DNA of 64,000 nucleotides from Chiloscyllium plagiosum (Eukaryota). The position numbers and the translations under genes are program-made. How positions within the stretch are numbered: position 1 is the first letter of the stretch; each line of letters starts with the position of its first letter. The DNA is taken from NCBI RefSeq assembly GCF_004010195.1, contig NC_057718.1:102489221-102553220 (forward strand). The letters are read 5' to 3'. A model generated the notes under the pieces. The model made no database searches, had not been told where the DNA came from, and was given only the letters and a program-made list of their open reading frames with translations. Shown piece by piece: positions 1 through 64,000 of this stretch.

Positions 1-170
1 CTCAAGTTTAAATCTGCCTGCACATATGCTATCCTGCCGCTTATCTTTCCATTTAACTCCATACTCCCTGTCGCTTTCACTTTCCCTTCCCCCCAACTCA
101 GGAGTTTAAAGTCCTACTGACCACCCTATTTATCCTCTTTGCTAGAACATTGGTACCTGATCGGTTCAGG
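1..170 (-). mobile_element. CR1-type LINE fragment, end of ORF1 (SGNH esterase-like)
   Basis: Minus strand reads LNRSGTNVLAKRINRVVSRTLN, resembling the C-terminus of CR1 ORF1 esterase domains (GLHLNxxGTxxLAxR). Confidence 0.6.
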
Positions 171-727
171 ATCGATTCAAGATCGATTCAAGAAGGCAGC
201 TCACCCCCACGTTCTCAAGGAGCAACTAGGGATGGGCAATAAATGCTGGGCCCAGCCAGTGATGACCGCACTCGATACGTGAACTTAAAAAAACAAACAA
301 GATACAAGAGGAGGTCACTCGGTCCTTCAAGTCTGCTTCACCGTTCGATAAGATCATGGCTGAGGGGATTTTAACCTCAACTCTACTTTCCTGCATATCC
401 CCCGATAATTTTCCATTCCTGTGGTCATCAAGAATCTTTCTACCTCTGCATTAAAAATAATTAATGATTCCGAATGAAGTTCCAAAAGTTTACAACCCTC
501 AAACAGAAAATAAGAGTTTCCTCTTCTCTGTCCTAAATGGGTGATCCTTTATTTTTCCCAAGTCCAAGATTCTCCCACACGGGAAAATGACCCTTCCCTA
601 TGACATCATTGGGTCAAGACCCCTCAACATTCATAGCCTAGAGACCCAGGCTAAATGTGAGGGATACAGGTTCAAATCGCACAGTAGCTGGTGAAACTTA
701 AATTAATTAATTAATTATTCTGGACTG

Positions 728-2365
728 GAGTCATGGAGTCAAACGGCACATAAAAAAGGTTTTCGGCCCAACTCCTCCATACCGACCAAGTTTCCTAAAC
801 TGAACTTGTCCCATTTGCTTGCATTTGGCCTATATCCCTCTAAACCTTTCCTATCCATGTATCTGTCCAAATGTCTTTTAAATGTTTTAATTGTACCAGC
901 CTTTACCACTTCCGTTGGCAGCTCGTTCCACATATAGAGTCATAGAGTCACAGAGATGTACAGCATGGAAACAGACCCTTCAGTCCGACCGGCCCATGCC
1001 AACCAGATATCCCAACCCAATCTCGTCCCACCTGCTGGCATCCGGTTCATATCCCTCCAAACGCTTCGTATTCATATACCCATCCCCCAAATGCCTTTTA
1101 AATGTTGCAATTGTACCAGCCTCCACCACTTCTTCTGGCAGCTCATTCCATACACGTACCACCCTCTGTGTGAAAAGGTTAACCCTCAGTTCCCTTTTAA
1201 ATCTTTCCCCTCACACCTTAAACCTATACCTTCTAGTTTTGGACTCCCCTACCCCTGGGAAAAATAACTTGGCTATTCACCTTATCAATGCCCCTCATGA
1301 TTTTATAAATCTCTATAAGGCCACCCCTCAGTCTTCTATGCTCCAGGGAAAAGAATCCTAGCCTATCCAGCCTCTCCTTATAACTCAAAGACCCCAGTCT
1401 CAGTAACATCCTTGTCAATCTTTTCTGCACACTTTCCGGTTTAACAATCCTTCCTATATGAGAATTGTACGCAGCACTCCAAATGTGGTATAACCTATGT
1501 CCTGTATAGCTTTAACATGACATCCCAGCTCCTGTACTCAATGTTCTGACTGATGGAGGCAAGCATGCCAAACGCCTTCTTTACCACCCTGTCTACCTAT
1601 GACGCTACTTTCAAGGAACCATGTACCTGTACCCCTCGGGCTCTCTGTCCGAAAACACTGCCCAGAGCCCGACCATTGACTGAGTAAATCCTGCCCTGGT
1701 TTGCCTTGCCAAAATGCAACATCTTGCATTTATCTAAATTAAACTCCATCTGCCATTCCTCAGCCCACTTGGCTCAATTGCTCAAGATCTCTTTTTAATC
1801 TTAGATAACCTTCTTCGCTGTCTACTATACCACCAATTTGGTGTCATCTGCAAACTTACTATCCATTCTGTTATAGTCTCATCCAAATTGTTTTTATAAA
1901 TGAGAAGCAAGAGTGGACCCAGCACCAATCCTTCCACCACACCGACGGACACAGGCCTCCAGTTGGAGCAACAACTGTCGGACAAAGTGAGGACTGCAGA
2001 TGCTGGAGATCAGAGTCGAGAGCGTGGTGCTGGTTGAGCACAGCAGGTCAGGCATCATCTGAGGAGCAGGTGAATCGGCGTTTCGGGCAACAGCCCTTCA
2101 TCAGGAATGAGGCACTTTGTTCCTGATGAAGGGCTATTGCTCAAAACATCGATTCTCCTGCTCCTCGGATGCTGCCTGACTTGCTGTGCTCAACCATCAC
2201 CACACTCTCGACTCTGAACAACAACTCTCTACCACCACTCTCTGTCTCCTTCTGTCAAGCCAATTTTATATCCAATTGGCTAGCTCTCCCTGGTTGCCAC
2301 GTGATCTAATCTTACTGCTATTATGCGGAACCTTACCAGAGGCCTTACTAAAGTTGATGTAAAGA
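728..2365 (-). mobile_element. Two tandem 5'-truncated CR1/HER1-type LINE 3' fragments (728-932 and 934-2365)
   Basis: Decayed ORF2 C-terminal motifs WNELPxEVVEAGTIxTFKRHLD, YKERLDRLGxFSLExRRLRG and GxVLGPLL; (AGTCAT) tail repeats. Confidence 0.9.
1980..2215. mobile_element. Palindromic mini Penelope-derived insertion (family A) with a hammerhead motif in each arm
   Basis: Arms ~2010-2108 and ~2120-2215 are reverse complements; flanked by an imperfect TSD GAGCAACAACTGTC/GAACAACAACTCTC; interrupts a CR1 fragment. Confidence 0.85.
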
Positions 2366-4430
2366 GTGTAAAGTTAGTTTCAATGCCGGTGATTATGAAG
2401 CTATCCAAAATTGTCGTAAAAACCTATCCAAGTTGACTGATGTCCTTTAGGGAAGGGAATTTCTCCTTACCTGGTCTGACCTACATATAACTCCAGATCC
2501 ACAGTAATGAAGATGACTCCTAATTGCCCTCTGAAATGGCCAAGCAAGCCACGCCGCTGAAGTGCAATTAGGGATGGACACAAATACTGGCCTTACGAGT
2601 GACACCAACATCCCAAGAAAGAACTTCCAAACTGGAGCTACAAAGGTCCAAGCAATGAACTTATGAAGTGCTTTGCAAAAAGCAAGTCCTGAGCTGGTAT
2701 GGTTAACTCAGCTCCAGTGCTGTTCAAAGGGCACAGTAGTATTCTGAAGCTTTTTCACTTTCAGCCTGAGTTTGTAGAAGGACAATCGAGTAATTTTGAG
2801 AGCCACTGTTTATAGTCAGGGAGCGCAGAGCAATACTTGAGGCAGCGGTGGAGCTGTGAATGTAGTACCTCTGGGCCATGGACCAAGAGATGGAACAGAG
2901 GATGCAGAGAGGGGAAGTTAGAGGCAGAGGCATCCTGGAGCCTTCTCACCTCGACTGTCTGTGGATTCTCAGGCTCCAATTTCATCGTTACAACATCCAT
3001 AGATCAACAAGGATCCACCATTCCCCATTGATACATCCACTGGAGTCATCACATTACATGACTCCACTTGACTACCATCCAGTCATAAAAAACACCTGAC
3101 ATCCTTGTCCAACAACACTTCTACCTTTACAAATAAAAATGAACAGTGCACTCATGTGCACTTAGTGAGTGATTTCTTGCTGGTGCCCACAGCATCTCTG
3201 ACTTCTTGGAAGGTGGGTTGGCTGGTCTGGATCTGAATGGTGCCAATAGCATGGGGGTCCGATCTCTGGGGGTTGGATTCCCATTCTGCCTCCTTGGTTG
3301 ACACATAGTGGAGGTTGTAGTCCTATGGGGCAGACCTGTCTTCAGGCAGGGGACCTGAGGAGAAGGTGGCAACAGTGTGACCTCTGATGGACCTTCCACT
3401 GCAGAACCAAGACATTGGATGGAGATGCTAGATGCTCCAACATGGCAGGGGACAGATTAGCTCAATGGACTAGATGACTAGCACATGGTTCAGGTGATGC
3501 CAAGGGTGTGGTTTTAAGTCCAGTCCTGGCTGAGTTAGGACTGGAGACCTGGCTTCTTGCTCTGACTGTGATAGTAGAGGTGATGGGCAACTACCCATGA
3601 CCCAAATGTCTCAGAACAAAACATCCATTGGCAAAAAGCTAAGGATCTGGCACTGGGTAGAGAACACAGACCACACCAATGTGGTTAGATATAAAAGTAG
3701 ATATAAAAACTAAGAGTAAACAATCAGACATGCACAAACTTTAGGTACAGACTAATTAAACGTAGATGCAGCGCTGAGATGGTTTGTGTGGATAACAATA
3801 CTCACGAGTAGGATTCTGAAGAGTAAAATATGCTGTCACCCTCAAATAGATGTGATGTATTTGCAGCGCATGCTATTCGTTTATTGTGTAGAATGAAATT
3901 AAATCACACATTGCCACAGTACAGGTCCCTTGCTTTATTTATGAGAGTCTATTCTCTTAACACTGCTTGCCTTGGTATCGATTTTCAACCACAAAAGATA
4001 TTAACCTGCTCAAATTGAATGCTCTTATTGTGGAGTTGTGCATGTTGGAGTGCATTTGAAAGCTCTAACACAACACAGATTCAATGAAAGTTAATAAATC
4101 TTCTATTCCATGACAAATGGAAGCCAAATTCCACCCTAACAATCATGGAACACAGGAGGTAGGGCCTTCCCAGCCTTGTACATTGTCAGCAAGTAGGGAG
4201 AAGAGCATGAGATTAGCAGGTCAGGACCTTCTCATCAATGAGAGCAAGATATTCCATTTTCCAACCAAATGTTGAAGGAAGAGACGGATTCTCACTAGTG
4301 ATGGGTCAGAGGCTTATTTACATGCAACAGTGCCCTTATTATTCCCTCATCTCACCTCATGAATATGCAGTTTCATTTCTCCCAGCTGCCTCAGAGAAAC
4401 CAGGCAGTGACAATTCCTGAAATGGAACCC

Positions 4431-5003
4431 TGTTATGGACTAGGCCAGATCCCCTCAAAATATTTTAAGCAGGTAGCCTAGACCCTAACTTTTCTTATTT
4501 TAAAGGCAGATGTGGAGGGGATATTCCAGGAGTGATGCAGCTGGTCAAACCACTCAGCTTTAAGCAAAGCAGAATTTGTTTAAACACTATAATTGAAAGA
4601 TGAACAAAAGAAAACAGAATTCAGAATAACTTAACTATTGGAAAACCTGACCACCTGATACAGTAACTATTAATAATGAACTGTTCCAATACAGTAATAT
4701 CCCATAAACATACCCCACGGCAAAAAGGTGATTTAAAACAGATTCTTACAGGCAGGAGGGAACAATATCCAGAGGGAAATTTCAGAAGAAAATCAGAGGA
4801 ATTCTTTACTGAAGCTTGCAATTCTCCAGGATTCACACATCTTGTGATGCCACAGCTAAAACAAACTAGAAAAAAACTGAACTGAGAGAACTGGCCATTC
4901 CCCTTCCATTGTGAAAGTAGACGCTTTGGTATCTTTGCCTTTATGACCTCTCTTCAAAAAACCAAAGACAAAGTAACCTTTTTAAAGTGACAGCATTGTC
5001 ACA
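4431..5003. mobile_element. Solo LTR related to the Gmr1-type Gypsy LTR at 44444
   Basis: TGTTATGG...TGTCACA termini; the first ~65 nt closely match the LTR starting at 44444; flanks ACCC/ACTT are only a degraded TSD. Confidence 0.8.
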
Positions 5004-5329
5004 ACTTGGAGTAGGTAACTGGTCACACCAGCTCACCATTAGCTCCTTCAGATCTGCATCACTCGCCAACATCTCAGGCCACACTCCATGAGCAGTGACT
5101 GCATACACCCCGTCATGCAGCAGAACCTCCAGGTGCCCAAGGGCGAAACAGGGGGCCAGTTACCCTTTATCATACATGGCCTGGACAAATAAAATAAACC
5201 ACACAGGGCAGCTGTGGATGGCTACCATTTGACTGGATGCACAATTGGGCTTTAAAAGTGCCAGCAGTACCAAGAAACCCAGGAGGTGCCTGCAGTGGGC
5301 ATTTCAGCAATGAAGAGATGCTGGATAAG

Positions 5330-5710
5330 CACAAGTTATTTTCTTGAGAGCAGAGAAGGCTGAGTGGAAAATCTGATTGAGGTGTATCAGATGAAGAGGT
5401 GCACAGGTGGGGTGGATAGGAAGCAGCTGTTCCCCTTAGCTGAAGGGTCAATGATGAAGGAGCATAATTTTAAGGTGAAAGGCAAGACGTTTGGAGAGGA
5501 TTTGAGGAAAACGTATTCACCCAGAGGACAGTGGGAATCTGGAATGCACTTCTTATGAAGACAGCAAAGGGAGAAAACCTTACAAGTTTCTAAAAGCTGT
5601 GTCGGTGAGTACCTGTAATGTCATAATATCCAAGGGTATGAGCCAAGGGCTGGGAAGTGGGACTAGTGTGGACTCGAATGGCCTAGTCTGTGCTGTATGA
5701 CCCGATGACC
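5330..5710 (+). mobile_element. CR1-type LINE 3' fragment
   Basis: LEQRRLxxxLIEVYxxMR, VDRKQLFPL and RAVGIWNAL-like decayed motifs. Confidence 0.8.
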
Positions 5711-5909
5711 CTCTGTCTCCATGACTCCACTGCCCCCTGTGGCAAATGGGAGAATATAACAAGTAGGTTGCCATGGGGACATGGTGTGTGGGTCATAAGG
5801 TAGGTTTGGGAAGAGAGTGTGAGAAAACCCACTAAGGTTCGCAGAGAGAAACCCACCAAAACTGACACTTTGCCAATTTCCAGTAAGATTCAGCCCAACG
5901 TATTTTATG

Positions 5910-6235
5910 TCGAGAGTGTGGTGCTGGAAAAGCACAGCCAGTCAGGCAGCATCCGAGGAGCAAGAGAATCGGCGTTTCGAGCATAAGCTCTTCATCAGGA
6001 CTGAATGTGGATAGGTCAGTGCAGGCTTGATGGGCTGAAGGGCCTCGTCTGCGCTGTACGAACCAATGACTCGTCTCCATGACTCTCTGGAGCCCCCTGA
6101 GGCGAATGATTCCTGATGAAGAGTTTATGCCCGAAACGTCGATGCTCCTGCTCCTCGGATGCTGCCTGACCTGCTGTGCTTTTCCAGCACCACAATCTCA
6201 ACTCTGATCTCCAGCATCTGCAGCCCTCACTTTCT
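5910..6235. mobile_element. Palindromic mini Penelope-derived insertion (family A) with a ~105-nt foreign spacer
   Basis: Inverted arms ~5910-6002 and ~6109-6235; 16-bp TSD CCCAACGTATTTTATG (5894-5909) / CCCAAAGTATTCTATG (6236-6251). Confidence 0.85.
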
Positions 6236-6774
6236 CCCAAAGTATTCTATGCATTATCTGAGTATCTCACTTGTTATAATGTTTTTTAAAATATTGGGTA
6301 AATTTTCACCTTTATCATTTTGGTGCTGTTTGCGTACTATTGCAGAATACAGCAGATTTTATAATACTGAGATCAGCAGAATGTCAGTACCTCCAGGTAT
6401 TGAAGATGCTCCATTCTTTCAGTTCCAATAGGACCACACTTGTTCTCCCGCACCTGCAATACTGGCACATAGCAGCAGCAATCCACCTTTGGCTTGTATG
6501 GTGGAGTGTTTTTATAACTCTCACCCTCAGCCATGAATCCCTCCATGGCCCTGCCCCACTCTACCTCTGCAACCTCTCCCAACCTGACAAACCTCTGAGA
6601 TCTCTGTGCTCCTCTCAGTCTAAACTCTTGCGCATCCTTGACTTTAATCCCTCCCCCATGGGTCAACATTGTCGTATAAAGTAATAGATGTGAAAGGCTT
6701 AATCCAGGAGCTGTGCTGAAACCCTGTCCATGCTGATGCTTAACACAGCCACTCGATGGAGCTTTGGGCAGGTC

Positions 6775-7020
6775 GGGAATCATAGACTCTCTACAGTGTT
6801 CCAGCAAGTCCACACTGGCCCTCCAAAGAGCATCCCACCCAGACCCAATATCCTATCCTATTCATGCAACCCTGCATTTCCCATGGCTAACCCATCCAAC
6901 CTGCACAGTTTTGGACTGTGGGAGGAAACTGGAGGACCCAGGGGAAACCCAAGTAGACACGGGGAGAATGTACAAACTACACACGGACAGTTCCCCCGAG
7001 GCTGGAATCGAACCTGGATC
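6775..7020 (-). mobile_element. HE1 (V-SINE) copy
   Basis: Reverse complement of the V-SINE core GTGTGGAGTTTGCACATTCTCCCCGTGTCTGCGTGGGTTTCC plus tRNA B-box. Confidence 0.85.
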
Positions 7021-7092
7021 ATCAGTACAATTCTAACAAGTACTTAGGTATAATAAATATTACCTCATTATCTCAGATAAGTACCTTATTTG

Positions 7093-7385
7093 TGGCACAG
7101 TGGCTAGCACAGCTACTTCACAGTGCCAGGGACCCAGGTTCAATTCCAGCCTTGGGCGACTGTCTGTGTGGAGTTTGCACATTCTCCCCGAGTCTGCGTG
7201 GGTTTCCTCCCACAATCTAAAGATGCGCAGTTTAGGTGAATTGGCCATGCTAAATTGCTCATAGTGATAGGTGCATTAGTCAGGGGTAAATATAGGGTAA
7301 AAGAATGGGTCTGGGTGGGTTACTCTTCAGAAGGTTGATGTGGACTTGTTGGGCCCAAGGGAACTGTAGGGAATCTAATCCAATC
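7093..7385 (+). mobile_element. HE1 (V-SINE) copy
   Basis: tRNA-like head GGCACAGTGG...GGTTCAATTCC, V-domain core, CR1-like tail. Confidence 0.9.
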
Positions 7386-7649
7386 TTATCTGCTGAGACT
7401 CAGGTGTGGTTCATCCTTCACCACAGACTCATAAAAAGTTCCTAGACTAGCATGGGAAGAAGGATTGGCAGCATTCTGCCCATGGCACCCAGGCCTTATC
7501 ATCTTCATTATAACGGCCAGGTCTTCAATTGCCTGATCCCCCCAGGCTCTGGAATTTCTCTAAGTAAACCATTCCCCAACTCATTTCCTTCTTTTAAAAT
7601 GCTCGTGAAATCACTTTGACTGAGTTTTGGGTTGCTTTGTGTCCAGCTT

Positions 7650-7976
7650 TAGATTAGATTAGATTACCCAGAGTGTGGAAACAGGCCCTTCGGCGCAACA
7701 AGTCCACACCGACCCTCCGAAGAGTAACCCACCCAGACTCAATTCCCTACATTTACCCCTGACTAATGCACCTAACACTACAGGCAATTTAGCATGGCCC
7801 AATTCACCTGACCTGCACATCTTTTGGAAAGTGAGAGAAAACCTGAGCACCTGGAGGAAACCCACGCAGACACGGGGAGAATGTGCAAACTCCACACAGT
7901 TGCCCGAGGTGGGAATCGAATCTGGGTCTTTGGCACTGTCAGGCAGCAGTGCTAACCACTGAGCCACCTTGCCGCC
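7650..7976 (-). mobile_element. HE1 (V-SINE) full-length copy
   Basis: (TTAGA)n tail at ~7648-7666, V-domain core, tRNA head ending ~7976. Confidence 0.9.
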
Positions 7977-8294
7977 CTTGATTGGTAGTGTCTCCTGTGA
8001 AGCATTTTGGGATGTTTCACACACACCAAGCCCAAGGATATGGCTTGGCGTTTGTAATGCCAGATACCCTGCCAAAGCTCTGTTAAGGCTGGTATTAAAA
8101 TGCAACATTTGAATGAAGTGCATCAATGACAATACATGTAAATTCATACTGCCACCAGATCCAGAACATTGCAGAAGGAGGTTTGGGAATTGAATGAAAA
8201 GCTGAAATACACTTCTGTTAAGTAACTGAATAATGTTAAACAAATAATACGCTTGTGACAAAATGAAAGAGGAAGGGTAAGAGGAGCCATTTGA

Positions 8295-8640
8295 CCACAG
8301 ATGTAAGAACTGAAGCAGGCCATTCAGCCCATTGAAACTGCTCTGCCATGCAATGAGATCATTACTGACTTGACAGCCCACAACTCTAGCTCCTGCCTTT
8401 CCCCTATAACCTTTGATTCCCTTAATGATTAAAAATCTGTCTCTGTCAGCCTTCAATATATTTAATGACCCAGCCTCGACAGCCCTCTGCTGTAGAGAAT
8501 TCCACAGATTCACTCCCTTCTGAAAGCAGAAATATTTCCTCATCGCTGTTTTAAACGGGGGCCTCCTTATTCTGAGATGATGCCCTCCGCTCCTGGGTTC
8601 TCCCACAAGGGCATCAACACTGTCAAGTCCCCGAAAGGAT
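8295..8640 (-). mobile_element. CR1-type LINE 3' fragment
   Basis: GVNLWNSLQQRAVEAGSLNILKADRDRFL in the minus-strand ORF. Confidence 0.85.
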
Positions 8641-9290
8641 CTTGTATTTTTCTTTAAAAGGTAAAATAAAAGCCAAAGGGAAAGAAAAGGACCAAAAAGC
8701 CGTGATGGTAAGAAGCATGAGGGAAAAGAAACACAGTGTAGGAGAATAATTTTTCTTCCATTCATGGGATGTGAATATTATTAACTGGGCCAACATTTAT
8801 TGCTAATTCCTAATCGTCCTGGAGAAGGTGGGGGTGAGCTGCCTTCTTGAGTCACTATGAGTTATAGGCACATCTCTACAGCACTATCAGGAAGGATCCA
8901 CAGTGTATTTGAAAGTATATTCATGAATTGATTGGTTGTCATTTAAAAATCAGTACAAGACAGGGCACCATGACTGTGATTAGGACTGTATTTAGGACAA
9001 TTTCTGACTTTCTCACAGAGCAGCTCTCCTTCCTATGCTTACAATCGAGAGGTACATTTGCCATCCTGACTCTGAATCTGATTTTTAATTGTATGGGTGT
9101 TGCTTCGAATGTCTACTATTGTGTGGGATTGAGCTTCAAATCCCTGACATTAATGCATGGCACAAGCAAGAAAAGGAGATTGGACATGAATGGTGCTGGG
9201 GCTGGTTGGGTGAGCATTTGGTGAATAGCCCCCTCTGGTGGTAGGTTTAATTTCAGCAGCTGTTTGAATTAATTTGGCTGAATTTCGTGC

Positions 9291-9483
9291 TGGAGAAAGT
9301 GAGGACAACAGATGCTGGAGAGTCAGAGTGGGAAAGTGTGGCGCTGGAAAAGCAGAGCAGGTCAGGCAGCATCCGAGGAGCAGGAGACATTCCTGATCAA
9401 GGGCTTATGCCTGGAACGTCGACTCTCCTGCTCCACGGATATTGCCTGACCTGCTCTGCTTTTCCAGCACCACATTTTAGACT
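9291..9483. mobile_element. Palindromic mini Penelope-derived insertion (family A)
   Basis: Inverted arms; one mutated hammerhead core at ~9389-9425; flanking duplication CTGAATTTC. Confidence 0.8.
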
Positions 9484-10049
9484 CTGAATTTCATCCAGGG
9501 CTATACTGGTCTGAAAACAAATTAAAAAAAATGAAAGAACTGCAAATGTTGTGAATCAGAAAAAAAAAACATAAATTGCTAGAAAAGCTCAGCAGGTCAG
9601 GCAGCATCTGGGAATGTTTCGGGTCCAAAGACTTTTGCTCAGAGCTTTAAAATGAGCCTTCTTGTGATGGGGTGGTAACATCCCTATCCCTGGACTGGGA
9701 GACCCAGGTTCAAGTCCACCTGCTCCAGAGGTGTGTAATAATAACCCTGAACAGATTGCTAGGGGAAAAAATAGCAGGGATAGGCCATTTGACCCTGTGA
9801 GTCTGAAGATAGCCCAAATCATTCAAGAGACAGATGGCATGGATTTGGATTAACTCTATGAATGCAGCAAGCACTGGAATTGATTATTAATTCATTGTGT
9901 TAGCATGAGCAAGTGCTCTGACTCTAAAGTTTAAACAAAAAGATTGGTCGTACAGAATTTGAGTACTGCTGAAAAATGATGCATTTTTTTGGAACTTTTG
10001 GTCTTGCATACTTCAGGACAATTCACAAGAATACAACATAAAGGGGAAC

Positions 10050-12004
10050 AGAAACTAGGAGCAGGAGTAGGCCATTCAGCCCTTCAAGCCTGCTCCACTA
10101 TTCAAAATGATCATGAGTAGTCCTCGATTTCATATTCCCACTTTCTGCCCACACCCCTTGATGCCTTTAATATCTAAAAATGTATCCATTCTTTAATATA
10201 TTCAGTGACTTAGATTCCACAGCCTTCTGGTGGTACAGAATTCCATAGATTCACGACCCTTTTGAGTGAATAAGGTTTTCCTCATTTTAGTCATAAATGG
10301 CCTACCAGGGAAACCAGCCTCTCTGCATCTATTCTGTTCAACCCTGTTAGAATACTTTATGTTTTAATCAGATCCTCTTCCATCCTTGTAAACCTGACTA
10401 AATACAGGCCTAGTTGAACCAATCTCCCCTCATACAATAGTGCAGCCATTCCCAATGCTGCAGGCTCCCTATGGCAAGTATACTCTTTTCTAAGTAGGGA
10501 GACCACAACTGTATGTAGCCCTCCAACAATGGTCTCATCAAGGCCCTGTGGAACTGTAGTAAAACATCCTTACTTCTGAACTCAAATCTTCTTGCAATGA
10601 AGGCGATTATAACACTTGCCTTCCTAAATGCTTGCTGCACCTGCCTGCCTACTTTCATTGACTGCTGTACAAGGACATGCTTTGTACAATCCACATTTCC
10701 CAATATATCACGATTTAAATAATTTTTTTGCTTGCCACATGAAATATGTAACTTTACATTTTAGCCATGTTGTGTGACATTGTTTGTCAACTCACTCAAT
10801 TTGTCTAAACCATCTTGAAGCCTCCTTGCATCCTCCTCACAACTCTGCCCTATTTTGTGTCATTAGCAAATTTGTAAAAGTTGCATTAGGTTGCCTCATC
10901 CAGGTCATTTATCTATATTGCGAGTGGCTGGGGCCCAAGCACTGATCCTTTGCTGTACCACACTAGTTACTGCCTGTCACTGGAAATTGATCCATTTATT
11001 CCCACGCTCTGTTTCCTGCCTGTCAGCCAATTCTCAACTCTTGCTAATATATTACCCTCTACCCCGTGTGCTTCAATTTTGCCCACTGGCCCCTTATGCA
11101 GAATCTTATGCAAAAGCCTTCTCAAAATCTAAATACATAATTTCTACTGATTCTCCCTTATTTAATTTCATCCTCAAAAAACACCCATTGATTTGTTCAG
11201 CATGATTTACCTTCCATAAATCACAACTCTCTTTGTCCAATCCCATTATGCCTTTCAAGTAATCTATTATCACATCTTTTATAATAGACTCTAGCATTTT
11301 TCTCATTACTGATGTTAGACTGATCACTGTTACAATTCTCCTTTTCTCTCTCCCTCCCTTTTTAAATAGTGCAGTTACACGTACCATCTGCTAATCTGTA
11401 GGAACTCCTCCAGGATCTCTAGAATTTTAGAAGATCATTACTAAAACATCCATTATTTCCAGGGTCAATTCCTTACTACTCTGGGATGTAGATTATCAGG
11501 CCCTGGCAAACTGTCAGCCTTTAATCCCATAATTTTCCCTGCAATTTTTTTTTACTCATTGTGACGTTCTTCAATTTAACCCTCTCACCAAACCATTAGC
11601 TCCCTAACATTTCAGAGAGGTTACTTGTGCCTTCTCTGTGACAGAATAACAGAACCAAAATTTTGTTCAATTCTTCTGCCACTTCTTTGTTACCCATTAT
11701 AATTTCCCAGGCTTATAACTGAGTTATTAATCTTTTCTCTTCACATATTTAAAGAAGTTTTTATGGTCAATTTTTATGTTCCCTGCAATTTTATTCTCAT
11801 GCACTTTTTTTGTTCTTATTCCTCAAACATTTTCCCTCCTCTGCTCAATACTAAAATGCTCCCAATCCTCAGGTTTACTGCTTTTCTTTTGGTAATTTTA
11901 TATATCTCTTCTTTGAGTCTAATATTATCCCTAATCTCTTTTGCAAACCATGGTTGAAACAACTTTCCTATTTATTTTGTGTCAAACATGAATGAATTGT
12001 TATA

Positions 12005-12038
<34 letters not shown>

Positions 12039-12720
12039 TCTTTAAATATTATCCATTACCATTCACCATCAATTGTTTTAATATGGCTCCTCAATCCTCA
12101 CATCTTCATACATCCCCATATTTAGATGCAGGATTGTAATTTTAACTTTGACTACTTCACTCTCCCTTTAATGAAGAATTTGCTCATATTATGATCACTC
12201 TTTCCCAAGGAATCACAGACAACAATATTGTTAATTAATCATTTCTGATTGCACAGTGCTCAATCTCTGGTTGGTTCTTGAACATATTGGTCTAAAAAAA
12301 AAATCATGTACACACTCCAGGTAATCTTCCTCCAAAATTTCATTGCTAGGTTTATCCAGCGAATATGTAAATTAAAGTCACCCATGATTAGAGTTGTATT
12401 AAGGATTGGGAGCATTTTAGTACTGAGCAAAATACGACAAATGTTTGAGAAATAAGGACAAAAATAGTGTATGTGAATAAAATTGCAGGGAACATAAAAA
12501 CTGACCACAAAAGCTTATTGCAAATATCTCTGATTTATTGTTTAATGCTTTCCCTTACATCTCTACTATTGTTTGGGGGTCTATATACAATGTTTGTCCC
12601 AAATCCCCAACAATGTTTGCTGTCCCTTTATGTTTCATATCTCTATAGATTCCACATCATGGTTTTCTAAATCAATATCCTTCCTCACAATTGCATTGAT
12701 TTCCTCCCTTACTACCAATG
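10050..12720 (-). mobile_element. Long decayed CR1-type LINE (APE endonuclease to RT and 3' tail)
   Basis: IMGDFN...FLDQYVQEPTR (APE), VTALFKKG...ISLTSVMRKMLESII, YLDFEKAF, RALMRPLLE..IQLWSPY; many stops and frameshifts. Confidence 0.9.
12008..12037. repeat. (TA)n microsatellite
   Basis: About 15 perfect TA units. Confidence 0.95.
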
Positions 12721-13309
12721 ATGATAATTATGAAGAGTGTGGTGATTGGTTGGCAAATGGCAATGTTGCCTTGGAGAAAAGAACCCAGATAGATGATGAC
12801 TGACAGCCAACTGCCAAGTTTTCTTTACATTGATATTTCCTGAGAATTGTCCTGATAAATGCAAGATGAGCGGGTTTGACAAAATATGTCTTTCCCAACT
12901 ATATTGAAAAAAAGTAAAATAATTACCCATGGCTTGCAAGATGACATAATTAGCAAAAGTTTGAAAGTTATCAATATAATCAATACTATTGGCTTTGATC
13001 AACTCCTGTCCACACAAAATTTGTTATTAAATACTTACAGCCAAATTTTATCTTCACTGAGTTTTAAGCCAGGTTCCCTCACTGTATTCTTGAGAGATCA
13101 TGCATATTGGGGTTTCATTTGCTGGTTGTGTTGGCAGGGTCCTTGTTGGGTAACCTTACAGTCAGATTAAACATCATGTTATGGTATTTCGTACATTGAA
13201 TGGAGATGAGTGCAGAGGTAAATGTGCTAGCATTTTTTAACTGATTACTGTTAAAAGCCACATGAGCCTTCAGATCAATGGACAGCAACACAATGCTGTC
13301 AATTCTCAT

Positions 13310-13642
13310 TCATAGAATCCCTACAGTGCGGAAACAGGCCATTTGACCCAACAGGTCCACACCGATTCTCCGAAGAGCAAAACCACTCCCCTACCCTATT
13401 ACTCAACATTTCCCCTAACTAATGCACCTAATCTACACACTATGGGCAATTTAGCATGGCTAATTCACCTACCTGGCAAATCTTTGGATTGTGGAAGAAA
13501 ACCAGAGCACCTAGAGGAAACTCATGCAGACACAGGGAGAATGCGCAAACTGCACACAGACAGCAGATCAAGGCTGGAAGTGAACCCGGATCCCTAGTAC
13601 TGTGAGGCAGCAGTGCTAACCACTGAGCCACCATGCCACCCC
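13310..13642 (-). mobile_element. HE1 (V-SINE) copy
   Basis: Colinear with the other HE1 copies in the window. Confidence 0.9.
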
Positions 13643-13854
13643 ATTATTCAAATTTCACAAAAACAGCAAAATCTAAAGCTTAACACCGTATTGTTCACAA
13701 AACATTGAAATCAACTTACACATTGAACAGCAGAGGGAGATGTTGGTATTGTGATAAAATTCCAGAGCACCTGTGTATTACTCTTGCGATAAGGTTTCAA
13801 CTCCCATTTCCATTTAGACTCAATTAATGAAAACTAGAATATAAAGCTTCCTCA

Positions 13855-14085
13855 GAGCATGATCAGAATGTGGAACTCACCACCTCAAGGTGATGGATGA
13901 GATGAACAGCATAGGCATGTTTAAGAGTAAGTTTGATAAGTCAATGATGAAGAAATGAATGGAAAGATATGATGATGGAAAATGGAATAGTGTAGGTTAG
14001 ATGGGCTTCAGATTGGTTTCACAGGTTGGCACAACATCCAGGGCCGAAGGGCCTGTACTGTGCTGTTATGTTCTATGTTCTATGA
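13855..14085 (+). mobile_element. CR1-type LINE 3' fragment
   Basis: RMWNSxPQ-like motif; tail GGGCCGAAGGGCCTGTACTGTGCTGT followed by (ATGTTCT)n. Confidence 0.7.
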
Positions 14086-14233
14086 TGGGATCAGATGTTG
14101 CAAGTGCATCGGAGGCTAGCATTTGATGGAAATTTGATGGAATTCTAAGAGAAACTTCAGGATAACTGCTAAACATTCTGTAATAATTATAATTATTTCC
14201 ATACTGCAGATACTATGATGGTAAACCAATACT

Positions 14234-14525
14234 GGGCAGCACAGTGGCTCATTGGTTAGCACTACTGCCTCACAGTGCCAGGGCCTTGGGTTTGATTCCA
14301 GTCTTGGGTGACTATGTGTGTGGAGTTTGCACATTCGCCCCATGTCTGTATAGGCTAGGTGGACTGGCCATGCGAAATTGCCCTATAGTGTCCAGGGTTT
14401 TGCAGGTTAGGTGGGTTATCCATGATAAATGAAGGGTTACAGGGCTGGGATGCTCTGGAAGTTGTTGTAGACTTGATGGGCCAAATGACCTGCTTCCACA
14501 CTTTAGGGATCCAATGATTCTATGA
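14234..14525 (+). mobile_element. HE1 (V-SINE) copy, internally deleted
   Basis: tRNA head, partial V-domain, CR1-like tail. Confidence 0.85.
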
Positions 14526-15007
14526 ATACCTCTTTGGCACAGCACAGCGTATTATTTAATTACCACATTGTTGAATGTCCTTGATATATTTGACATCCCC
14601 TAGCCACAGTGTGCAAATTATGTTCATAATTATTAATTGCAGATGTGTACATTTTCTTAAAATAAATAATCTTTTGAGAATTGCTTACACAGTACATCAA
14701 ATGCTACAAGGGTTAGTGTCTGATCATTGCTTGTGTTGCTGCTGCTATAGCTGTTCCCACCCAAAGGATCTGCTGTCAATGGTACTTCCTGCTTGTCTGT
14801 CTTGTGCCACCCTCATACATTCCCTGTGGCATGTCTATAACCACTCCGTGACATGTGTCATCCAACTATGCCAATGCCAACCCCTCTTTCTGGTGTTCCC
14901 TACATGACAGCTCTGATCACATTGATAAAATACTGATATTTTCTTTTCTTAATGTCACTTTTTAGAGTTATTTTCACTTTTGCAGGTTCAATTACCTCTT
15001 CGTTTGT

Positions 15008-15199
15008 CAGAAGTCACACAACACCAGGTTATAGTCCAACAGATTTATATCAAATCACAAGCTTTCGAAGCGCTGCTCCTTTGTCAGGTGACCTGCTGAA
15101 AGCTTGTGATTTGATATAAACCTGTAGGACTATAACCTGGTGTTGTGTGGCTTCTGACTTTGTCCACTCCAGTCCAACACCAGCACCTCCACGTCATGG
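15008..15199. mobile_element. Palindromic mini Penelope-derived insertion (family B)
   Basis: Arms 15008-15068 and ~15098-15158 are reverse complements; 12-bp TSD CTCTTCGTTTGT (14996-15007) / CTCTTCATTTGT (15200-15211). Relatives at ~18571-18782, ~49145-49336 and ~53465-53560. Confidence 0.8.
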
Positions 15200-15769
15200 C
15201 TCTTCATTTGTGTTTTACTCTCCGGAATGTTTAGCATACACCTTAGTATGCAAATGTAAAAATCCTCTAATTTCTTTCATGACCTTTGCTTATTGTTCGG
15301 CTTTCTGAGATGTACAGGGAAGTGTGTGCAGAACGTTGCCTGTTGCATGTGCCCAATTAAAACAAAAGCTATTAATTTGTTTTAGCCCCTTGAGATATTT
15401 CCGTCACTTTTTTTTGCCTGTAATCCACAACTGTGACTTGAATGGTAGACTTTTCAGTATTGTGGTCAAAATTAGAAAATGACAGAGGATGTTCTTTCAC
15501 TGAAAATTAATCAGAATGTAGGCTGGCATCACTTAAATCTACCAACTGGAGAATACCTCAGCTCTCGTTTGTTCCATATCCCGTGTGCAATCAGAACAGG
15601 TTAGATAAGACACACAAGTTTGTTTCATTGTCAGTCTGCTCGTGCTGCTGGTTTCACTTAGTTACTCTTCAATTTAACACATTAGTTCATCCATGAGTGT
15701 GACCTGCTGATTCTAATTTTTGGCATAATGCTGGATTTGAATTCAAACTTCCAATGTGGCCATCAAGAA

Positions 15770-16165
15770 GAAAACAAACCACAGTGCCTATTGGAGGAAC
15801 AACACTTTATCTTCCACCTGGGCATCCTACAGCCTGGAGAACTCAACATTCAAATAACCTCCCTCCCCATCCCCCAAATCCCTTCCCAGCCCCTCCCCTT
15901 CCCTTCCACTGCTCTCGCCACCAACCAGATTTATTCCTCCCATTGATCAACCAGGTCATAGCCCGTACCTGTCTTCACCCACTTCACCACCCTGCCCCGG
16001 CCTCCCTCTTTATCTGCAGCTACCCTACACCCGCCCCCAGTCTTGAAGAAGGGTTACACCTGAAATGTCGACTTCTCCATCTCCTGATGATGCCTGGCTT
16101 GCTGTGTTCTTCCAGTCTCCTGTTTGTCTACCTTGGATTCCAGCATTTCCTGTTTTTTTGTCTCT
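15770..16165 (+). mobile_element. Penelope-like element 3' end with hammerhead motif
   Basis: LEEQHFIFHLGILQPGELNI is a GIY-YIG C-terminus; pyrimidine-rich UTR; AGTC-TTGAAGA-AGGG..CCT-GAAA-TGTC-GACT at ~16039-16073. Confidence 0.8.
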
Positions 16166-16680
16166 ATCTGAATTCAGATCCAAGCCAGTCAGTACGACAT
16201 CTCTGTTCACAGACAGATTTTATTAACAACTCAGGTTATTATTTTTTTAAAAAAGCCTGTTCAGCCATGTAAATAAATTAGTGTTAATTCCTGATGAAGG
16301 GCTTTTGCCCGAACCATCAATTTTCCTGTTCATCGGATAGTGCCTGATCTGCTCTGCTTTTCCAGCACCACACTTCGACTCTGACCTCCAGCATTTACAA
16401 TCCTCACTTTCGCCATGTTAATAAATAGCCTTGGAGCACATGGGACTTGAACAGAGGCCTCTGGCTCAGAGATAGGGACACTATGGGGTCATTAAGGACA
16501 TGAGCCCACACTACCCAGCTTCACTTTTGGTTTTAAGTTGTTTTTTCTTGTTTACACTCAGAAGTGTTATCACACACAGATGAACAGCTTTCTTCCCACC
16601 ATTAAATCACCTGGTGGTACTTGTCATTTAATAAATGCCACCACTAGAATTACCTGTACTCCAATTAGTCTAATTCTTGA

Positions 16681-16918
16681 AGGGAAAAAGTGAGGACTGC
16701 AGATGCTGGAGATCAGAGCTGAGAATGTGTTGATGGAAAAGCGCAGCAAGTCAGGCAGCATCCAAGGAGCAGGAGAATCGACATTTCGATTCCTGAAGAA
16801 GGGCTCATGCCCGAAACATCGATTCTCCTGCTCCTTGAATGCTGCCTGACCTGCTGTGCTTTTCCAGTGCCACACTTTTTGACTGACTCTCCAGCATCTG
16901 AAGTCCTCACTTTCTCCC
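16681..16918. mobile_element. Palindromic mini Penelope-derived insertion (family A), both arms near full length
   Basis: 16684-16788 is the reverse complement of ~16812-16918; a single-arm relative lies at ~16287-16413. Confidence 0.85.
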
Positions 16919-17284
16919 AATTACGCACAACACCTGGTAAGGGAAATGCAGACCACCAGAGATGAGGGAGGACTAAGGAGAGGGGAGAGGAGAAAGAGGC
17001 TAAAACAAAATGGAGTTGGAAGCTGTGATAATGCACTCCACCCCTGCGGTGTTCACCTTTCACTTGGTGGAACCTGCATGCGCCTTCTCCAAGGACACTT
17101 AGGTACAAACCTAACTACTCAACATCATAAATGTAAAGGCATCACAGTGCCAGAGGAACATGAGGCTGCTCCCTCACTGAAGAGAGACAACTGATGGCAA
17201 GTTTAACTTGAGGATCACCAACACCTCAGGCAAGGGACAAGGCTGAGAGGGCAGTATCTTCATGGTAACTTCATCGAATGCAGG

Positions 17285-17650
17285 AAGGTTTACAAAATTG
17301 TGTGGGGCATGGATAGGATGAATAGCCAAGGTGTTTGTCACAGGGTAGGGGAGTCCAAAACTAGGGGGCATAAGTTTAAGGTGAGAGGGGAAACATTTGA
17401 AAGGGGCCTAAGGGGCAACTTTTTTGCGCAGAGGGTGGTGCATGTATGAATGAGCTGCCAGAGGGAGTAGTGGAGGCTGATACAATTACAACATTTAAAA
17501 GGCATCTGGATGGGGACATGAATAGGAAGGGTTGAAAGGGATTTGGGCTAAATGCTGGCAAATGGGACCAGATTTATTTAGGATATCTGGTCGATATGAA
17601 CAATTTGGATTGAGGGTCTGTTTTGATGTTATACATCTCTATGACTCTAT
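17285..17650 (+). mobile_element. CR1-type LINE 3' fragment
   Basis: NFFAQRVVHV*MSCQ/NELPEGVVEADTITTFKRHLD; ATGACTCT tail. Confidence 0.85.
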
Positions 17651-18809
17651 AATGGAACACATTCTGTTGGCATCATTCTGCATTGCAAAACAACCATCCA
17701 ATCATTACTCAGCTTCACATTTTTTACATCATCCAGGAATGCTCTTACACACAACTGATCTTTTCCCCGTCACCAAATTACCTATGGTATTTTATCCATC
17801 TTTTAAACCACCACCAACATACCACTCACGTTTTCAATTGATTAATTTACATGCAAAGCCCATTAACTACAATGCAAACCATCAAAAGTGAGGGAGAGGG
17901 GAACGGGGAGGGAGAGAAACCATATTGGAGTTGAAGGGGACGACTCAGCTTCACCTACTTTCTAATCAACCTGTTCACCACTGGAATAGATAGATTTGAA
18001 CCCCGACTTTCTGACTCAAAGGTAGGGATATTACCCTGCACCACAAGAGCCCTCAAACTACTCAGCTTCATAGCCCTATTCACACACTAGTTCCATCTGT
18101 TCCTTCTTTATATCCACCCAGTCAATTTTTTTTTATTCATGAGATGAGGGCGTCACTTGCTAGGCCACCCATCCTCATTGACAGAGGACAGTTAAGTGTT
18201 AACCACATTGCTATGGGTCTGGGGTCACATGTAGGCCAGACCATGGTGGGATTTGAAGTTGGGTCCCCAGAACATCACCTGGGTCTCCTGCAATAATACC
18301 ACTAGGCAATTACCTCCCCAACCCAGTCAATACATTAATCAATTTACCTAACTGATCTGCTTGATAGTTTGCTATATTAAGAGATTTCTCTCCTTTCTAA
18401 ATAAAATAATTGAAGAGATACAAACAATGCTTGAACAAAATGAATTAAAATCAAACTTTTCAATTTCACAACTGATCAGTATCTTTTCCTTCTTATTCCA
18501 TAAAATACAATCAATATTCCATATTTCCATTTCTTTCTCTGATGAAAGAAAAAGTTGATTTGTTTTCTTGTTGGACAAAATCAGAAGTCACACAACACCA
18601 GATTATAGTCAAACAAGTTTATTTGAAGTCACAAGCTGCTCCTTTGTCATGTCCACTACAGCTGATGAAGGGCAATGCTCCAAAAGCTTGTGATTTCAAA
18701 TCAACCTTTTGGACTATAACCTGGTGTCGTGTGATTTCTAACTATGTTCACCCCAGACCAACACCAGTACTTCCACACCACATTTTCATGTTCTCATAAC
18801 TCCTCAGAC

Positions 18810-20950
18810 AAATGGTTATTCCTCTTCAAAGTTTGCCAATAATTTCCTGGAACAAGCATCTTTCTTGTGAAACATTCAGACAACTGGCGACTTATCGTCA
18901 ACCCACTTTGTTTTGGAAACCTCCTTTCTCTCATTTATATGTTATTGCAAATTGACTTGCCCCATGCTTTCAAGTCCATCACTACAATTTAATTAGTCTC
19001 TTGTTAATGGAAGACTCATTATGCACCATGATGGTGTTCTCCAAACTTTTAAGTAACTCACATATGTATCACTGATCGCTTCTGTAATGTTAAGTGTACT
19101 CATCACTCCTTATTCCTACATCCCTTAAAAGTGATTTTTAATCTGTTTGAAAATGGATGGGTAAACTGCCAATGTAGTTTTATGGTCATTAGCATTTCCT
19201 TTTAAACTTCTGTTGCCTGATGCCAATAATATCTGCTTAATAGTTTGCTTAGAGAATTTAGGTGTTGTTAAACAAATGCAATACCATAAAGTAAAGCCAT
19301 TTGCAAAATCAATTGCCTTTTTGTGTTTCATGCCCAGTCTCTTTTGAACTTTTTCCATGGATAGCCTGGTGAATAGTAAAGGCATTTCACCTGACACCAT
19401 GTCTGTGCTGATAAAATGTTGTGGGGAATTACCACTCCTTTTTCGTGATTTCAGCAAATCCAAAACTCTCCTATCTCTACCTAGATTCTCTCAGTAATAT
19501 GGATGAAGTTATTAACCAATCCACACTGTGCAGGCGCATTCATGTACTAACACAGAGCAATTCGATGAGTCTGTGACTGATATATTCATCACTGGTCTGA
19601 AGCTTCTAGAAGCTAATGCACTCCTTGTGACTGATCAGTATCATCACCTTCTCCTTCTGAACCTTTTATTTCATGCATACTTCAAAAATTCTGCTATTCC
19701 ATTTAAATAAACTCTTTGCCTAATGATATTTTGAGTTGCATCTGAAATACCTGCTAACTATGTGGCATTGTAGCAGTTTCAATGGACTAGTAGTACCTCT
19801 GGAGACTGGAGCTCAAGTTTTAGCATGGCAGCTGATAAAATTTAAATTCAATGAATAAAATCTGGAATTGAAAGCTAGTCTGAGGAATGATGACTGCAGT
19901 AACTATTGTATTGTCATAAGAGCCATTTGGGTCATTTGTGTTCTTTAGGATAGGAAATCTGCTGCTCTTACCTGGTCTGGCCTTGAGTGACTTCACACCC
20001 ACAGTAATATGGTTGACTCTTTATTGCCTTCTGGAAAAGCTGAGCAAGACACTCAGTTTCAGGGCAATTAGGGATGGACAACAAATGCTGGCCTTGCTGG
20101 CCCATGAAAGAATACAGAGGAAAAAACTACTCTGGACATATCTGTTATAGTTCCATAATGTCTGTTGTCTATTCTTATGGCTAGAGTTTTCTCTGTCCTC
20201 ACTCCTTTTAGTTAAGATTCTCCTTTCGTATTTATGCTTTCAGCCTATACATGGCTGGTCGCATACTGCCGCAATGATTGAATATTTTGTGTTACAACAG
20301 AATGTCCCACTTGAGCCATATAGCCATGAATATCTTTCCTAGAATACTTTAAGGTTATGCCATCTTTAAAAGGCATTTAGAAGGATATGGGCCAAGTGCA
20401 GGGAAACAGGATTAACATTAATGGACATTTGGTCGACATGGACCAGTTTGGGCCAAAGGCCTGTCCATAGATCTCAATGACTCTATCTGTTTCTACGGTG
20501 TTTTCTTTCTGAAAATCTAATTCTAATTAATACTAGGAATCTATCAATGTGAGACACCTTACCACAGCCTAACAATTTAAAGGCAAGCACTGATTTAGGA
20601 ACTTCCAATTGGAATTTTTGTAACCTTGCACATAATCTGTCAAATACATTCTTCGATAGAACATTCATCCTTCTTTCCAAGTTTATTGAAGTCTAATCAA
20701 GATTCATAAACATTTAATCATTCACCTTTCTCATAAATTTGTCCATAAATTTTAATTGATAGTTTGAACCTTCCAATGGTTGAGCCTTTAGCTCTGAGAA
20801 TGCTTGATACTTGATCTTGCTTTGAGGAGGAAACAAGAATGTCAAACATTGCTTTTTTTCTTGATAAAGATATAACCCATAACCATTTCATTTTTTTCCA
20901 TTTATCATTAGATTCGGTTCACAAAGCATCAGTGAAAAATCATGTCCCAA
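18810..20950 (-). mobile_element. Internally deleted, decayed Ty1/Copia (GalEa-like) LTR retrotransposon internal region
   Basis: Minus strand, in order: gag FDRLCARLQKFQLEVPKSVLAFKLL; degenerate zinc knuckle RYFRCNSKYH*AK; protease region DSSNCSVLVHECACTV and FISTDMVSGEMPLLF; integrase N-part RTPSWCIMSLPLTRD..VVMDLKAW; then directly an RNase H C-terminus KTKWVDDK..FHKKDACSRKLL. Confidence 0.7.
19764..20115 (+). mobile_element. tRNA-derived SINE inserted in the Copia fossil
   Basis: tRNA-like head; body matches ~630-725 plus 2370-2625; tail GGGCAATTAGGGATGGACAACAAATGCTGGCC. Confidence 0.75.
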
Positions 20951-22689
20951 TCCTTTGCACTTGGTTCTAGTCATTCTTCTCCAAAGTAACTCCAATCATG
21001 ATCTTCTATCAGAAAATAACTATCCACGTCAAATTGTAATTGATGAAAATTTGTTTTTGTTATTTGTTCCATCTTCTCTCGAACTTAAACAGAATTCTTG
21101 TTTGAGTTCAGATAACCAGACTGTGAGGAACAAGATTGGAGCCTGGGGCAAAATCTTCTTGAGGCATCAGGGGTCTTGCTGGCAGGCTAGAGAGCTGGTG
21201 AGAGATGCAAGTTAGCTCTTTTAAGAGGAGGCTTGCCATATTACACACCAACCAGGAAGTGACAGGGTCACTGGTACTCCTTCTTTTGGAATCAAGATCC
21301 AATGGTGGAAGTCTTGCTCAGGAAGAGCTGCAGAGGAAGCCAATGGCTGTTGGCAGAAGAGCCCAGACCAATGAAGAACTCAGGACAAAGGCAAATGATG
21401 TGGGGGGAGGTGGTATGGAAGCAAAGGCAGGGAGGTGTCTCTCTTGTTCATGTCCAGTCCCTCAATTAGGCATTGTGTGACTTTGGTGGTTCCAGGTCCA
21501 CCTGCAGCCTCAAAGACCTCAACTACCAGCAAGGCTGAATAATAGACCATGGACCTCCTGCTCAGGCTTCACTACTGGTGGTGGTGGCAGGGTGTATTGA
21601 TGCCATCATCCTGTCTAATTAATGCTCTGCCAGGTCCACGCTTGCCAACACAAGTAGAAGATTCTGTCACTAGTCTTTATTGACAAAATCCACATATATT
21701 GTGTACCTCAATTAACAATCCCGTCTTTAAGCCTGCTCCTGAGCATGGATTAATCCCCAATTAATAATCACCATAGTCCTACTAGACCATTGGGACTGCT
21801 CTCGCTACAAAAAGAAATGTGACTGTGGTGGTTTAACCTGAAGGTTATCAAGCTTCCAACCACAGGAATATAAGTATTCAAATGATAGACAAGCTGTTAA
21901 CCTTGTTGTTCTAAACAAGTTATTAACAAGGACCTGGTGTCTCTACTTGGAGACCCTTGTGGCACAGAGGGTAGCATCCCTCCATCTGGGGCACAAGCTC
22001 CAGATTCAAATCTTATCCTAGGAAGGTGTGTCTGAACGCAGTCAAACACATTCATAATCAATCTGTAATTCCTTTGGAAACGCCTTTGGCAGCCAATCAG
22101 AATGGGAGGATTTCCTGGTCAGTCAAAACTGTTGGTAGCTGCAGGACAACAGCCTTCCCATGTTAAAATACTCTGCACACATCAAGTTGTGATCAAGTGC
22201 ATGCATATTCTGAAGGACTATTACATACAAAAGACACACACATACAGGTACTTGACACGATTTCCTGTGAGGAGTAATCTGGGCTTTCCTCATGTCTTTC
22301 TCTTGAGAGGTGACTGAGAATTCAGCACCATGTTGGGAGAATTTCATCAGTCCTGCAGTGCCTGGTTATCCAGTGCACTGCTCTGTTACGAATCTGCAGC
22401 AGTTTGTTAACACAGGCTTCCACGCAGTTGCAGGGCTTTTTGTAATCATGCAGTTAAATATACAATTATAACCAAAAAGATGTGCCTGCATTTATTATGA
22501 ATCATCTCACTCACTCAGATCCTATGACACCACTGCAATGTGAAAAAGAGTCCAAATCATTCTGTCCAGTTTTGATAAGCATTTTGCAAAATCAACTCAG
22601 CAAAATCCATTTATTATATGATAATTAACATTAAGTGCTGTGACACACAAGCACCAGATTAACAGCTATTTTTAGAAATTGGGAAAGAT

Positions 22690-23315
22690 TGATCAGGCTA
22701 GATGTGTATCTGTTGAAGTCTGGAAATGGAAAGGTCACTTGATTGAAACACGTGAGATCTTCAGAGGTCTTGACCAGATGGATGTACTAAGCATGTTTCC
22801 TCTTGTGGGAAAATCTAAACCTGGGGTCATTGTCTAAAAGTAAGGTGCTGTCCATCAAAGAACTGAGGATTTTTTTTCTCACAGGGCATGTGAATCCTGA
22901 CAATCCTTTTCCTCATAAAACAGTAGAAGCAGAGGCTTGATTATTTTGAAGGGAGATGGAGATAGACTATCGATAAACATGAGGGTATAAGGTTATTGGA
23001 GGTAAGTAGCAACACTAGGAGCCATAATTGAGAAAGACCCTTGGTATCTCTGTTACAGAACAACAGTTTTTTTTAAATATAGCATGACGGTAACCACTCC
23101 ACAAGTGTGGGATGAGGTGAGGGGCCTCCATGAACTACCTCATTTGGGAACTGAACCCATATATTGATTTTGCTCTGTACTGCACTCCAGATACCCAGCC
23201 AAGCGAACTAACTGAACCTCCAATCAGGAATACGATGGAATCTAAACAGCCGTAATCTTATTGAGTTCGGGATCAGGCTCATGGAGCTGAGCAGCCTAGC
23301 CCTGCTTCTAATTCA
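22690..23315 (+). mobile_element. Old CR1-type LINE 3' fragment interrupted by a SINE piece (~23080-23220)
   Basis: Decayed RLDVYLLK..KGHLIET and FFSQ motifs; CR1 tail at ~23260-23315. Confidence 0.6.
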
Positions 23316-23702
23316 TATATTCATAAAATAGAAACATACATTCCAGACAGATAACATATGCTTAATGCAGAAATTGTGTATTTATTTCAGAACAAAATGT
23401 GTGAAGATGATTCTGTATGCATGCTGGGACTTTGAATGCATTGTATGTGGAAGGAGGCCAGTTAAAGAATAGTGTAATAACCTACATAACCTGGATCATT
23501 ACATTTTCACCATTGTTTGCAAACCTTTCCATTGCCTTACCCACCTCTGTAATCTCCTTTTCTATAGCCCTCCAAGATGTCTGCCCTCACCAAATTCTGG
23601 CCTTTTGCTAGACACTAACTTTCCTTGCTTCACCAGTGCTGCTTAAGCCTTAATCTCTGGAAATTCCTCCCCACCCCTTTTTTTAAGACATTCCTTAAAA
23701 CC

Positions 23703-24352
23703 TACAGTGGTCCTAGATTAACACAATAGTTATGCTCCTGAAAACGACCACATTTAGCGAAACCACATTATTAGAAGCCCATATTCCCATGAAATCCATG
23801 TAAACTTTTGAATTACATTTACAGAATGCAAGACAAGTACAGAATCCATGTGCAAAGTTAATATAAACACCAAAATGAACACGAGAATATGTATCAACAA
23901 TATCTTTTAATATGCACGACTACTTATCTGGAGGTGGGAGGCTCAGCTACAGCCTGGAAGTTAAAGGCTGAGGACCATCAGACTGTTCTTCTGCTGCTTT
24001 GGAGGTAGAGGCTTCAATGTCCTTAGAGAAAGTGAGGACTGCAGATGCTGCAGCGTCGAAACGTGTGGTGCTAGAAAAACACAACCAGTCAGGCAGCATC
24101 CGAGAAAGAGGGGAGTTGATGTTTCAGCAATACCTCTTCATCAGGAATATGGAGCCAGTTTTTCAAAACTTATCCAGTCATGAATGAGGCAAGCAACAGC
24201 TAAATAAACTGAATGAGCAGGAACTTGCACAGGAGTGCTGAGTTTGGCACACATTTATTCCTTGGTGAATGTGCATGCATTATTGGAATTATGGACAGTT
24301 AAGTAAAAACGCATATTATGGAAAAACCATGCTAATTGAAGACTTCTTTCTA
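23703..24352. mobile_element. Possible Tigger/pogo-like non-autonomous DNA transposon fossil, containing a family A Penelope arm (~24025-24148)
   Basis: Starts TA-CAGTGGTCCT with subterminal motifs loosely mirrored at ~24300-24350; highly diverged. Confidence 0.3.
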
Positions 24353-26499
24353 TCACAAGTGGCATGGTGTCAGAACTAGCTTGATAATCACTCCTGTAAT
24401 TTATTTAAGGTACCATATAAATACAACTTCTTGTTGTTCTGAGCTCTGATTGATTTCATTCATTAATCTTTACTTCTTGGAATTTTACTTGCAGTCAATT
24501 TGCTTCCTCATGGAGGCTACATTAATTTGAAAGAAACCATTGTCATTCAAATGACAACTCAGCTCAGAAAGGAATGAGTTTGATAAACTAAATAACATTC
24601 TCCTGAATCTGCACGCTCCTAGAGGGGAAGTAACTACGAAAACCTTAATGGCTTGTAACCTCACAGTGGTTGGAAATGTTTGTGAACCAGATTCAATGAG
24701 AATTCAAATATTCCGTCTTTGAGATAGCGCAAGGCTGTGACTTGCTTCAAAATGGTTAAATCAAATATTATTTACATCCTCTGCATCATCTGATAAATAT
24801 GCTGCCAAATTCTTTTGTTGTTTTAGATGTTTGAGATTATGTGGAAGTTGCCTGGATGTGCAACTTGACATAATAATGTGTTTTGCAATGCTTCGTTCAT
24901 TCCATCACATTCAAGTAGTGCCAAAACTCCTCACAAGTATGTTTTGCTGCAAGCCCAGATGTTCTTGTAAGGCTTTAAAAGTGGTTTCTCTTCTGCTTTT
25001 GCTCCCTCAGGTTTCCCTGTGTTGCCACCTCTCAGGCAAGGAGGCCAAGCTGAAAATTATCTCCTGGCATTCCATAGATGGCCACCAGGAAGCGCATAGG
25101 AGCAGTAAAAAAATTCCCTTTCTCCCTGTGACTGCCCAATCAATAGCCCTGTTAATGCCAATCGAGTATGTTTCTTACTGAGGGAAAAAAGACACTATAT
25201 ACTCAGACTTGTGTTAATCCTCTTTCTTATCATTACCATTGTTATTCATATGCTCACACAATGATTTTCCTAAAACTGTAATGTAGATGAATATTATCAA
25301 TGGTTGTTACTGTTTTGCTCGTGGCTTCTGCATACTAAACATACAGACAACCATGGTTACTACAGAGTTGTTGTAACCATGGCAATATATCTATTGTAAA
25401 GCCCACAGTGTTTCATTTTGATAAAGGTTTAACTGTTTAGTTTCCTGTGTTATGACTGCTGAAAAACAGTGTCAAAACTGAACTAATTTATCATGTCATT
25501 AACCCTTTGAGCATGTTCATTCGGGAATTTCACCTTTTAGTACATTCTTCCACACAGTGGCTGTTTACTTCGAAATTTTTCCCAATTTCAGTACTTCAGG
25601 CTTGCATCGAAATCCCTTTAGTCAATAGGAAAAGTTACAGGTGGCTAAAATTAGGGAAATGTGTTTTTAATGGAACCCCACACACCCCAAAAAAAAGCAA
25701 AATAGTGTAGATACAGGAAAATCTGAAAGAGAAACAGAAAATGCTGAAAATACTCAGCAGGTCAGGCAGCATCAGTGGAGACTCAGAGAAACAAACTTAT
25801 TGCAGATGATGGGGGCAACTTTTTAATCTCAAGCAGTGGGTGGATTTGATGCTAGTGGGAGGTTAATGAATTGAAAATCTCAACTTCCAACCACCTTTGC
25901 CACTTCCACCCCTGCCAATATGATTTTAATGAAGGTAGGTTAATGGGTGGGCTGGCACTTTAAACATTGCAGTGAGGGTGTAGGCCAAGTAGACGAGCAA
26001 ATTTATCCCTTCTCCATAGATACAAACCTTTTATATTCTGAGCAATGCCCAACAGCATATGTTCCACTTTTATTTGTAGAATGATTGAAATTATGAAATG
26101 ATTAAAATGTTCTATTGTTCTCTATCCACTCCCCACCCATTCCCCACCTCCATGCCCACACATACAGTATATTGTTAAGAAGGAGGAGTAATGAACTCTT
26201 GAGTCTTTATTGTATGGTCACTGGATCTGAGTTGCCTGAACACATTGTTTTGCATCACTGCTTTGCATAATTCCTTAATGATGTATAAATGGCAAAAAGC
26301 CAAAAAAATGGCTTTTGGTAAAAGCAGCTTGCACTCAAGTATAATGGACTGGGATTTTTAACAGCTATATTACTATGGAGATTTTTATTGTTTCAACAAC
26401 AGTGAGAGAGAGGGATTATTTTTCTGGCATCTTCTGAGGCAATGAAAGCAAGATGATCTGTCAAACTTTCTAGCTCACTAGTCACCAGGACAAAGAGAA

Positions 26500-27655
26500 C
26501 TGAGAATCACAGATTGTTAGAGTGTAGAAGGTGACAATTCAGCCCACTGAGTCTGGGACAGGTCTCCAAGTTATCATCTCACTCAGTGCCATTTTCCAGT
26601 TCAAAAAGGGTGGGATTGTTAAGGGGCTTGACAGGGTAAATGCTGAGAGGATCTTTCCCACATGAGAGAATCTCGGACAAGATGACATAGTCTTAGAATA
26701 AAGGGGCGCCAATTTAAGACTGAGATAAGGAGGAATTCCTTCTCTCAGAGAGTGGAGTCTTTGGAACTTCTTGCCACAGAGAACTGAGGAGGCAGAGTCC
26801 TTGTGTATATTTAAGGTTGAGATGGATGGATTCTTGATCAGTTGGGGAATCAAGGGTTACCACAAAAATGCAGGAAAGTGATTGGAGGAATGTTGGATCA
26901 GTCACAATCCTATTGAATGGTGGAGCAAACTTGAGGGGCTGAATGGCCTATTACTGTTCCTATTTCTTGTGGTCTTCTAGTAAACCTGCTCATTCTAAAT
27001 TATAAAATAATCATCAAATTTCTTCTTGAATGCTTGAACTGAATCTGCCCTCACCATACTCTCAGGCAGTACTTTCAGGCCCTAACTATTTGATGCACTA
27101 AAAGTCATTCCTCAAATCAATTTGCTTCTTTTACTAATGACTTTAAATCTATGTCCCTTCATTCTTAATCCATGCAGAAGCAGAAACATTTTCCCTAGTC
27201 ACTTGATTTTGAGTACCTTCATCAATATTCCTCTCAGCCTCCTCTTCTCCAATGAATACAATCTCAACTTCTCCAAAATTGCATATGATTGAAATTCCTC
27301 AACCTTGGAAACATTCTCATAAATCTCTTCTACACGCTCTCCAATATCTTCACATCATTCCTGAACTGTGTGATACCCTAAACTAGGTGAGGTACTCCAG
27401 CTGAGACCAAACCAATGTCTTACTTAAGTTTAACACAACTTCCTTGCTCTTGTACTGAATGCTTTAATTAATAAAGCCCAGAACTCTGAACGCTTTGATA
27501 ACTGTTCTCCTAAGCAGTTCTGCCACGTTCAACAACTGATGCACATATACATCCAGGTCCCTCTGCTTTTGCAACGTTTCTAGAATTGTATCTTTATATT
27601 GTCTCTCCATGGTCACCCCTCTAAGTGTATCATCTTACAATTCTTCTCATTGAGG
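26500..27655. mobile_element. Nested CR1-type fragments: + strand 26605-26980 inside an older - strand copy
   Basis: RRNSFSQRVESLWNFLPQRTEEA on +; reverse-complement CR1 ORF2 end on both sides. Confidence 0.75.
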
Positions 27656-27875
27656 ATAACAAGGTTTTTTATTTACTGAATGGTACAAAGCAGCATTTTA
27701 TGTTTTTGATTTTACTAAGTATGTTAAAGAACATTGTGACAATTGACAAATTAGAAATAAAGTAGCTTTCTGCTCACAGTATATGAACAAAACTGGTTCA
27801 CTAGCTCTTACAAAGTAGGTGACAGAAAGTAATTTACTGTAGCAATTTTGACCAAGACAAATTGAATGAAAACTA

Positions 27876-28205
27876 GGGGCAGCACAGTGGCTCAATAGTT
27901 AGCACTGCTACCTCACAATGCCAGGGATCCAAGTTTGAATCCTGTCTTGGGCGACTGTCTGTGTGGAGTTTGCAAATTCTCTGTGTGCCTGTGTGGGTTT
28001 CCGCAGGGTGCTCTGGTTTCCTCCCACAATCCAAAGATGTGCAAAACAGGTGAATTGGACATGCTAAATTACCCATAGTGTAAAGTGCATTAGTCAGGGG
28101 TAAATATAGGTTAGGGGAATGGGTCTGGGTGGGTTACTCTTCAGAGGGTCACTGTGAACTTGTTGGGCCAAATGGCCTGTTTCTATACTGTAGGGCATCT
28201 AATTG
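27876..28205 (+). mobile_element. HE1 (V-SINE) full-length copy
   Basis: tRNA head, complete V-domain, CR1-like tail. Confidence 0.9.
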
Positions 28206-28227
28206 AATAGACTGAAATATATCACTA

Positions 28228-28632
28228 GGCGAAAGTAAGGATGGCAGATGCTGGAGTTTAGAGTCGTGAGTGTGGTGCTGGAAAAGCACAACAGGTCAGG
28301 CAGCATCTGAGGAGCAGGAGAATCAACGTTTTGAGCAAGAGCCCTTCATCAGAGTGAGGCTGTGAGCCAAGGAGGTGGCGAGATAAATGGGAGGAGGGAG
28401 GGGGGAAGGTAGCTGAGAGTGTCATAGGTAGACAGAAATGGGGGTAATGGTGATAGGTCAGAGAGGAGGGTAGAGCGGTTAGGTGGGAAGAAGATGGACA
28501 GGTATAACAGGTCATGAGGGCAGTGCCGAGTTGGGAGGTTGGAACTGGGATAAGGTGAGGGGAGGGGAATGAAGAAACTATTGAAATCCATATTGATGCC
28601 GTGTGGTTGGAAGATCCCAAGGCGGAAGAACA
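28228..28632 (-). mobile_element. Penelope (family A) 3' fragment: GIY-YIG end, UTR and terminal repeat
   Basis: FFRLGIFQPHGINMDF followed by the same terminus as the mini palindromes, which links them to Penelope. Confidence 0.85.
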
Positions 28633-30265
28633 ATCTAAAGGTGCATTCCGAAACTATTCATAGTTTGGAAACTTGCATTTTCCTGAATTGTACTCCAGTT
28701 GTAACTACCTTGTGAAATGCCCTGGCACATGTGCCCCAAGGTTGAGAATTGGCTTGATTACTCATAAGAAGACCCATGGAAGAATCACAGATCACCCATG
28801 TGATCTCGAATAGACATCATCTTCAAATTGAGGGACTGCTGGCAATGCTCGTGCTGATAGAAGAAGAAGAATTAACGTCAGTCATAAAATATATTCATTT
28901 AAAATGTATTACCATTGTTTACTCACTACAGCTCTCTCTTTGTTGTTCTTGTAATAATCAGTTCTAGCCTGGGGCTGTTTTTTTTGTGTGTATACCAGGT
29001 GAGGCAACAAGTAGCTGCAATCAAAGACAATTAGAACAATGAAGATATCTTACAATTTTGACCTGATAATATCTGCCAGTGGACTGACCTGGAGTGATTA
29101 TATTAAAGCTACCAGGCACCAAGTCACCATTGATTGAGGTACCCTGGGATACCAAAAATTGCTACATCCCTCATACAACGCTGCTTCAAACAAGGTTCCT
29201 TTAATTTTGACATCAATGTGCAATGTGTGATTCGTGGCTTATTCATCATAACATAATTACATAGATGTTTTGTCGAGGTTGTACAGCACCTGCCTCCCTG
29301 TGAGAAGTACACTATGGCAGGGTGCCCAGAAGGCAAAACCAGGTTTGGTTCTTCTGGTGAAACTTGTTGGGAATGATGGGGCATAGGAGAAGGCTATTCA
29401 GCCCATCATGCCAATGCTAACTCTTTAAAGAGCTATTGTCCCACTCCCCTTGCCCTTCTCTGTAGTCCTGAAAATTTTCTCTCTCAAGTTTTAAACCAAT
29501 TCACCTCTGAAAATTATTAAATCTGCTTCTACTTCTCTTTCAGACAGCACATTCCAGATGATAATAATAATGGAGCAATGCGTTATGCTCGAAAATTGCC
29601 GAAGCGGTCTTTTGAGAAATGTCAAATGCCGTTTTTAGGTCAAAAAATTTAGGTTGTATCTAGCTCTTCTAATTAGACTGAATGTTGTCAGTTTGAAAAA
29701 GAACTTGCATTATTAGCAGACAGATGAAAACATTAGCCATTAGCTTTCCTGCTTATGATTCACTGCCTGGTTGCTGCCATACATTCTAACTGCAAATGAA
29801 TGAAAATATGGAGAAAGTTATTGACAGGAAGATCATTGCACAAGGTGACAGAATTCATCCATATATCATCGATCTGAGGCAAGTTTAGAACAATGTAATG
29901 TCTTAGTCTATTTCCTTTCATCTTGAATATTCTTGGCCAACTGAGAGCTTACAAAATCATTTAGTGAACAGTGCCATTTTGTAGCTTTGTAGGCAGAGGA
30001 GCACTTTTCAATGAAAGGTTGACTGAAGAAATTATCCATATATATTCAGCAGATCTCCAGTTTTGTAAGATAACCTTGACAAAAGGGATTATTTGTCTCG
30101 AATACAGTGAAGTTTAGAGGGAGGATTAAAAATTCTGAAATGTAAAGTGGGATTAACACACATGTTCAGGGTTTTATGTTTCTTCAGTTCTATAACAACA
30201 ATGGGCAGTATTTATTACTTATGTCAACACACTAACATGCATTTGAAAGGTTTCTAAGAAAACTA

Positions 30266-30387
30266 CGAGGAGAAAGTGAGGTCTGCAGACGCTGGAGAGT
30301 GAAGAAGGGCATGTGCCCGAAACGTCGAATCTTCTGTTCCCTAGATGCTGCCTGACCTGCTGTGCTGTTCCAGCAATAAAGTTTCAG
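30266..30387. mobile_element. Mini Penelope-derived insertion (family A variant)
   Basis: Perfect 14-bp TSD TTCTAAGAAAACTA (30252-30265 / 30388-30401); short inverted terminal piece followed by a hammerhead-bearing arm. Confidence 0.85.
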
Positions 30388-31229
30388 TTCTAAGAAAACT
30401 AAACAACAATTCTGTAGTCTACTGTCATGGCAATATTAAAATGGGGGACAAAAAATAATAATGTCTATTTATATAGTTACATAAAGACATCTGGAATTAC
30501 TTTTAAAAAAGGCTTATTTGATTAAACATAAATAGTTCCAATTCATAAACAGGCCAGTGTGTTGAGTATGTATTGGATATCAATAAAAGCAAACCAATTA
30601 TTCTCACTGCCTCTCTTCTGATCCCACAGCCTTACAAAATATTTATCTAATTCCCTTTTGAAGGTATGATTGAACCTGCCACCATAATTTTTTCAGCCAG
30701 TGCATTCCTAATCCTAAACATTCACTGTGCAGAAAAGGTTCCTCCTCATGCCTCCTTTAATTGTTCTCCCAATCATCATAATTCAGCACTCTCTAGTTGT
30801 TGACCCTTCTGCCAGTAGGAACAGCTTCTCTATATTCTCGTGACCCCTTCTTATTTTGAACATCTCTATTAAATTTTCTCTCAACCTCCTCTCAGAGAAT
30901 CATATTAGATCAATTTTACGCAATTATATCAATGGTTTCTCATTTTTAAAAGATAATATAAGATTCTGCCACCAGAACAATAATGTGTATTTGTTGTATG
31001 TAATTAAACCTCCCCCACACAAGTCTGCTAAACTAGACTTTAACAAGTAAAACAATACAAGCTAAAACTAGGCAGAATATGAATGAATTGTTAGGACATA
31101 ATGAACTAGATTCTTGTTCCACAGGTGGTACATAAAGGCCTGGATATCTGTGCACCCAGATTCCACCATCACTAATCACTAAACATTCCTCTCAGTTGCT
31201 AGTCAGGCATACTAGGAGCAGTTGGGATG

Positions 31230-32595
31230 TTGAGCTGTGAGGCAGATGCTTTAGTGTGATTTGGACAAGCTATGTGAGTGGGCAAATGCATTGTAGAAGA
31301 TCCAATGTAAGGTGAAAAAATATAAGGCTATCCACTTTGGTAGCAAAAACAGGAAGTCAGATTTATTGTCTGAATAGCTATAAATTGAGGGAGAGGAATG
31401 TGTAATGAGACCTGAGTGTCCTCATACATCAGTTGCTGAAGATAAGCATGAGGGTGCAGCAGGCGGTAAAGATGGCAAATGGTATGCTGACCATGTAATA
31501 TGAGGATTGAAGCAGGGATATTTTGCTGCAATGATTCAGAGCCTCAGTGAAACCACATCTAGAATATTGTGAGCAGTTTGGTCTCCTTATCTAAAGAAGA
31601 ATGCTCTTACTATAGAAGGAGTGGAGCAAAGGTTTACCGGACTAATTCCTGGTGTACATGAGGAGAATTTGAATCAGTTAGGATTCTATTTGGTCAGTTC
31701 ATGAGAATGAGGGGGGACCTCAAAGAAATCTCTTAGATTATAACAAGACTAGACAGAGCGAGTTTTGAGAAGATTTATAGCTCAGATTGAGGTTCTGAAT
31801 GTAAGTTTTCTCACTGAGCTGAAAAGTTCATTTTCAGATGTTTCGTCACCATACTGGGTAACATCATCAGTGAGCCTCCAGTGAAGGACTGGTATTAGTG
31901 ACCCGCTTTCTATTTATGTGTTTAAGTTTCCTTGGGTTGGTGATGACATTACCTGTGGTGATGGTGGTTCCTGTGATGATGTTATTTCCTTTTCTTTTTC
32001 TCAGAGGATGGTAAATGGTTCCTGTGGTGATGTCAGTACCACCCTCTGAGAAAAAGAACAGGAAATGAAATCACCACAGGAACTTACATCACCACAGGCA
32101 ATGTCATCACCAACCCAAGGAAACCTAAACACATAAATAGAAAGCAGGTCACTAACACCAGTGCTTCAACAGAGGCTCACTGATGATGTTACCTAGTATG
32201 ATGATAAAACGCCTGAAAATGAACCTTCCAGCTCACAAGCAAACTTACATCCAGACTAGCCAGAGTAACTGCAGAAAGGAAGTAGCTGATGGCAGGGAGT
32301 CTAGAACCAAGGCTCACAGTCTGAGGACATGGTAAACCATTTAGGACTAAGAGGAAGAAAAATTTCTTTGCCCGAAGCGTGGTGAGCCTGTGGAATTTGC
32401 TACCACAAAATGCAGTTGAGGCCAAAATATTGTGTGATTTTAAGAAAATAGTTGGATAAAGCACTTGGGGCTAAAGGAATAAAAGGAAATGGAGGAAACG
32501 TGGGAAAAAGCTATTGAGTGGAATGATTAGCCATGATCATAATGAATGCAGCAGGCTCTAAGGGCTGAATGGCCTACTCCTGTTCTTACTTTCTA
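31230..32595 (+). mobile_element. CR1-type LINE 3' part interrupted by a palindromic Penelope insertion
   Basis: DLDKLCEWANA, IHFGSKNRK, LVKPHLEYCEQFGL, FFARSVVSLWNLLPQNAVEA. Confidence 0.85.
31759..32252. mobile_element. Palindromic Penelope (Poseidon-like, family C) terminal-repeat insertion
   Basis: ~31795-32013 is the reverse complement of ~32037-32255; TSD AGACTAGACAGAG (31746-31758) / AGACTAGCCAGAG (32253-32265); same sequence as the terminus at 62648-62855. Confidence 0.85.
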
Positions 32596-33399
32596 CGCTG
32601 TAATACTGCACTTTATTGGATTGTTCAAAGACCCGATAGCCAGGACAGATAAAAGGCCTTGTTTTTAATAGAAGATGTTGTACTTCTTCAAAATGAGCCT
32701 TGCCACTTCTTTTGAACTGATATTTTCCTATTTTGTACATGAACTGTCAACATCAAACAAGAGTTCAGACACAGTCAACCAGATTTCTAGTAAAACTTCT
32801 TTTAAAACAACCTTAACGCAGTACATTCAGAATATCAAGATGTGAAATGATAGTGAGTGACATTTATTCTTCATAGGAATTTCTCTATTCTACATCAAAG
32901 GATAACATATGCTTTGATGAAGTGTTGAGTTGTAGTGTTCATGAAGAAGCCCTTTTGAAGAGGTTTGTTCTGGACAGGTGTGAGGTTTCTTAGAAATACA
33001 GCTGTAGGATGAACAAAGCATATTTTCTTAAAGAAAGCACCTAATAAGATAAATATATTGACAGTTACTTGATCAGCTAGGTCTGAGACTTGCTGAAACC
33101 AATAGCATGTTTGTTTCCAAACAAAGTTTCTAAGTTTCCATGTCATGTAAAGAATACAGGATATGTTGTAATCCTGAAGCTAGAGTTGTGGCTCCTCTTA
33201 GCTTTGGGATAGGTGTGGAGGACACTAGATATATAAGAGATGGCTTCACATTTGCATTGAGCTATGATTCATACTGCCTCCATTTGTCTCGCAAAATATC
33301 TGGCTTAGAAAGTAGAATGTTACAAATAAATAAATTAGTAACAATAATCTTTGAAGAATTAAGATAAACTAAGATCATGGCTTCAGGATGGCACCGTTT

Positions 33400-34200
33400 A
33401 TAGAATATGACTACCGATGTGCGAACTTAAATCCTTAAAACCATGTGAACAGTAGGCAAATGGGTCTTGAGATTGTGGACTATTTTGACTGTCTAATAGC
33501 ACAATCTGCCATGCAGATGATACCCTACATCTAGCAATAAATGAAGAAGAATTTAATTGCTTTATACTGTTTTAAGGGAAAGTGGTAGATATATTCAACT
33601 GCAAGGAAACATACAACATGGTAATGACAAAAGAAAAAGGTCATTTCAGCATGCAACACCACAATTAATGGCAGCAAATTAGAATACATCCGTCAATTCA
33701 TCCAGTAACACATGATGCCAAAAATAGTGCAGAAATCCGAAAAAAGTATTATTACAAAATGAAGGAATATTCTAAAGAACATTAGTTTGAAACCAGAATT
33801 TATGTGCTTATATATTATGCCTGGTCAGCAATGAATGAGGGATATGAAGGCTGGAGAATTACGAAAAGGGGAAAAAAATAAAACCTGACTTCAAAATGTG
33901 GTGCTTAAGAAGGATCCCAGTGTAAGCTGAATGGAGAAAAGGATTAATGAAGAGGAATGAGTGATAAGAACCCCCGAACTCTGAAACAGTATCAAAAGAA
34001 GACAAATAGAGTTCTTTGGGACATGTCATAAATGCAGAACAGTTGGAAAAGGATTAACAGAGATGAACAAGAAGTTGATGGTGAACTTAGACAACATCAA
34101 AGACTGGTTTAACCAGAACTCCAACAGCCAAGTCGTCCACTGTTGCTGTGATCAGAAAGTTTGGAAGACCATGCATATCAGTCCACTTAACATGACACTA
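33400..34200 (+). mobile_element. Ancient RTE-clade LINE 3' part
   Basis: ICHADDTLHLAINEEEF (YADD box), KMWCLRR..S*MEKRINEE, NSIKRRQIEFFG.HV, LDNIKDW. Confidence 0.7.
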
Positions 34201-34734
34201 AGACAGTGTAAACAAATAGCACAGCCACATGCTGAACCTACAGCCCTCTTCAGTTCTGAAGAAGATTCACACTGGCCTCAAAATGTTAACTGTGTTTCTC
34301 TCTCCAAAGATGCTGTCAGCCAGACCTGCTGAGTTTCTCTTGCAATTTGCTTGCATTTCACAGTCTGAACCTGACAGCCACACAAGATACCCAACTAGGT
34401 TGATAGCCTGTTTTGAATTTTACTTGTTTTGACTAAAGGAGTAATTCCCTTCTGACACTCCCAAAAAAAAAGGGATTCTCTCAGGGAAGACATTGCAGAA
34501 AATCACACAGCTGCAATGAATGGTTTTCTGTTAGTTATTTTTAATGGATAAACAATCCAAGCTGTGTACCTGTGGTATCTGAAAATGAGCTCTCTGCAAA
34601 TGTAAACATCCTGTTGGGAGAGCTAGCTCACAGAATCATCCTTCATATTTTGCATTATAATGAGCATCAGTAGCACAGTCTCAATCAATGGGTGGGAACC
34701 AGAAATCTCCTAATCTGATCTGGAGGTAGGCAGA

Positions 34735-36337
34735 GCTGCCCACTTTCTCCTGCATCATTTGTGAGTGGTCTAGAGCCTTTTTCCAAGTCCATCAGGAAGG
34801 ATGCGAACCGAGAGGGATGACTATTACAGGCAGCAGAAGACTGCAGATCTTGCCTCCTTGTACATGAATGATGTTACTTGTTTTCTGTTTGGATCCACTG
34901 TCAGTGCACAGACTCATGAGCTTCTGCAACTAATTTGAACTGGCCTCAGGAGCCAAGGTAAATCAAGGCATGAGCAAAGCCACGTTCTTTGGGAACTGGG
35001 TCAACCGATCCTTTAATCCCTTCGTCGTCAGGACAGATTATCTGAAGGTGCTGGGAATATGGATTGATGATACCAGAGCATTCGCAAACACTTGGGAGGA
35101 GTGTGTCACTAAGGTGAGGCAGAAACTAGGCCTTTGGTAGCTCTGCTCCCTCTCCATTGCAGGATAAAACCGGGTCATCAGGTATGAAGTACTCTCTCTG
35201 TTGTTATATACAGCACAGGTCTAGCCTATTCCCAGACCTCCACTGTTGCAGTCACTCAGTCTTCATCTGGATATCTAAGATTGACCATGTCTGCAGGTCT
35301 GGATAAAAAAAACTCTGGATAAGTGGGGAAGAATGTACCCAATGCTGCCCTCATCCTAATTGTCACTTTTGTGTCTGGTTGCATCAAGCTGTGTGTAGAC
35401 CCTTGATGTACAAACACCAAATGTTATTACATACTGAGATTCTACCTGTTCCCGGTATTGCAAAGGGTGGGATGGTCTCGGTGCCATGGAACGCTCCAAG
35501 TAATTGGACCATTCTGCATCACCTGTCCTTCATCAAGAAATCTGCAATGAAAACACTTTTGACTACTGGTCCATCAGGAAGTGGTCAGCACATAGCATCC
35601 TTGAGCCCCTGTGAAAACAGGAGAGGGTAGATCCTGTTCCCTGAGCAGACTGTAAGAATCATTTGACAAAATGCCTCATGAGCAGAACTTTCCAACAAGC
35701 ACCAATACATCGCTTGGCTGGTGGCAAGAAGGAAACAACCTGTGAGATCCGTCACGTATGCCTGGATTCTCTGTGCATCGTCGAAGTGGATGCTGGGGTG
35801 AGGCTGCCACAGATCTCCTGCTGGCATGTGCCTTTGAAGTCTGGAAAGAGATGCAGTGGATTTTGTTGAGGTTCATCCTGAGCGGATCTGTGGTGTAGGG
35901 CTGTTTCCTAGGATGCACACCGAGACAAACATCAACTGCACTTGGAGCATCACTAACTCCGGGAAACCCACTCTTTGGTCTGCCTAAAACTCGTTAGTCT
36001 TCTAGAGCAAGGAGTTATACTTGACCCAGTGTTGCAGACTGGCACATTCTAAGATCCAGGACTATGAGCTAAGGGATGCACAAAAGCTTGGGGCAGCTGC
36101 CACTAAGGTGCAGTGGGGAAAGAACACTGTCTAAGGACTTTCTGCCAAAGTACAATGGCGGTCCGTTCAGTTATTGGACCCTCTTGGTGCTGCAAATGTA
36201 TGCAAATGTAATCTTATATAAATAAGAAATGCCTTGGATTTGCTTGTTTTCCATATGTAAAGGCTGTTCAGAACTGAACTGCTGTAGTGACTGTATATAA
36301 AGATTTTTAATGCATTAAGTATATTTTTGAAATAAAC
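34735..36337 (+). mobile_element. Tx1-like (L1 group) non-LTR retrotransposon, 5'-truncated and decayed
   Basis: SIRKDA, SLYMNDV (YMDD), FELASGAKVNQGMSKATFFGNW, DYLKVLGIW, WEECVTKVRQKLGLW..LSIAG; AT-rich 3' UTR ending TATATTTTTGAAATAAA. Confidence 0.85.
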
Positions 36338-37878
36338 ATTTGCAGTATAATGAACTGTACTATATTTATATGTTAATGTATTGTGTTTGAATTTGATTCT
36401 ACAGTTACATTTTGACTATTTGACTTTACCCGGTGCTTCAGTTCCAGGTCTCATGGCACTACTGCCACCTTGGTGAATGGTGAGCACAAGTCCTGATGTC
36501 CTCAAAGTAGTCATTGTTCCTTTCTGGATAAGTTTAGAACTTTTTCTGATCTTATTTTATTTTCATTAATTTATTTATTACATTATAATTTTGTACACTT
36601 CATAACTTACATACTCCAATGTAAGATATTTTCACATACTAAGAATGTTTCAATGCATTATGGATGCAATTGAGATATAAAGATCATTCATGTATATAAA
36701 AATGAGATCACTTAATTGTTTAACAATTTTAGAAAATGTCAGTTTTAATCACATATTTAATTGATAGTTATCACATCCCTCTCATTCAACATGGCTTTTA
36801 ACTGATACAATACAGAAAATCATAAATAAAAATGTCTATTTTTTGATTTCTGCAAGGAGGTTGCTAGTCTCTGGTTTACTGCTTCATACTTATTTATGAA
36901 GAAGCACTGAGAAAGAAATTATAACTAAACTGTTTACTGGAAAGAGAACATCAATAAATAGTGTCATATCCAAACATGCGAATTAAAGATGAATATTGGG
37001 AGCCTTCACATAGTAATAGGCAAAGAGCAAGCACAATCCTACCAAACTATGGTTAGAGCTTCATTAAAAAGAATACAAAATAAGTAATGGACAGAGTAAT
37101 AGACATGGTTATGAACCCAACACAATTTTATGGATCTATTTCTGTGATTCACTGTTTATTGATGTGTATCACAAACAGACAAGAACTGAACAATTACAGT
37201 ATTTGCCATTAAAGAATGTTGTTGCCTATACACCCACAGTTCAGCTCTGCTGGGGATCAGAAATCACAGTAATTTGTTTTGACAAGTGCTTGCATGATAA
37301 AAAAAAGTGTTAAATGGAAGTCTTTCCTTCTAGTTCACCAACAACTAACTCTGGAATGCACCACATACTTGCTACTAGAATTCTAGTTGGCAAACATCCT
37401 CTTTTGTCTATCTCACTTCCCTCTCTCTCTAGTTCTGGTATTATAAAAATGTAAATAGAGAGATGAAGGTCTTTCCTCCTTGCACAGCATCCAGTCAGGT
37501 TGTGCAACTAAAGGTACAAGATTCTTAGATCCAGGTAAGTCCTGTTGTTTACAGACAAGATTCACGTGTCGACAGGCCACTACAGGAATAGCAAGTTAGA
37601 TGCATATTTAAAAAGCAAACACGGACAGCATGCATAGTATAAACATTTGGTGTAGTCAGAACCTTGACTTAATTAATAATACATTTTAATCCAGATGACC
37701 TTCTTCTGCAGATAAAGGGACTCCTGAGTTAAGAGCAAGGATTTTGCAACAGCACATTTTTAAAATGTATATATCAAGAAATATACACAGTATTTTTAAA
37801 CTGCTAGCATTTGCCAGCTTATGTTTTGGAGCTCCCTGCTTCAGTAGCATATTCACTGCAAGACTGATCTGAATTCAG

Positions 37879-38985
37879 AGTCAAAAATGTGGTGCTGGAA
37901 AAGCACAGCAGGAGAATCAATGTTTCGGGCATAAGCCCTTTGTCAGGAATGAGCCTTGTGGGCTGGGGCAGCTGAGAGACAAATGGGAGGAGGATGTGGC
38001 TGGGGGAAGGTAGCTGGGAACGCGATAGGTAGATGAAGGTGGGGGAGAAGGTGATAGGTCAGAGAGGAGGTTGGAGCGGATAGATGGGAAGGACGATGGA
38101 CAGGTCAAGAGGGCGGTGCCGAGTTGGAGGCTTGGGACTGGGATAAACTGGGGAGAGGAGAAATGAGGAAACTGGTGAAATCCACATTAATCCCGTGTGG
38201 TTGCAGGGTTCCAAGGTGGAAGATGGGGCGTTCTTCCTCCAGGTGTTGAGTGGTTAGGGTTTGGCAATGGAGGAGGCCCAGGACCTGCAGGTCCTTGGTT
38301 GAGTGGGAGGGGGAGTTAAAGTAATTAACCACGGAGCGGGGGGTTGGTTGGTGCGGGTGTCATAGAGATGTTCTCTGAAATGATCTGCAAGTTGGTATTC
38401 TGTCGCCCCGATGTAGAGGAGACCACATCGGACGCAATGGATACAGTAGATGACATTTGTGGAAGTACAGGTAAAGGACCCTTTGGGGCCTTGGATGGAA
38501 GTGAGGGGAGATGTGTGTGTGCAGGTTTTGTACTCCTTGCGGTGGCTGTGGAAGGTGCCTGGAGGGGTGTGTGGACTGGTGGGCAGTGTGAATTTGATAA
38601 GGGAGTCACGGAGGGAATAGTCTCTCTGAAATTCTAATGGGGTAGGGAGGGAAATATATCCCTAGTGGTGGGGTCTGTTGTAGGTGGTGGAAGTGGTGGA
38701 AGATGATGTGACGTATACAGACATTGGTGGGTGGAAGGTGAGGACCAGGGGTGTCCTGTCCTTGTTGCGTTGGGAGGAATGGGATTCAAGGTTGGAGGTG
38801 CGGGAAGTGGAGGAGATGCGCTGGAGGTAATCGTTAACCATGTGGGAGGGGAAGTTGCGGTCTTTGAAGAAGGAGGCCTTCTGGGACGTTCTGTGATGGA
38901 ATTGGTCATCCTGGGAACACATGCGGCGGAGGCGGAGGAATGGAATAAGGGATGGTGTTTTTATAGGAGGCAGGGTCAGAAGTGT
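37879..38985 (-). mobile_element. Penelope (Neptune-like) inverted left arm: RT C-terminus, GIY-YIG and terminal repeat
   Basis: CSQDDQFHHRTSQKASFFKDRNFPSH, DRTPLVLTFHP, LEEERPIFHLGTLQPHGINVDF; mirrors ~46670-47730. Confidence 0.9.
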
Positions 38986-39638
38986 AGTCCAGCTCCATCC
39001 AGAGCCGCAAAGGATCCTTTCACGTCTGGCAAATTACCCAGAGTAAGTTAGCTAGGTTGACCACCAGGTTTTAAAACAGACAAAAACTTATTCACAAAAT
39101 TACTGGGGTAAATGTAGAATGACGTGGAATGGGCTTGGGTGGGATACTCTTCGGAGGGGTTGGTGTAGACTTGTTAGGTCAAAGGGCCTGTTTCCCCACT
39201 GTAAGGATTCTTAAAAAAACCTCAGTCTATCTATGTTGTTCCAAAAAATATGTGCAACAGTCTCAATAGACAAACCGCTTAAACACAGAGCAAAAATGAA
39301 GCAAAGGCTTATAGGTCGAAGTTAGAAGGGCAGAAGGAGAAAGAGTCCAGAAGCCTGTTTCCACACAGCCCACAGCTGACTCAAATAAGACTTCAGCTTC
39401 CAAGGACTGACCACTCTTCTTTCGTTATACAGGTTATTTCTAAAACATGAAAGCTTTGGCCTAAAGTCTCATCTGTTTACGTATAAACAAAAAGGCCTCT
39501 CAGTAAACTCTTTCATCTCTGTACCAAACCAGTTGTTTTGGAATCCAGGTTGTTTTATGTCCCCTCTGAAAAAAAATCAAAAACACAGTATCCTTGAGAA
39601 AAGGTACAGTTTTTAGAAAAAAGAACAGCTTTGTGACA

Positions 39639-39649
39639 CCTCCCCCCTT
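39639..39649 (-). promoter_or_regulatory. Polypurine tract of the Gmr1-type element
   Basis: AAGGGGGGAGG immediately precedes the TGTCACA start of the 3' LTR on the minus strand. Confidence 0.85.
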
Positions 39650-42600
39650 AAAAAAAACCCATCAATATCCAAAGATGGCATCATTTTTTAAAACCCTCCA
39701 AATAAAAACTGGTTGGTACTCTAAGACACACATATACATGACACTGCCATGGCACCCCCACCACCAAATGCCTCTGTACCTCATTCAAGCCTTGATAACA
39801 CATCGGCAATCATGTTTTCGCAGCCTGCCACATGTGCTATTGTCAAATTGAATGGCTGCAATGACAAGTTCCATCTAAACAGTCTGGCATTTTTGTCCTT
39901 AAATTTCTCCACAAATATCAATGGGTTTGTCTCAGATGCTGGGAATATAAACACTGAAATGTTGTAATGTAACACCAAGCTCAAAGTGTCTTTCTCAACT
40001 GTTGAATATTTCTGTTAATGAATGTTCAACTTCCTGGAAAAATATCCGATGGGTCTTTCTATGCCCTGTTATCCTCCTGCAGAAGCACCGCACCAACACC
40101 CACATCACTGGCAACGATAACCACCTTGAAAGGCTTCGTGTAATCACGTGTGGCTAATACTGGAGCAGTGGTTAACCCAGTTTTTAGGCTGTCAAATCCT
40201 TTTTGACAGTCTTCTATCCACTGAAATTACTTGCCCTGTTCTAACAATTTGGTGAGTAGAACAGCCACACTGCTAAAATTCAACACAAACTTTCAGTAAA
40301 ATCCACTCAACCGCAGTACTACTCTTTTCATTGATGGTGTGGGAAATTCCCCAATTACTTTAGTTTTTGCATCTTGTGGGGTCATTTGTCCATGTCCAAT
40401 AACATGGCCCAGGCAGGTGACTTGGGCTTTGGAAAATTCACTTTTATCTGGGTTAATCACTAAGCCTGCCTTCCAAAGTCGATCGAACAAGTCTGATAAA
40501 TGCTGTAAATGTTCCTTCCATGAGTGACTAAAAATCACCAGGTCATAAATATACACTACACAGTTGGGTAATCCGGCAATGACCTTATTAGTTAATCTCT
40601 GAAATGTGCCAGAACGTTTTCCATACCAAATGGCATGACTTTAAACTGATATAGTCCATTTGACATTACGAAAGCCAAAATTGCCTTTGCTGTTTCTGAC
40701 AAAGGTACCTGCCAGTCGCCTCTGAGCAAGCCCAACTTAGAAATGTAAGTTGCCTGTCCCACCTTTTCAACACAGTCCTCCAACTGTGGAATTGGATATG
40801 CATCAGTCTTTGTAACTGCATTGACTTTTTGATAGTCCACACATAACCGTTGGGTACCACCTGGCTTTGGCACCATGACTATGGGTGAGCTCCAGTCACT
40901 GTAACTCACTTCGATTATGCCATCTTGGAGTATGCATTCTATCTCCTTCTGCCAACTTTAGAGGGTTATGCCTATAAAGATGTTGCTTAATCGGAACAGC
41001 ATCTCCTATGTCTACAGCATGCACAGTTAGGTTAGTACTTCCCAGTTTATTTCTGCATATCTCCCCACGTGATAGTAATAACTCTTTTAGGTCATTTCAA
41101 TTTTCTTGTGGAAGGTAACTCAATAATTTATCCTAATTTTATACAACTTCCTCATTGTCCAATTTGATTTGAGGAATGTCCAATTCAGAATCCTCTGAAC
41201 CTTGTTCTTCCTTGTGGGTTGTAATCATTAACACCTTCTCTTGCTTTCCCTCTCTGTCAAAATACCTTTTGAGCATATTCGCATGACACGCTCTGTGAGA
41301 TTTCTTCCTGTCTGGAGTCCCTATCAAGTAGTTCACCTCACTCAATTTCCTCTCGATTTGATAAGGTCCACGAAACTTTGCTTTTAAAGGTTCACCTAAT
41401 ACTGGAAATAATACCAATATCTTATCCTCAATGGAAAAACTGCACATTTTTAATTTCTTTATCCACTTTTTGTTTCATTGTATGCTGCAATACTTTTAAA
41501 TGCTGTCTAGCCAACTCACCAGCTCTATTTAGTTGTTCTCCAAAATTTGACACATAGTCAAAATGGGTGGTATCTGAATTCTGACTCATCAATTTCTCCT
41601 AAATCAATTTTAACAGCCCTCTTACTTCATGCCCAAAAATTAGTTCAAATGGACTGAATTACGTTGATTCATTTGGTGTATCTCTGCTTGCAAAAAGCAC
41701 ACATGTAACTCCCTTATCCCAATTATCTGGACAGTCCTGACTATAAGTCCTCAATGTGGTCTTTAGTATTTGATGCCATCTTTCTAGCGCTCCTTGCGAT
41801 TCTGGATGGTATGCAGTACATTTGAATTGTCTTATTCCCAAGCTAGTCATAACCTCCTTGAACAGTTTGGATGTGAAGTTTGACCCTTGATCTGACTGCA
41901 TCTCTATTGGTAGTCCGTATCTAGTAAACAATTTGAGTAATTCTTATACAACCCTTTTTGCTGTGATATTGCGCAATGGAACTGCCTCAGGAAATCTAGT
42001 TGATACATCCAACATTGTTAATAAATACTTATTCCCACTTCTTGTTTGAGGTAGGGGACCTGTGCAATCAATCAAAACTCTTGTGAAATGCTGGAATAGA
42101 TTTTAAAGGTGCAGGTTTTATTACTGTCTGTGATCTTCCAATAAGCTGATATATATGACATGTCTAGCAAAATTCAACTACATCCTTTTGTAGTCCATGC
42201 CAGTAAAAATGTCTTTGTATTTTAGCCTGTGTTTTCCTCACTCTTAAATGACCTCCAAGTGGTAGCTCACCCACCATTCGCAATACCTCCTTTTTATACC
42301 CTACTGGCAAAACAATTTGATGAATTTCTGCCCATTTCTTATCTGCTTGAATGTGCGCCGGTCTCCATTTCCTCATTAAGACATCCTTTGTTAAGTAATA
42401 ACAGACAGGGATGCATTCACTCTCCTCTGTATATGCCTTTTGATACAACTTCTTTAAGTTCTCATCTTTCTGCTGTAACTCAATATGCTTAGCAGAGGTA
42501 AAGATACTTGCATGTTTAACTATCTGCTCTGCTCTGTCCCACTTATCTGATCAAAAAGTCTTTGATTAGGCTACTTCAGCTTCCTTATATGTGCCTTTTG

Positions 42601-44422
42601 ATCTCTCCTGCTTCAGCTTGTGACTCTGTCATCTTGTTAAGACACAATCTGGGAAGATTCGTGAATAAACATCCTGCATTGCTTCAGTTGCCTGCGTCTC
42701 CACTGGCTTTTCAACCAGGGGAGGCAGCACACCTACCGGTGTATCAGCTATATCATTTGCAAGGACAAATTGTATTCCTGGAGCTGAGAGTTTGTCCAGT
42801 ACTCCTACCACAAATTCTCCACTCTGTTTTGGACTCTCCAGCCTCACTCTACATAATTGAGTGCTTTTTGTTTCACCATGAATTCCAATAACAAGTACCT
42901 TTTCTGGTAATAGTCCTTCAGGAGTACATATCTCCTCATTCGTCAGCATCACAGACTGAGAGCATCCTGCCCTTTAATATTGTAACCTCATTACCTGTTA
43001 CTCCTGGCCAATGTGAATAAACTTTACCCTTGCATGTATTTTTTTTAAGCAGATCTGGCACTTCCTCCCTAATCAACCTCTGATGCAGGTTTCTAGCTTC
43101 CACTGTGCTTTCAGTTACCATGCCAACAAAACTTCCAGGCTTGTCCTGTTTTCCCACATTTAGCTTTCTCCTAGCCCACCAACACTGTGATTTTATGTGG
43201 CCCACTTTATTACAATGAAAACACTGGAGCTTTTTATCTTCTTTGTCCCCTTCAAGGGTTTCCTTTTTACCCTGTGGTAAGTTATCCTTATGATATTCAC
43301 TGAGATCTACCTTTCCCTTTCCACATGAGGAATTCTCTTTGACCCAATTTCTATCCCTCCTGGACTAAAGTTGAGTCTGGAAGCCAAACTGCGTTTCATG
43401 GACCAGCTCATAATCATCAATCACTTCAGCTGTTAACCTTGCCGTTTTAACGCTTTGCTCTTCTGCATGGGTTCATGCTGTTTCAGGCAGTGATTTTTTG
43501 AATTCCTCCAAAATTATTGTCTAAGGGCGTCATAGGTTTGCTGCATTTTTAAAGCTCGCAACCACCTATTGAAATTACTTTGTTTGATACTTTCAAACTC
43601 AATATAGGTTTGACTAGGGTCCCTCCTTAGATTCCTGAAATGTTGTCTATAGGCTTCTGGTACAAGCTCATATGCACTTAAGATGGCTTTTTTCACATCC
43701 TCACACTCTCCAGATACCTCCTCTGATAGTGATGCGAAGACCTCACTAGCTCTATCTACAAGTTTTGTTTGGGTCAACGAAACCTAGATGGCCACTTTTT
43801 CAAATGAGATGAAAAAGGCTTCCACATCCTTCTCATCAAATTTAGGCAATGCTTGAACATACTTAAATAGTTTCTCACGAGGCTTTTGACTACCAGGGGC
43901 TTGCTCAGCCTCACTCTCTTTCTCACTAAGCCTGCCTTCAGCCTTCATCTCCATCTTTTTATGCTGACTTCCCTTTTTAAGTGTCAATTTCTGAAGTTCA
44001 AATGCTCTCTCCTTTTCTCTCTGTCCTGCTGCTCTCTCTTTTTCCCTCTCTTCTGCTTTTAATTGTAACTCAAACTGTTTCATTTCTGCTGCTCTTTCCT
44101 TATCTCTCGCCTCTAACTCAAGCTGCTTGTATTGCAATTGCAATTATCATCTCTATAGATCCTGATGGTGTTTCCAGCAAATTTAAATGCTAAGCTACTG
44201 CTGAAATCATCACATCTTTCCTCACATTTGGAGGTAGCTTCAACACCAGCTTGTCTACTTGCTCCTGCAGCTTGGTCACCTTCTATAAAACTTCCAAAGT
44301 CACCTCGTTCACCTCCAGAAAACTTTTGGCGACTGAAAGAGGCATTGCTATCCCAAGCTTTGTCTATCCAACCAAACCAACACCCGAAATAAAGACATGA
44401 GCATCTACTACTCGCTGTTCAA

Positions 44423-44440
44423 ATCAAGGACAAGCCCCCA
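44423..44440 (-). promoter_or_regulatory. Primer-binding site, tRNA-Pro
   Basis: TGGGGGCTTGTCCTTGAT, 3 nt after the 5' LTR; 15/18 match to the canonical Pro PBS TGGGGGCTCGTCCGGGAT. Confidence 0.85.
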
Positions 44441-44636
44441 ATCTGTTATGGTCTAGGCCAGATCACTCAAAACATTTTCTTAAGCAGGCAGCCCAGACCG
44501 TAGCTTTGTTATTTGTTTCAGTAAGTGTAGATTAGATTACTAGTGTACAGTGAAAATTACCCGGAGTAAGTTAGCTAGGTTGACTACCAGGTTTTAAAAC
44601 AGACAAAAAATTATTCACAAAATTACAGGATGAAAC

Positions 44637-45341
44637 TGTTATGGAGATGTGGTGTATGTTTAAGAGAGTTAAAAGCAGCAGAACTATCAGACACAGCACC
44701 AAGTGTTCTCAATAAGGCAACAATGTATTTAACACTGAGTTGAACAACTCGAGTAGTTTGTTGCCTGGAGACAAAAACAAATTCAATTGCCAAGTAGTTT
44801 AAATTATACCCTGATAAAAAATACCAATTTCCAATCAAGTTTGAATTGAGAATATTGACAACCTTAAGAGTCAATGACACAATCTGAGGCTATGGGGTAT
44901 TAGACCAGGGGAAAATTGAACAGTTGAAAGGGGAACTGACAAGCCCAGCATGTAACAGACTGCCTAAAAAATAGCTCTCTTAAAAAGGTACCTTTTCGAT
45001 CAGTAACCTGTGATGAAGAAATTCCTAAGAAGAAAAGAAGAACAGGAAGATCCAAATAGAAGAACAAAAGCTGCCTGGTTTTGAGATAAGAAGTGTTGTT
45101 TTGTAAATCTTATCTGGGAGTTTTATTGGACTAGTATCATAGAAGGAAAGGTAAAAAATAGGTTAGAGAAAGAAATTGTGGTTAGTTAACTATTCTCTGA
45201 AGTACTTTAAGAAATAAAGTTGTTAATTTTTACTTTACATAGTTCTTGGCCACTTGAATTTTTATAGATTACTGCGCGGGATAAATCTTTTCTGTGTTGC
45301 TGGTTTAAATTAAGCAGGAGGGTTTACCCCGTGTCGTAATA
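44637..45341. mobile_element. Solo LTR of a different family inserted in the Gmr1 5' LTR
   Basis: TGTTATG...CGTAATA termini, 4-bp TSD AAAC (44633-44636 / 45342-45345); absent from the other LTR; AATAAA at ~45213. Confidence 0.8.
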
Positions 45342-45799
45342 AAACACAAAGAACAGAATAAAGAATACCCACAGAACTCAGTCTATCCAAACTAGACTTA
45401 ATTATGCTGATCTGAAAAATATGTGCAACAGTACCAATAAACAAACCCCTTAAACACGGAGCAAAAGCTTACAGGTTGAAATTAGAAGGGCAGAAGGAGA
45501 GAGAGTCTAGAAGTCTGTTTCCACACAGCCCACTGCTTAACTGACTCAAATAAGACTTCAGCTTCCAGGACTGACCACTTCTTTCGTTAAATAGGTTCCT
45601 TCAAAAAAATGAAAGCTTTGGCCTAAAGTCTCATCTGTTTACGTATAAACAAAAAGGCCTCTCAGTAAACCCTTTCATCTCTGTACAAACCAGTTGTTTT
45701 GGAGCCCAGACTGCTTTATGACCCCTCTGAAAAGAAATCAAGGACACTGTATCCTTGAGAAAAAGAACAGCTTTTAGAAAAAGGATCAGTTTTGTGACA

Positions 45800-47759
45800 G
45801 ACACCTCCTACTACCCCCTTGACCACGACCTCACCTCCCATCGCCAAACCATCACCTCCGAAACCATGCACAACCTCATCACATCTGGGGATTTCCCATT
45901 GACAGCCTCCAACCTCATAGTCCGAGAATCCTACACCACCCGATTCTTCTTCCTATCGAAGATGCACAAACCTGACTGCCCCAATCAACCCACTGTCTCA
46001 GCCTGCTCCTGTCCTATCGAACTTGTCTCTACATACCTTGACACTGCCTTGTCCTCCTTTGTCCAGGAACTCCTCACCTACTTTCGGGATACCACCCACG
46101 CCCTTCACCTCCTCCAAGACTTTTGTTTCCCTAGCTCTCTACACCTTATCTTCACCATGGAAATCCAGTCCCTGTACACATCTATCCGTCATGACGAAGG
46201 CCTCCAAGCCCTCCATTTCTTCCTCTCACACAGTCCCAACTAGTACCCTTCCACTGACAGCCTCATCTGCTGTGCTGAACTGGTCCTCACCCTCAACAAC
46301 TTCTCTTCCCAATTCTCTCACTTCCTCCAAACCAAAGGCATAGCCATGGGCAACCACATGGGCCCCAGCTATGCCTGTCTCTTTGTCGGGTACGTGCAAC
46401 AGTCCATCCTCCGCAGCTACACTAGCACTAACCCCCACCTTTTCCTCCGCTACATCGATGAATTTATCTGCGCTACCTCCTGCTCCCACAAGGAGATTGA
46501 ACATCAACTTTACTAACACCTTTCACCCCAACCTCAAATTCACCTGGTACATCTCGGACACCTCCATCCCCTTCCTGGATCACTCCAACTCCATCTCCGG
46601 TGTCTGACTAATCATGAACATCCACCACAAACTCGCCAACTCCCACAGCTACCTGGATTACACCTCCTTCCACCCTGCCTCCTATAAAAACACCATCCCT
46701 TATTCCCAATTCCTCCGCCTGCACCACGAGTTCCCAGGATGACCAGTTCCACCAGAGAACATCCCAGATGGCCTCCTTCTTCAAAGTTTGCAAATTCCCC
46801 TTCCATGTGGTCGATGATGCCCTCCAACGCATCTCCTCCAATTCCCAAACCTCTGCCCTTGAACTCCACACCTCCCAATGCAACAAGGGCAGAAACCCCC
46901 TCCAGTCCTCACCTTCCACCCCACCAACCTCCATATACATTGCATCATCATCCACCACTTCCACCACCTACAAACAGACCCCACCAATAGGGATATATTT
47001 CCGTCCCCACCCCTATTAGCATTTTGGAAAGACTATTCCCTCCACAACTCCCTTGTCAGATCCACGCATCCCCACCAGCCCACACCCTACTCCTAGCATC
47101 TTCCCCTGCCTCCGCAAGAAGTGCAACACTCCCCCCTCACCTCCATCCAAGGTCACAAAGGATCCTTTCACATCCGACTGAAATTTACCTGGACTTCCAC
47201 AAATGTCAAATACTGTACCTGTTGCACCCGATGTGGTCTCCTCTACACTGGGGAGACAGGATGCCAACTTGCGGATTGTTTCAGAGAACATCTCTGGGAC
47301 GCCTGCACCAACAAACCCCACTGTTCCATGGCTGAACACTTTAGCTTCCCCTTCCACTACACCAAGGACACACAGGTCCTAGGCATCCTCCATTGCCAAA
47401 CCCTAACCACCTGGTGCCTGGAGGATGCCTCATTTTCTGCCTTGGGACCCTGCAACCACATGGGATTAATGTGGATTTCACCAGTTTCCTCATTTACCAC
47501 CCCCCACCCACCCCACACCTTATCCTAGTTCCCAAGCTTACAACTTGGCACTGCTGTCTTGACCTGTCCATTGTCCTTCCCATCTCTCTGCTCCACCATC
47601 CTCTCCGACTTATCACCTTCTCTCCCATCTTCATCTACCCATCGCATTCTCAGCTACCTTCCCCCTAGCCCCACCCACTTCCCATTTCCTGACCTGCTAT
47701 CCTTCTCCAAAACCACACTCTCGACTGTGATCTCCAACAACTGCAGTCCTCACTTTCTC
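45800..47759 (+). mobile_element. Penelope-like element (Neptune-like): RT, Cys-rich linker and GIY-YIG endonuclease pseudogene
   Basis: FFLSKMHKPDCP, IFTMEIQSLYTSI, KGIAMGNHMGPSYACLF, FLRYIDE, PFLD, FPCLRKKC, VKYCTCCTRCGLLYTGETGCQLADCFREHL; ends in the family A terminus. Confidence 0.93.
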
Positions 47760-47899
47760 CTGTTCTGAATTCAGTATTAAAGCAAGAATTTGTCAAAGAA
47801 ACAAAAGTTTTTGATGGAGCTAAGTGATCAATAGCCCCAGTCTCTTTCTCTTCCCAATACTGGTGCCACTGTTAATATTGAAGTGAGAAGGGTCATGAG

Positions 47900-48630
47900 A
47901 GTTTTCCTTGTCTGAAAACCTGAGCATGGAAGCATCATGTGTCACCATTTGTCCGAACTTTAATATACAGCTCAGAACTTTAGTACACAGTTACACCAAG
48001 GCTGATCCAAAGATTAGATCCTCACTTTCAAGAAGTCTATGGCTGCTTCACAGTTGGCTCTAGTTGAAGAAAGGTCTGCATTGAGTCTATGCGCAGTCTT
48101 AATGAGAGGGTTGTAAAATGGTGTGATCAGCTATGGTTGCAAAGGGTAGTCTTCGACTCCCATCTTTGCAATGCATCCAATCCCTTAAATGAAGCTGGAG
48201 CCTGAGAGTTCCTGGGTACCTGGCTCAGACTTCTAAAATGTGGTACCGATGGACAGAGAGGACTTGAATGCTGTGAAATGGAAGGCTAGCCTCTTAATGA
48301 AATCAGCTGCAGTATGATATAGCACTCTCAATGCAACATATTGAGTCTATAGTGCACTTCACCTGGGGGAAGCCAGCTATGCTGGCAAAGCACATTACCG
48401 AGGCTGTGGCACTGACCTCATCATGGGGAAGTGAGATGATGTGGGATGATCTCACACAAATTGCATCAGTAACAGCCTTGATACCTTTGTGGGCTAAGGA
48501 TTGGGAGATCCTATACAGGTCCCCTGAGAATCCTTGGAAGCAGTTACAGAAAACTTTAATGCAGCTGTCACCCAACCACTGGGATAGGATGGCCATCCAC
48601 CCCTTTAGATCATAAGTCCTGCTCCAACAG
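47900..48630 (-). mobile_element. PIF/Harbinger transposase fossil (HARBI1-like DDE)
   Basis: FQGFSGDLYRISQSLAHKGIKAVTDAI, FASIAGFPQVKCTID, ARYPG, DYPLQP*LITPFYNP, STRANCEAAIDFLKVR; probably continues to ~49140 beyond an HE1 insertion. Confidence 0.8.
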
Positions 48631-48632
48631 AT

Positions 48633-48976
48633 CATAGAAGAATCATAGAACCCCTACAGTGAGGAAACAGGCCATTCAGCCCAACAAGTCCACACTGACC
48701 CTCCAAAGAATAAATCACCCAGGCCCATTCCCCCTACCCTACTACTCTACATTTACCCCTGACTAATGCACCTAATCTCTACACATCCCTGAACACTATG
48801 GGCAATTCACCTTACCTGCACATCTTTGGATTGTGGGAGGAAACTGGAGCACCCAGAGGAAACCCACACAGACACAGGGAGAATGTGCAAACTCAACACA
48901 GGCAGTTGCCTGAGGCTGGAATCGAACCCAGGAGCTTTGAGGCAGCAGTGCTAACCACTGAACCAACATGCTACCC
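48633..48976 (-). mobile_element. HE1 (V-SINE) copy
   Basis: Colinear with the other HE1 copies. Confidence 0.9.
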
Positions 48977-49719
48977 AAGATGATGCAGTTCTGTTTGCTG
49001 GTGCATTTGTTCCTCCTAAATTGCCCTGCATCTTTGTTGCACCATGGCCACAGTGACAATACTTCTTGCTGCAGCTGGATCTATTGATCCTGGTTCTAGT
49101 GAACCAATGTGAGGTATATTGGAAACTGAACAGGTCCTTAGTAATGTGATTTGGAGGTGTCGGTGTTGGACTGGGAAGGACAAAGTTAAAAATCACACAT
49201 CAAGATTAATCAGTCCAACAGGTTTATTTGGAAGCACTAGTTTTCGGAACCATCTGATGAAGGAGCAGTGCTCCGAAAGCTACTGCTTCAAAATAAAGCT
49301 GTTGGACTATAGCCTGGTGTTGTGTGATTTTTAACTTAATAATGTGAGCAGTCAGCATTCACATCATTGTTGAACAGTCTTCGATGCAATGGAACATGAA
49401 CGACTCTGATAAGGAGGGCCATAAAAATGCCTGAACATAGATCATTGATATAATAGATGTTATCCAGCTGTATGTAGCACAAGCCATGTAATCTAAATAT
49501 AGTAAGAGATTGTAAGATAGATTGATAAGATTAATGAAACCATGTGTCCCCCAACTCACAACGCCTGCAATTACTTCTGTTTTACAGAGATGAACATAAG
49601 CAGTTAGCAAAGGTCTGGATTGCTTGTGAACAGGATTTGTAACCTGCATATTTACATGGATTTCAGATGCACGATTCTACACTTATAGATGTCTTTTATC
49701 TGTACTGTTTAAGCACCCT

Positions 49720-50130
49720 CAGAGTGATAGACCTTGACATTGAGTCTGCACTCGACAGAGTGTGACATCAAGGAGTGCTGACAAATCAATGGTTATCAGG
49801 GACAAACTCTCCGCTGGTTGGAGCAATACTTGGCACATTGGTAGATAATTGTGATTGTTGGAGGTCAGTCATCTCATCTCCAGGACATCACTACAGGAGT
49901 TTCTCAGGGTAGTGTCCTAGGCTCAACCATTGTCAGATGCTTCAATGAACTTCATCATAAGGTCAGAAGTGGGAATATTTGCCGATGATTGCACGGTGTT
50001 CAGCACCATTCGCAACTCCTCAGATACTAGAACAGTCCATGCTCAAATTCAACAAAATATGGACAATATACAGGCTTGGGCTGACAAGCGGCAAGTAACA
50101 TTCACATGACATAAATACTAGGCAATGACT
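49720..50130 (+). mobile_element. CR1/L2-group LINE RT fragment
   Basis: LDIESALDRV, TLRWLEQYL, GVSQGSVLGST, GIFADDCTVF, DNIQAWADKRQVTF. Confidence 0.85.
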
Positions 50131-50159
50131 CATGAGTGATTTAAAAAGACAATAAAAAT

Positions 50160-50415
50160 GGTCTCCTTTTCAGCTTCTCTTCTGTCCTGCCTTACTATCA
50201 ATAGTCCTCTTATATGCCTATCCCTTTCGTATCTCTATCTGGGCTCTGTCTTCACCTATCCAACCCTCCATACTCTGTAACAACATAAATACCCTTTTCC
50301 TTAGCTGTGATCAGTTCTGATGAAGAGTCACCAGACTCAAAATGTTACCTCTGCTTTCACCCCACAGATGTTGCCAGACCTGCTGAGTTTCTCCAGCAAT
50401 TTCTGTTTATGCTTC
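50160..50415 (+). mobile_element. Penelope-like terminal fragment (family D) with hammerhead motif
   Basis: GTT-CTGATGA-AGAGTC-ACCA-GACTC-AAAA-TGTT at ~50314-50350. Relatives at ~34250-34360 and ~52730-52830 (+), and at ~9535-9650 and ~25705-25790 (-). Confidence 0.65.
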
Positions 50416-50984
50416 AGTCCTTAACAGTATTGCTTGGTTTTAATAAAGATCTTAGTGTTGTAATGTATGTAACAGTTTATGTATTTTGAGTGTAGGCAAG
50501 AAAAAAAATTCAGATGATTTGCCCAAAGAAACAATTAAATTCGAGGAAAATATATTGAAAAAATATTCTCATAAATAACATGCTGTTAACATCTTTATTA
50601 GATATTTTTGCTTGTGATTTATTTGATTTGTAAGTGAATCCAAGACTGCAATATTGCTTTGTCTACTCCCAAAACAAAAGCATTAAGGAATCAGAAACAG
50701 TCATGAAGACAATGAATTCATTTTAAACAAAATTTGGAAAGTTGCAATTACTTTTCAGTCTGATTATGAGTGTCAGTTGCAATTTGCAGGTTTAGTCAGA
50801 AGCCATAATTATTTCAAATAATCAGATCAAGCTGGGGATTACAGGTCAGTGTTCCCAACTCCGAGTGGATACATTCCTGGGGTATCGTGGTATGACTGCA
50901 TAACCTGCCACTTTCAACCACTTCACACAATCAAAAAGCCTTTTGTAGTTTCCAAACCTCCAATACTTTATTATTGAGAAAAAG

Positions 50985-51340
50985 ATTGCTTTTCCACAGC
51001 ACTGTCAGATATCCCAAAGTGATGTTACAGCCAATTAAGTACTTTTTCAAATAAATTCACAGCCATAATGTAGGAAACATCACATTCAATTTGCACACAG
51101 AAAGCTCCCAAAAACACCAACGTGCTAACCTATTTTTGTCATGTAGGATGTAGCACAAATGTGGCCCAGACATTAGAAATAACTCCACTGCTCTTCGAGG
51201 TAGTGCCACAAGATCTTTTACATTCGCCCAAGCAGGCAGATGATGCCTCCATTTAAACATTGGTTTAAACCCGAAAGACAATGTCTCCAACAGTACAGCA
51301 CTTTGAGCTCCACCCCGATTTAGGACTTGAATCCAGATGA
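50985..51340 (-). mobile_element. DeuSINE-like element (SacSINE1/AmnSINE1-related core with L2-like tail)
   Basis: CCGAAAGACAATGTCTCCAACAGTACAGCACT and CTGCTCTTCG..TAGTGCCA..GATCTTTTAC resemble the Deu-domain as recalled; a related tail lies at ~52870-53020 (+). Confidence 0.6.
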
Positions 51341-51629
51341 TTCAGTGACAAAAGAGTGATAAGCCATAGTTGGCACAAACAATAAATACTCAAAGAAAAT
51401 GAAAAATAAACACATACAATTTAATATCCTCAGTCATATATTTTTCTCCAGGGTTTCACACAGACAACAGTGGTATGGAGATTGATCTGTTGATGAAAAC
51501 TCTGGGACAATCATGGAGTGTTGGTAACTTAATTATAGGTAGGTAGGTGGAGGGAAGAGGTGGGTGCAGAGTGAGAAACTGTTAGACTTGCAACATCCAC
51601 AAACATGAGTTCATTGATAACTCTGCAAT

Positions 51630-52065
51630 CATTAGGCATAGATAGGGTGAATAGCCAAGGTTTTTTCCCCAAGTTAGCGGAGTCCAAAACAAGTGGGCAT
51701 AGGCTTAAGGTAGAGATTTAAAACGAACCTATGGGCAAACTTTTTCACGCAGAGGGCTTTGAGTTTATGGAATGAGCTGCTAGAGGAAGCGGTGCAGGCT
51801 GGTACAATTTTATGCCCGAAACGTCGATTCTCCTGTTCCCTGGATGCTGCCTGACCTGCTGCGCTTTTCCAGCAACACATTTCCAGCTCTGATCTCCAGC
51901 ATCTGCAGACCTCACTTTCTCCTCAACAATTTTAAAAGCATCTAGATGGGTATATGAATAGGAAGGATTTAGATGGATATGGGCCAAATGCTGACAAATG
52001 GATTCATTTAGGGTATCTGGCCAGACTGAAGGGTCCATTGCCATGCTGTACTGCTCTACGACTTG
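51630..52065 (+). mobile_element. CR1-type LINE 3' fragment with a family A Penelope arm inserted at ~51817-51925
   Basis: FFTQRALSLWNELLEEAVQAGTI|TILKASR; ACAATTTTA duplicated around the insert. Confidence 0.85.
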
Positions 52066-52119
52066 AAGAAATAGGTTAAGATTATCAGACATGATGGTTA
52101 AAACATGGCACTGTCACAG

Positions 52120-52440
52120 AATTAGAATGCCTAGTGTGGAAACAGGCCCTTCAGCTCAACACAGCCACATCGACCCTCCAAAGAGTAACCCACCCAGACC
52201 ATTCCCCTAACTAATGTACCTAATCTGCAGATCCCGAAACACTTTGGGAAATTTAGCATGGCCAATTCACCTAACCTGCACATCTTTGGACTATGGGAGG
52301 AAACTGTTGCACCTGGAAGAAACCCACGCAGGCACGGGAAAATATGCAAACTGCACACAGACAGTCACCTGAGGTTGGAATTGAACCTGGGTCCCTGTTG
52401 CTGTAAGGCAGCAGTGCTAACCACTGAGCCATCATGCCAC
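52120..52440 (-). mobile_element. HE1 (V-SINE) copy
   Basis: Colinear with the other HE1 copies. Confidence 0.9.
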
Positions 52441-53899
52441 TCCTCCTACATGATCACGTGGGAGGCCATTTGGCACGTTTCCTTTCTGTTTCTCAGGTGG
52501 ATATAAAAAATTCCAGAACACAGTTTCAAAGAAGAGGAGAGTTAATCCTCCTTCAAACTCTCCAACTCTTTCCTTCTTTGAGACACTCCTTAAAACCCTA
52601 CTTCTTTGACAAAACTTTCAGTCATCTGCTGCAGTTTTGCCTTATGTGGATCAGGAATAAAGCTTACTTGATGACTGCTCCTGTGAAACGCCTTTTGTCA
52701 CTTTAAGACTGCTATACAATTGCAAATTATTGATCTGAAGGAGGTCACTGGACCTGAAATATTAATTCTGCTTTGTGTCCACAGGTGTTGCCAGACCTGC
52801 TGGGTTTTCCTAGCAATTTCTGCTTTTGTTGCAAATTATTGCTGTTGTAGATGATCTAGTGTCACAGTGTGGTTGATGGGAGGTGTCTGCGTGCAAATCG
52901 GTTGCTTCATTTCTTACAATGAAGACAAAGAATACTTCAAAGCAGCACTTCATTGGCTCTAAAGTGTCTAGTATGCCTCATAGGGCAATGAAAGACACTG
53001 TACAAATTTGACTTCTTCCTTTCCATAAAAAACTCTCCAAACAAGCTTTTGCACACCTTTGCCCTGCCACATGAATTTCAATGGTTTGGACAGTGGTGGG
53101 TTGGAAATACGTGAGTCAATATTCCTACCTTTAAAAGCACCGTGCCCACGCAAGTTGTGAATCCTGTTCTCTTGGAAGAGGGGCAGAGATAGATAGGTTC
53201 TTGAGTTGCAAGGAGATCATGGGTTACAATGAGAATGGGACTGAGACATTTATCAGCCATAATTGAATGGCAGAGCAGACCCGATGGGCTGAATGGCCTA
53301 ATTTCTGCTCCTATGGCTTATGACCCAAACAGAAAGTAAGAAAAAGGGAGGGAGACTCCACTTGAGCTGCAGTAGGCACATCGACAAACAGGCCACCATG
53401 ACAAAGGGGCTAGTGTTGTTGTTGTAGTGGAACGACATAACGATTCTTTCGAAAATATGATTCGGAGATGACCACCTGATGGAGGAGCAGCGCTCCGAAA
53501 GCTAGCGCTTCCAATTAATCCTGTTGGACTATAATCTGGTGCTGCGTGACTTGTAACTTTCGAAAATAAACCGCCAGAACGGTAACGTTCATTCTAGTTT
53601 TTTTTCCTCTCTCTCCATCGATGCGGAGTTTTTCCAGCAACTTCTGTTCACACTTGGTCGCCGACGGGATGGAGTGGCACGCCCGTCGGGGGCGCGGGGG
53701 TAACGCACGACGTTTGGCCAGCGGGGACGCGCGCGCGGGGGAAAAGCATGACGTAGGCCGCCTGGCCGCGCGCGCGCGACGACGGTCGACGTCGGTCGGC
53801 GAGGGGCAGGGGCAGGGGGGCGCGCGCGCGCGGGGGTAAAGCACGACGCAGAGGCCGCCTGGCCACGTGCGCGATGACGTATTACGTAGGCCGGCGAGG

Positions 53900-54031
53900 G
53901 GCGGGAGACGGAACGCGCTCGGCGTTGGTCGGCGAGGCTGTGGGTGGTGGTGGTGGAGGAGGAGGAGGAGGAGGAGGCGGCGGCGGCGGCGGCGGCACGC
54001 GCGAAACATTGGCGGACGGGGACGTACGTAC
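53900..54031 (+). other. Candidate non-coding first exon (start approximate)
   Basis: Lies just downstream of the promoter motifs and ends at the donor TAC|GTGAGT (GT at 54032). Confidence 0.45.
53943..53996 (+). repeat. Compound trinucleotide repeat (GGT)4(GGA)7(GGC)7
   Basis: Read directly: 18 consecutive GGN triplets. Confidence 0.95.
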
Positions 54032-54419
54032 GTGAGTGAGTGATTGAGTGCGTGCGTTCCCGGATGTGCGGCCGCTCTGTCCTCCTATCCCTCCCCTTGC
54101 GGATTTAGACGGCGGCACCGTGCGCTCAGTTCGGGCTTAGGGCTTTTTAATTCCCTTCCCCTCCCCCCACCACCACCGAAAAACAAACGAGAGGGGAAAA
54201 AAAAAATCTGGGGTTTGGGAGGGGGGTTGGTGGAGAAGAGAGGAAAAACTCGGCTGCGGATCAGGCGTTTTGCAGCAGGAGCGGGCGTTAACAATTTTTT
54301 TGGGGGGGAAAGAACACCATCCTTCTCTCCCATTCCCCTTCCTTTCCCCCCCCGCCCCCTTCCCCCCCTTCAAACCGCCGGTGCTTGGGTAAAAAAAAAC
54401 ATCCAGTCACAACATCCAG

Positions 54420-54475
54420 GTGAAAACGGCGGTTGATCGAAGTCTCTGGAAGCTTCACCTTCGGCGGCCAGGATG
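54420..54475 (+). other. Candidate exon ending in the start codon (start approximate)
   Basis: CCAGGATG|GTGAGC: ATG at 54473-54475 with A at -3, directly followed by a good donor; possible acceptor CATCCAG| at 54419. Confidence 0.4.
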
Positions 54476-56779
54476 GTGAGCGTGCCCTTTTTTTTTCGGG
54501 GTGTGCTGGATGGAGGGTGAGGGGAGGGGGGGTGCGTTTTTATGATCACTTCGCTCGGGTTTGTTTTTATTTGTGTTGTGTGTGTGTCGGCGCTGATCGT
54601 GAATGTAGTGTATTGTCTGAGCTCCTGGGCGGGAGGGCGGCCATCACGGTGCCACCGCCGCAGTGTGGGCCCGGACTCAGCTGGGCGCAGCCTTCGCCTT
54701 TCTCTCTTTCTCTCTGTCCCCCTCTCTGTCTCCCCCGGGCAGTGGCTGGGTTCTCCTGGCCTCGACCCCCCCGCCCTTATCCTGCCGAGCCTCCAGGCCC
54801 TGCCACCTCTCCCCAGTCCTAACCTGGCGCCTCCCTCTTACCTTCTGCAACCAGCTGGCCTTGGCACCCGTTCCCTCGGATCGGCACCATTACATTAAAC
54901 GTTTATTTTATTTCACACCCCGCCCTTTCCCTCATTGAGCTGCAGCTCCGGGGCTGCGTCCCACTCTTGCTTTTACTTGCAAAGCTGACTCTTATTTGCC
55001 AACCCCGTTTCCTTTTTCCTCCTTTATTTATAGGTTGCACATTGACACACTTCAGATGACTTGATGTGTTTTTTTTTCGCTGGCTGCTCGGGGGGAGGGA
55101 GGGGGGAGTGGGGTGGTTTTTAAACTATGTTGTCCTTTTTTGGAACCCTCCACCTGCCTCAACATTACAGGAGCATTAGATGCAAAATCTAACTTTTTTC
55201 CTTGGTAGTTGTAATAAGTAATCATCTTTTTGTTTGGGCTATCCAGGTGGAGTTTGTTTGGTCGCCTTGAGTCAGGGGAATCTTTCGAGCTGTGCATTTT
55301 GTATTTTGAATGCTTGTTATGGATAGTGGAAAACATTTTTAGCTCAGTGTTGAGTTCAAGTTAAGTTTAAAATGGAGGGGAAGGTATTGGCTAGTACTCC
55401 AAAAAGACAAATGTTTTAGTGTAGGACTTGAGAGTGGAGCTGAAATGGTAGCTAACCTGTTGTCCAGTGAGGTATATTATAACTTAAGACTGAAATCAGA
55501 TAACTTATCTATAATAATTTCTAAGTGAAGTGGAATGTGTCAGATGGTGGTGATCTTGAATAGAAAATACTAAAGATGTTCAGTAGATCAATCACCCTTT
55601 CTGGAGAGAACAGAAGTTTCAGAACTTTATACAAAATTGTTTGCCGCAATTGTAAAATTGAGCTTTGTATTAAAGCTTCAGGTATTGGGACTTCTAATCT
55701 GTTTTATCTTGTATGCATAGTTTTAACTTGGCTGACAATTTTTTCAACATGGATTGTTTTGAACTTTATTATAGGGAATAGGTGACAGTTCAGTCCTCTG
55801 GTTTCTAAAATATAAGTTGAATTGTTGGAAACAAATTGCAAAATGGAATAATTTAAGAAATAAGATGGGGTGGCTCTTATTAGAAAGTTGAAATAAAATC
55901 CCCTGAGGAATCTCCCTGATCTTTATTTGGTATAGAAAATTTGTGATGGCATATGATTTCTTTTACTGTTTTTGAAAATGTAGTATGCCATTGTTTTTGA
56001 AATGTTTGAAACTCCACACAGGAGTTGTATAACTTGTCACAATGAACAATTGCTATCAAATAATTCTTAATTTGAAACAAGAGGACTATTTGACAGAAGC
56101 AATCAACTGTTTAAGTTACTGTAAATCAAATTAACTGTTTCAGAAATTTGAGATGTGGCTATGATACATTTGTACATCTATTGGAAAAACAAAATAGCTG
56201 GTGGGAAATTCAAATCAATGCTTCCCTTGGGAAATGTTTCACTATGTTGATGCTTGGGGGAATAGGATCTACCATCACTCCTTGCAACTGTGATCCCATG
56301 AGATGCAGTGTAATGATCCTGCAAGACTTCTCCTAACTAAGAACACCTGATGATTTAACATGTTTAGGTTTCTCTTGTGGATAAGTAAATTTACACCAGT
56401 TAATCACCATCATCTCATAACTCTTGTCTGAGAGTTCAGATACTCCTTTGATACAGGAAACAGGTGAATATTAATTTAAGCCCACGTAGTTAATTTTCCT
56501 CTGTAGCCCATAAGTGCTGACTTAAGCCCTTGAATAGCCAAATTGAAATCACGTACTTGAGGGCTTCGGACGTGGAACCTTCTCTGTGACTCGTGACTGC
56601 ACTGAGCTGCAAATTTATTAACTGTGCTTTGGGATTATGGTTATGCTTGTAATGTTTTTTCAATTTTTGATTTTAAACATGTGCAAAAAGTCTTCAGACA
56701 TGTTACATTTTCTACAACTATTATTTAACTATGTCAAGACATAATGAAATGGCCCAAACCAGTTCCATTAGCAGCTGAA

Positions 56780-57420
56780 CTGGTGTATTTTCCTTTTCTT
56801 TCGACCTCTATCTTTCTGCAGCCATGGACATGGCCTGCCATGCCATCTTTCTCCAATGCTTCTCCTTTGTTTCTAGAGGGTGTCCTTTGGCGTCTTTGAC
56901 AATTGCTCTCTGTTCTCATGCCATTGCCACAGGAGTCTCCCCAGGGATCTAACCTAGATTGCGTCCTCTCCCTTTTGTGTGTACAGCCTATTACCAACGC
57001 CACTTGCAAACATACCCAGGGTCTCCCAGTGTACATGGACAAAATGCAGTTCCATTTCTCTGTCCTGTTGCTGCTGTGCTGTCAGGCTGTATTTCTGATT
57101 CTGGATCAGTGGTGCTGGAAGAGCACAGCAATTCAGGCAGCATCTGACGCGCAGCAAAATCGACGTTTCGGGCAAAAGCCCTTCATCAGGAATAAAGGCA
57201 GAGAGCCTGAAGCATGGAGAGATAAGCTAGAGGAGGGTGGGGAGAAAGTAGACAATAGGTGTCAGGGCAGAGGAGATGACCTGGGAGTTGCAATGGGAGA
57301 GGGACTCCCTGCGATTCTTGTAGAGAGAAGAGGAAAACTTCAAGGTTTCTGATACCCAGTTATGGATGCTGACATTTATTCTGGTTTAAATGTTAACTGA
57401 AACAATTGTCACCCGTCCAA
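56780..57420 (+). mobile_element. Ancient L2 LINE RT fragment, interrupted by a family A Penelope fragment (~57108-57345, -)
   Basis: LYLSAAMDMACHAIFLQCF (LDLSAAFDTVDH), TGVSPGI (GVPQGS), VYMDKMQFH (YADDTQLY). Other L2 3' pieces at ~6520-6660, ~7490-7650, ~23520-23700 and ~52500-52720. Confidence 0.6.
57158..57193 (-). ncRNA. Minimal type I hammerhead ribozyme motif (family A), core intact
   Basis: Minus strand AUUC-CUGAUGA-A-GGGC-UUUU-GCCC-GAAA-CG-UC-GAUU. Confidence 0.75.
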
Positions 57421-58219
57421 ACTTCCCTCTTCCACTCCCTCAAACTTTCTTTGCCACTTCTTTACCACATAGCTACTGTCTTTAGGAACAGGACTTTGTT
57501 TGCAATATGTGATTAATTAGTCACTAAAGTAGAATGAAGTGTTTTTGTTACCAATTTTGTGGGCAAATAATGTGATTATGAAATTCTGAAAAATTGTATA
57601 GACTTTTGGATGATGTATACATTGTTTTCGGTACAACTCTCTGGAGAGCATTTGGTAGGGAATTTATAAAATTGACAGACCCATTACTGGAGAAAGGATA
57701 ACTGCAACCATTTTGCAATCCCTTCTCCGGTAGCTTTTAGGTCAATTTAGTTAATTGAGCATCTGCTGATTTGTCTTGGGACTTGCATTTAAGTAGTGTT
57801 TTTTGTCGCCTTGAGGATTTCTCAAAATGCCTTGCAGCCATTGGGGTACTTGGTGTGGTCTTTGTCATGTTGAAAACCTACACATGCCAAGGTCCCTTAA
57901 GCAGCAACTATACAGTCATACAGCATGGAAATATCCTTCAGTTCAACTCATCCATGCCGACCATGTATCCTAAACTGATCTAGTCCCATTTATCAGCATT
58001 TAACCTATATCCCTCTAAACCACTCCTATTCATTTAACCATCCAGGTGACTATTTAAATGTTGCAATTGTATTTGGCTCCACTACTTCTCTGGCAGCTCG
58101 GTCCATGTATGCACCACTCACTGTGAAATGTTGCCCCTCTGGTTCCTTTTAAAATCTTTCGTGTCTCATCTATGTCCTCTAATTTTGGATTCACCTACCC
58201 TGGGTAAAAGCCTTTTACT

Positions 58220-58828
58220 CAAAGTTTGTGCGAAGATTTGTAGCTCAGAACTGACAGCCAGACTACTGCGACCCCTAGAACTCATAACGGCACACAAACC
58301 AACAGCCACGCTCAGACAACAACTCACCAGAACGAAGGACCCGATACCCAACATGAGCAAAACTAATGTAGTGTACAAAATACCATGCAAGGACTGCACA
58401 AAACACTATATAGGACAAACAGGAAGACAGCTAACAATCCGCATACATGAACATCAACTAGCCACGAAACAACACGAACAGCTATCCTTAGTAGCCAAAC
58501 ACGCAGACAACAAGCAACATGAATTCGACTGGGACAACACTACTATCATAGGGCAAGCCAGACAGAAAACAGCCAGGGAATTCCTAGAGGCATGGCATTC
58601 ATCCACAAACTCCATCAACAAACACATCGACCTGGACCCAATATACCAACCACTAAAGCGGACAGCTGAAACTGACAACCGGAAATGGCAGGGACAGACC
58701 ACTATAAACACCGGAGAAAACATCAAAGAAGTGCTTCGCAGGAGGCCCCCAAGCACTGATGATGTCGCCTAGCCAGGGGACGAAACGTTTGCAACAAAAA
58801 CTTCCAGCTCGGCGAACAGAACCACAAC
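58220..58828 (+). mobile_element. Young 5'-truncated Penelope (Poseidon-like) insertion with an open GIY-YIG domain
   Basis: Uninterrupted frame SELTARLLRPL...NVVYKIPCKDCTKHYIGQTGRQLTIRIHEH...AREFLEAWHS; perfect 11-bp TSD AGCCTTTTACT (58209-58219 / 58829-58839); inverted terminal piece at 58220-58246. Confidence 0.93.
58753..58792 (+). ncRNA. Minimal type I hammerhead ribozyme motif (family C), core intact
   Basis: GCA-CUGAUGA-U-GUCGCC-UAGCCA-GGGGAC-GAAA-CG-UU-UGC: stem I GCA/UGC, stem II with one G-G mismatch, palindromic ACGU stem III. Confidence 0.8.
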
Positions 58829-59061
58829 AGCCTTTTACTATTCACCCTCTCCAAGCTTCTCATGATTTCATAAACTTCTACAAGATCGCCTTGTAGTCAC
58901 TTCAGGGAAACAAACCCGAGCCTATCCAACCTCTTCCCTATACCTCAAACCCACAGGATCATCTTCAACCATTTGAAAGGCTCCGTGAGATCTTTTGTTT
59001 AGCACCCCATCAAATAAAGTTGATAGTCTGGTAGTGCAATATTCCCTCAGCAATATATTGA

Positions 59062-59255
59062 AGGGGTCAGTTAGCTCAGTTGGTTGGGCACCTGGTTTGC
59101 AATGCTGTGTTCCTATCCCATACTGGCTTAGGTCAAAGTGGAGGTCCTGCCTTTTCTATGTCACCCCTAACCTGGGGCCTGGTGATACTTAGGATAAATC
59201 ACCAATTTTGTGTGTCTAATGAAAAAGCTTACTTGGGCTATGGTGACTTTTACCT
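59062..59255 (+). mobile_element. Short tRNA-derived SINE (family unnamed)
   Basis: TAGCTCAGTTGG A-box head; related pieces at ~17170-17280, ~21770-21850 and ~23080-23220 (-) and ~3450-3560 (+). Confidence 0.55.
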
Positions 59256-60094
59256 ATACTGATGTGTCACGTTTGGTGTGTGCTCAAGTTGTGAGGCTTG
59301 AATCTGAAGCCTGCTGATTTGTGTAACGCTAATATTGGAACTCGGTATGAAGAATTATTTACTTTATTAAAAAATTGGAAACAAGATGCTACAGTTTTAA
59401 TTTGCAGTTATCCTAAATCTTCCTAGTATCTCTGACTAGGCTTGGCCCACTATCTAGCAATTCATGTACGTTTTAAGTGATTGACATTGGGCAGCAGTGC
59501 CTACATTTTTTTTTGAGTAGATAGTCAGGTTTTGGGGAAATGCAGCTTTCTGAGAAAGTTGAAATTGTCATGTCTTTTCCTTCCATTCGTTACAATATTT
59601 CCTGTATTTTCCTTTAAATAAATGTATTTATTACTTGTTGGGTGGTGGTGTTTACAAAGCTATATTAGGTAACATTCAGGAATTATCTTGGAGGCAATTT
59701 TGGTGGTATAAGTAGTAAAGTAAAACTAGAATTGGAGCTTATGATGCATGTTTTGAAGTACTCATCGTTGATTTAGTGATTGATTCATTTCCAGAAAAGA
59801 GTTGAATTTCCTTTTGTTTAACTTTGTTCTTTCCTGGGTTCTAACTAGTGAATTGTCTCCAGCATTTTCAGTCCTCTTTTTAGTCCTTTTTGGTTTTGGC
59901 TTCTTTGAATAGAATCCAGCTGTTTCAAAATGTTACTTGCTCTAAAGGATAGATAGATAAGAATTTCTGCTGAATCTTTATTTGTGTTTGCAAAGAAATC
60001 AATTGAGATGTAGAGGTTTTAAAATGTAGAATTTCATTAAAATAAATTGAACTCTAGGTTTACTTTTCAGTACAAGTAGAAGTCTCTTAGATAA

Positions 60095-60368
60095 GTATGG
60101 AAACAGGCCCTTTGACCCAACAAGTCCGCACCAACCCTCCGAAGAGTAACCCACCCAGACCCATGCCCGCACCCTATATTTACCGCTGATTAATGCTCCT
60201 AACAGTATGGACAATTGAGCATGGCCAATTAACCTGACCTACACATTTGCATTGTGGGAGGAAATCCACACAGACATGGGGAGAATGTGCAAACTCCACA
60301 CTCCTGAGGCAGAATTGAACCCAGGTTACTGGTGCTGTTCATCAGCAGTGCTAACCAGAGCCATACCC
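60095..60368 (-). mobile_element. HE1 (V-SINE) copy with small deletions
   Basis: Colinear with the other HE1 copies. Confidence 0.85.
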
Positions 60369-62647
60369 TTTTGGTATACAGCCATTGTTTATATGATCCT
60401 TTTCTAGTTTTTTTTGTTCTGAGCAGGGACTGAGTACATAATTTATTTTTTAAAAACTTTAAACACCATATTGAGAGATTGGCAACCATACAGAAATAGT
60501 CTCTCATGAGAGACTATCTACATGGAATAACAAAACACCTGTAGTCTGATTTACACTAGATCTGCAAAACTAGATTTTAAATAATTGAGATGCACGTTTT
60601 GTAAAACTATGGGAGGATAAAGAGTTTTCAACATAACTTCCAAATGATTTTTATTTTTAAACACAAATTTGTAAGCCACCTGTCTGTCAAAACCAGATGT
60701 GTAAATGCATTCAAGTGGCAGTTTTGAATTATAGAATTTCAGTAAATACAGTCTTTCCAAATGAGACCCCATACGTTTTTAACTTTTGAATAAAGGTGAA
60801 GATTATCTACTGTATTTTGCAGCCAATGAGATGCTCTTTGAAGTGTGGTTGTTGTAAAATTGGGAAACTCTATTGGCAAGTCTTCACTGTCAACAAATAT
60901 GTTTATAATAGCCTAATCTGTTGGTTTACAATACTGATGTTTTTCTGAGGGTGGCATTGAGCAGGCATCAAATGAACTTCTACAGTTGCTGATGTGCTGA
61001 GACATAGTTCTGCAGCTGCCAACTGTCCAGTAGATGCTCTTGCTAAAATTTTCGTTTCAGATTCATGCTGGTTGTTGAATGGTGGGGTTGCTTTTGGAAT
61101 ATCAATGAAACTTTGCATTTATAGAAAGCACAAAGAGCACGTTCAGTTGGCGGTGATCGAAGCACTATGATTAATGCAGGCAATGTTCAAAAAGTGTACA
61201 GATTTTCTGTCCTTGTTTCCCAGGACTGGGTCCTTTATATTTTTGCCCAGGTGAGATCTGATGGCTCAGCACAAACCAAAATTTAACACTAGGACCTTTC
61301 TTTGTCATCGGTGTTGAATTAAGCCATACAATCAGTCAATTGAATTAAAATATTTTAGTTCCTATCTTGAAGAATTTGGTTCTTTTTTAATCACTTGCAA
61401 ATACTTTTCAGGTAGTGGTTAGTACTTGGTGGATGGGTTGAATGGAATCTAATGATTTGGGTATGAGATGCTCTGGCAGTACACCTTTTTATTCTGAGTT
61501 GAGTAAGATAGTTAAGAAATTTGAGATTCTTGTTGGTAACAGCAGAGCCCTTATTTTCTTTTTTGAGTGCATGTTGAGAATTTTATCTGTAGTTGGATGT
61601 AAGTTGGGAACCCAGATTGTTCAATTCTCTTCACAATTTTTTTAAGAAAGATTAGTTAAGTTTAAACATTGATATTCATGTGCAGGGCCTGCTGTCTTGG
61701 GGGCTGGAAACATAAGCAACTGAAGGTATTTTATTCTTTGGATAACAGTGTCAAAACATCTAAAACTGATGTTAAGCAGACCATTAAGGTTTTCCCCTTG
61801 AAATCTGAAAACCTTTTTGGCACTCAGTCAGTAGCTTGACATATAATTAAGTTTAGTGACTAAATTTGTGAATAAATCTGCATTACTTTGCTTTTCATTC
61901 AAACTTTTGCAGATATGTGGGCATCCTTCACTGTTTTGTAACTGAACCTTTCTTTTGCAGTGATAGCGTTAAACATGTTTAACATAGTATTTTTCATCAA
62001 TTTTTAGAGTTTTATCTGCAGTCAGTGTCTTTCCCTCTACTTCTCTCTACACTCTTGCACTGTCCCTTCCATTCTGCCACATAATTGGCACTTAATGAAG
62101 AGTATACGTCAGTTATTGCATACGAGGTTAGTAGTTATTTTGCAATGGAACAATTGTGCTTTTCTTGCTGACCACGTTCGTTTTGTCAAAACCCTCTTTT
62201 CTTTCCCCCACAAAATAAAGAAATGATCTTCACAACATATCCATATATCTGCAGCAAAATAGTAACTTTACATGCAGCCTTCATTCAGAAGGACAAAAAT
62301 CTTATCACTTGTACCATTGGTTGTTTTATAAAGTTCAGGGAGGCAAAATTTAAACTTTCGTTCCTGTGTCAATGCACATCCACTGGAATTCAGTAAATGG
62401 CAATTTTATCGTTGCTGTTTGTTGTTGGCATCACTTCAGCTAGATGTAATGTTAATATATTTATACTGTTGACAAGAAATTTCTGCTACCATCATAAAAT
62501 AATGAGATGATTATCTTTCCAGGGCTCATACTGTTAACATCTAACAATTCATATAGCTAGTTCAAATTCAAGTTGTTTGCTCCTAACCCTTGCCAAAACA
62601 AAGCCCTCATTAATTCACAACTTGAAAGAAAGGATATGGTGTCAGCT

Positions 62648-64000
62648 AGTTTTGAGAAGATGTGTAGTTCAGGTTGAGGTTCTGGATGTAGGTTTGCTAG
62701 CTAAGCTGGAAGGTTCATGTTCAGACGTTTTGTCACCATACTAGGTAACATCTTCAGTGAGCCTCCGGGCAAACCATTGCTGACGATTCCTGCTTTCTAT
62801 TTATATGCTTGGGTTTCTTTGGGTTGGTGATGTCATTTCCTGTTCTTTTTCTCGGTGGTGAATCAGGTCCAAGTCATTGTTTGTTTGTTGACAAAGTTCT
62901 TTTTGGAATGCCATGGTTCTAGGAATTCTCGTGCGTGTCTCTGTTTGGCTTGTCCTAAGGTGGATGTATTGTCCCAGTCGAAGTGGTGTCTTTCCTCATC
63001 TGTACATAATGATATTAGTGAGAGAGGGTCATGTCATTTTGTGGCTAGGTGATGTTCATGTATCCTGGTGGCTAGTTTTCTGCCTGTTTGTCCAATGTAG
63101 TGTTTGTTACAGTCCTTGGATGATATTTTGTAAATGACATTAGTTTTGCTTGTTGTTCGTATAGGGTCTTTCAAGTTCATTAGTTGCTGTTTTATTGTGT
63201 TGGTGGGTTTGTGGGCTACCATGATGCCAAGGGGTCTGAGTAGTCTGGCAGTCATTTCCAAGATGTCGTTGATGCAGGGGGCAGAGTGGCTAGGATTTCT
63301 GGACATGTTTTGTCTGCTGGTTTGGGTTTGCTGCTGAGAAATCTGTGGATTGTGTTCATTTGGTACCTGTTCTTTTTGAATACTTGGAAAAAAAGGTGAT
63401 TTTCCTCTGCTCTGCATAGTTTCTGTGAGCTGGCTCTTTGGAATAATGTTCTGATGCTGCTTCATTTGTGGATGTTGGGATGATTGCTTCTGTAGTTCAA
63501 TATTTGGCCCCTATGTATTTTCCTGTAGATGCTGGTTTGAAGTTGGCTGTTTGCTCTCTGTGACATCGAGAAATGGCAGTTTGTTGTTTATTTTCCTCCT
63601 CTTTAGTCAATTTTATGCTACTAATGGTGCTATTGATGGTTTTGAAGCTATCTTCTAATTTGTTCTGTTTAGTGATGACAAAGGTGTCATCCATGTAGCG
63701 GATCCAAAGTTTGGATTGGCTGGTTGGCAGAGCTGGTTTGAGTCTCTGCTAAGTACTCTGATATTGGAGATCCCATGGGTGTTCCGTTGGCTTGTCTGTA
63801 GGTTTTGTTGTTGAAGGTGAAGTGGGTGGTAAGGTATAGGTCCATTAGCTTGACAATACTGTCCTTGCTGATGAAGTTGGTGGTGTTTGTATCTTTTGGG
63901 TCTTCTCATAGTGTAGTTACTACACTCCTCTCCTCTCCTACATCAAAGACATCTCGGAAATGACTGCCAGACTACTCAGACCCCTTGGCATCATGGTAGC
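62648..64000 (-). mobile_element. Penelope (Poseidon-like) element: decayed RT and GIY-YIG on -, switching to a + strand piece at ~63925
   Basis: GTPMGSPIS, WIRYMDDTFVI, LEMTARLLRPLG..NVIYKISSKDCNKHYIGQTGRKLATRIHEH; terminus 62648-62855 with a degenerate hammerhead at 62721-62760; 63925-64000 reads LPYIKDISEMTARLLRPLGIMV on +. Confidence 0.9.

Follow-up and report, generated by a model that had tools for sequence, protein, structure and literature searches.

Minimal hammerhead motifs in a Chiloscyllium plagiosum window lie in decaying Penelope-like insertions, many of them probably copied from the capped end of element RNA

The association of minimal hammerhead ribozymes (min-HHRs) with Penelope-like elements (PLEs) and their massive genome-wide occurrence as solo copies are already in print (Cervera and de la Pena, 2014; PMC4209133), and the portion of that paper covered here names Neptune and Poseidon of fishes. 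According to the literature covered, the min-HHRs in print show poor cleavage or depend on the protein of the element. For the anole Poseidon element PAc (Frangieh et al., 2024; PMC11167929), the covered portion reports that the hammerhead is dispensable for insertion and that the main template is unprocessed RNA. Non-coding hammerhead units derived from PLEs are also described as animal non-LTR retrozymes, which the covered part of a preprint reports in one cartilaginous fish (Li, Clavereau, and Pollet, 2026). Our literature search for sharks, in which supplements were partly covered, found no report, and the searched supplement file of PMC4209133 does not contain the term shark. The role of the hammerhead in Penelope elements is a standing question of the field, and the insertions described below act as a fossil record in which the templates are uncut and their 5' end is likely at the first base of the ribozyme.

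The motifs studied here resemble the min-HHRs of PMC4209133, as far as that source was covered: they are type I, lack helix III, carry an extra base between positions 9 and 10.1, a G10.1-C11.1 pair and a palindromic 15.2-16.2, and occur genome-wide in several families, mostly as solo copies. They also share features of EN+ PLEs given in the covered passages of Craig et al. (2021; PMC8557442) and Arkhipova et al. (2013; PMC3846280), namely 5' truncation, an adjacent inverted copy, a 30-40-bp tail, target duplications, TATA/Inr-like pLTR motifs, and the Zn-finger-like linker of Neptune. In PAc, two internal reverse transcription start sites define the tail, as here; however, PAc belongs to the Poseidon clade and has its ORF start in stem II, whereas the signal reported here is found in Neptune-type families. 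The PLE min-HHRs themselves are thus known, and the new detail is a pile-up of 5' ends at the first base of stem I with an excess of G before it. The portion of PMC4209133 covered has no 5'-end analysis, the covered passages of PMC8557442 and PMC3846280 mention no single-base 5' hot spot at stem I or G excess, and transcription starting, or a cap G, at a PLE hammerhead is reported neither in the covered portion of PMC11167929 nor in what our literature search (supplements partly covered) returned.

Hammerhead motifs in the window

The window is the whole stretch of 64,000 nt analysed. A preliminary description had claimed at least 15 motif copies in it with core and pairing kept, and on sequence inspection a min-HHR was present on the implied strand at 17/17 of its coordinates. 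Using core plus stem II of at least 4 bp plus NN-UH as the motif, we found 4 exact motifs and 9 with one core mismatch, far above the control of 30 local dinucleotide shuffles (0 and 0.2 each). Seven further sites (marked new below) bring the window to about 24 recognisable copies. The features are as follows:

2073..2108 (-), family A min-HHR, U16.1 mutated, in hairpin insert 1974-2217, head-to-head with 2119-2154
2119..2154 (+), family A min-HHR, G12 mutated (motif 2123, new)
5967..6002 (-), variant of family A in which stem II is GAGC/GCUC and U16.1 is mutated, forms the left arm of inverted pair 5909-6243
6109..6144 (+), family A min-HHR with exact core but broken stem II, right arm of pair 5909-6243, start at -4 behind G
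9389..9424 (+), family A, decayed (motif 9393, new), in hairpin insert 9292-9487
15056..15090 (-), family B, decayed (motif 15087, new), in hairpin insert 15006-15192
16039..16074 (+), A-related variant, C3 mutated (motif 16043, new)
16287..16322 (+), short solo insert of family A with a mutated A15.1
16789..16824 (+), family A min-HHR with exact core and decayed palindrome, within hairpin insert 16682-16918
18659..18692 (+), family B, decayed (motif 18662, new), in hairpin insert 18572-18784
24114..24148 (-), family A, core exact, stem II broken (motif 24144, new)
28321..28356 (-), family A, G12 mutated, runs on upstream into element body
30299..30330 (+), family A (CCUG subfamily), truncated at first core base, with inverted tail
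31834..31873 (-), family C min-HHR with exact core and decayed palindrome, forms the left arm of hairpin insert 31757-32255
32177..32216 (+), family C copy with a broken core, forms the right arm of the insert 31757-32255
34252..34290 (+), family D, decayed
37915..37950 (-), family A, decayed core (motif 37946, new), 3' of a Neptune-type GIY-YIG fragment by about 250 nt; the relic spans about 37907-39638
45731..47761 (+), broken Neptune-type Penelope body with RT, thumb and GIY-YIG fragments and a family-A tail in which no recognisable hammerhead was found
49251..49285 (+), family B min-HHR with exact core but the first pair of stem I broken, in hairpin insert 49143-49337
50313..50350 (+), family D, G12 mutated, TCAGTT Inr-like start with ATAAAT 28 nt upstream
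52732..52768 (+), family D copy with a mutated A9
53473..53507 (+), family B, A9 mutated, adjoins host CpG island
54108..54475 (+), calcineurin B (PPP3R1) exon 1 with the ATG at its end, followed by intron 1 (20,489 bp)
57158..57193 (-), family A min-HHR, core, stems I and II and ACGU intact, antisense in host intron 1
58220..58828 (+), 5'-truncated insert of Poseidon type, made up of an inverted tail, a GIY-YIG fragment and a pLTR
58753..58792 (+), intact family C min-HHR in sense within intron 1 of calcineurin B, with the cut predicted after 58789
62721..62760 (-), family C copy with a mutated G12, on the 3' side of GIY-YIG fragment 62884-63510 (-)

The claim that core and pairing are kept holds for the presence of the motif but not for its condition. 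An exact core through UH remains in only 6 of the 17 sites (6113, 16793, 31870, 49254, 57189, and 58756), 4 window copies pass a core plus stem II plus stem I filter, and the core, both stems, and the ACGU palindrome are all kept in only 2/17, at 57158-57193 (-) and 58753-58792 (+). Helix III is absent, and the loopless palindrome described in its place was confirmed as ACGU in families A and C and AGCU in family B, often decayed to ACAU/AUGU through CpG decay. None of the 12 matches from an Rfam scan at E <= 10 was to a hammerhead family, which was to be expected because the motifs lack stem III. No tandem hammerhead array is present among the 8 TRF rows of the window; unlike non-LTR retrozymes, which the covered part of the preprint defines by tandem arrays, the copies are solo or inverted.

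Parent elements and host gene

Judged by their flanking sequence, the hammerheads are the pLTR ends of Penelope-like elements, Neptune-type for families A and B and probably Poseidon-type for family C. RT/GIY-YIG sequence lies upstream in the same sense, at 160-340 nt in family A and about 640 nt in family B, and in family C the hammerhead overlaps the ORF end. The Neptune-type families (A, B) gave an RVT_1 match at E 1.8e-7, and one family B locus (L169) carries YIDD, CxxxxCxxC, and GIY-YIG; the Cys-rich linker of family A is decayed in the window copies. The motif layout (RT, Cys-rich linker, C-terminal GIY-YIG) points to the Neptune clade for A and B. The GIY-YIG matches of family C are weak (E 0.0015 and 0.044, below the Pfam cut-off), with the stop codon inside the hammerhead, and the motifs tentatively place this family in the Penelope/Poseidon clade. 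Family D has its flank in common with family A, and no ORF was found for it in 30 loci. The proposal at the outset of roughly four Penelope families is right, with A, B, and C tied to RT/GIY-YIG sequence and D tied to no ORF. Insertions show target duplications of 10-16 bp, inverted arms and two alternative 3' ends (the Penelope 'tail'). Twelve long-frame loci, several of which contained unread stretches, gave 3' pLTRs only and no tandem full-length element joining the tail to an ORF start. The copy at 57158..57193 (-) is the end of a longer Neptune-type 3' piece.

The intact copy at 58753 had been placed in sense within the first intron of the host gene, which is borne out with calcineurin B (PPP3R1) as the host; its predicted cut after 58789 is also right, at a UU site common to the subfamily. 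This hammerhead overlaps the stop codon of the GIY-YIG frame, and the insert 58220..58828 is bracketed by 11-bp target duplications (58209-58219 and 58829-58839). In domesticated intronic hammerheads of the RECK type, a single locus with canonical stems is conserved across species; the 58753 copy belongs to a young repeat insertion that has a target duplication.

5' ends of the copies and origin of the short inserts

Among 174 family-A copies found through their flank, 51 begin at -6..+1, the first bases of stem I, compared with 35 in 2..26, 2 at the cut site (27-29), and 32 beyond -15. The 91 copies without an inverted arm include 24 starts at -6..+1, with unique flanks. Cut-site starts were rejected as the origin of the short inserts (2/174 only). 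An unrepresented subfamily does not explain the peak either (26 non-inverted edge copies have no common upstream sequence, best scores 18-24), nor does a splice acceptor, as there is no AG before ATTC in family A. The pile-up base lies in an Inr-like motif (TCATTC or TCAGTT), and among 30 pyrimidine-rich upstream copies from different subfamilies, 28 have TTATCT at -30 to -32. Family B has TATAAA at a spacing of -32, read by eye, and broader 5' ends (17/49 in -14..+1). In family C the pile-up is absent, and 21 of 24 copies extend at least 69 nt upstream of the hammerhead, so the fold alone does not stop copying.

The base before family-A ATTC is G in 9,023 and A in 3,846 cases, a ratio of 2.35 against a genomic background of 0.60, while a control position before CTGA gives 2,199 G to 1,906 A (1.15, background 0.90). 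At the family D start the ratio is 1.83 (368 G, 201 A; background 0.66), the position control covering family A only. Such G enrichment before the first base is as expected from a copied cap. Likewise, in full-length L1/SVA insertions, according to the covered part of PMC3287187, a cap-derived untemplated G lies between the target duplication and the first base of the RNA; that is a different retroelement class, and here the bias is genome-wide and in inserts of about 100 bp. We looked for a templated-G subfamily and found none in 41 G-type junctions (1-2 of these junctions come from a point change or an internal join within longer copies). In 13 G-type junctions with a target duplication of at least 10 nt, the G is inside the duplication in 9, untemplated in 3, and unclear in 1; since most are inside, the cap origin is statistical and not visible per copy. 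The first 100 rows of one subfamily, read by eye, showed no G excess (about 5 G and 7 A at -5, inverted junctions included), unlike the genome-wide counts in which it appears.

These observations could also reflect reverse transcriptase stalling or template-switching at the folded hammerhead, with no transcript start involved. The pile-up does match the edge of the fold, and inverted junctions cluster in and around the hammerhead, accounting for 26 of the 35 starts inside it. However, the pile-up is missing from family C, whose stem II is longer, and neither an excess of G at a single position nor the fixed motif at -30 is predicted by stalling. We regard it as unlikely.

We give a probability of about 0.7 to the reading that several Penelope-like retrotransposon families, present as decaying scattered insertions, carry these motifs in their pLTRs as minimal hammerheads of type I, and that many Neptune-type copies are run-off copies of the capped 5' end of uncut element RNA. 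Transcription of the element would start at the A of TCATTC or TCAGTT, the first base of stem I, and the element protein would prime reverse transcription internally about 90-130 nt downstream, as the covered part of PMC11167929 shows for PAc. Priming in the first pLTR would run off at the RNA 5' end, copy the cap as G and give a 95-130-bp insert; priming in the second pLTR of read-through RNA would give the longer copies. The hammerhead of a source element, acting as a dimer or aided by protein, would cut off a capped leader of 32 nt, and selection would keep the ribozyme in active source elements only, most dispersed copies being inactive. We lean, with some reserve, towards a more specific form: Neptune-type transcription starts on the first base of the hammerhead, the ribozyme is a cap-proximal switch, and internal priming in the first pLTR turns the 100-nt leader, capped and uncut, into genomic mini-insertions that bear the mark of the cap, number in the hundreds of thousands and map the element promoter, cleaved RNA almost never being the template. 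If true, this would fix the promoter of vertebrate Neptune elements and explain the abundance of solo min-HHRs, and a CAGE peak would be expected at a single base. In favour of run-off copying, polyadenylated family-B reads cross the cut site and represent uncut family-B RNA only; against it, one 3'-biased single-cell RNA run of a possibly related organism had no pile-up of read ends anywhere, and the broader 5' ends of family B and the lack of a tandem full-length element among the long-frame loci also count against it.

Copy number, decay, and ribozyme activity

The very large copy number claimed earlier agrees with our estimate of about 0.2-0.36 million hammerhead cores in the genome, compared with about 4,000 in coelacanth and 9,000 in Xenopus in the covered part of PMC4209133, where the descriptors differ from ours. 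A strict core-plus-stems filter passed 48 copies in 829 kb and 0 in a reversed control, corresponding to about 0.2 million. The catalytic G12 is mutated in 15/79 copies versus 80/474 for all CpG letters, and only 38 of the 79 spanning copies are intact, so that about half are broken; by these counts the dispersed copies decay neutrally and the core is not protected. Private mismatches outside CpG are slightly fewer in the core (39/790) than in the flank (233/3364; p 0.045), also in the bracketed subset (15/330 versus 119/1410; p 0.016). Leftover subfamily variation in the flank may account for this deficit, or weak selection could. As compared across the copies, conservation and covariation lie between subfamilies. 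The GAGC/GCUC change described at 5966-6002 is real but is a variant shared by several copies (GC in 71 and AU in 5 of 79 in the family A sample), and U16.1 is mutated there. In family C a stem I pair covaries (15/24 copies; UA 8, GC 4, CG 2), with both sides changed in only 1 of 9 pairs, few events because the sequences are related.

That the copies make up a functioning reservoir of ribozymes by which host RNAs are cut, calcineurin B intron 1 for instance by the sense cis pair 58756 and 64485 (both ACGU), is very improbable. The roughly 0.2 million copies passing the strict filter, the two sense intact cores 5.7 kb apart within one intron (64485 (+), just past the window end, is the inverted partner of 62721..62760) and the slight core conservation speak for it. 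Against it, G12 shows the same decay as other CpGs, an inverted arm lies near 64485, such an arm, which would sequester the hammerhead fold, is present in 82/174 family-A copies, and in monomer folds CUGAUGA has an alternative pairing partner in the 3' strand. In the sources as covered, published monomers are inactive, dimers weak and 8/9 Xenopus dimers silent, and the anole hammerhead needed protein and had no RNA-seq ends at its cut site. The 'reservoir' of the preliminary description, if meant as functional, thus does not stand; it is ordinary repeat debris at unusually high copy number.

It is hardly credible that the short inserts, instead of being by-products of full elements, form a separate SINE- or retrozyme-like family that has master genes of its own: short copies do outnumber long ones, have defined ends and target duplications, and in family D lack an ORF link, but the same subfamily sequences continue upstream into RT/EN bodies and tandem arrays are absent from the window. 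A solo pLTR with its own promoter could be a master, so this idea overlaps with run-off copying of capped element RNA. Beside the family B copy 49251..49285 lies an A-rich poly(A) signal at about 49291-49297.

Hammerhead motifs in the window and in the genome

Hammerhead motifs had been claimed from the sequence at 17 sites, and all 17 carry one. A descriptor requiring the core, NN-UH and a stem II of 4 bp or longer finds four exact copies and nine with one mismatch in the window, versus 0 and 0.2 in 30 shuffles; about 24 copies are recognisable in total. The majority of the 17 are damaged: six have an exact core, and two, 57158 (-) and 58753 (+), keep core, stems and palindrome. An Rfam scan of the window did not detect hammerheads. 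Across the 3.56-Gb genome, one exact family A pattern occurs 18,219 times and its control never, and a generic core pattern 394,074 times versus 30,336 for the reversed pattern. A readable sample of 829 kb (the window and 80 further 10-kb stretches, of which 20 adjoin it) holds 91 cores; 48 copies pass a strict stem filter (reversed control, 0), which extrapolates to about 0.2 million in the genome.

Judged on predicted domain layout, families A and B are Neptune-type; the layout used for comparison is that in Craig 2021 (PMC8557442). In 13 of 21 A-endonuclease match rows, a GIY-YIG fragment is followed 160-340 nt further on by a family A flank in the same orientation; the remaining rows are loci unscored for flanks or with the flank absent. 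At L162, a sampled locus outside the window, an uninterrupted family A reading frame matches RVT_1; at another, L169, the upstream continuation of family B consists of RT, a CxxxxCxxC linker and GIY-YIG. Between GIY-YIG and the Penelope terminal repeat (pLTR), the family B 3' untranslated region at L169 and L173 contains a long CA-rich stretch resembling a microsatellite. The family C hammerhead overlaps the end of the GIY-YIG frame, and from its motifs this family is presumably Poseidon-type. Family D shares its flank with family A, and no family D ORF was found at 30 loci. The inserts end at one of two 3' positions, have target duplications and in part carry inverted arms (82 of 174 family A copies), as in the Penelope architecture described in Craig 2021 (PMC8557442) and Arkhipova et al. 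2013 (PMC3846280).

5' ends, the preceding G and a candidate transcript start

The hammerhead class, genome-wide solo copies and insert shapes are already in print; what is added here is one testable mechanistic point, a candidate start and cap G at the hammerhead. In the openly accessible literature searched, we found nothing on such a start or cap G, or on Penelope hammerheads in sharks. Among 181 family A flank matches, 174 (including a few D-like) could be scored for the 5' end: 51 begin within -6..+1 relative to core nucleotide C3, with the mode at -4. The others start within the hammerhead (35), at the cut site (2), further downstream (41) or further upstream (45). Flanks of non-inverted edge copies are unique. 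In family A, position -4 falls on the A of TCATTC for most subfamilies and of TTATTC for one, and in family D on the A of TCAGTT; TCATTC and TCAGTT are initiator-like. Of 30 copies with intact upstream sequence, 28 have TTATCT at -30 to -32. The family B pile-up is broader (17/49 in -14..+1), and family C has none, 21 of 24 copies running at least 69 nt upstream.

The base preceding -4 in family A is G in 9,023 copies and A in 3,846, compared with 2,199 and 1,906 for the base preceding CTGA (control); in family D the start is preceded by G in 368 and A in 201. The genomic background G:A is 0.60, 0.90 and 0.66, respectively. No subfamily with a templated G was found in the 41 G-type junctions (17 inverted) of the first 40 loci. 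Among 13 junctions with a target duplication of at least 10 nt, 9 have the G within that duplication (a duplicated locus among them), 3 have it untemplated and 1 is unclear. At full-length L1/SVA ends, PMC3287187 attributes untemplated G to the cap.

We infer that transcription starts at the first base of stem I and that reverse transcription would start internally, at either tail end, by analogy with the anole element. Priming in the first pLTR would then run off at the capped RNA end and yield short inserts. Their templates would be uncut RNA, and hammerhead cleavage would cost the transcript its 32-nt capped leader. In Frangieh et al. 2024 (PMC11167929), anole reverse transcription begins internally, the hammerhead works with help from protein, and insertion can proceed without it; uncut templates agree with this. 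Rival readings of the copies, namely stalling of reverse transcriptase, an active ribozyme reservoir and an independent SINE, are rated less probable. Some short inserts (L103, L110 and L134) have 7-17 extra bases that separate the target duplication from ATTC; in two cases these bases resemble the element's own 5' end, as if copied in a false start.

Decay of copies

The expected conservation of stems and core held in part: stems covary between subfamilies, and the core is unprotected within copies (G12 changed in 15/79, versus 80/474 for all CpG letters), which suggests selection mainly on source elements. A family A stem II pair is GC in 71 and AU in 5 of 79 copies; a family C stem I pair occurs as UA, GC and CG (15 aligned copies of 24), with both sides changed in only 1 of 9 pairs. 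Core and stem II are retained in 38 of 79 spanning copies. At non-CpG letters, mismatches are slightly fewer in core than flank (4.9% vs 6.9%, p 0.045), as they are in the bracketed subset (4.5% vs 8.4%, p 0.016), perhaps reflecting leftover subfamily variation in the flank.

Calcineurin B intron copies, poly(A) sites and other repeats

RNA contigs cover 54108-54476 and then continue elsewhere; the downstream exons are those of calcineurin B, with exons 2-5 in sampled loci L022, L025 and L026. The preliminary description had placed the core-intact hammerhead 58753 in sense within a host gene's first intron, which is correct, the host being calcineurin B. This 20,489-bp intron has intact cores in the sense orientation at two places 5.7 kb apart, 58756 and 64485; the latter has an inverted arm at 62644-63258.

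54108-54475: calcineurin subunit B type 1 exon 1, ending in ATG
L021:484 (window-equivalent 64485), +: family C hammerhead, core intact, same ACGU palindrome as 58756

In predicted monomer folds CUGAUGA pairs with the 3' strand and the core is not left open. In one RNA run (3'-biased, possibly from a related organism), reads did not pile up at any of the cut sites, a weak null result. In published cleavage tests, monomers are inactive; dimers cleave weakly, and those from Xenopus are silent in 8 of 9 cases.

The family B pLTR functions as a poly(A) site: poly(A)-tailed reads number 220 at 49311 (+), 658 at 49212 (-) and 169 at 53534 (+), counted in 2% of one single-cell run and coming from other copies, possibly of a related organism. 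Tails begin ~15 nt past an AATAAA-type signal and ~30 nt past the predicted cut. Many host 3' ends may derive from family B repeats.

Two other repeats lie in the window, the second of which we take to be probably a tRNA-type SINE.

40293-44143, -: broken Gypsy-type LTR retrotransposon with RVT_1 and integrase zinc-binding fragments
7092-7379, 7658-7977, 13308-13642, 27877-28208, 48639-48977, 52118-52443, 60094-60363: ~320-bp repeat, at least 7 copies

Follow-up and report, generated by a model that had tools for sequence, protein, structure and literature searches.

The insertion unit of EN+ Penelope-like elements, as described in the available text of Craig et al. 2021 (PMC8557442), consists of an inverted 5'-truncated copy beside a partial tandem, bears a tail of 30-40 bp at one end only and encodes RT followed by GIY-YIG; the same text describes a CX2-5CxxC linker in Neptune and Nematis. 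Internal initiation of reverse transcription was reported for PAc, a Poseidon element of Anolis (Frangieh et al. 2024, PMC11167929), and Penelope-mediated mobilisation of an NRPS gene for Adineta vaga (PMC3846280). Gmr1-like elements carry a SCAN-bearing gag followed by PR, IN and RT-RH and measure 6.1-6.5 kb in pufferfish (bioRxiv 10.1101/2025.03.03.638093, PMC11117352). When the literature, most subscription papers excepted, was searched for cases of Penelope elements carrying an LTR element, only general papers came up.

We analysed a window of 64,000 nt from Chiloscyllium plagiosum (GCF_004010195.1, NC_057718.1, 102,489,221-102,553,220), in which a single target-site duplication (TSD) encloses two Penelope-like arms, one inverted (1.1 kb) and one forward (2 kb), with an antisense Gmr1-like element between them, about 9.9 kb overall. 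This anatomy, the TSD, the junction sequences and the divergences were directly observed. Both 15-mers of the TSD announced in a preliminary description are present (37864..37878 and 47760..47774, both on the + strand) and match at 14/15 positions. A match of at least 14/15 has a chance of 5.8e-8 at one position and of 2.3e-5 across 400 placements, and a search of the + strand of the window found no other match to the 15-mer better than 12/15. The final four bases of the left copy also continue the element end as in other copies. TSDs scoring at least 8 were found for 7/11 Penelope-like copies in the window and for 4/300 random pairs. The preliminary description had further noted that one arm end is clipped while the other ends in TTTCTCC; by eye, 5/6 two-armed copies in the window are indeed tailed on one arm only, which corresponds to the optional tail already published for Penelope-like elements (PMC8557442).

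The inverted, 5'-truncated arm (37879..38991, - strand) comprises the RT thumb, linker, GIY-YIG, 3' UTR and a decayed hammerhead-like core; it has no tail and contains 5 frameshifts. The forward arm (45800..47759, + strand) starts at the Asp of a QLxDTSSY motif and comprises RT, a CX4C linker, GIY-YIG and a tailed end, with 6 frameshifts, 2 stops and a deletion of the hammerhead region at 47687/47688. The inverted arm aligns with 46653-47728 of the forward arm with 834 matches and 159 mismatches. Further deletions inside the arms also have short sequences in common at their ends, which was counted for the nesting with a deletion. Set against a third copy, the arms have 36 sites and an 8-bp gap in common, with 18 and 27 private sites, and they also share residues when set against P0001/P0002. 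Differences between the arms are spread evenly across codon positions (35/259, 46/257 and 44/253, p=0.60) and are therefore mostly neutral decay, while arithmetic from these codon counts is compatible with up to about 4% arm difference already at insertion. The TSD, the tail geometry, the common subfamily characters and the neutral arm divergence together support the earlier proposal that both arms are one Penelope insertion. Two independent Penelope insertions flanked by a chance 15-bp repeat would accommodate an arm divergence of 16-17%, higher than in three small palindromes (13/100, 11/95 and 8/65), and the roughly 9 differing sites, counted by eye, over the 38 bases at the arm ends; against the chance value of the TSD, the shared sites, gap and residues and the complementary tail geometry, such a coincidence is scarcely credible.

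An RT followed by a C-terminal GIY-YIG in one ORF was identified by comparison with P0001, P0005 and P0019, using tblastn and an alignment that allows for frameshifts. The relative P0005 has RVT_1 and GIY-YIG, while the Penelope pieces of the window alone gave weak Pfam results, with no match in one search and E=0.05 in another. C155, C158, C161 and H180 (P0019 numbering) do not vary between the two arms and the two references. The CCHH signature, a pair of cysteines between GIY and YIG together with histidines, is present, with the last His frameshifted in the left arm. The CX2-5CxxC linker between RT and EN is complete in the relatives P0019 and P0005; the right arm retains CX4C ahead of the deletion and the left arm is decayed. 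On sequence grounds, the element is classed as EN+ Penelope-like with a Neptune-type linker. A Poseidon label, which would place it in the Penelope/Poseidon clade without a zinc-finger-like linker, was dropped because the linker proved to be present. Rfam returned no hammerhead match at E<=1; by eye, a motif resembling the hammerhead core was recognised, which carries mutations in the left arm and has been lost from the right arm by deletion. Elsewhere in the window, copies of this Penelope family span about 0.1-0.4 kb, and no partial tandem of the family was seen among them; this small span is far from an 8-kb cDNA and was counted for nesting. A metagenome scan with P0001 gave 95 stretches, 0 of them confirmed, and a pattern scan gave a single match on a contig of 66% GC that lacks Penelope homology and was attributed to chance.

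Between the arms, the minus strand carries a Gmr1-like element of about 5.9 kb once later inserts are subtracted, with a PR-IN-RT-RH order, a SCAN-like domain, paired LTRs, a primer-binding site and a polypurine tract (PPT). Its 5' LTR (44444..45799) has intact TG...CA ends and is followed by a primer-binding-site-like stretch (44423..44440), presumably of the tRNA-Pro type, which lies 3 bases inside the LTR. The aligned part of gag-pol (39787..44126) contains SCAN, zinc knuckle, protease region, integrase, RT and RNase H in this order, with 9-11 frameshifts and 16-19 stops. Pfam placed integrase pieces at 42550-41142, RVT_1 at 40957-40296 and RNase H at 40226-39784; the SCAN-like capsid domain matched PF02023 partially and under the curated cut-off (E=0.0009), and the protease, which had no Pfam match, was located by alignment to full-length relatives. 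The PPT (39639..39649) abuts the 3' LTR (39031..39638), which lacks its outer 110 bp as previously noted, the missing part being 44444-44553 in the 5' LTR. The solo LTR of the preliminary description belongs to another family and was placed at 44637..45341 within the 5' LTR, which it splits, between 4-bp duplications AAAC at 44633-44636 and 45342-45345. Only the 3' LTR contains a tail fragment of a dispersed SINE-like repeat (39107..39211, + strand, left edge approximate), around which no TSD was seen.

The two ends of the Gmr1-like element differ. On the left, a stub of a direct Penelope copy (38990..39039, + strand) equals 47138-47189, with 41/49 identical positions; it stands head-to-head with the inverted arm with a 2-bp overlap and ends in a homology of 13/15 common to Penelope and the LTR (47179-47193 versus 44551-44565). 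The piece formerly called re-inverted and its microhomology to the LTR are real, but the homology is longer than described and no special re-inversion is needed: the most fitting reading of the stub is that a direct copy, truncated at its 5' end, begins here as in the inverted-plus-tandem arrangement already published, and that only about 50 bp of this copy survive. On the right, the junction given previously at 45799/45800 was found there, with TTTGTGACA joined to GACACCTCC; the 5' LTR stops exactly at CA and native Penelope sequence adjoins it without filler. The first Penelope bases beside the LTR, GACA (45800..45803, + strand), would be the surviving copy of the Gmr1 target duplication, so that a short integrase TSD would be represented on the right only, its left side presumably deleted; literature searches found no source for the Gmr1 TSD length or primer tRNA. 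The right junction may itself be a deletion: the upstream unit of a tandem Gmr1, whose two units had the middle LTR in common, would have been lost when the LTR/PPT boundary was joined to Penelope at GACACCTCC, with a 4-bp duplication added. The right flank does match the LTR/PPT boundary over 9 bp, which counts against simple nesting, and a match of this kind that reaches the LTR end is present at only 3/1930 arm positions, this one included; this coincidence was spotted after the fact, and the reading, which calls for a tandem element as well as a further deletion and one more duplication, is very improbable.

The preliminary description had left two histories side by side, a later Gmr1 insertion followed by a microhomology-mediated deletion and a joint mobilisation, and had proposed to compare arm-versus-arm with LTR-versus-LTR divergence. 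By substitutions, the LTR pair appears to be the younger of the two pairs (42/448 in the LTRs versus 162/963 in the arms for all differences, p=0.0002; 36/434 versus 110/874 for non-CpG differences, p=0.02; 13/448 versus 50/963 for transversions, p=0.053), with non-CpG K2P values of 0.089 and 0.139. A non-stationary, composition-corrected model gave an LTR/arm time ratio of 0.61-0.75 (p 0.01-0.14; p=0.059 in the free fit, p=0.075-0.14 under strongly AT-biased decay), so that after this correction the LTR pair is only moderately younger. GC-neutral changes are equally frequent in both (17/781 versus 8/406, p=1.0) and, like the gaps (5 versus 16, p=0.49), too weak to decide. The direction of the frameshifts fits a younger Gmr1 (9-11 in 4.3 kb, compared with 11 in the 2.5 kb of Penelope ORF, p 0.11-0.27). 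The stop load does not confirm the younger age: Gmr1 has 16 stops, or 12 without poorly aligned linkers, for an expectation of 8.8-12.7 if it is as old as the LTR pair suggests and 13.6-18.0 if it is as old as the arms, giving a likelihood ratio of 0.64-4.6 for arm age that is neutral or mildly against a younger Gmr1 and too weak to decide. The LTR pair has a run of 62 identical bp (p=0.03) and the arms have one of 49 bp (p=0.02), so that some homogenisation of the LTRs is possible.

These clocks bear on the view that Penelope-like machinery delivered the whole Gmr1, by copying of an 8-kb read-through RNA or by capture of cDNA, with homology-guided switches at one junction at least, which we regard as unlikely. 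Under the first of these routes, here rated as improbable, a donor Penelope already held the antisense Gmr1, and its read-through RNA of about 8 kb was copied in trans by the Penelope RT, which switched templates at the 13/15 homology and so returned to Penelope RNA. The junction homology suits such a switch as well as a deletion, and the Gmr1 stop load fits arm age; however, co-mobilisation needs an LTR/arm ratio of at least 1 and a donor locus, which was not seen in the window, and the strand to be transcribed carries 7 AATAAA hexamers outside the later inserts, a weak objection. Still less probable is the second route, in which a free Gmr1 cDNA became inserted between the Penelope arms as they formed, its right side being attached end-to-end at the CA of the LTR and its left side through homology, leaving all parts with the same age and requiring no donor locus. 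It accounts for a precise LTR end without a left TSD together with the left-junction homology, a palindrome at 5909-6238 has a 105-bp foreign piece between its arms, and the stop clock is compatible with equal age; yet equal age is rejected at p 0.01-0.14, and literature searches found no precedent.

Because of the LTR-versus-arm clock and parsimony, the later insertion of Gmr1 followed by deletion is favoured, and joint mobilisation, against which the corrected clock is only moderately significant, with a stop clock that is neutral or mildly against a younger Gmr1, is less probable. Ordinary nesting, that is a Penelope insertion, a later Gmr1 integration, one homology-guided deletion and separate later inserts, is probable. 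We infer the order of arrival, the lost tandem copy, the deletion and the priming from both nicks as follows. A single Penelope-like element would have integrated at a cut with a 15-bp stagger, its two start sites serving for priming from both nicks, and would have left TSD, inverted truncated copy, direct truncated copy (from the equivalent of 47138), longer tailed direct copy and TSD. A Gmr1-like element would later have entered the ORF of the longer copy in antisense, just before the Asp codon at 45800. The upstream direct copy and the 3' LTR share the 13/15 homology, and a single deletion guided by it may then have taken away the remainder of the upstream copy, along with the front of its longer counterpart, the target duplication to the left of Gmr1 and 110 bp of LTR; neither this left duplication nor the lost tandem copy was observed at the locus. 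The solo LTR and the SINE-like fragment would have entered the two LTRs separately.

Read as ordinary nesting, the locus is a kilobase-scale example of the Penelope inverted-plus-tandem unit and illustrates how later insertions and deletions disguise its layout. A carried or captured Gmr1, if true, would bear on the mechanism of Penelope integration: the Penelope RT would handle 8-kb composite templates or foreign cDNA, and LTR elements would gain an integrase-independent route of spread.

In comparison with the unit in the available text of Craig et al. 2021, the locus shares the inverted 5'-truncated copy, the TSD, the tail at one end, RT-GIY-YIG and a linker of the Neptune/Nematis type, but has an LTR element in place of the middle, and its upstream direct copy is reduced to a stub of about 50 bp. 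As in the published account of PAc, where both strands are cut and extended and two RT start sites bound the tail, the locus has two arm ends, which agree with these start sites; PAc belongs to the Poseidon clade and its start sites are described as non-homologous to the cut DNA, whereas the element here has a Neptune-type linker and each arm end has 2-4 bases in common with the TSD. The Adineta vaga NRPS case likewise presents foreign DNA between Penelope repeats, all within one TSD. According to the available part of that report (PMC3846280), its cargo lies between bare pLTRs, is devoid of terminal repeats of its own and has a demonstrated empty allele; in contrast, the insert described here interrupts an ORF, stops precisely where an LTR terminates and seems younger than the flanking arms. 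Unlike the Gmr1-like elements presented in the available publications, the copy is decayed, its 3' LTR is clipped and its left TSD is absent, but it has the same domain order and, at about 5.9 kb without later inserts, approaches the 6.1-6.5 kb of the pufferfish elements.

The nested structure is flanked by 15-mers at 37864-37878 and 47760-47774, placed as in the preliminary description and identical at 14 of 15 bases; the chance of such a target-site duplication (TSD) is 5.8e-8 per position and 2.3e-5 over 400 placements. A uniform TSD search gave this locus a score of 12, and scores of at least 8 were obtained for 7 of 11 copies of the Penelope family in the window vs 4 of 300 random pairs. 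The inverted arm (37879-38991) aligned to the forward arm (45800-47759) with 834 matches and 159 mismatches. Relative to a third copy, the arms have 36 sites and an 8-bp gap in common, with 18 and 27 private sites. Differences between them were evenly distributed over the codon positions (35/259, 46/257 and 44/253, p=0.60, leaving out 32 columns with conflicting frame calls), as expected if both arms decayed neutrally from one template; by our own arithmetic, a prior arm difference of up to about 4% is compatible with this test.

The arm ends correspond to the published Penelope tail, a 30-40 bp extension often found at a single end (PMC8557442). The likeness claimed to the small palindromes was confirmed by eye, as five of six two-armed copies in the window carry a one-armed tail. 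TSD, tail geometry, common sites with the gap and even codon spread all support the earlier view that the Penelope pieces are one insertion, and two independent Penelope insertions are hardly credible. The sixth copy (16682-16918), for which no TSD was found, has tails on both arms; these are different subtypes (22/108 differences) and represent two insertions or two templates.

The forward arm, which begins at the Asp of a QLxDTSSY motif present in the related Penelope proteins P0001, P0002, P0009 and P0014, codes for RT, a linker and a GIY-YIG domain. Among named proteins, the best matches came from Chiloscyllium punctatum (70-72% identity), making a shark the probable host. The CX4CxxC linker is complete in relatives and partly retained here. 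As PMC8557442 gives this linker type as a mark of Neptune or Nematis and not of Poseidon, the element is by its linker of Neptune/Nematis type. A further Penelope family has GIY-YIG-like frames at 58050-58772 and 63034-63510.

On the minus strand, the LTR element encodes SCAN, zinc knuckle, protease region, integrase, RT and RNase H, the order of Gmr1-like elements in bioRxiv 10.1101/2025.03.03.638093. By sequence, its PPT adjoins 39638 on the same strand. The minus-strand 5' LTR (44444-45799) contains a 705-bp solo LTR with AAAC duplicated, and a SINE-like fragment occurs in the 3' LTR only; since each occupies one LTR only, both postdate LTR synthesis. We take a primer-binding-site-like stretch to be of tRNA-Pro type and assume the repeat label HE1. 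Another solo LTR (4431-5003), its outer end related to the Gmr1-like LTR, lies between ACCC and ACTT, which may be a 4-bp duplication that has decayed.

The 5' LTR terminates exactly at CA, followed without filler by native Penelope sequence. Integrase leaves such exact ends, and the right junction matches an integrase-type insertion whose left duplicate was lost. The flank opens with nine bases identical to the stretch where the end of the other LTR meets the PPT, a match noticed post hoc and found at 3 of 1930 arm positions including this one, which keeps homology-driven origins alive; a tandem Gmr1 reduced by double deletion is highly improbable. At the left, a piece at 38990-39039 (41/49 matches to 47138-47189) meets the inverted arm head-to-head with a 2-bp overlap, as in the small palindromes. 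It had been called re-inverted; by analogy with the layout in PMC8557442, where an inverted truncated copy adjoins a truncated direct copy and then a longer direct copy, it would most simply be the head of the truncated direct copy. The proposed joining at a common homology stood: its other end lies where Penelope 47179-47193 and LTR 44551-44565 agree at 13 of 15 bases. This is one of five loci (nine windows among 1,241,548) reaching 12/14. The junction was therefore homology-guided, which fits deletion and template switch equally.

Arrival of Gmr1 inside Penelope RNA, or as free cDNA taken up at Penelope integration, requires an LTR divergence at least equal to the arm divergence. With columns within two of a gap dropped, the LTR pair differed at 42/448 vs 162/963 positions for the arms (p=0.0002), which speaks against both routes; without CpG columns the values were 36/434 vs 110/874 (K2P 0.089 vs 0.139, p=0.02), and transversions gave p=0.053. 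A non-stationary model returned LTR/arm times of 0.67 (free fit, p=0.059) and 0.61-0.75 (five fixed AT biases, p 0.0095-0.136). The arm-versus-LTR comparison thus made the LTR pair younger by substitutions, whereas GC-neutral changes were equal (8/406 vs 17/781, p=1.0) and the stop load was neutral or pointed mildly to arm age. Gmr1 carries 16 stops over 1442 codons, or 12 when two poorly aligned linkers are left out. The expectation is 8.8-12.7 for the age of the LTRs and 13.6-18.0 for that of the arms (likelihood ratio for arm age 0.64-4.6); this counts against a later Gmr1, on a clock that is noisy because the arms carry 2 stops vs 4-7 expected. Frameshifts (9-11 in 4.3 kb of Gmr1 vs 11 in 2.5 kb of Penelope, p 0.11-0.27) weakly support a younger Gmr1, whose count may be too low with references only 40-43% identical. 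An identical run of 62 bp in the LTR pair (p=0.03) also counts against a later Gmr1, through possible homogenisation of the LTRs; the arms have one of 49 bp (p=0.02). Taken together, these sequence clocks moderately, not decisively, favour a younger Gmr1.

The nested structure is a real feature, most likely formed by ordinary nesting plus deletion, and co-arrival of Gmr1 with Penelope is unlikely. Carriage of Gmr1 in trans is plausible in principle, given the gene-sized cargo described in PMC3846280 and a left junction that also suits a template switch, and is, with the LTR divergence, quite unlikely; uptake of free cDNA is very unlikely.

The locus lies about 6 kb upstream of a CpG island (53600-54900) with repeated CACGTG/TGACGT-type motifs, a 95-bp tandem pair (53716-53905) and a probable first exon ending ATG then GT near 54476. 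A decayed minus-strand frame at 48100-48650, presumably resembling a Harbinger-type transposase, gave no Pfam match. Palindromes of other repeat families occur at 15006-15192, 18572-18776, 49152-49337 and 31757-32255. In the TSD-flanked palindrome 5909-6238, about 105 bp of foreign DNA (5995-6110) between the arms is flanked by GAATG on both sides and resembles a LINE/SINE 3' tail, which we take to be CR1-like; it is a later insertion or a capture at the inversion point.

In the Anolis element PAc (PMC11167929), the tail is located between two RT start sites and both strands are cut and extended. PAc priming was reported as non-homologous; in contrast, Penelope arm ends in the window have 2-4 bases in common with the adjoining TSD (37875-37878, 9484-9487, 47760-47761), suggesting that the nicked target anneals to RNA at both start sites. 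The tail-less end reads CTGA in two copies and the tailed end C, CC or CT in several. Our search of open-licence papers found none on an LTR element carried by Penelope; all components of the nested structure and its layout are already known.
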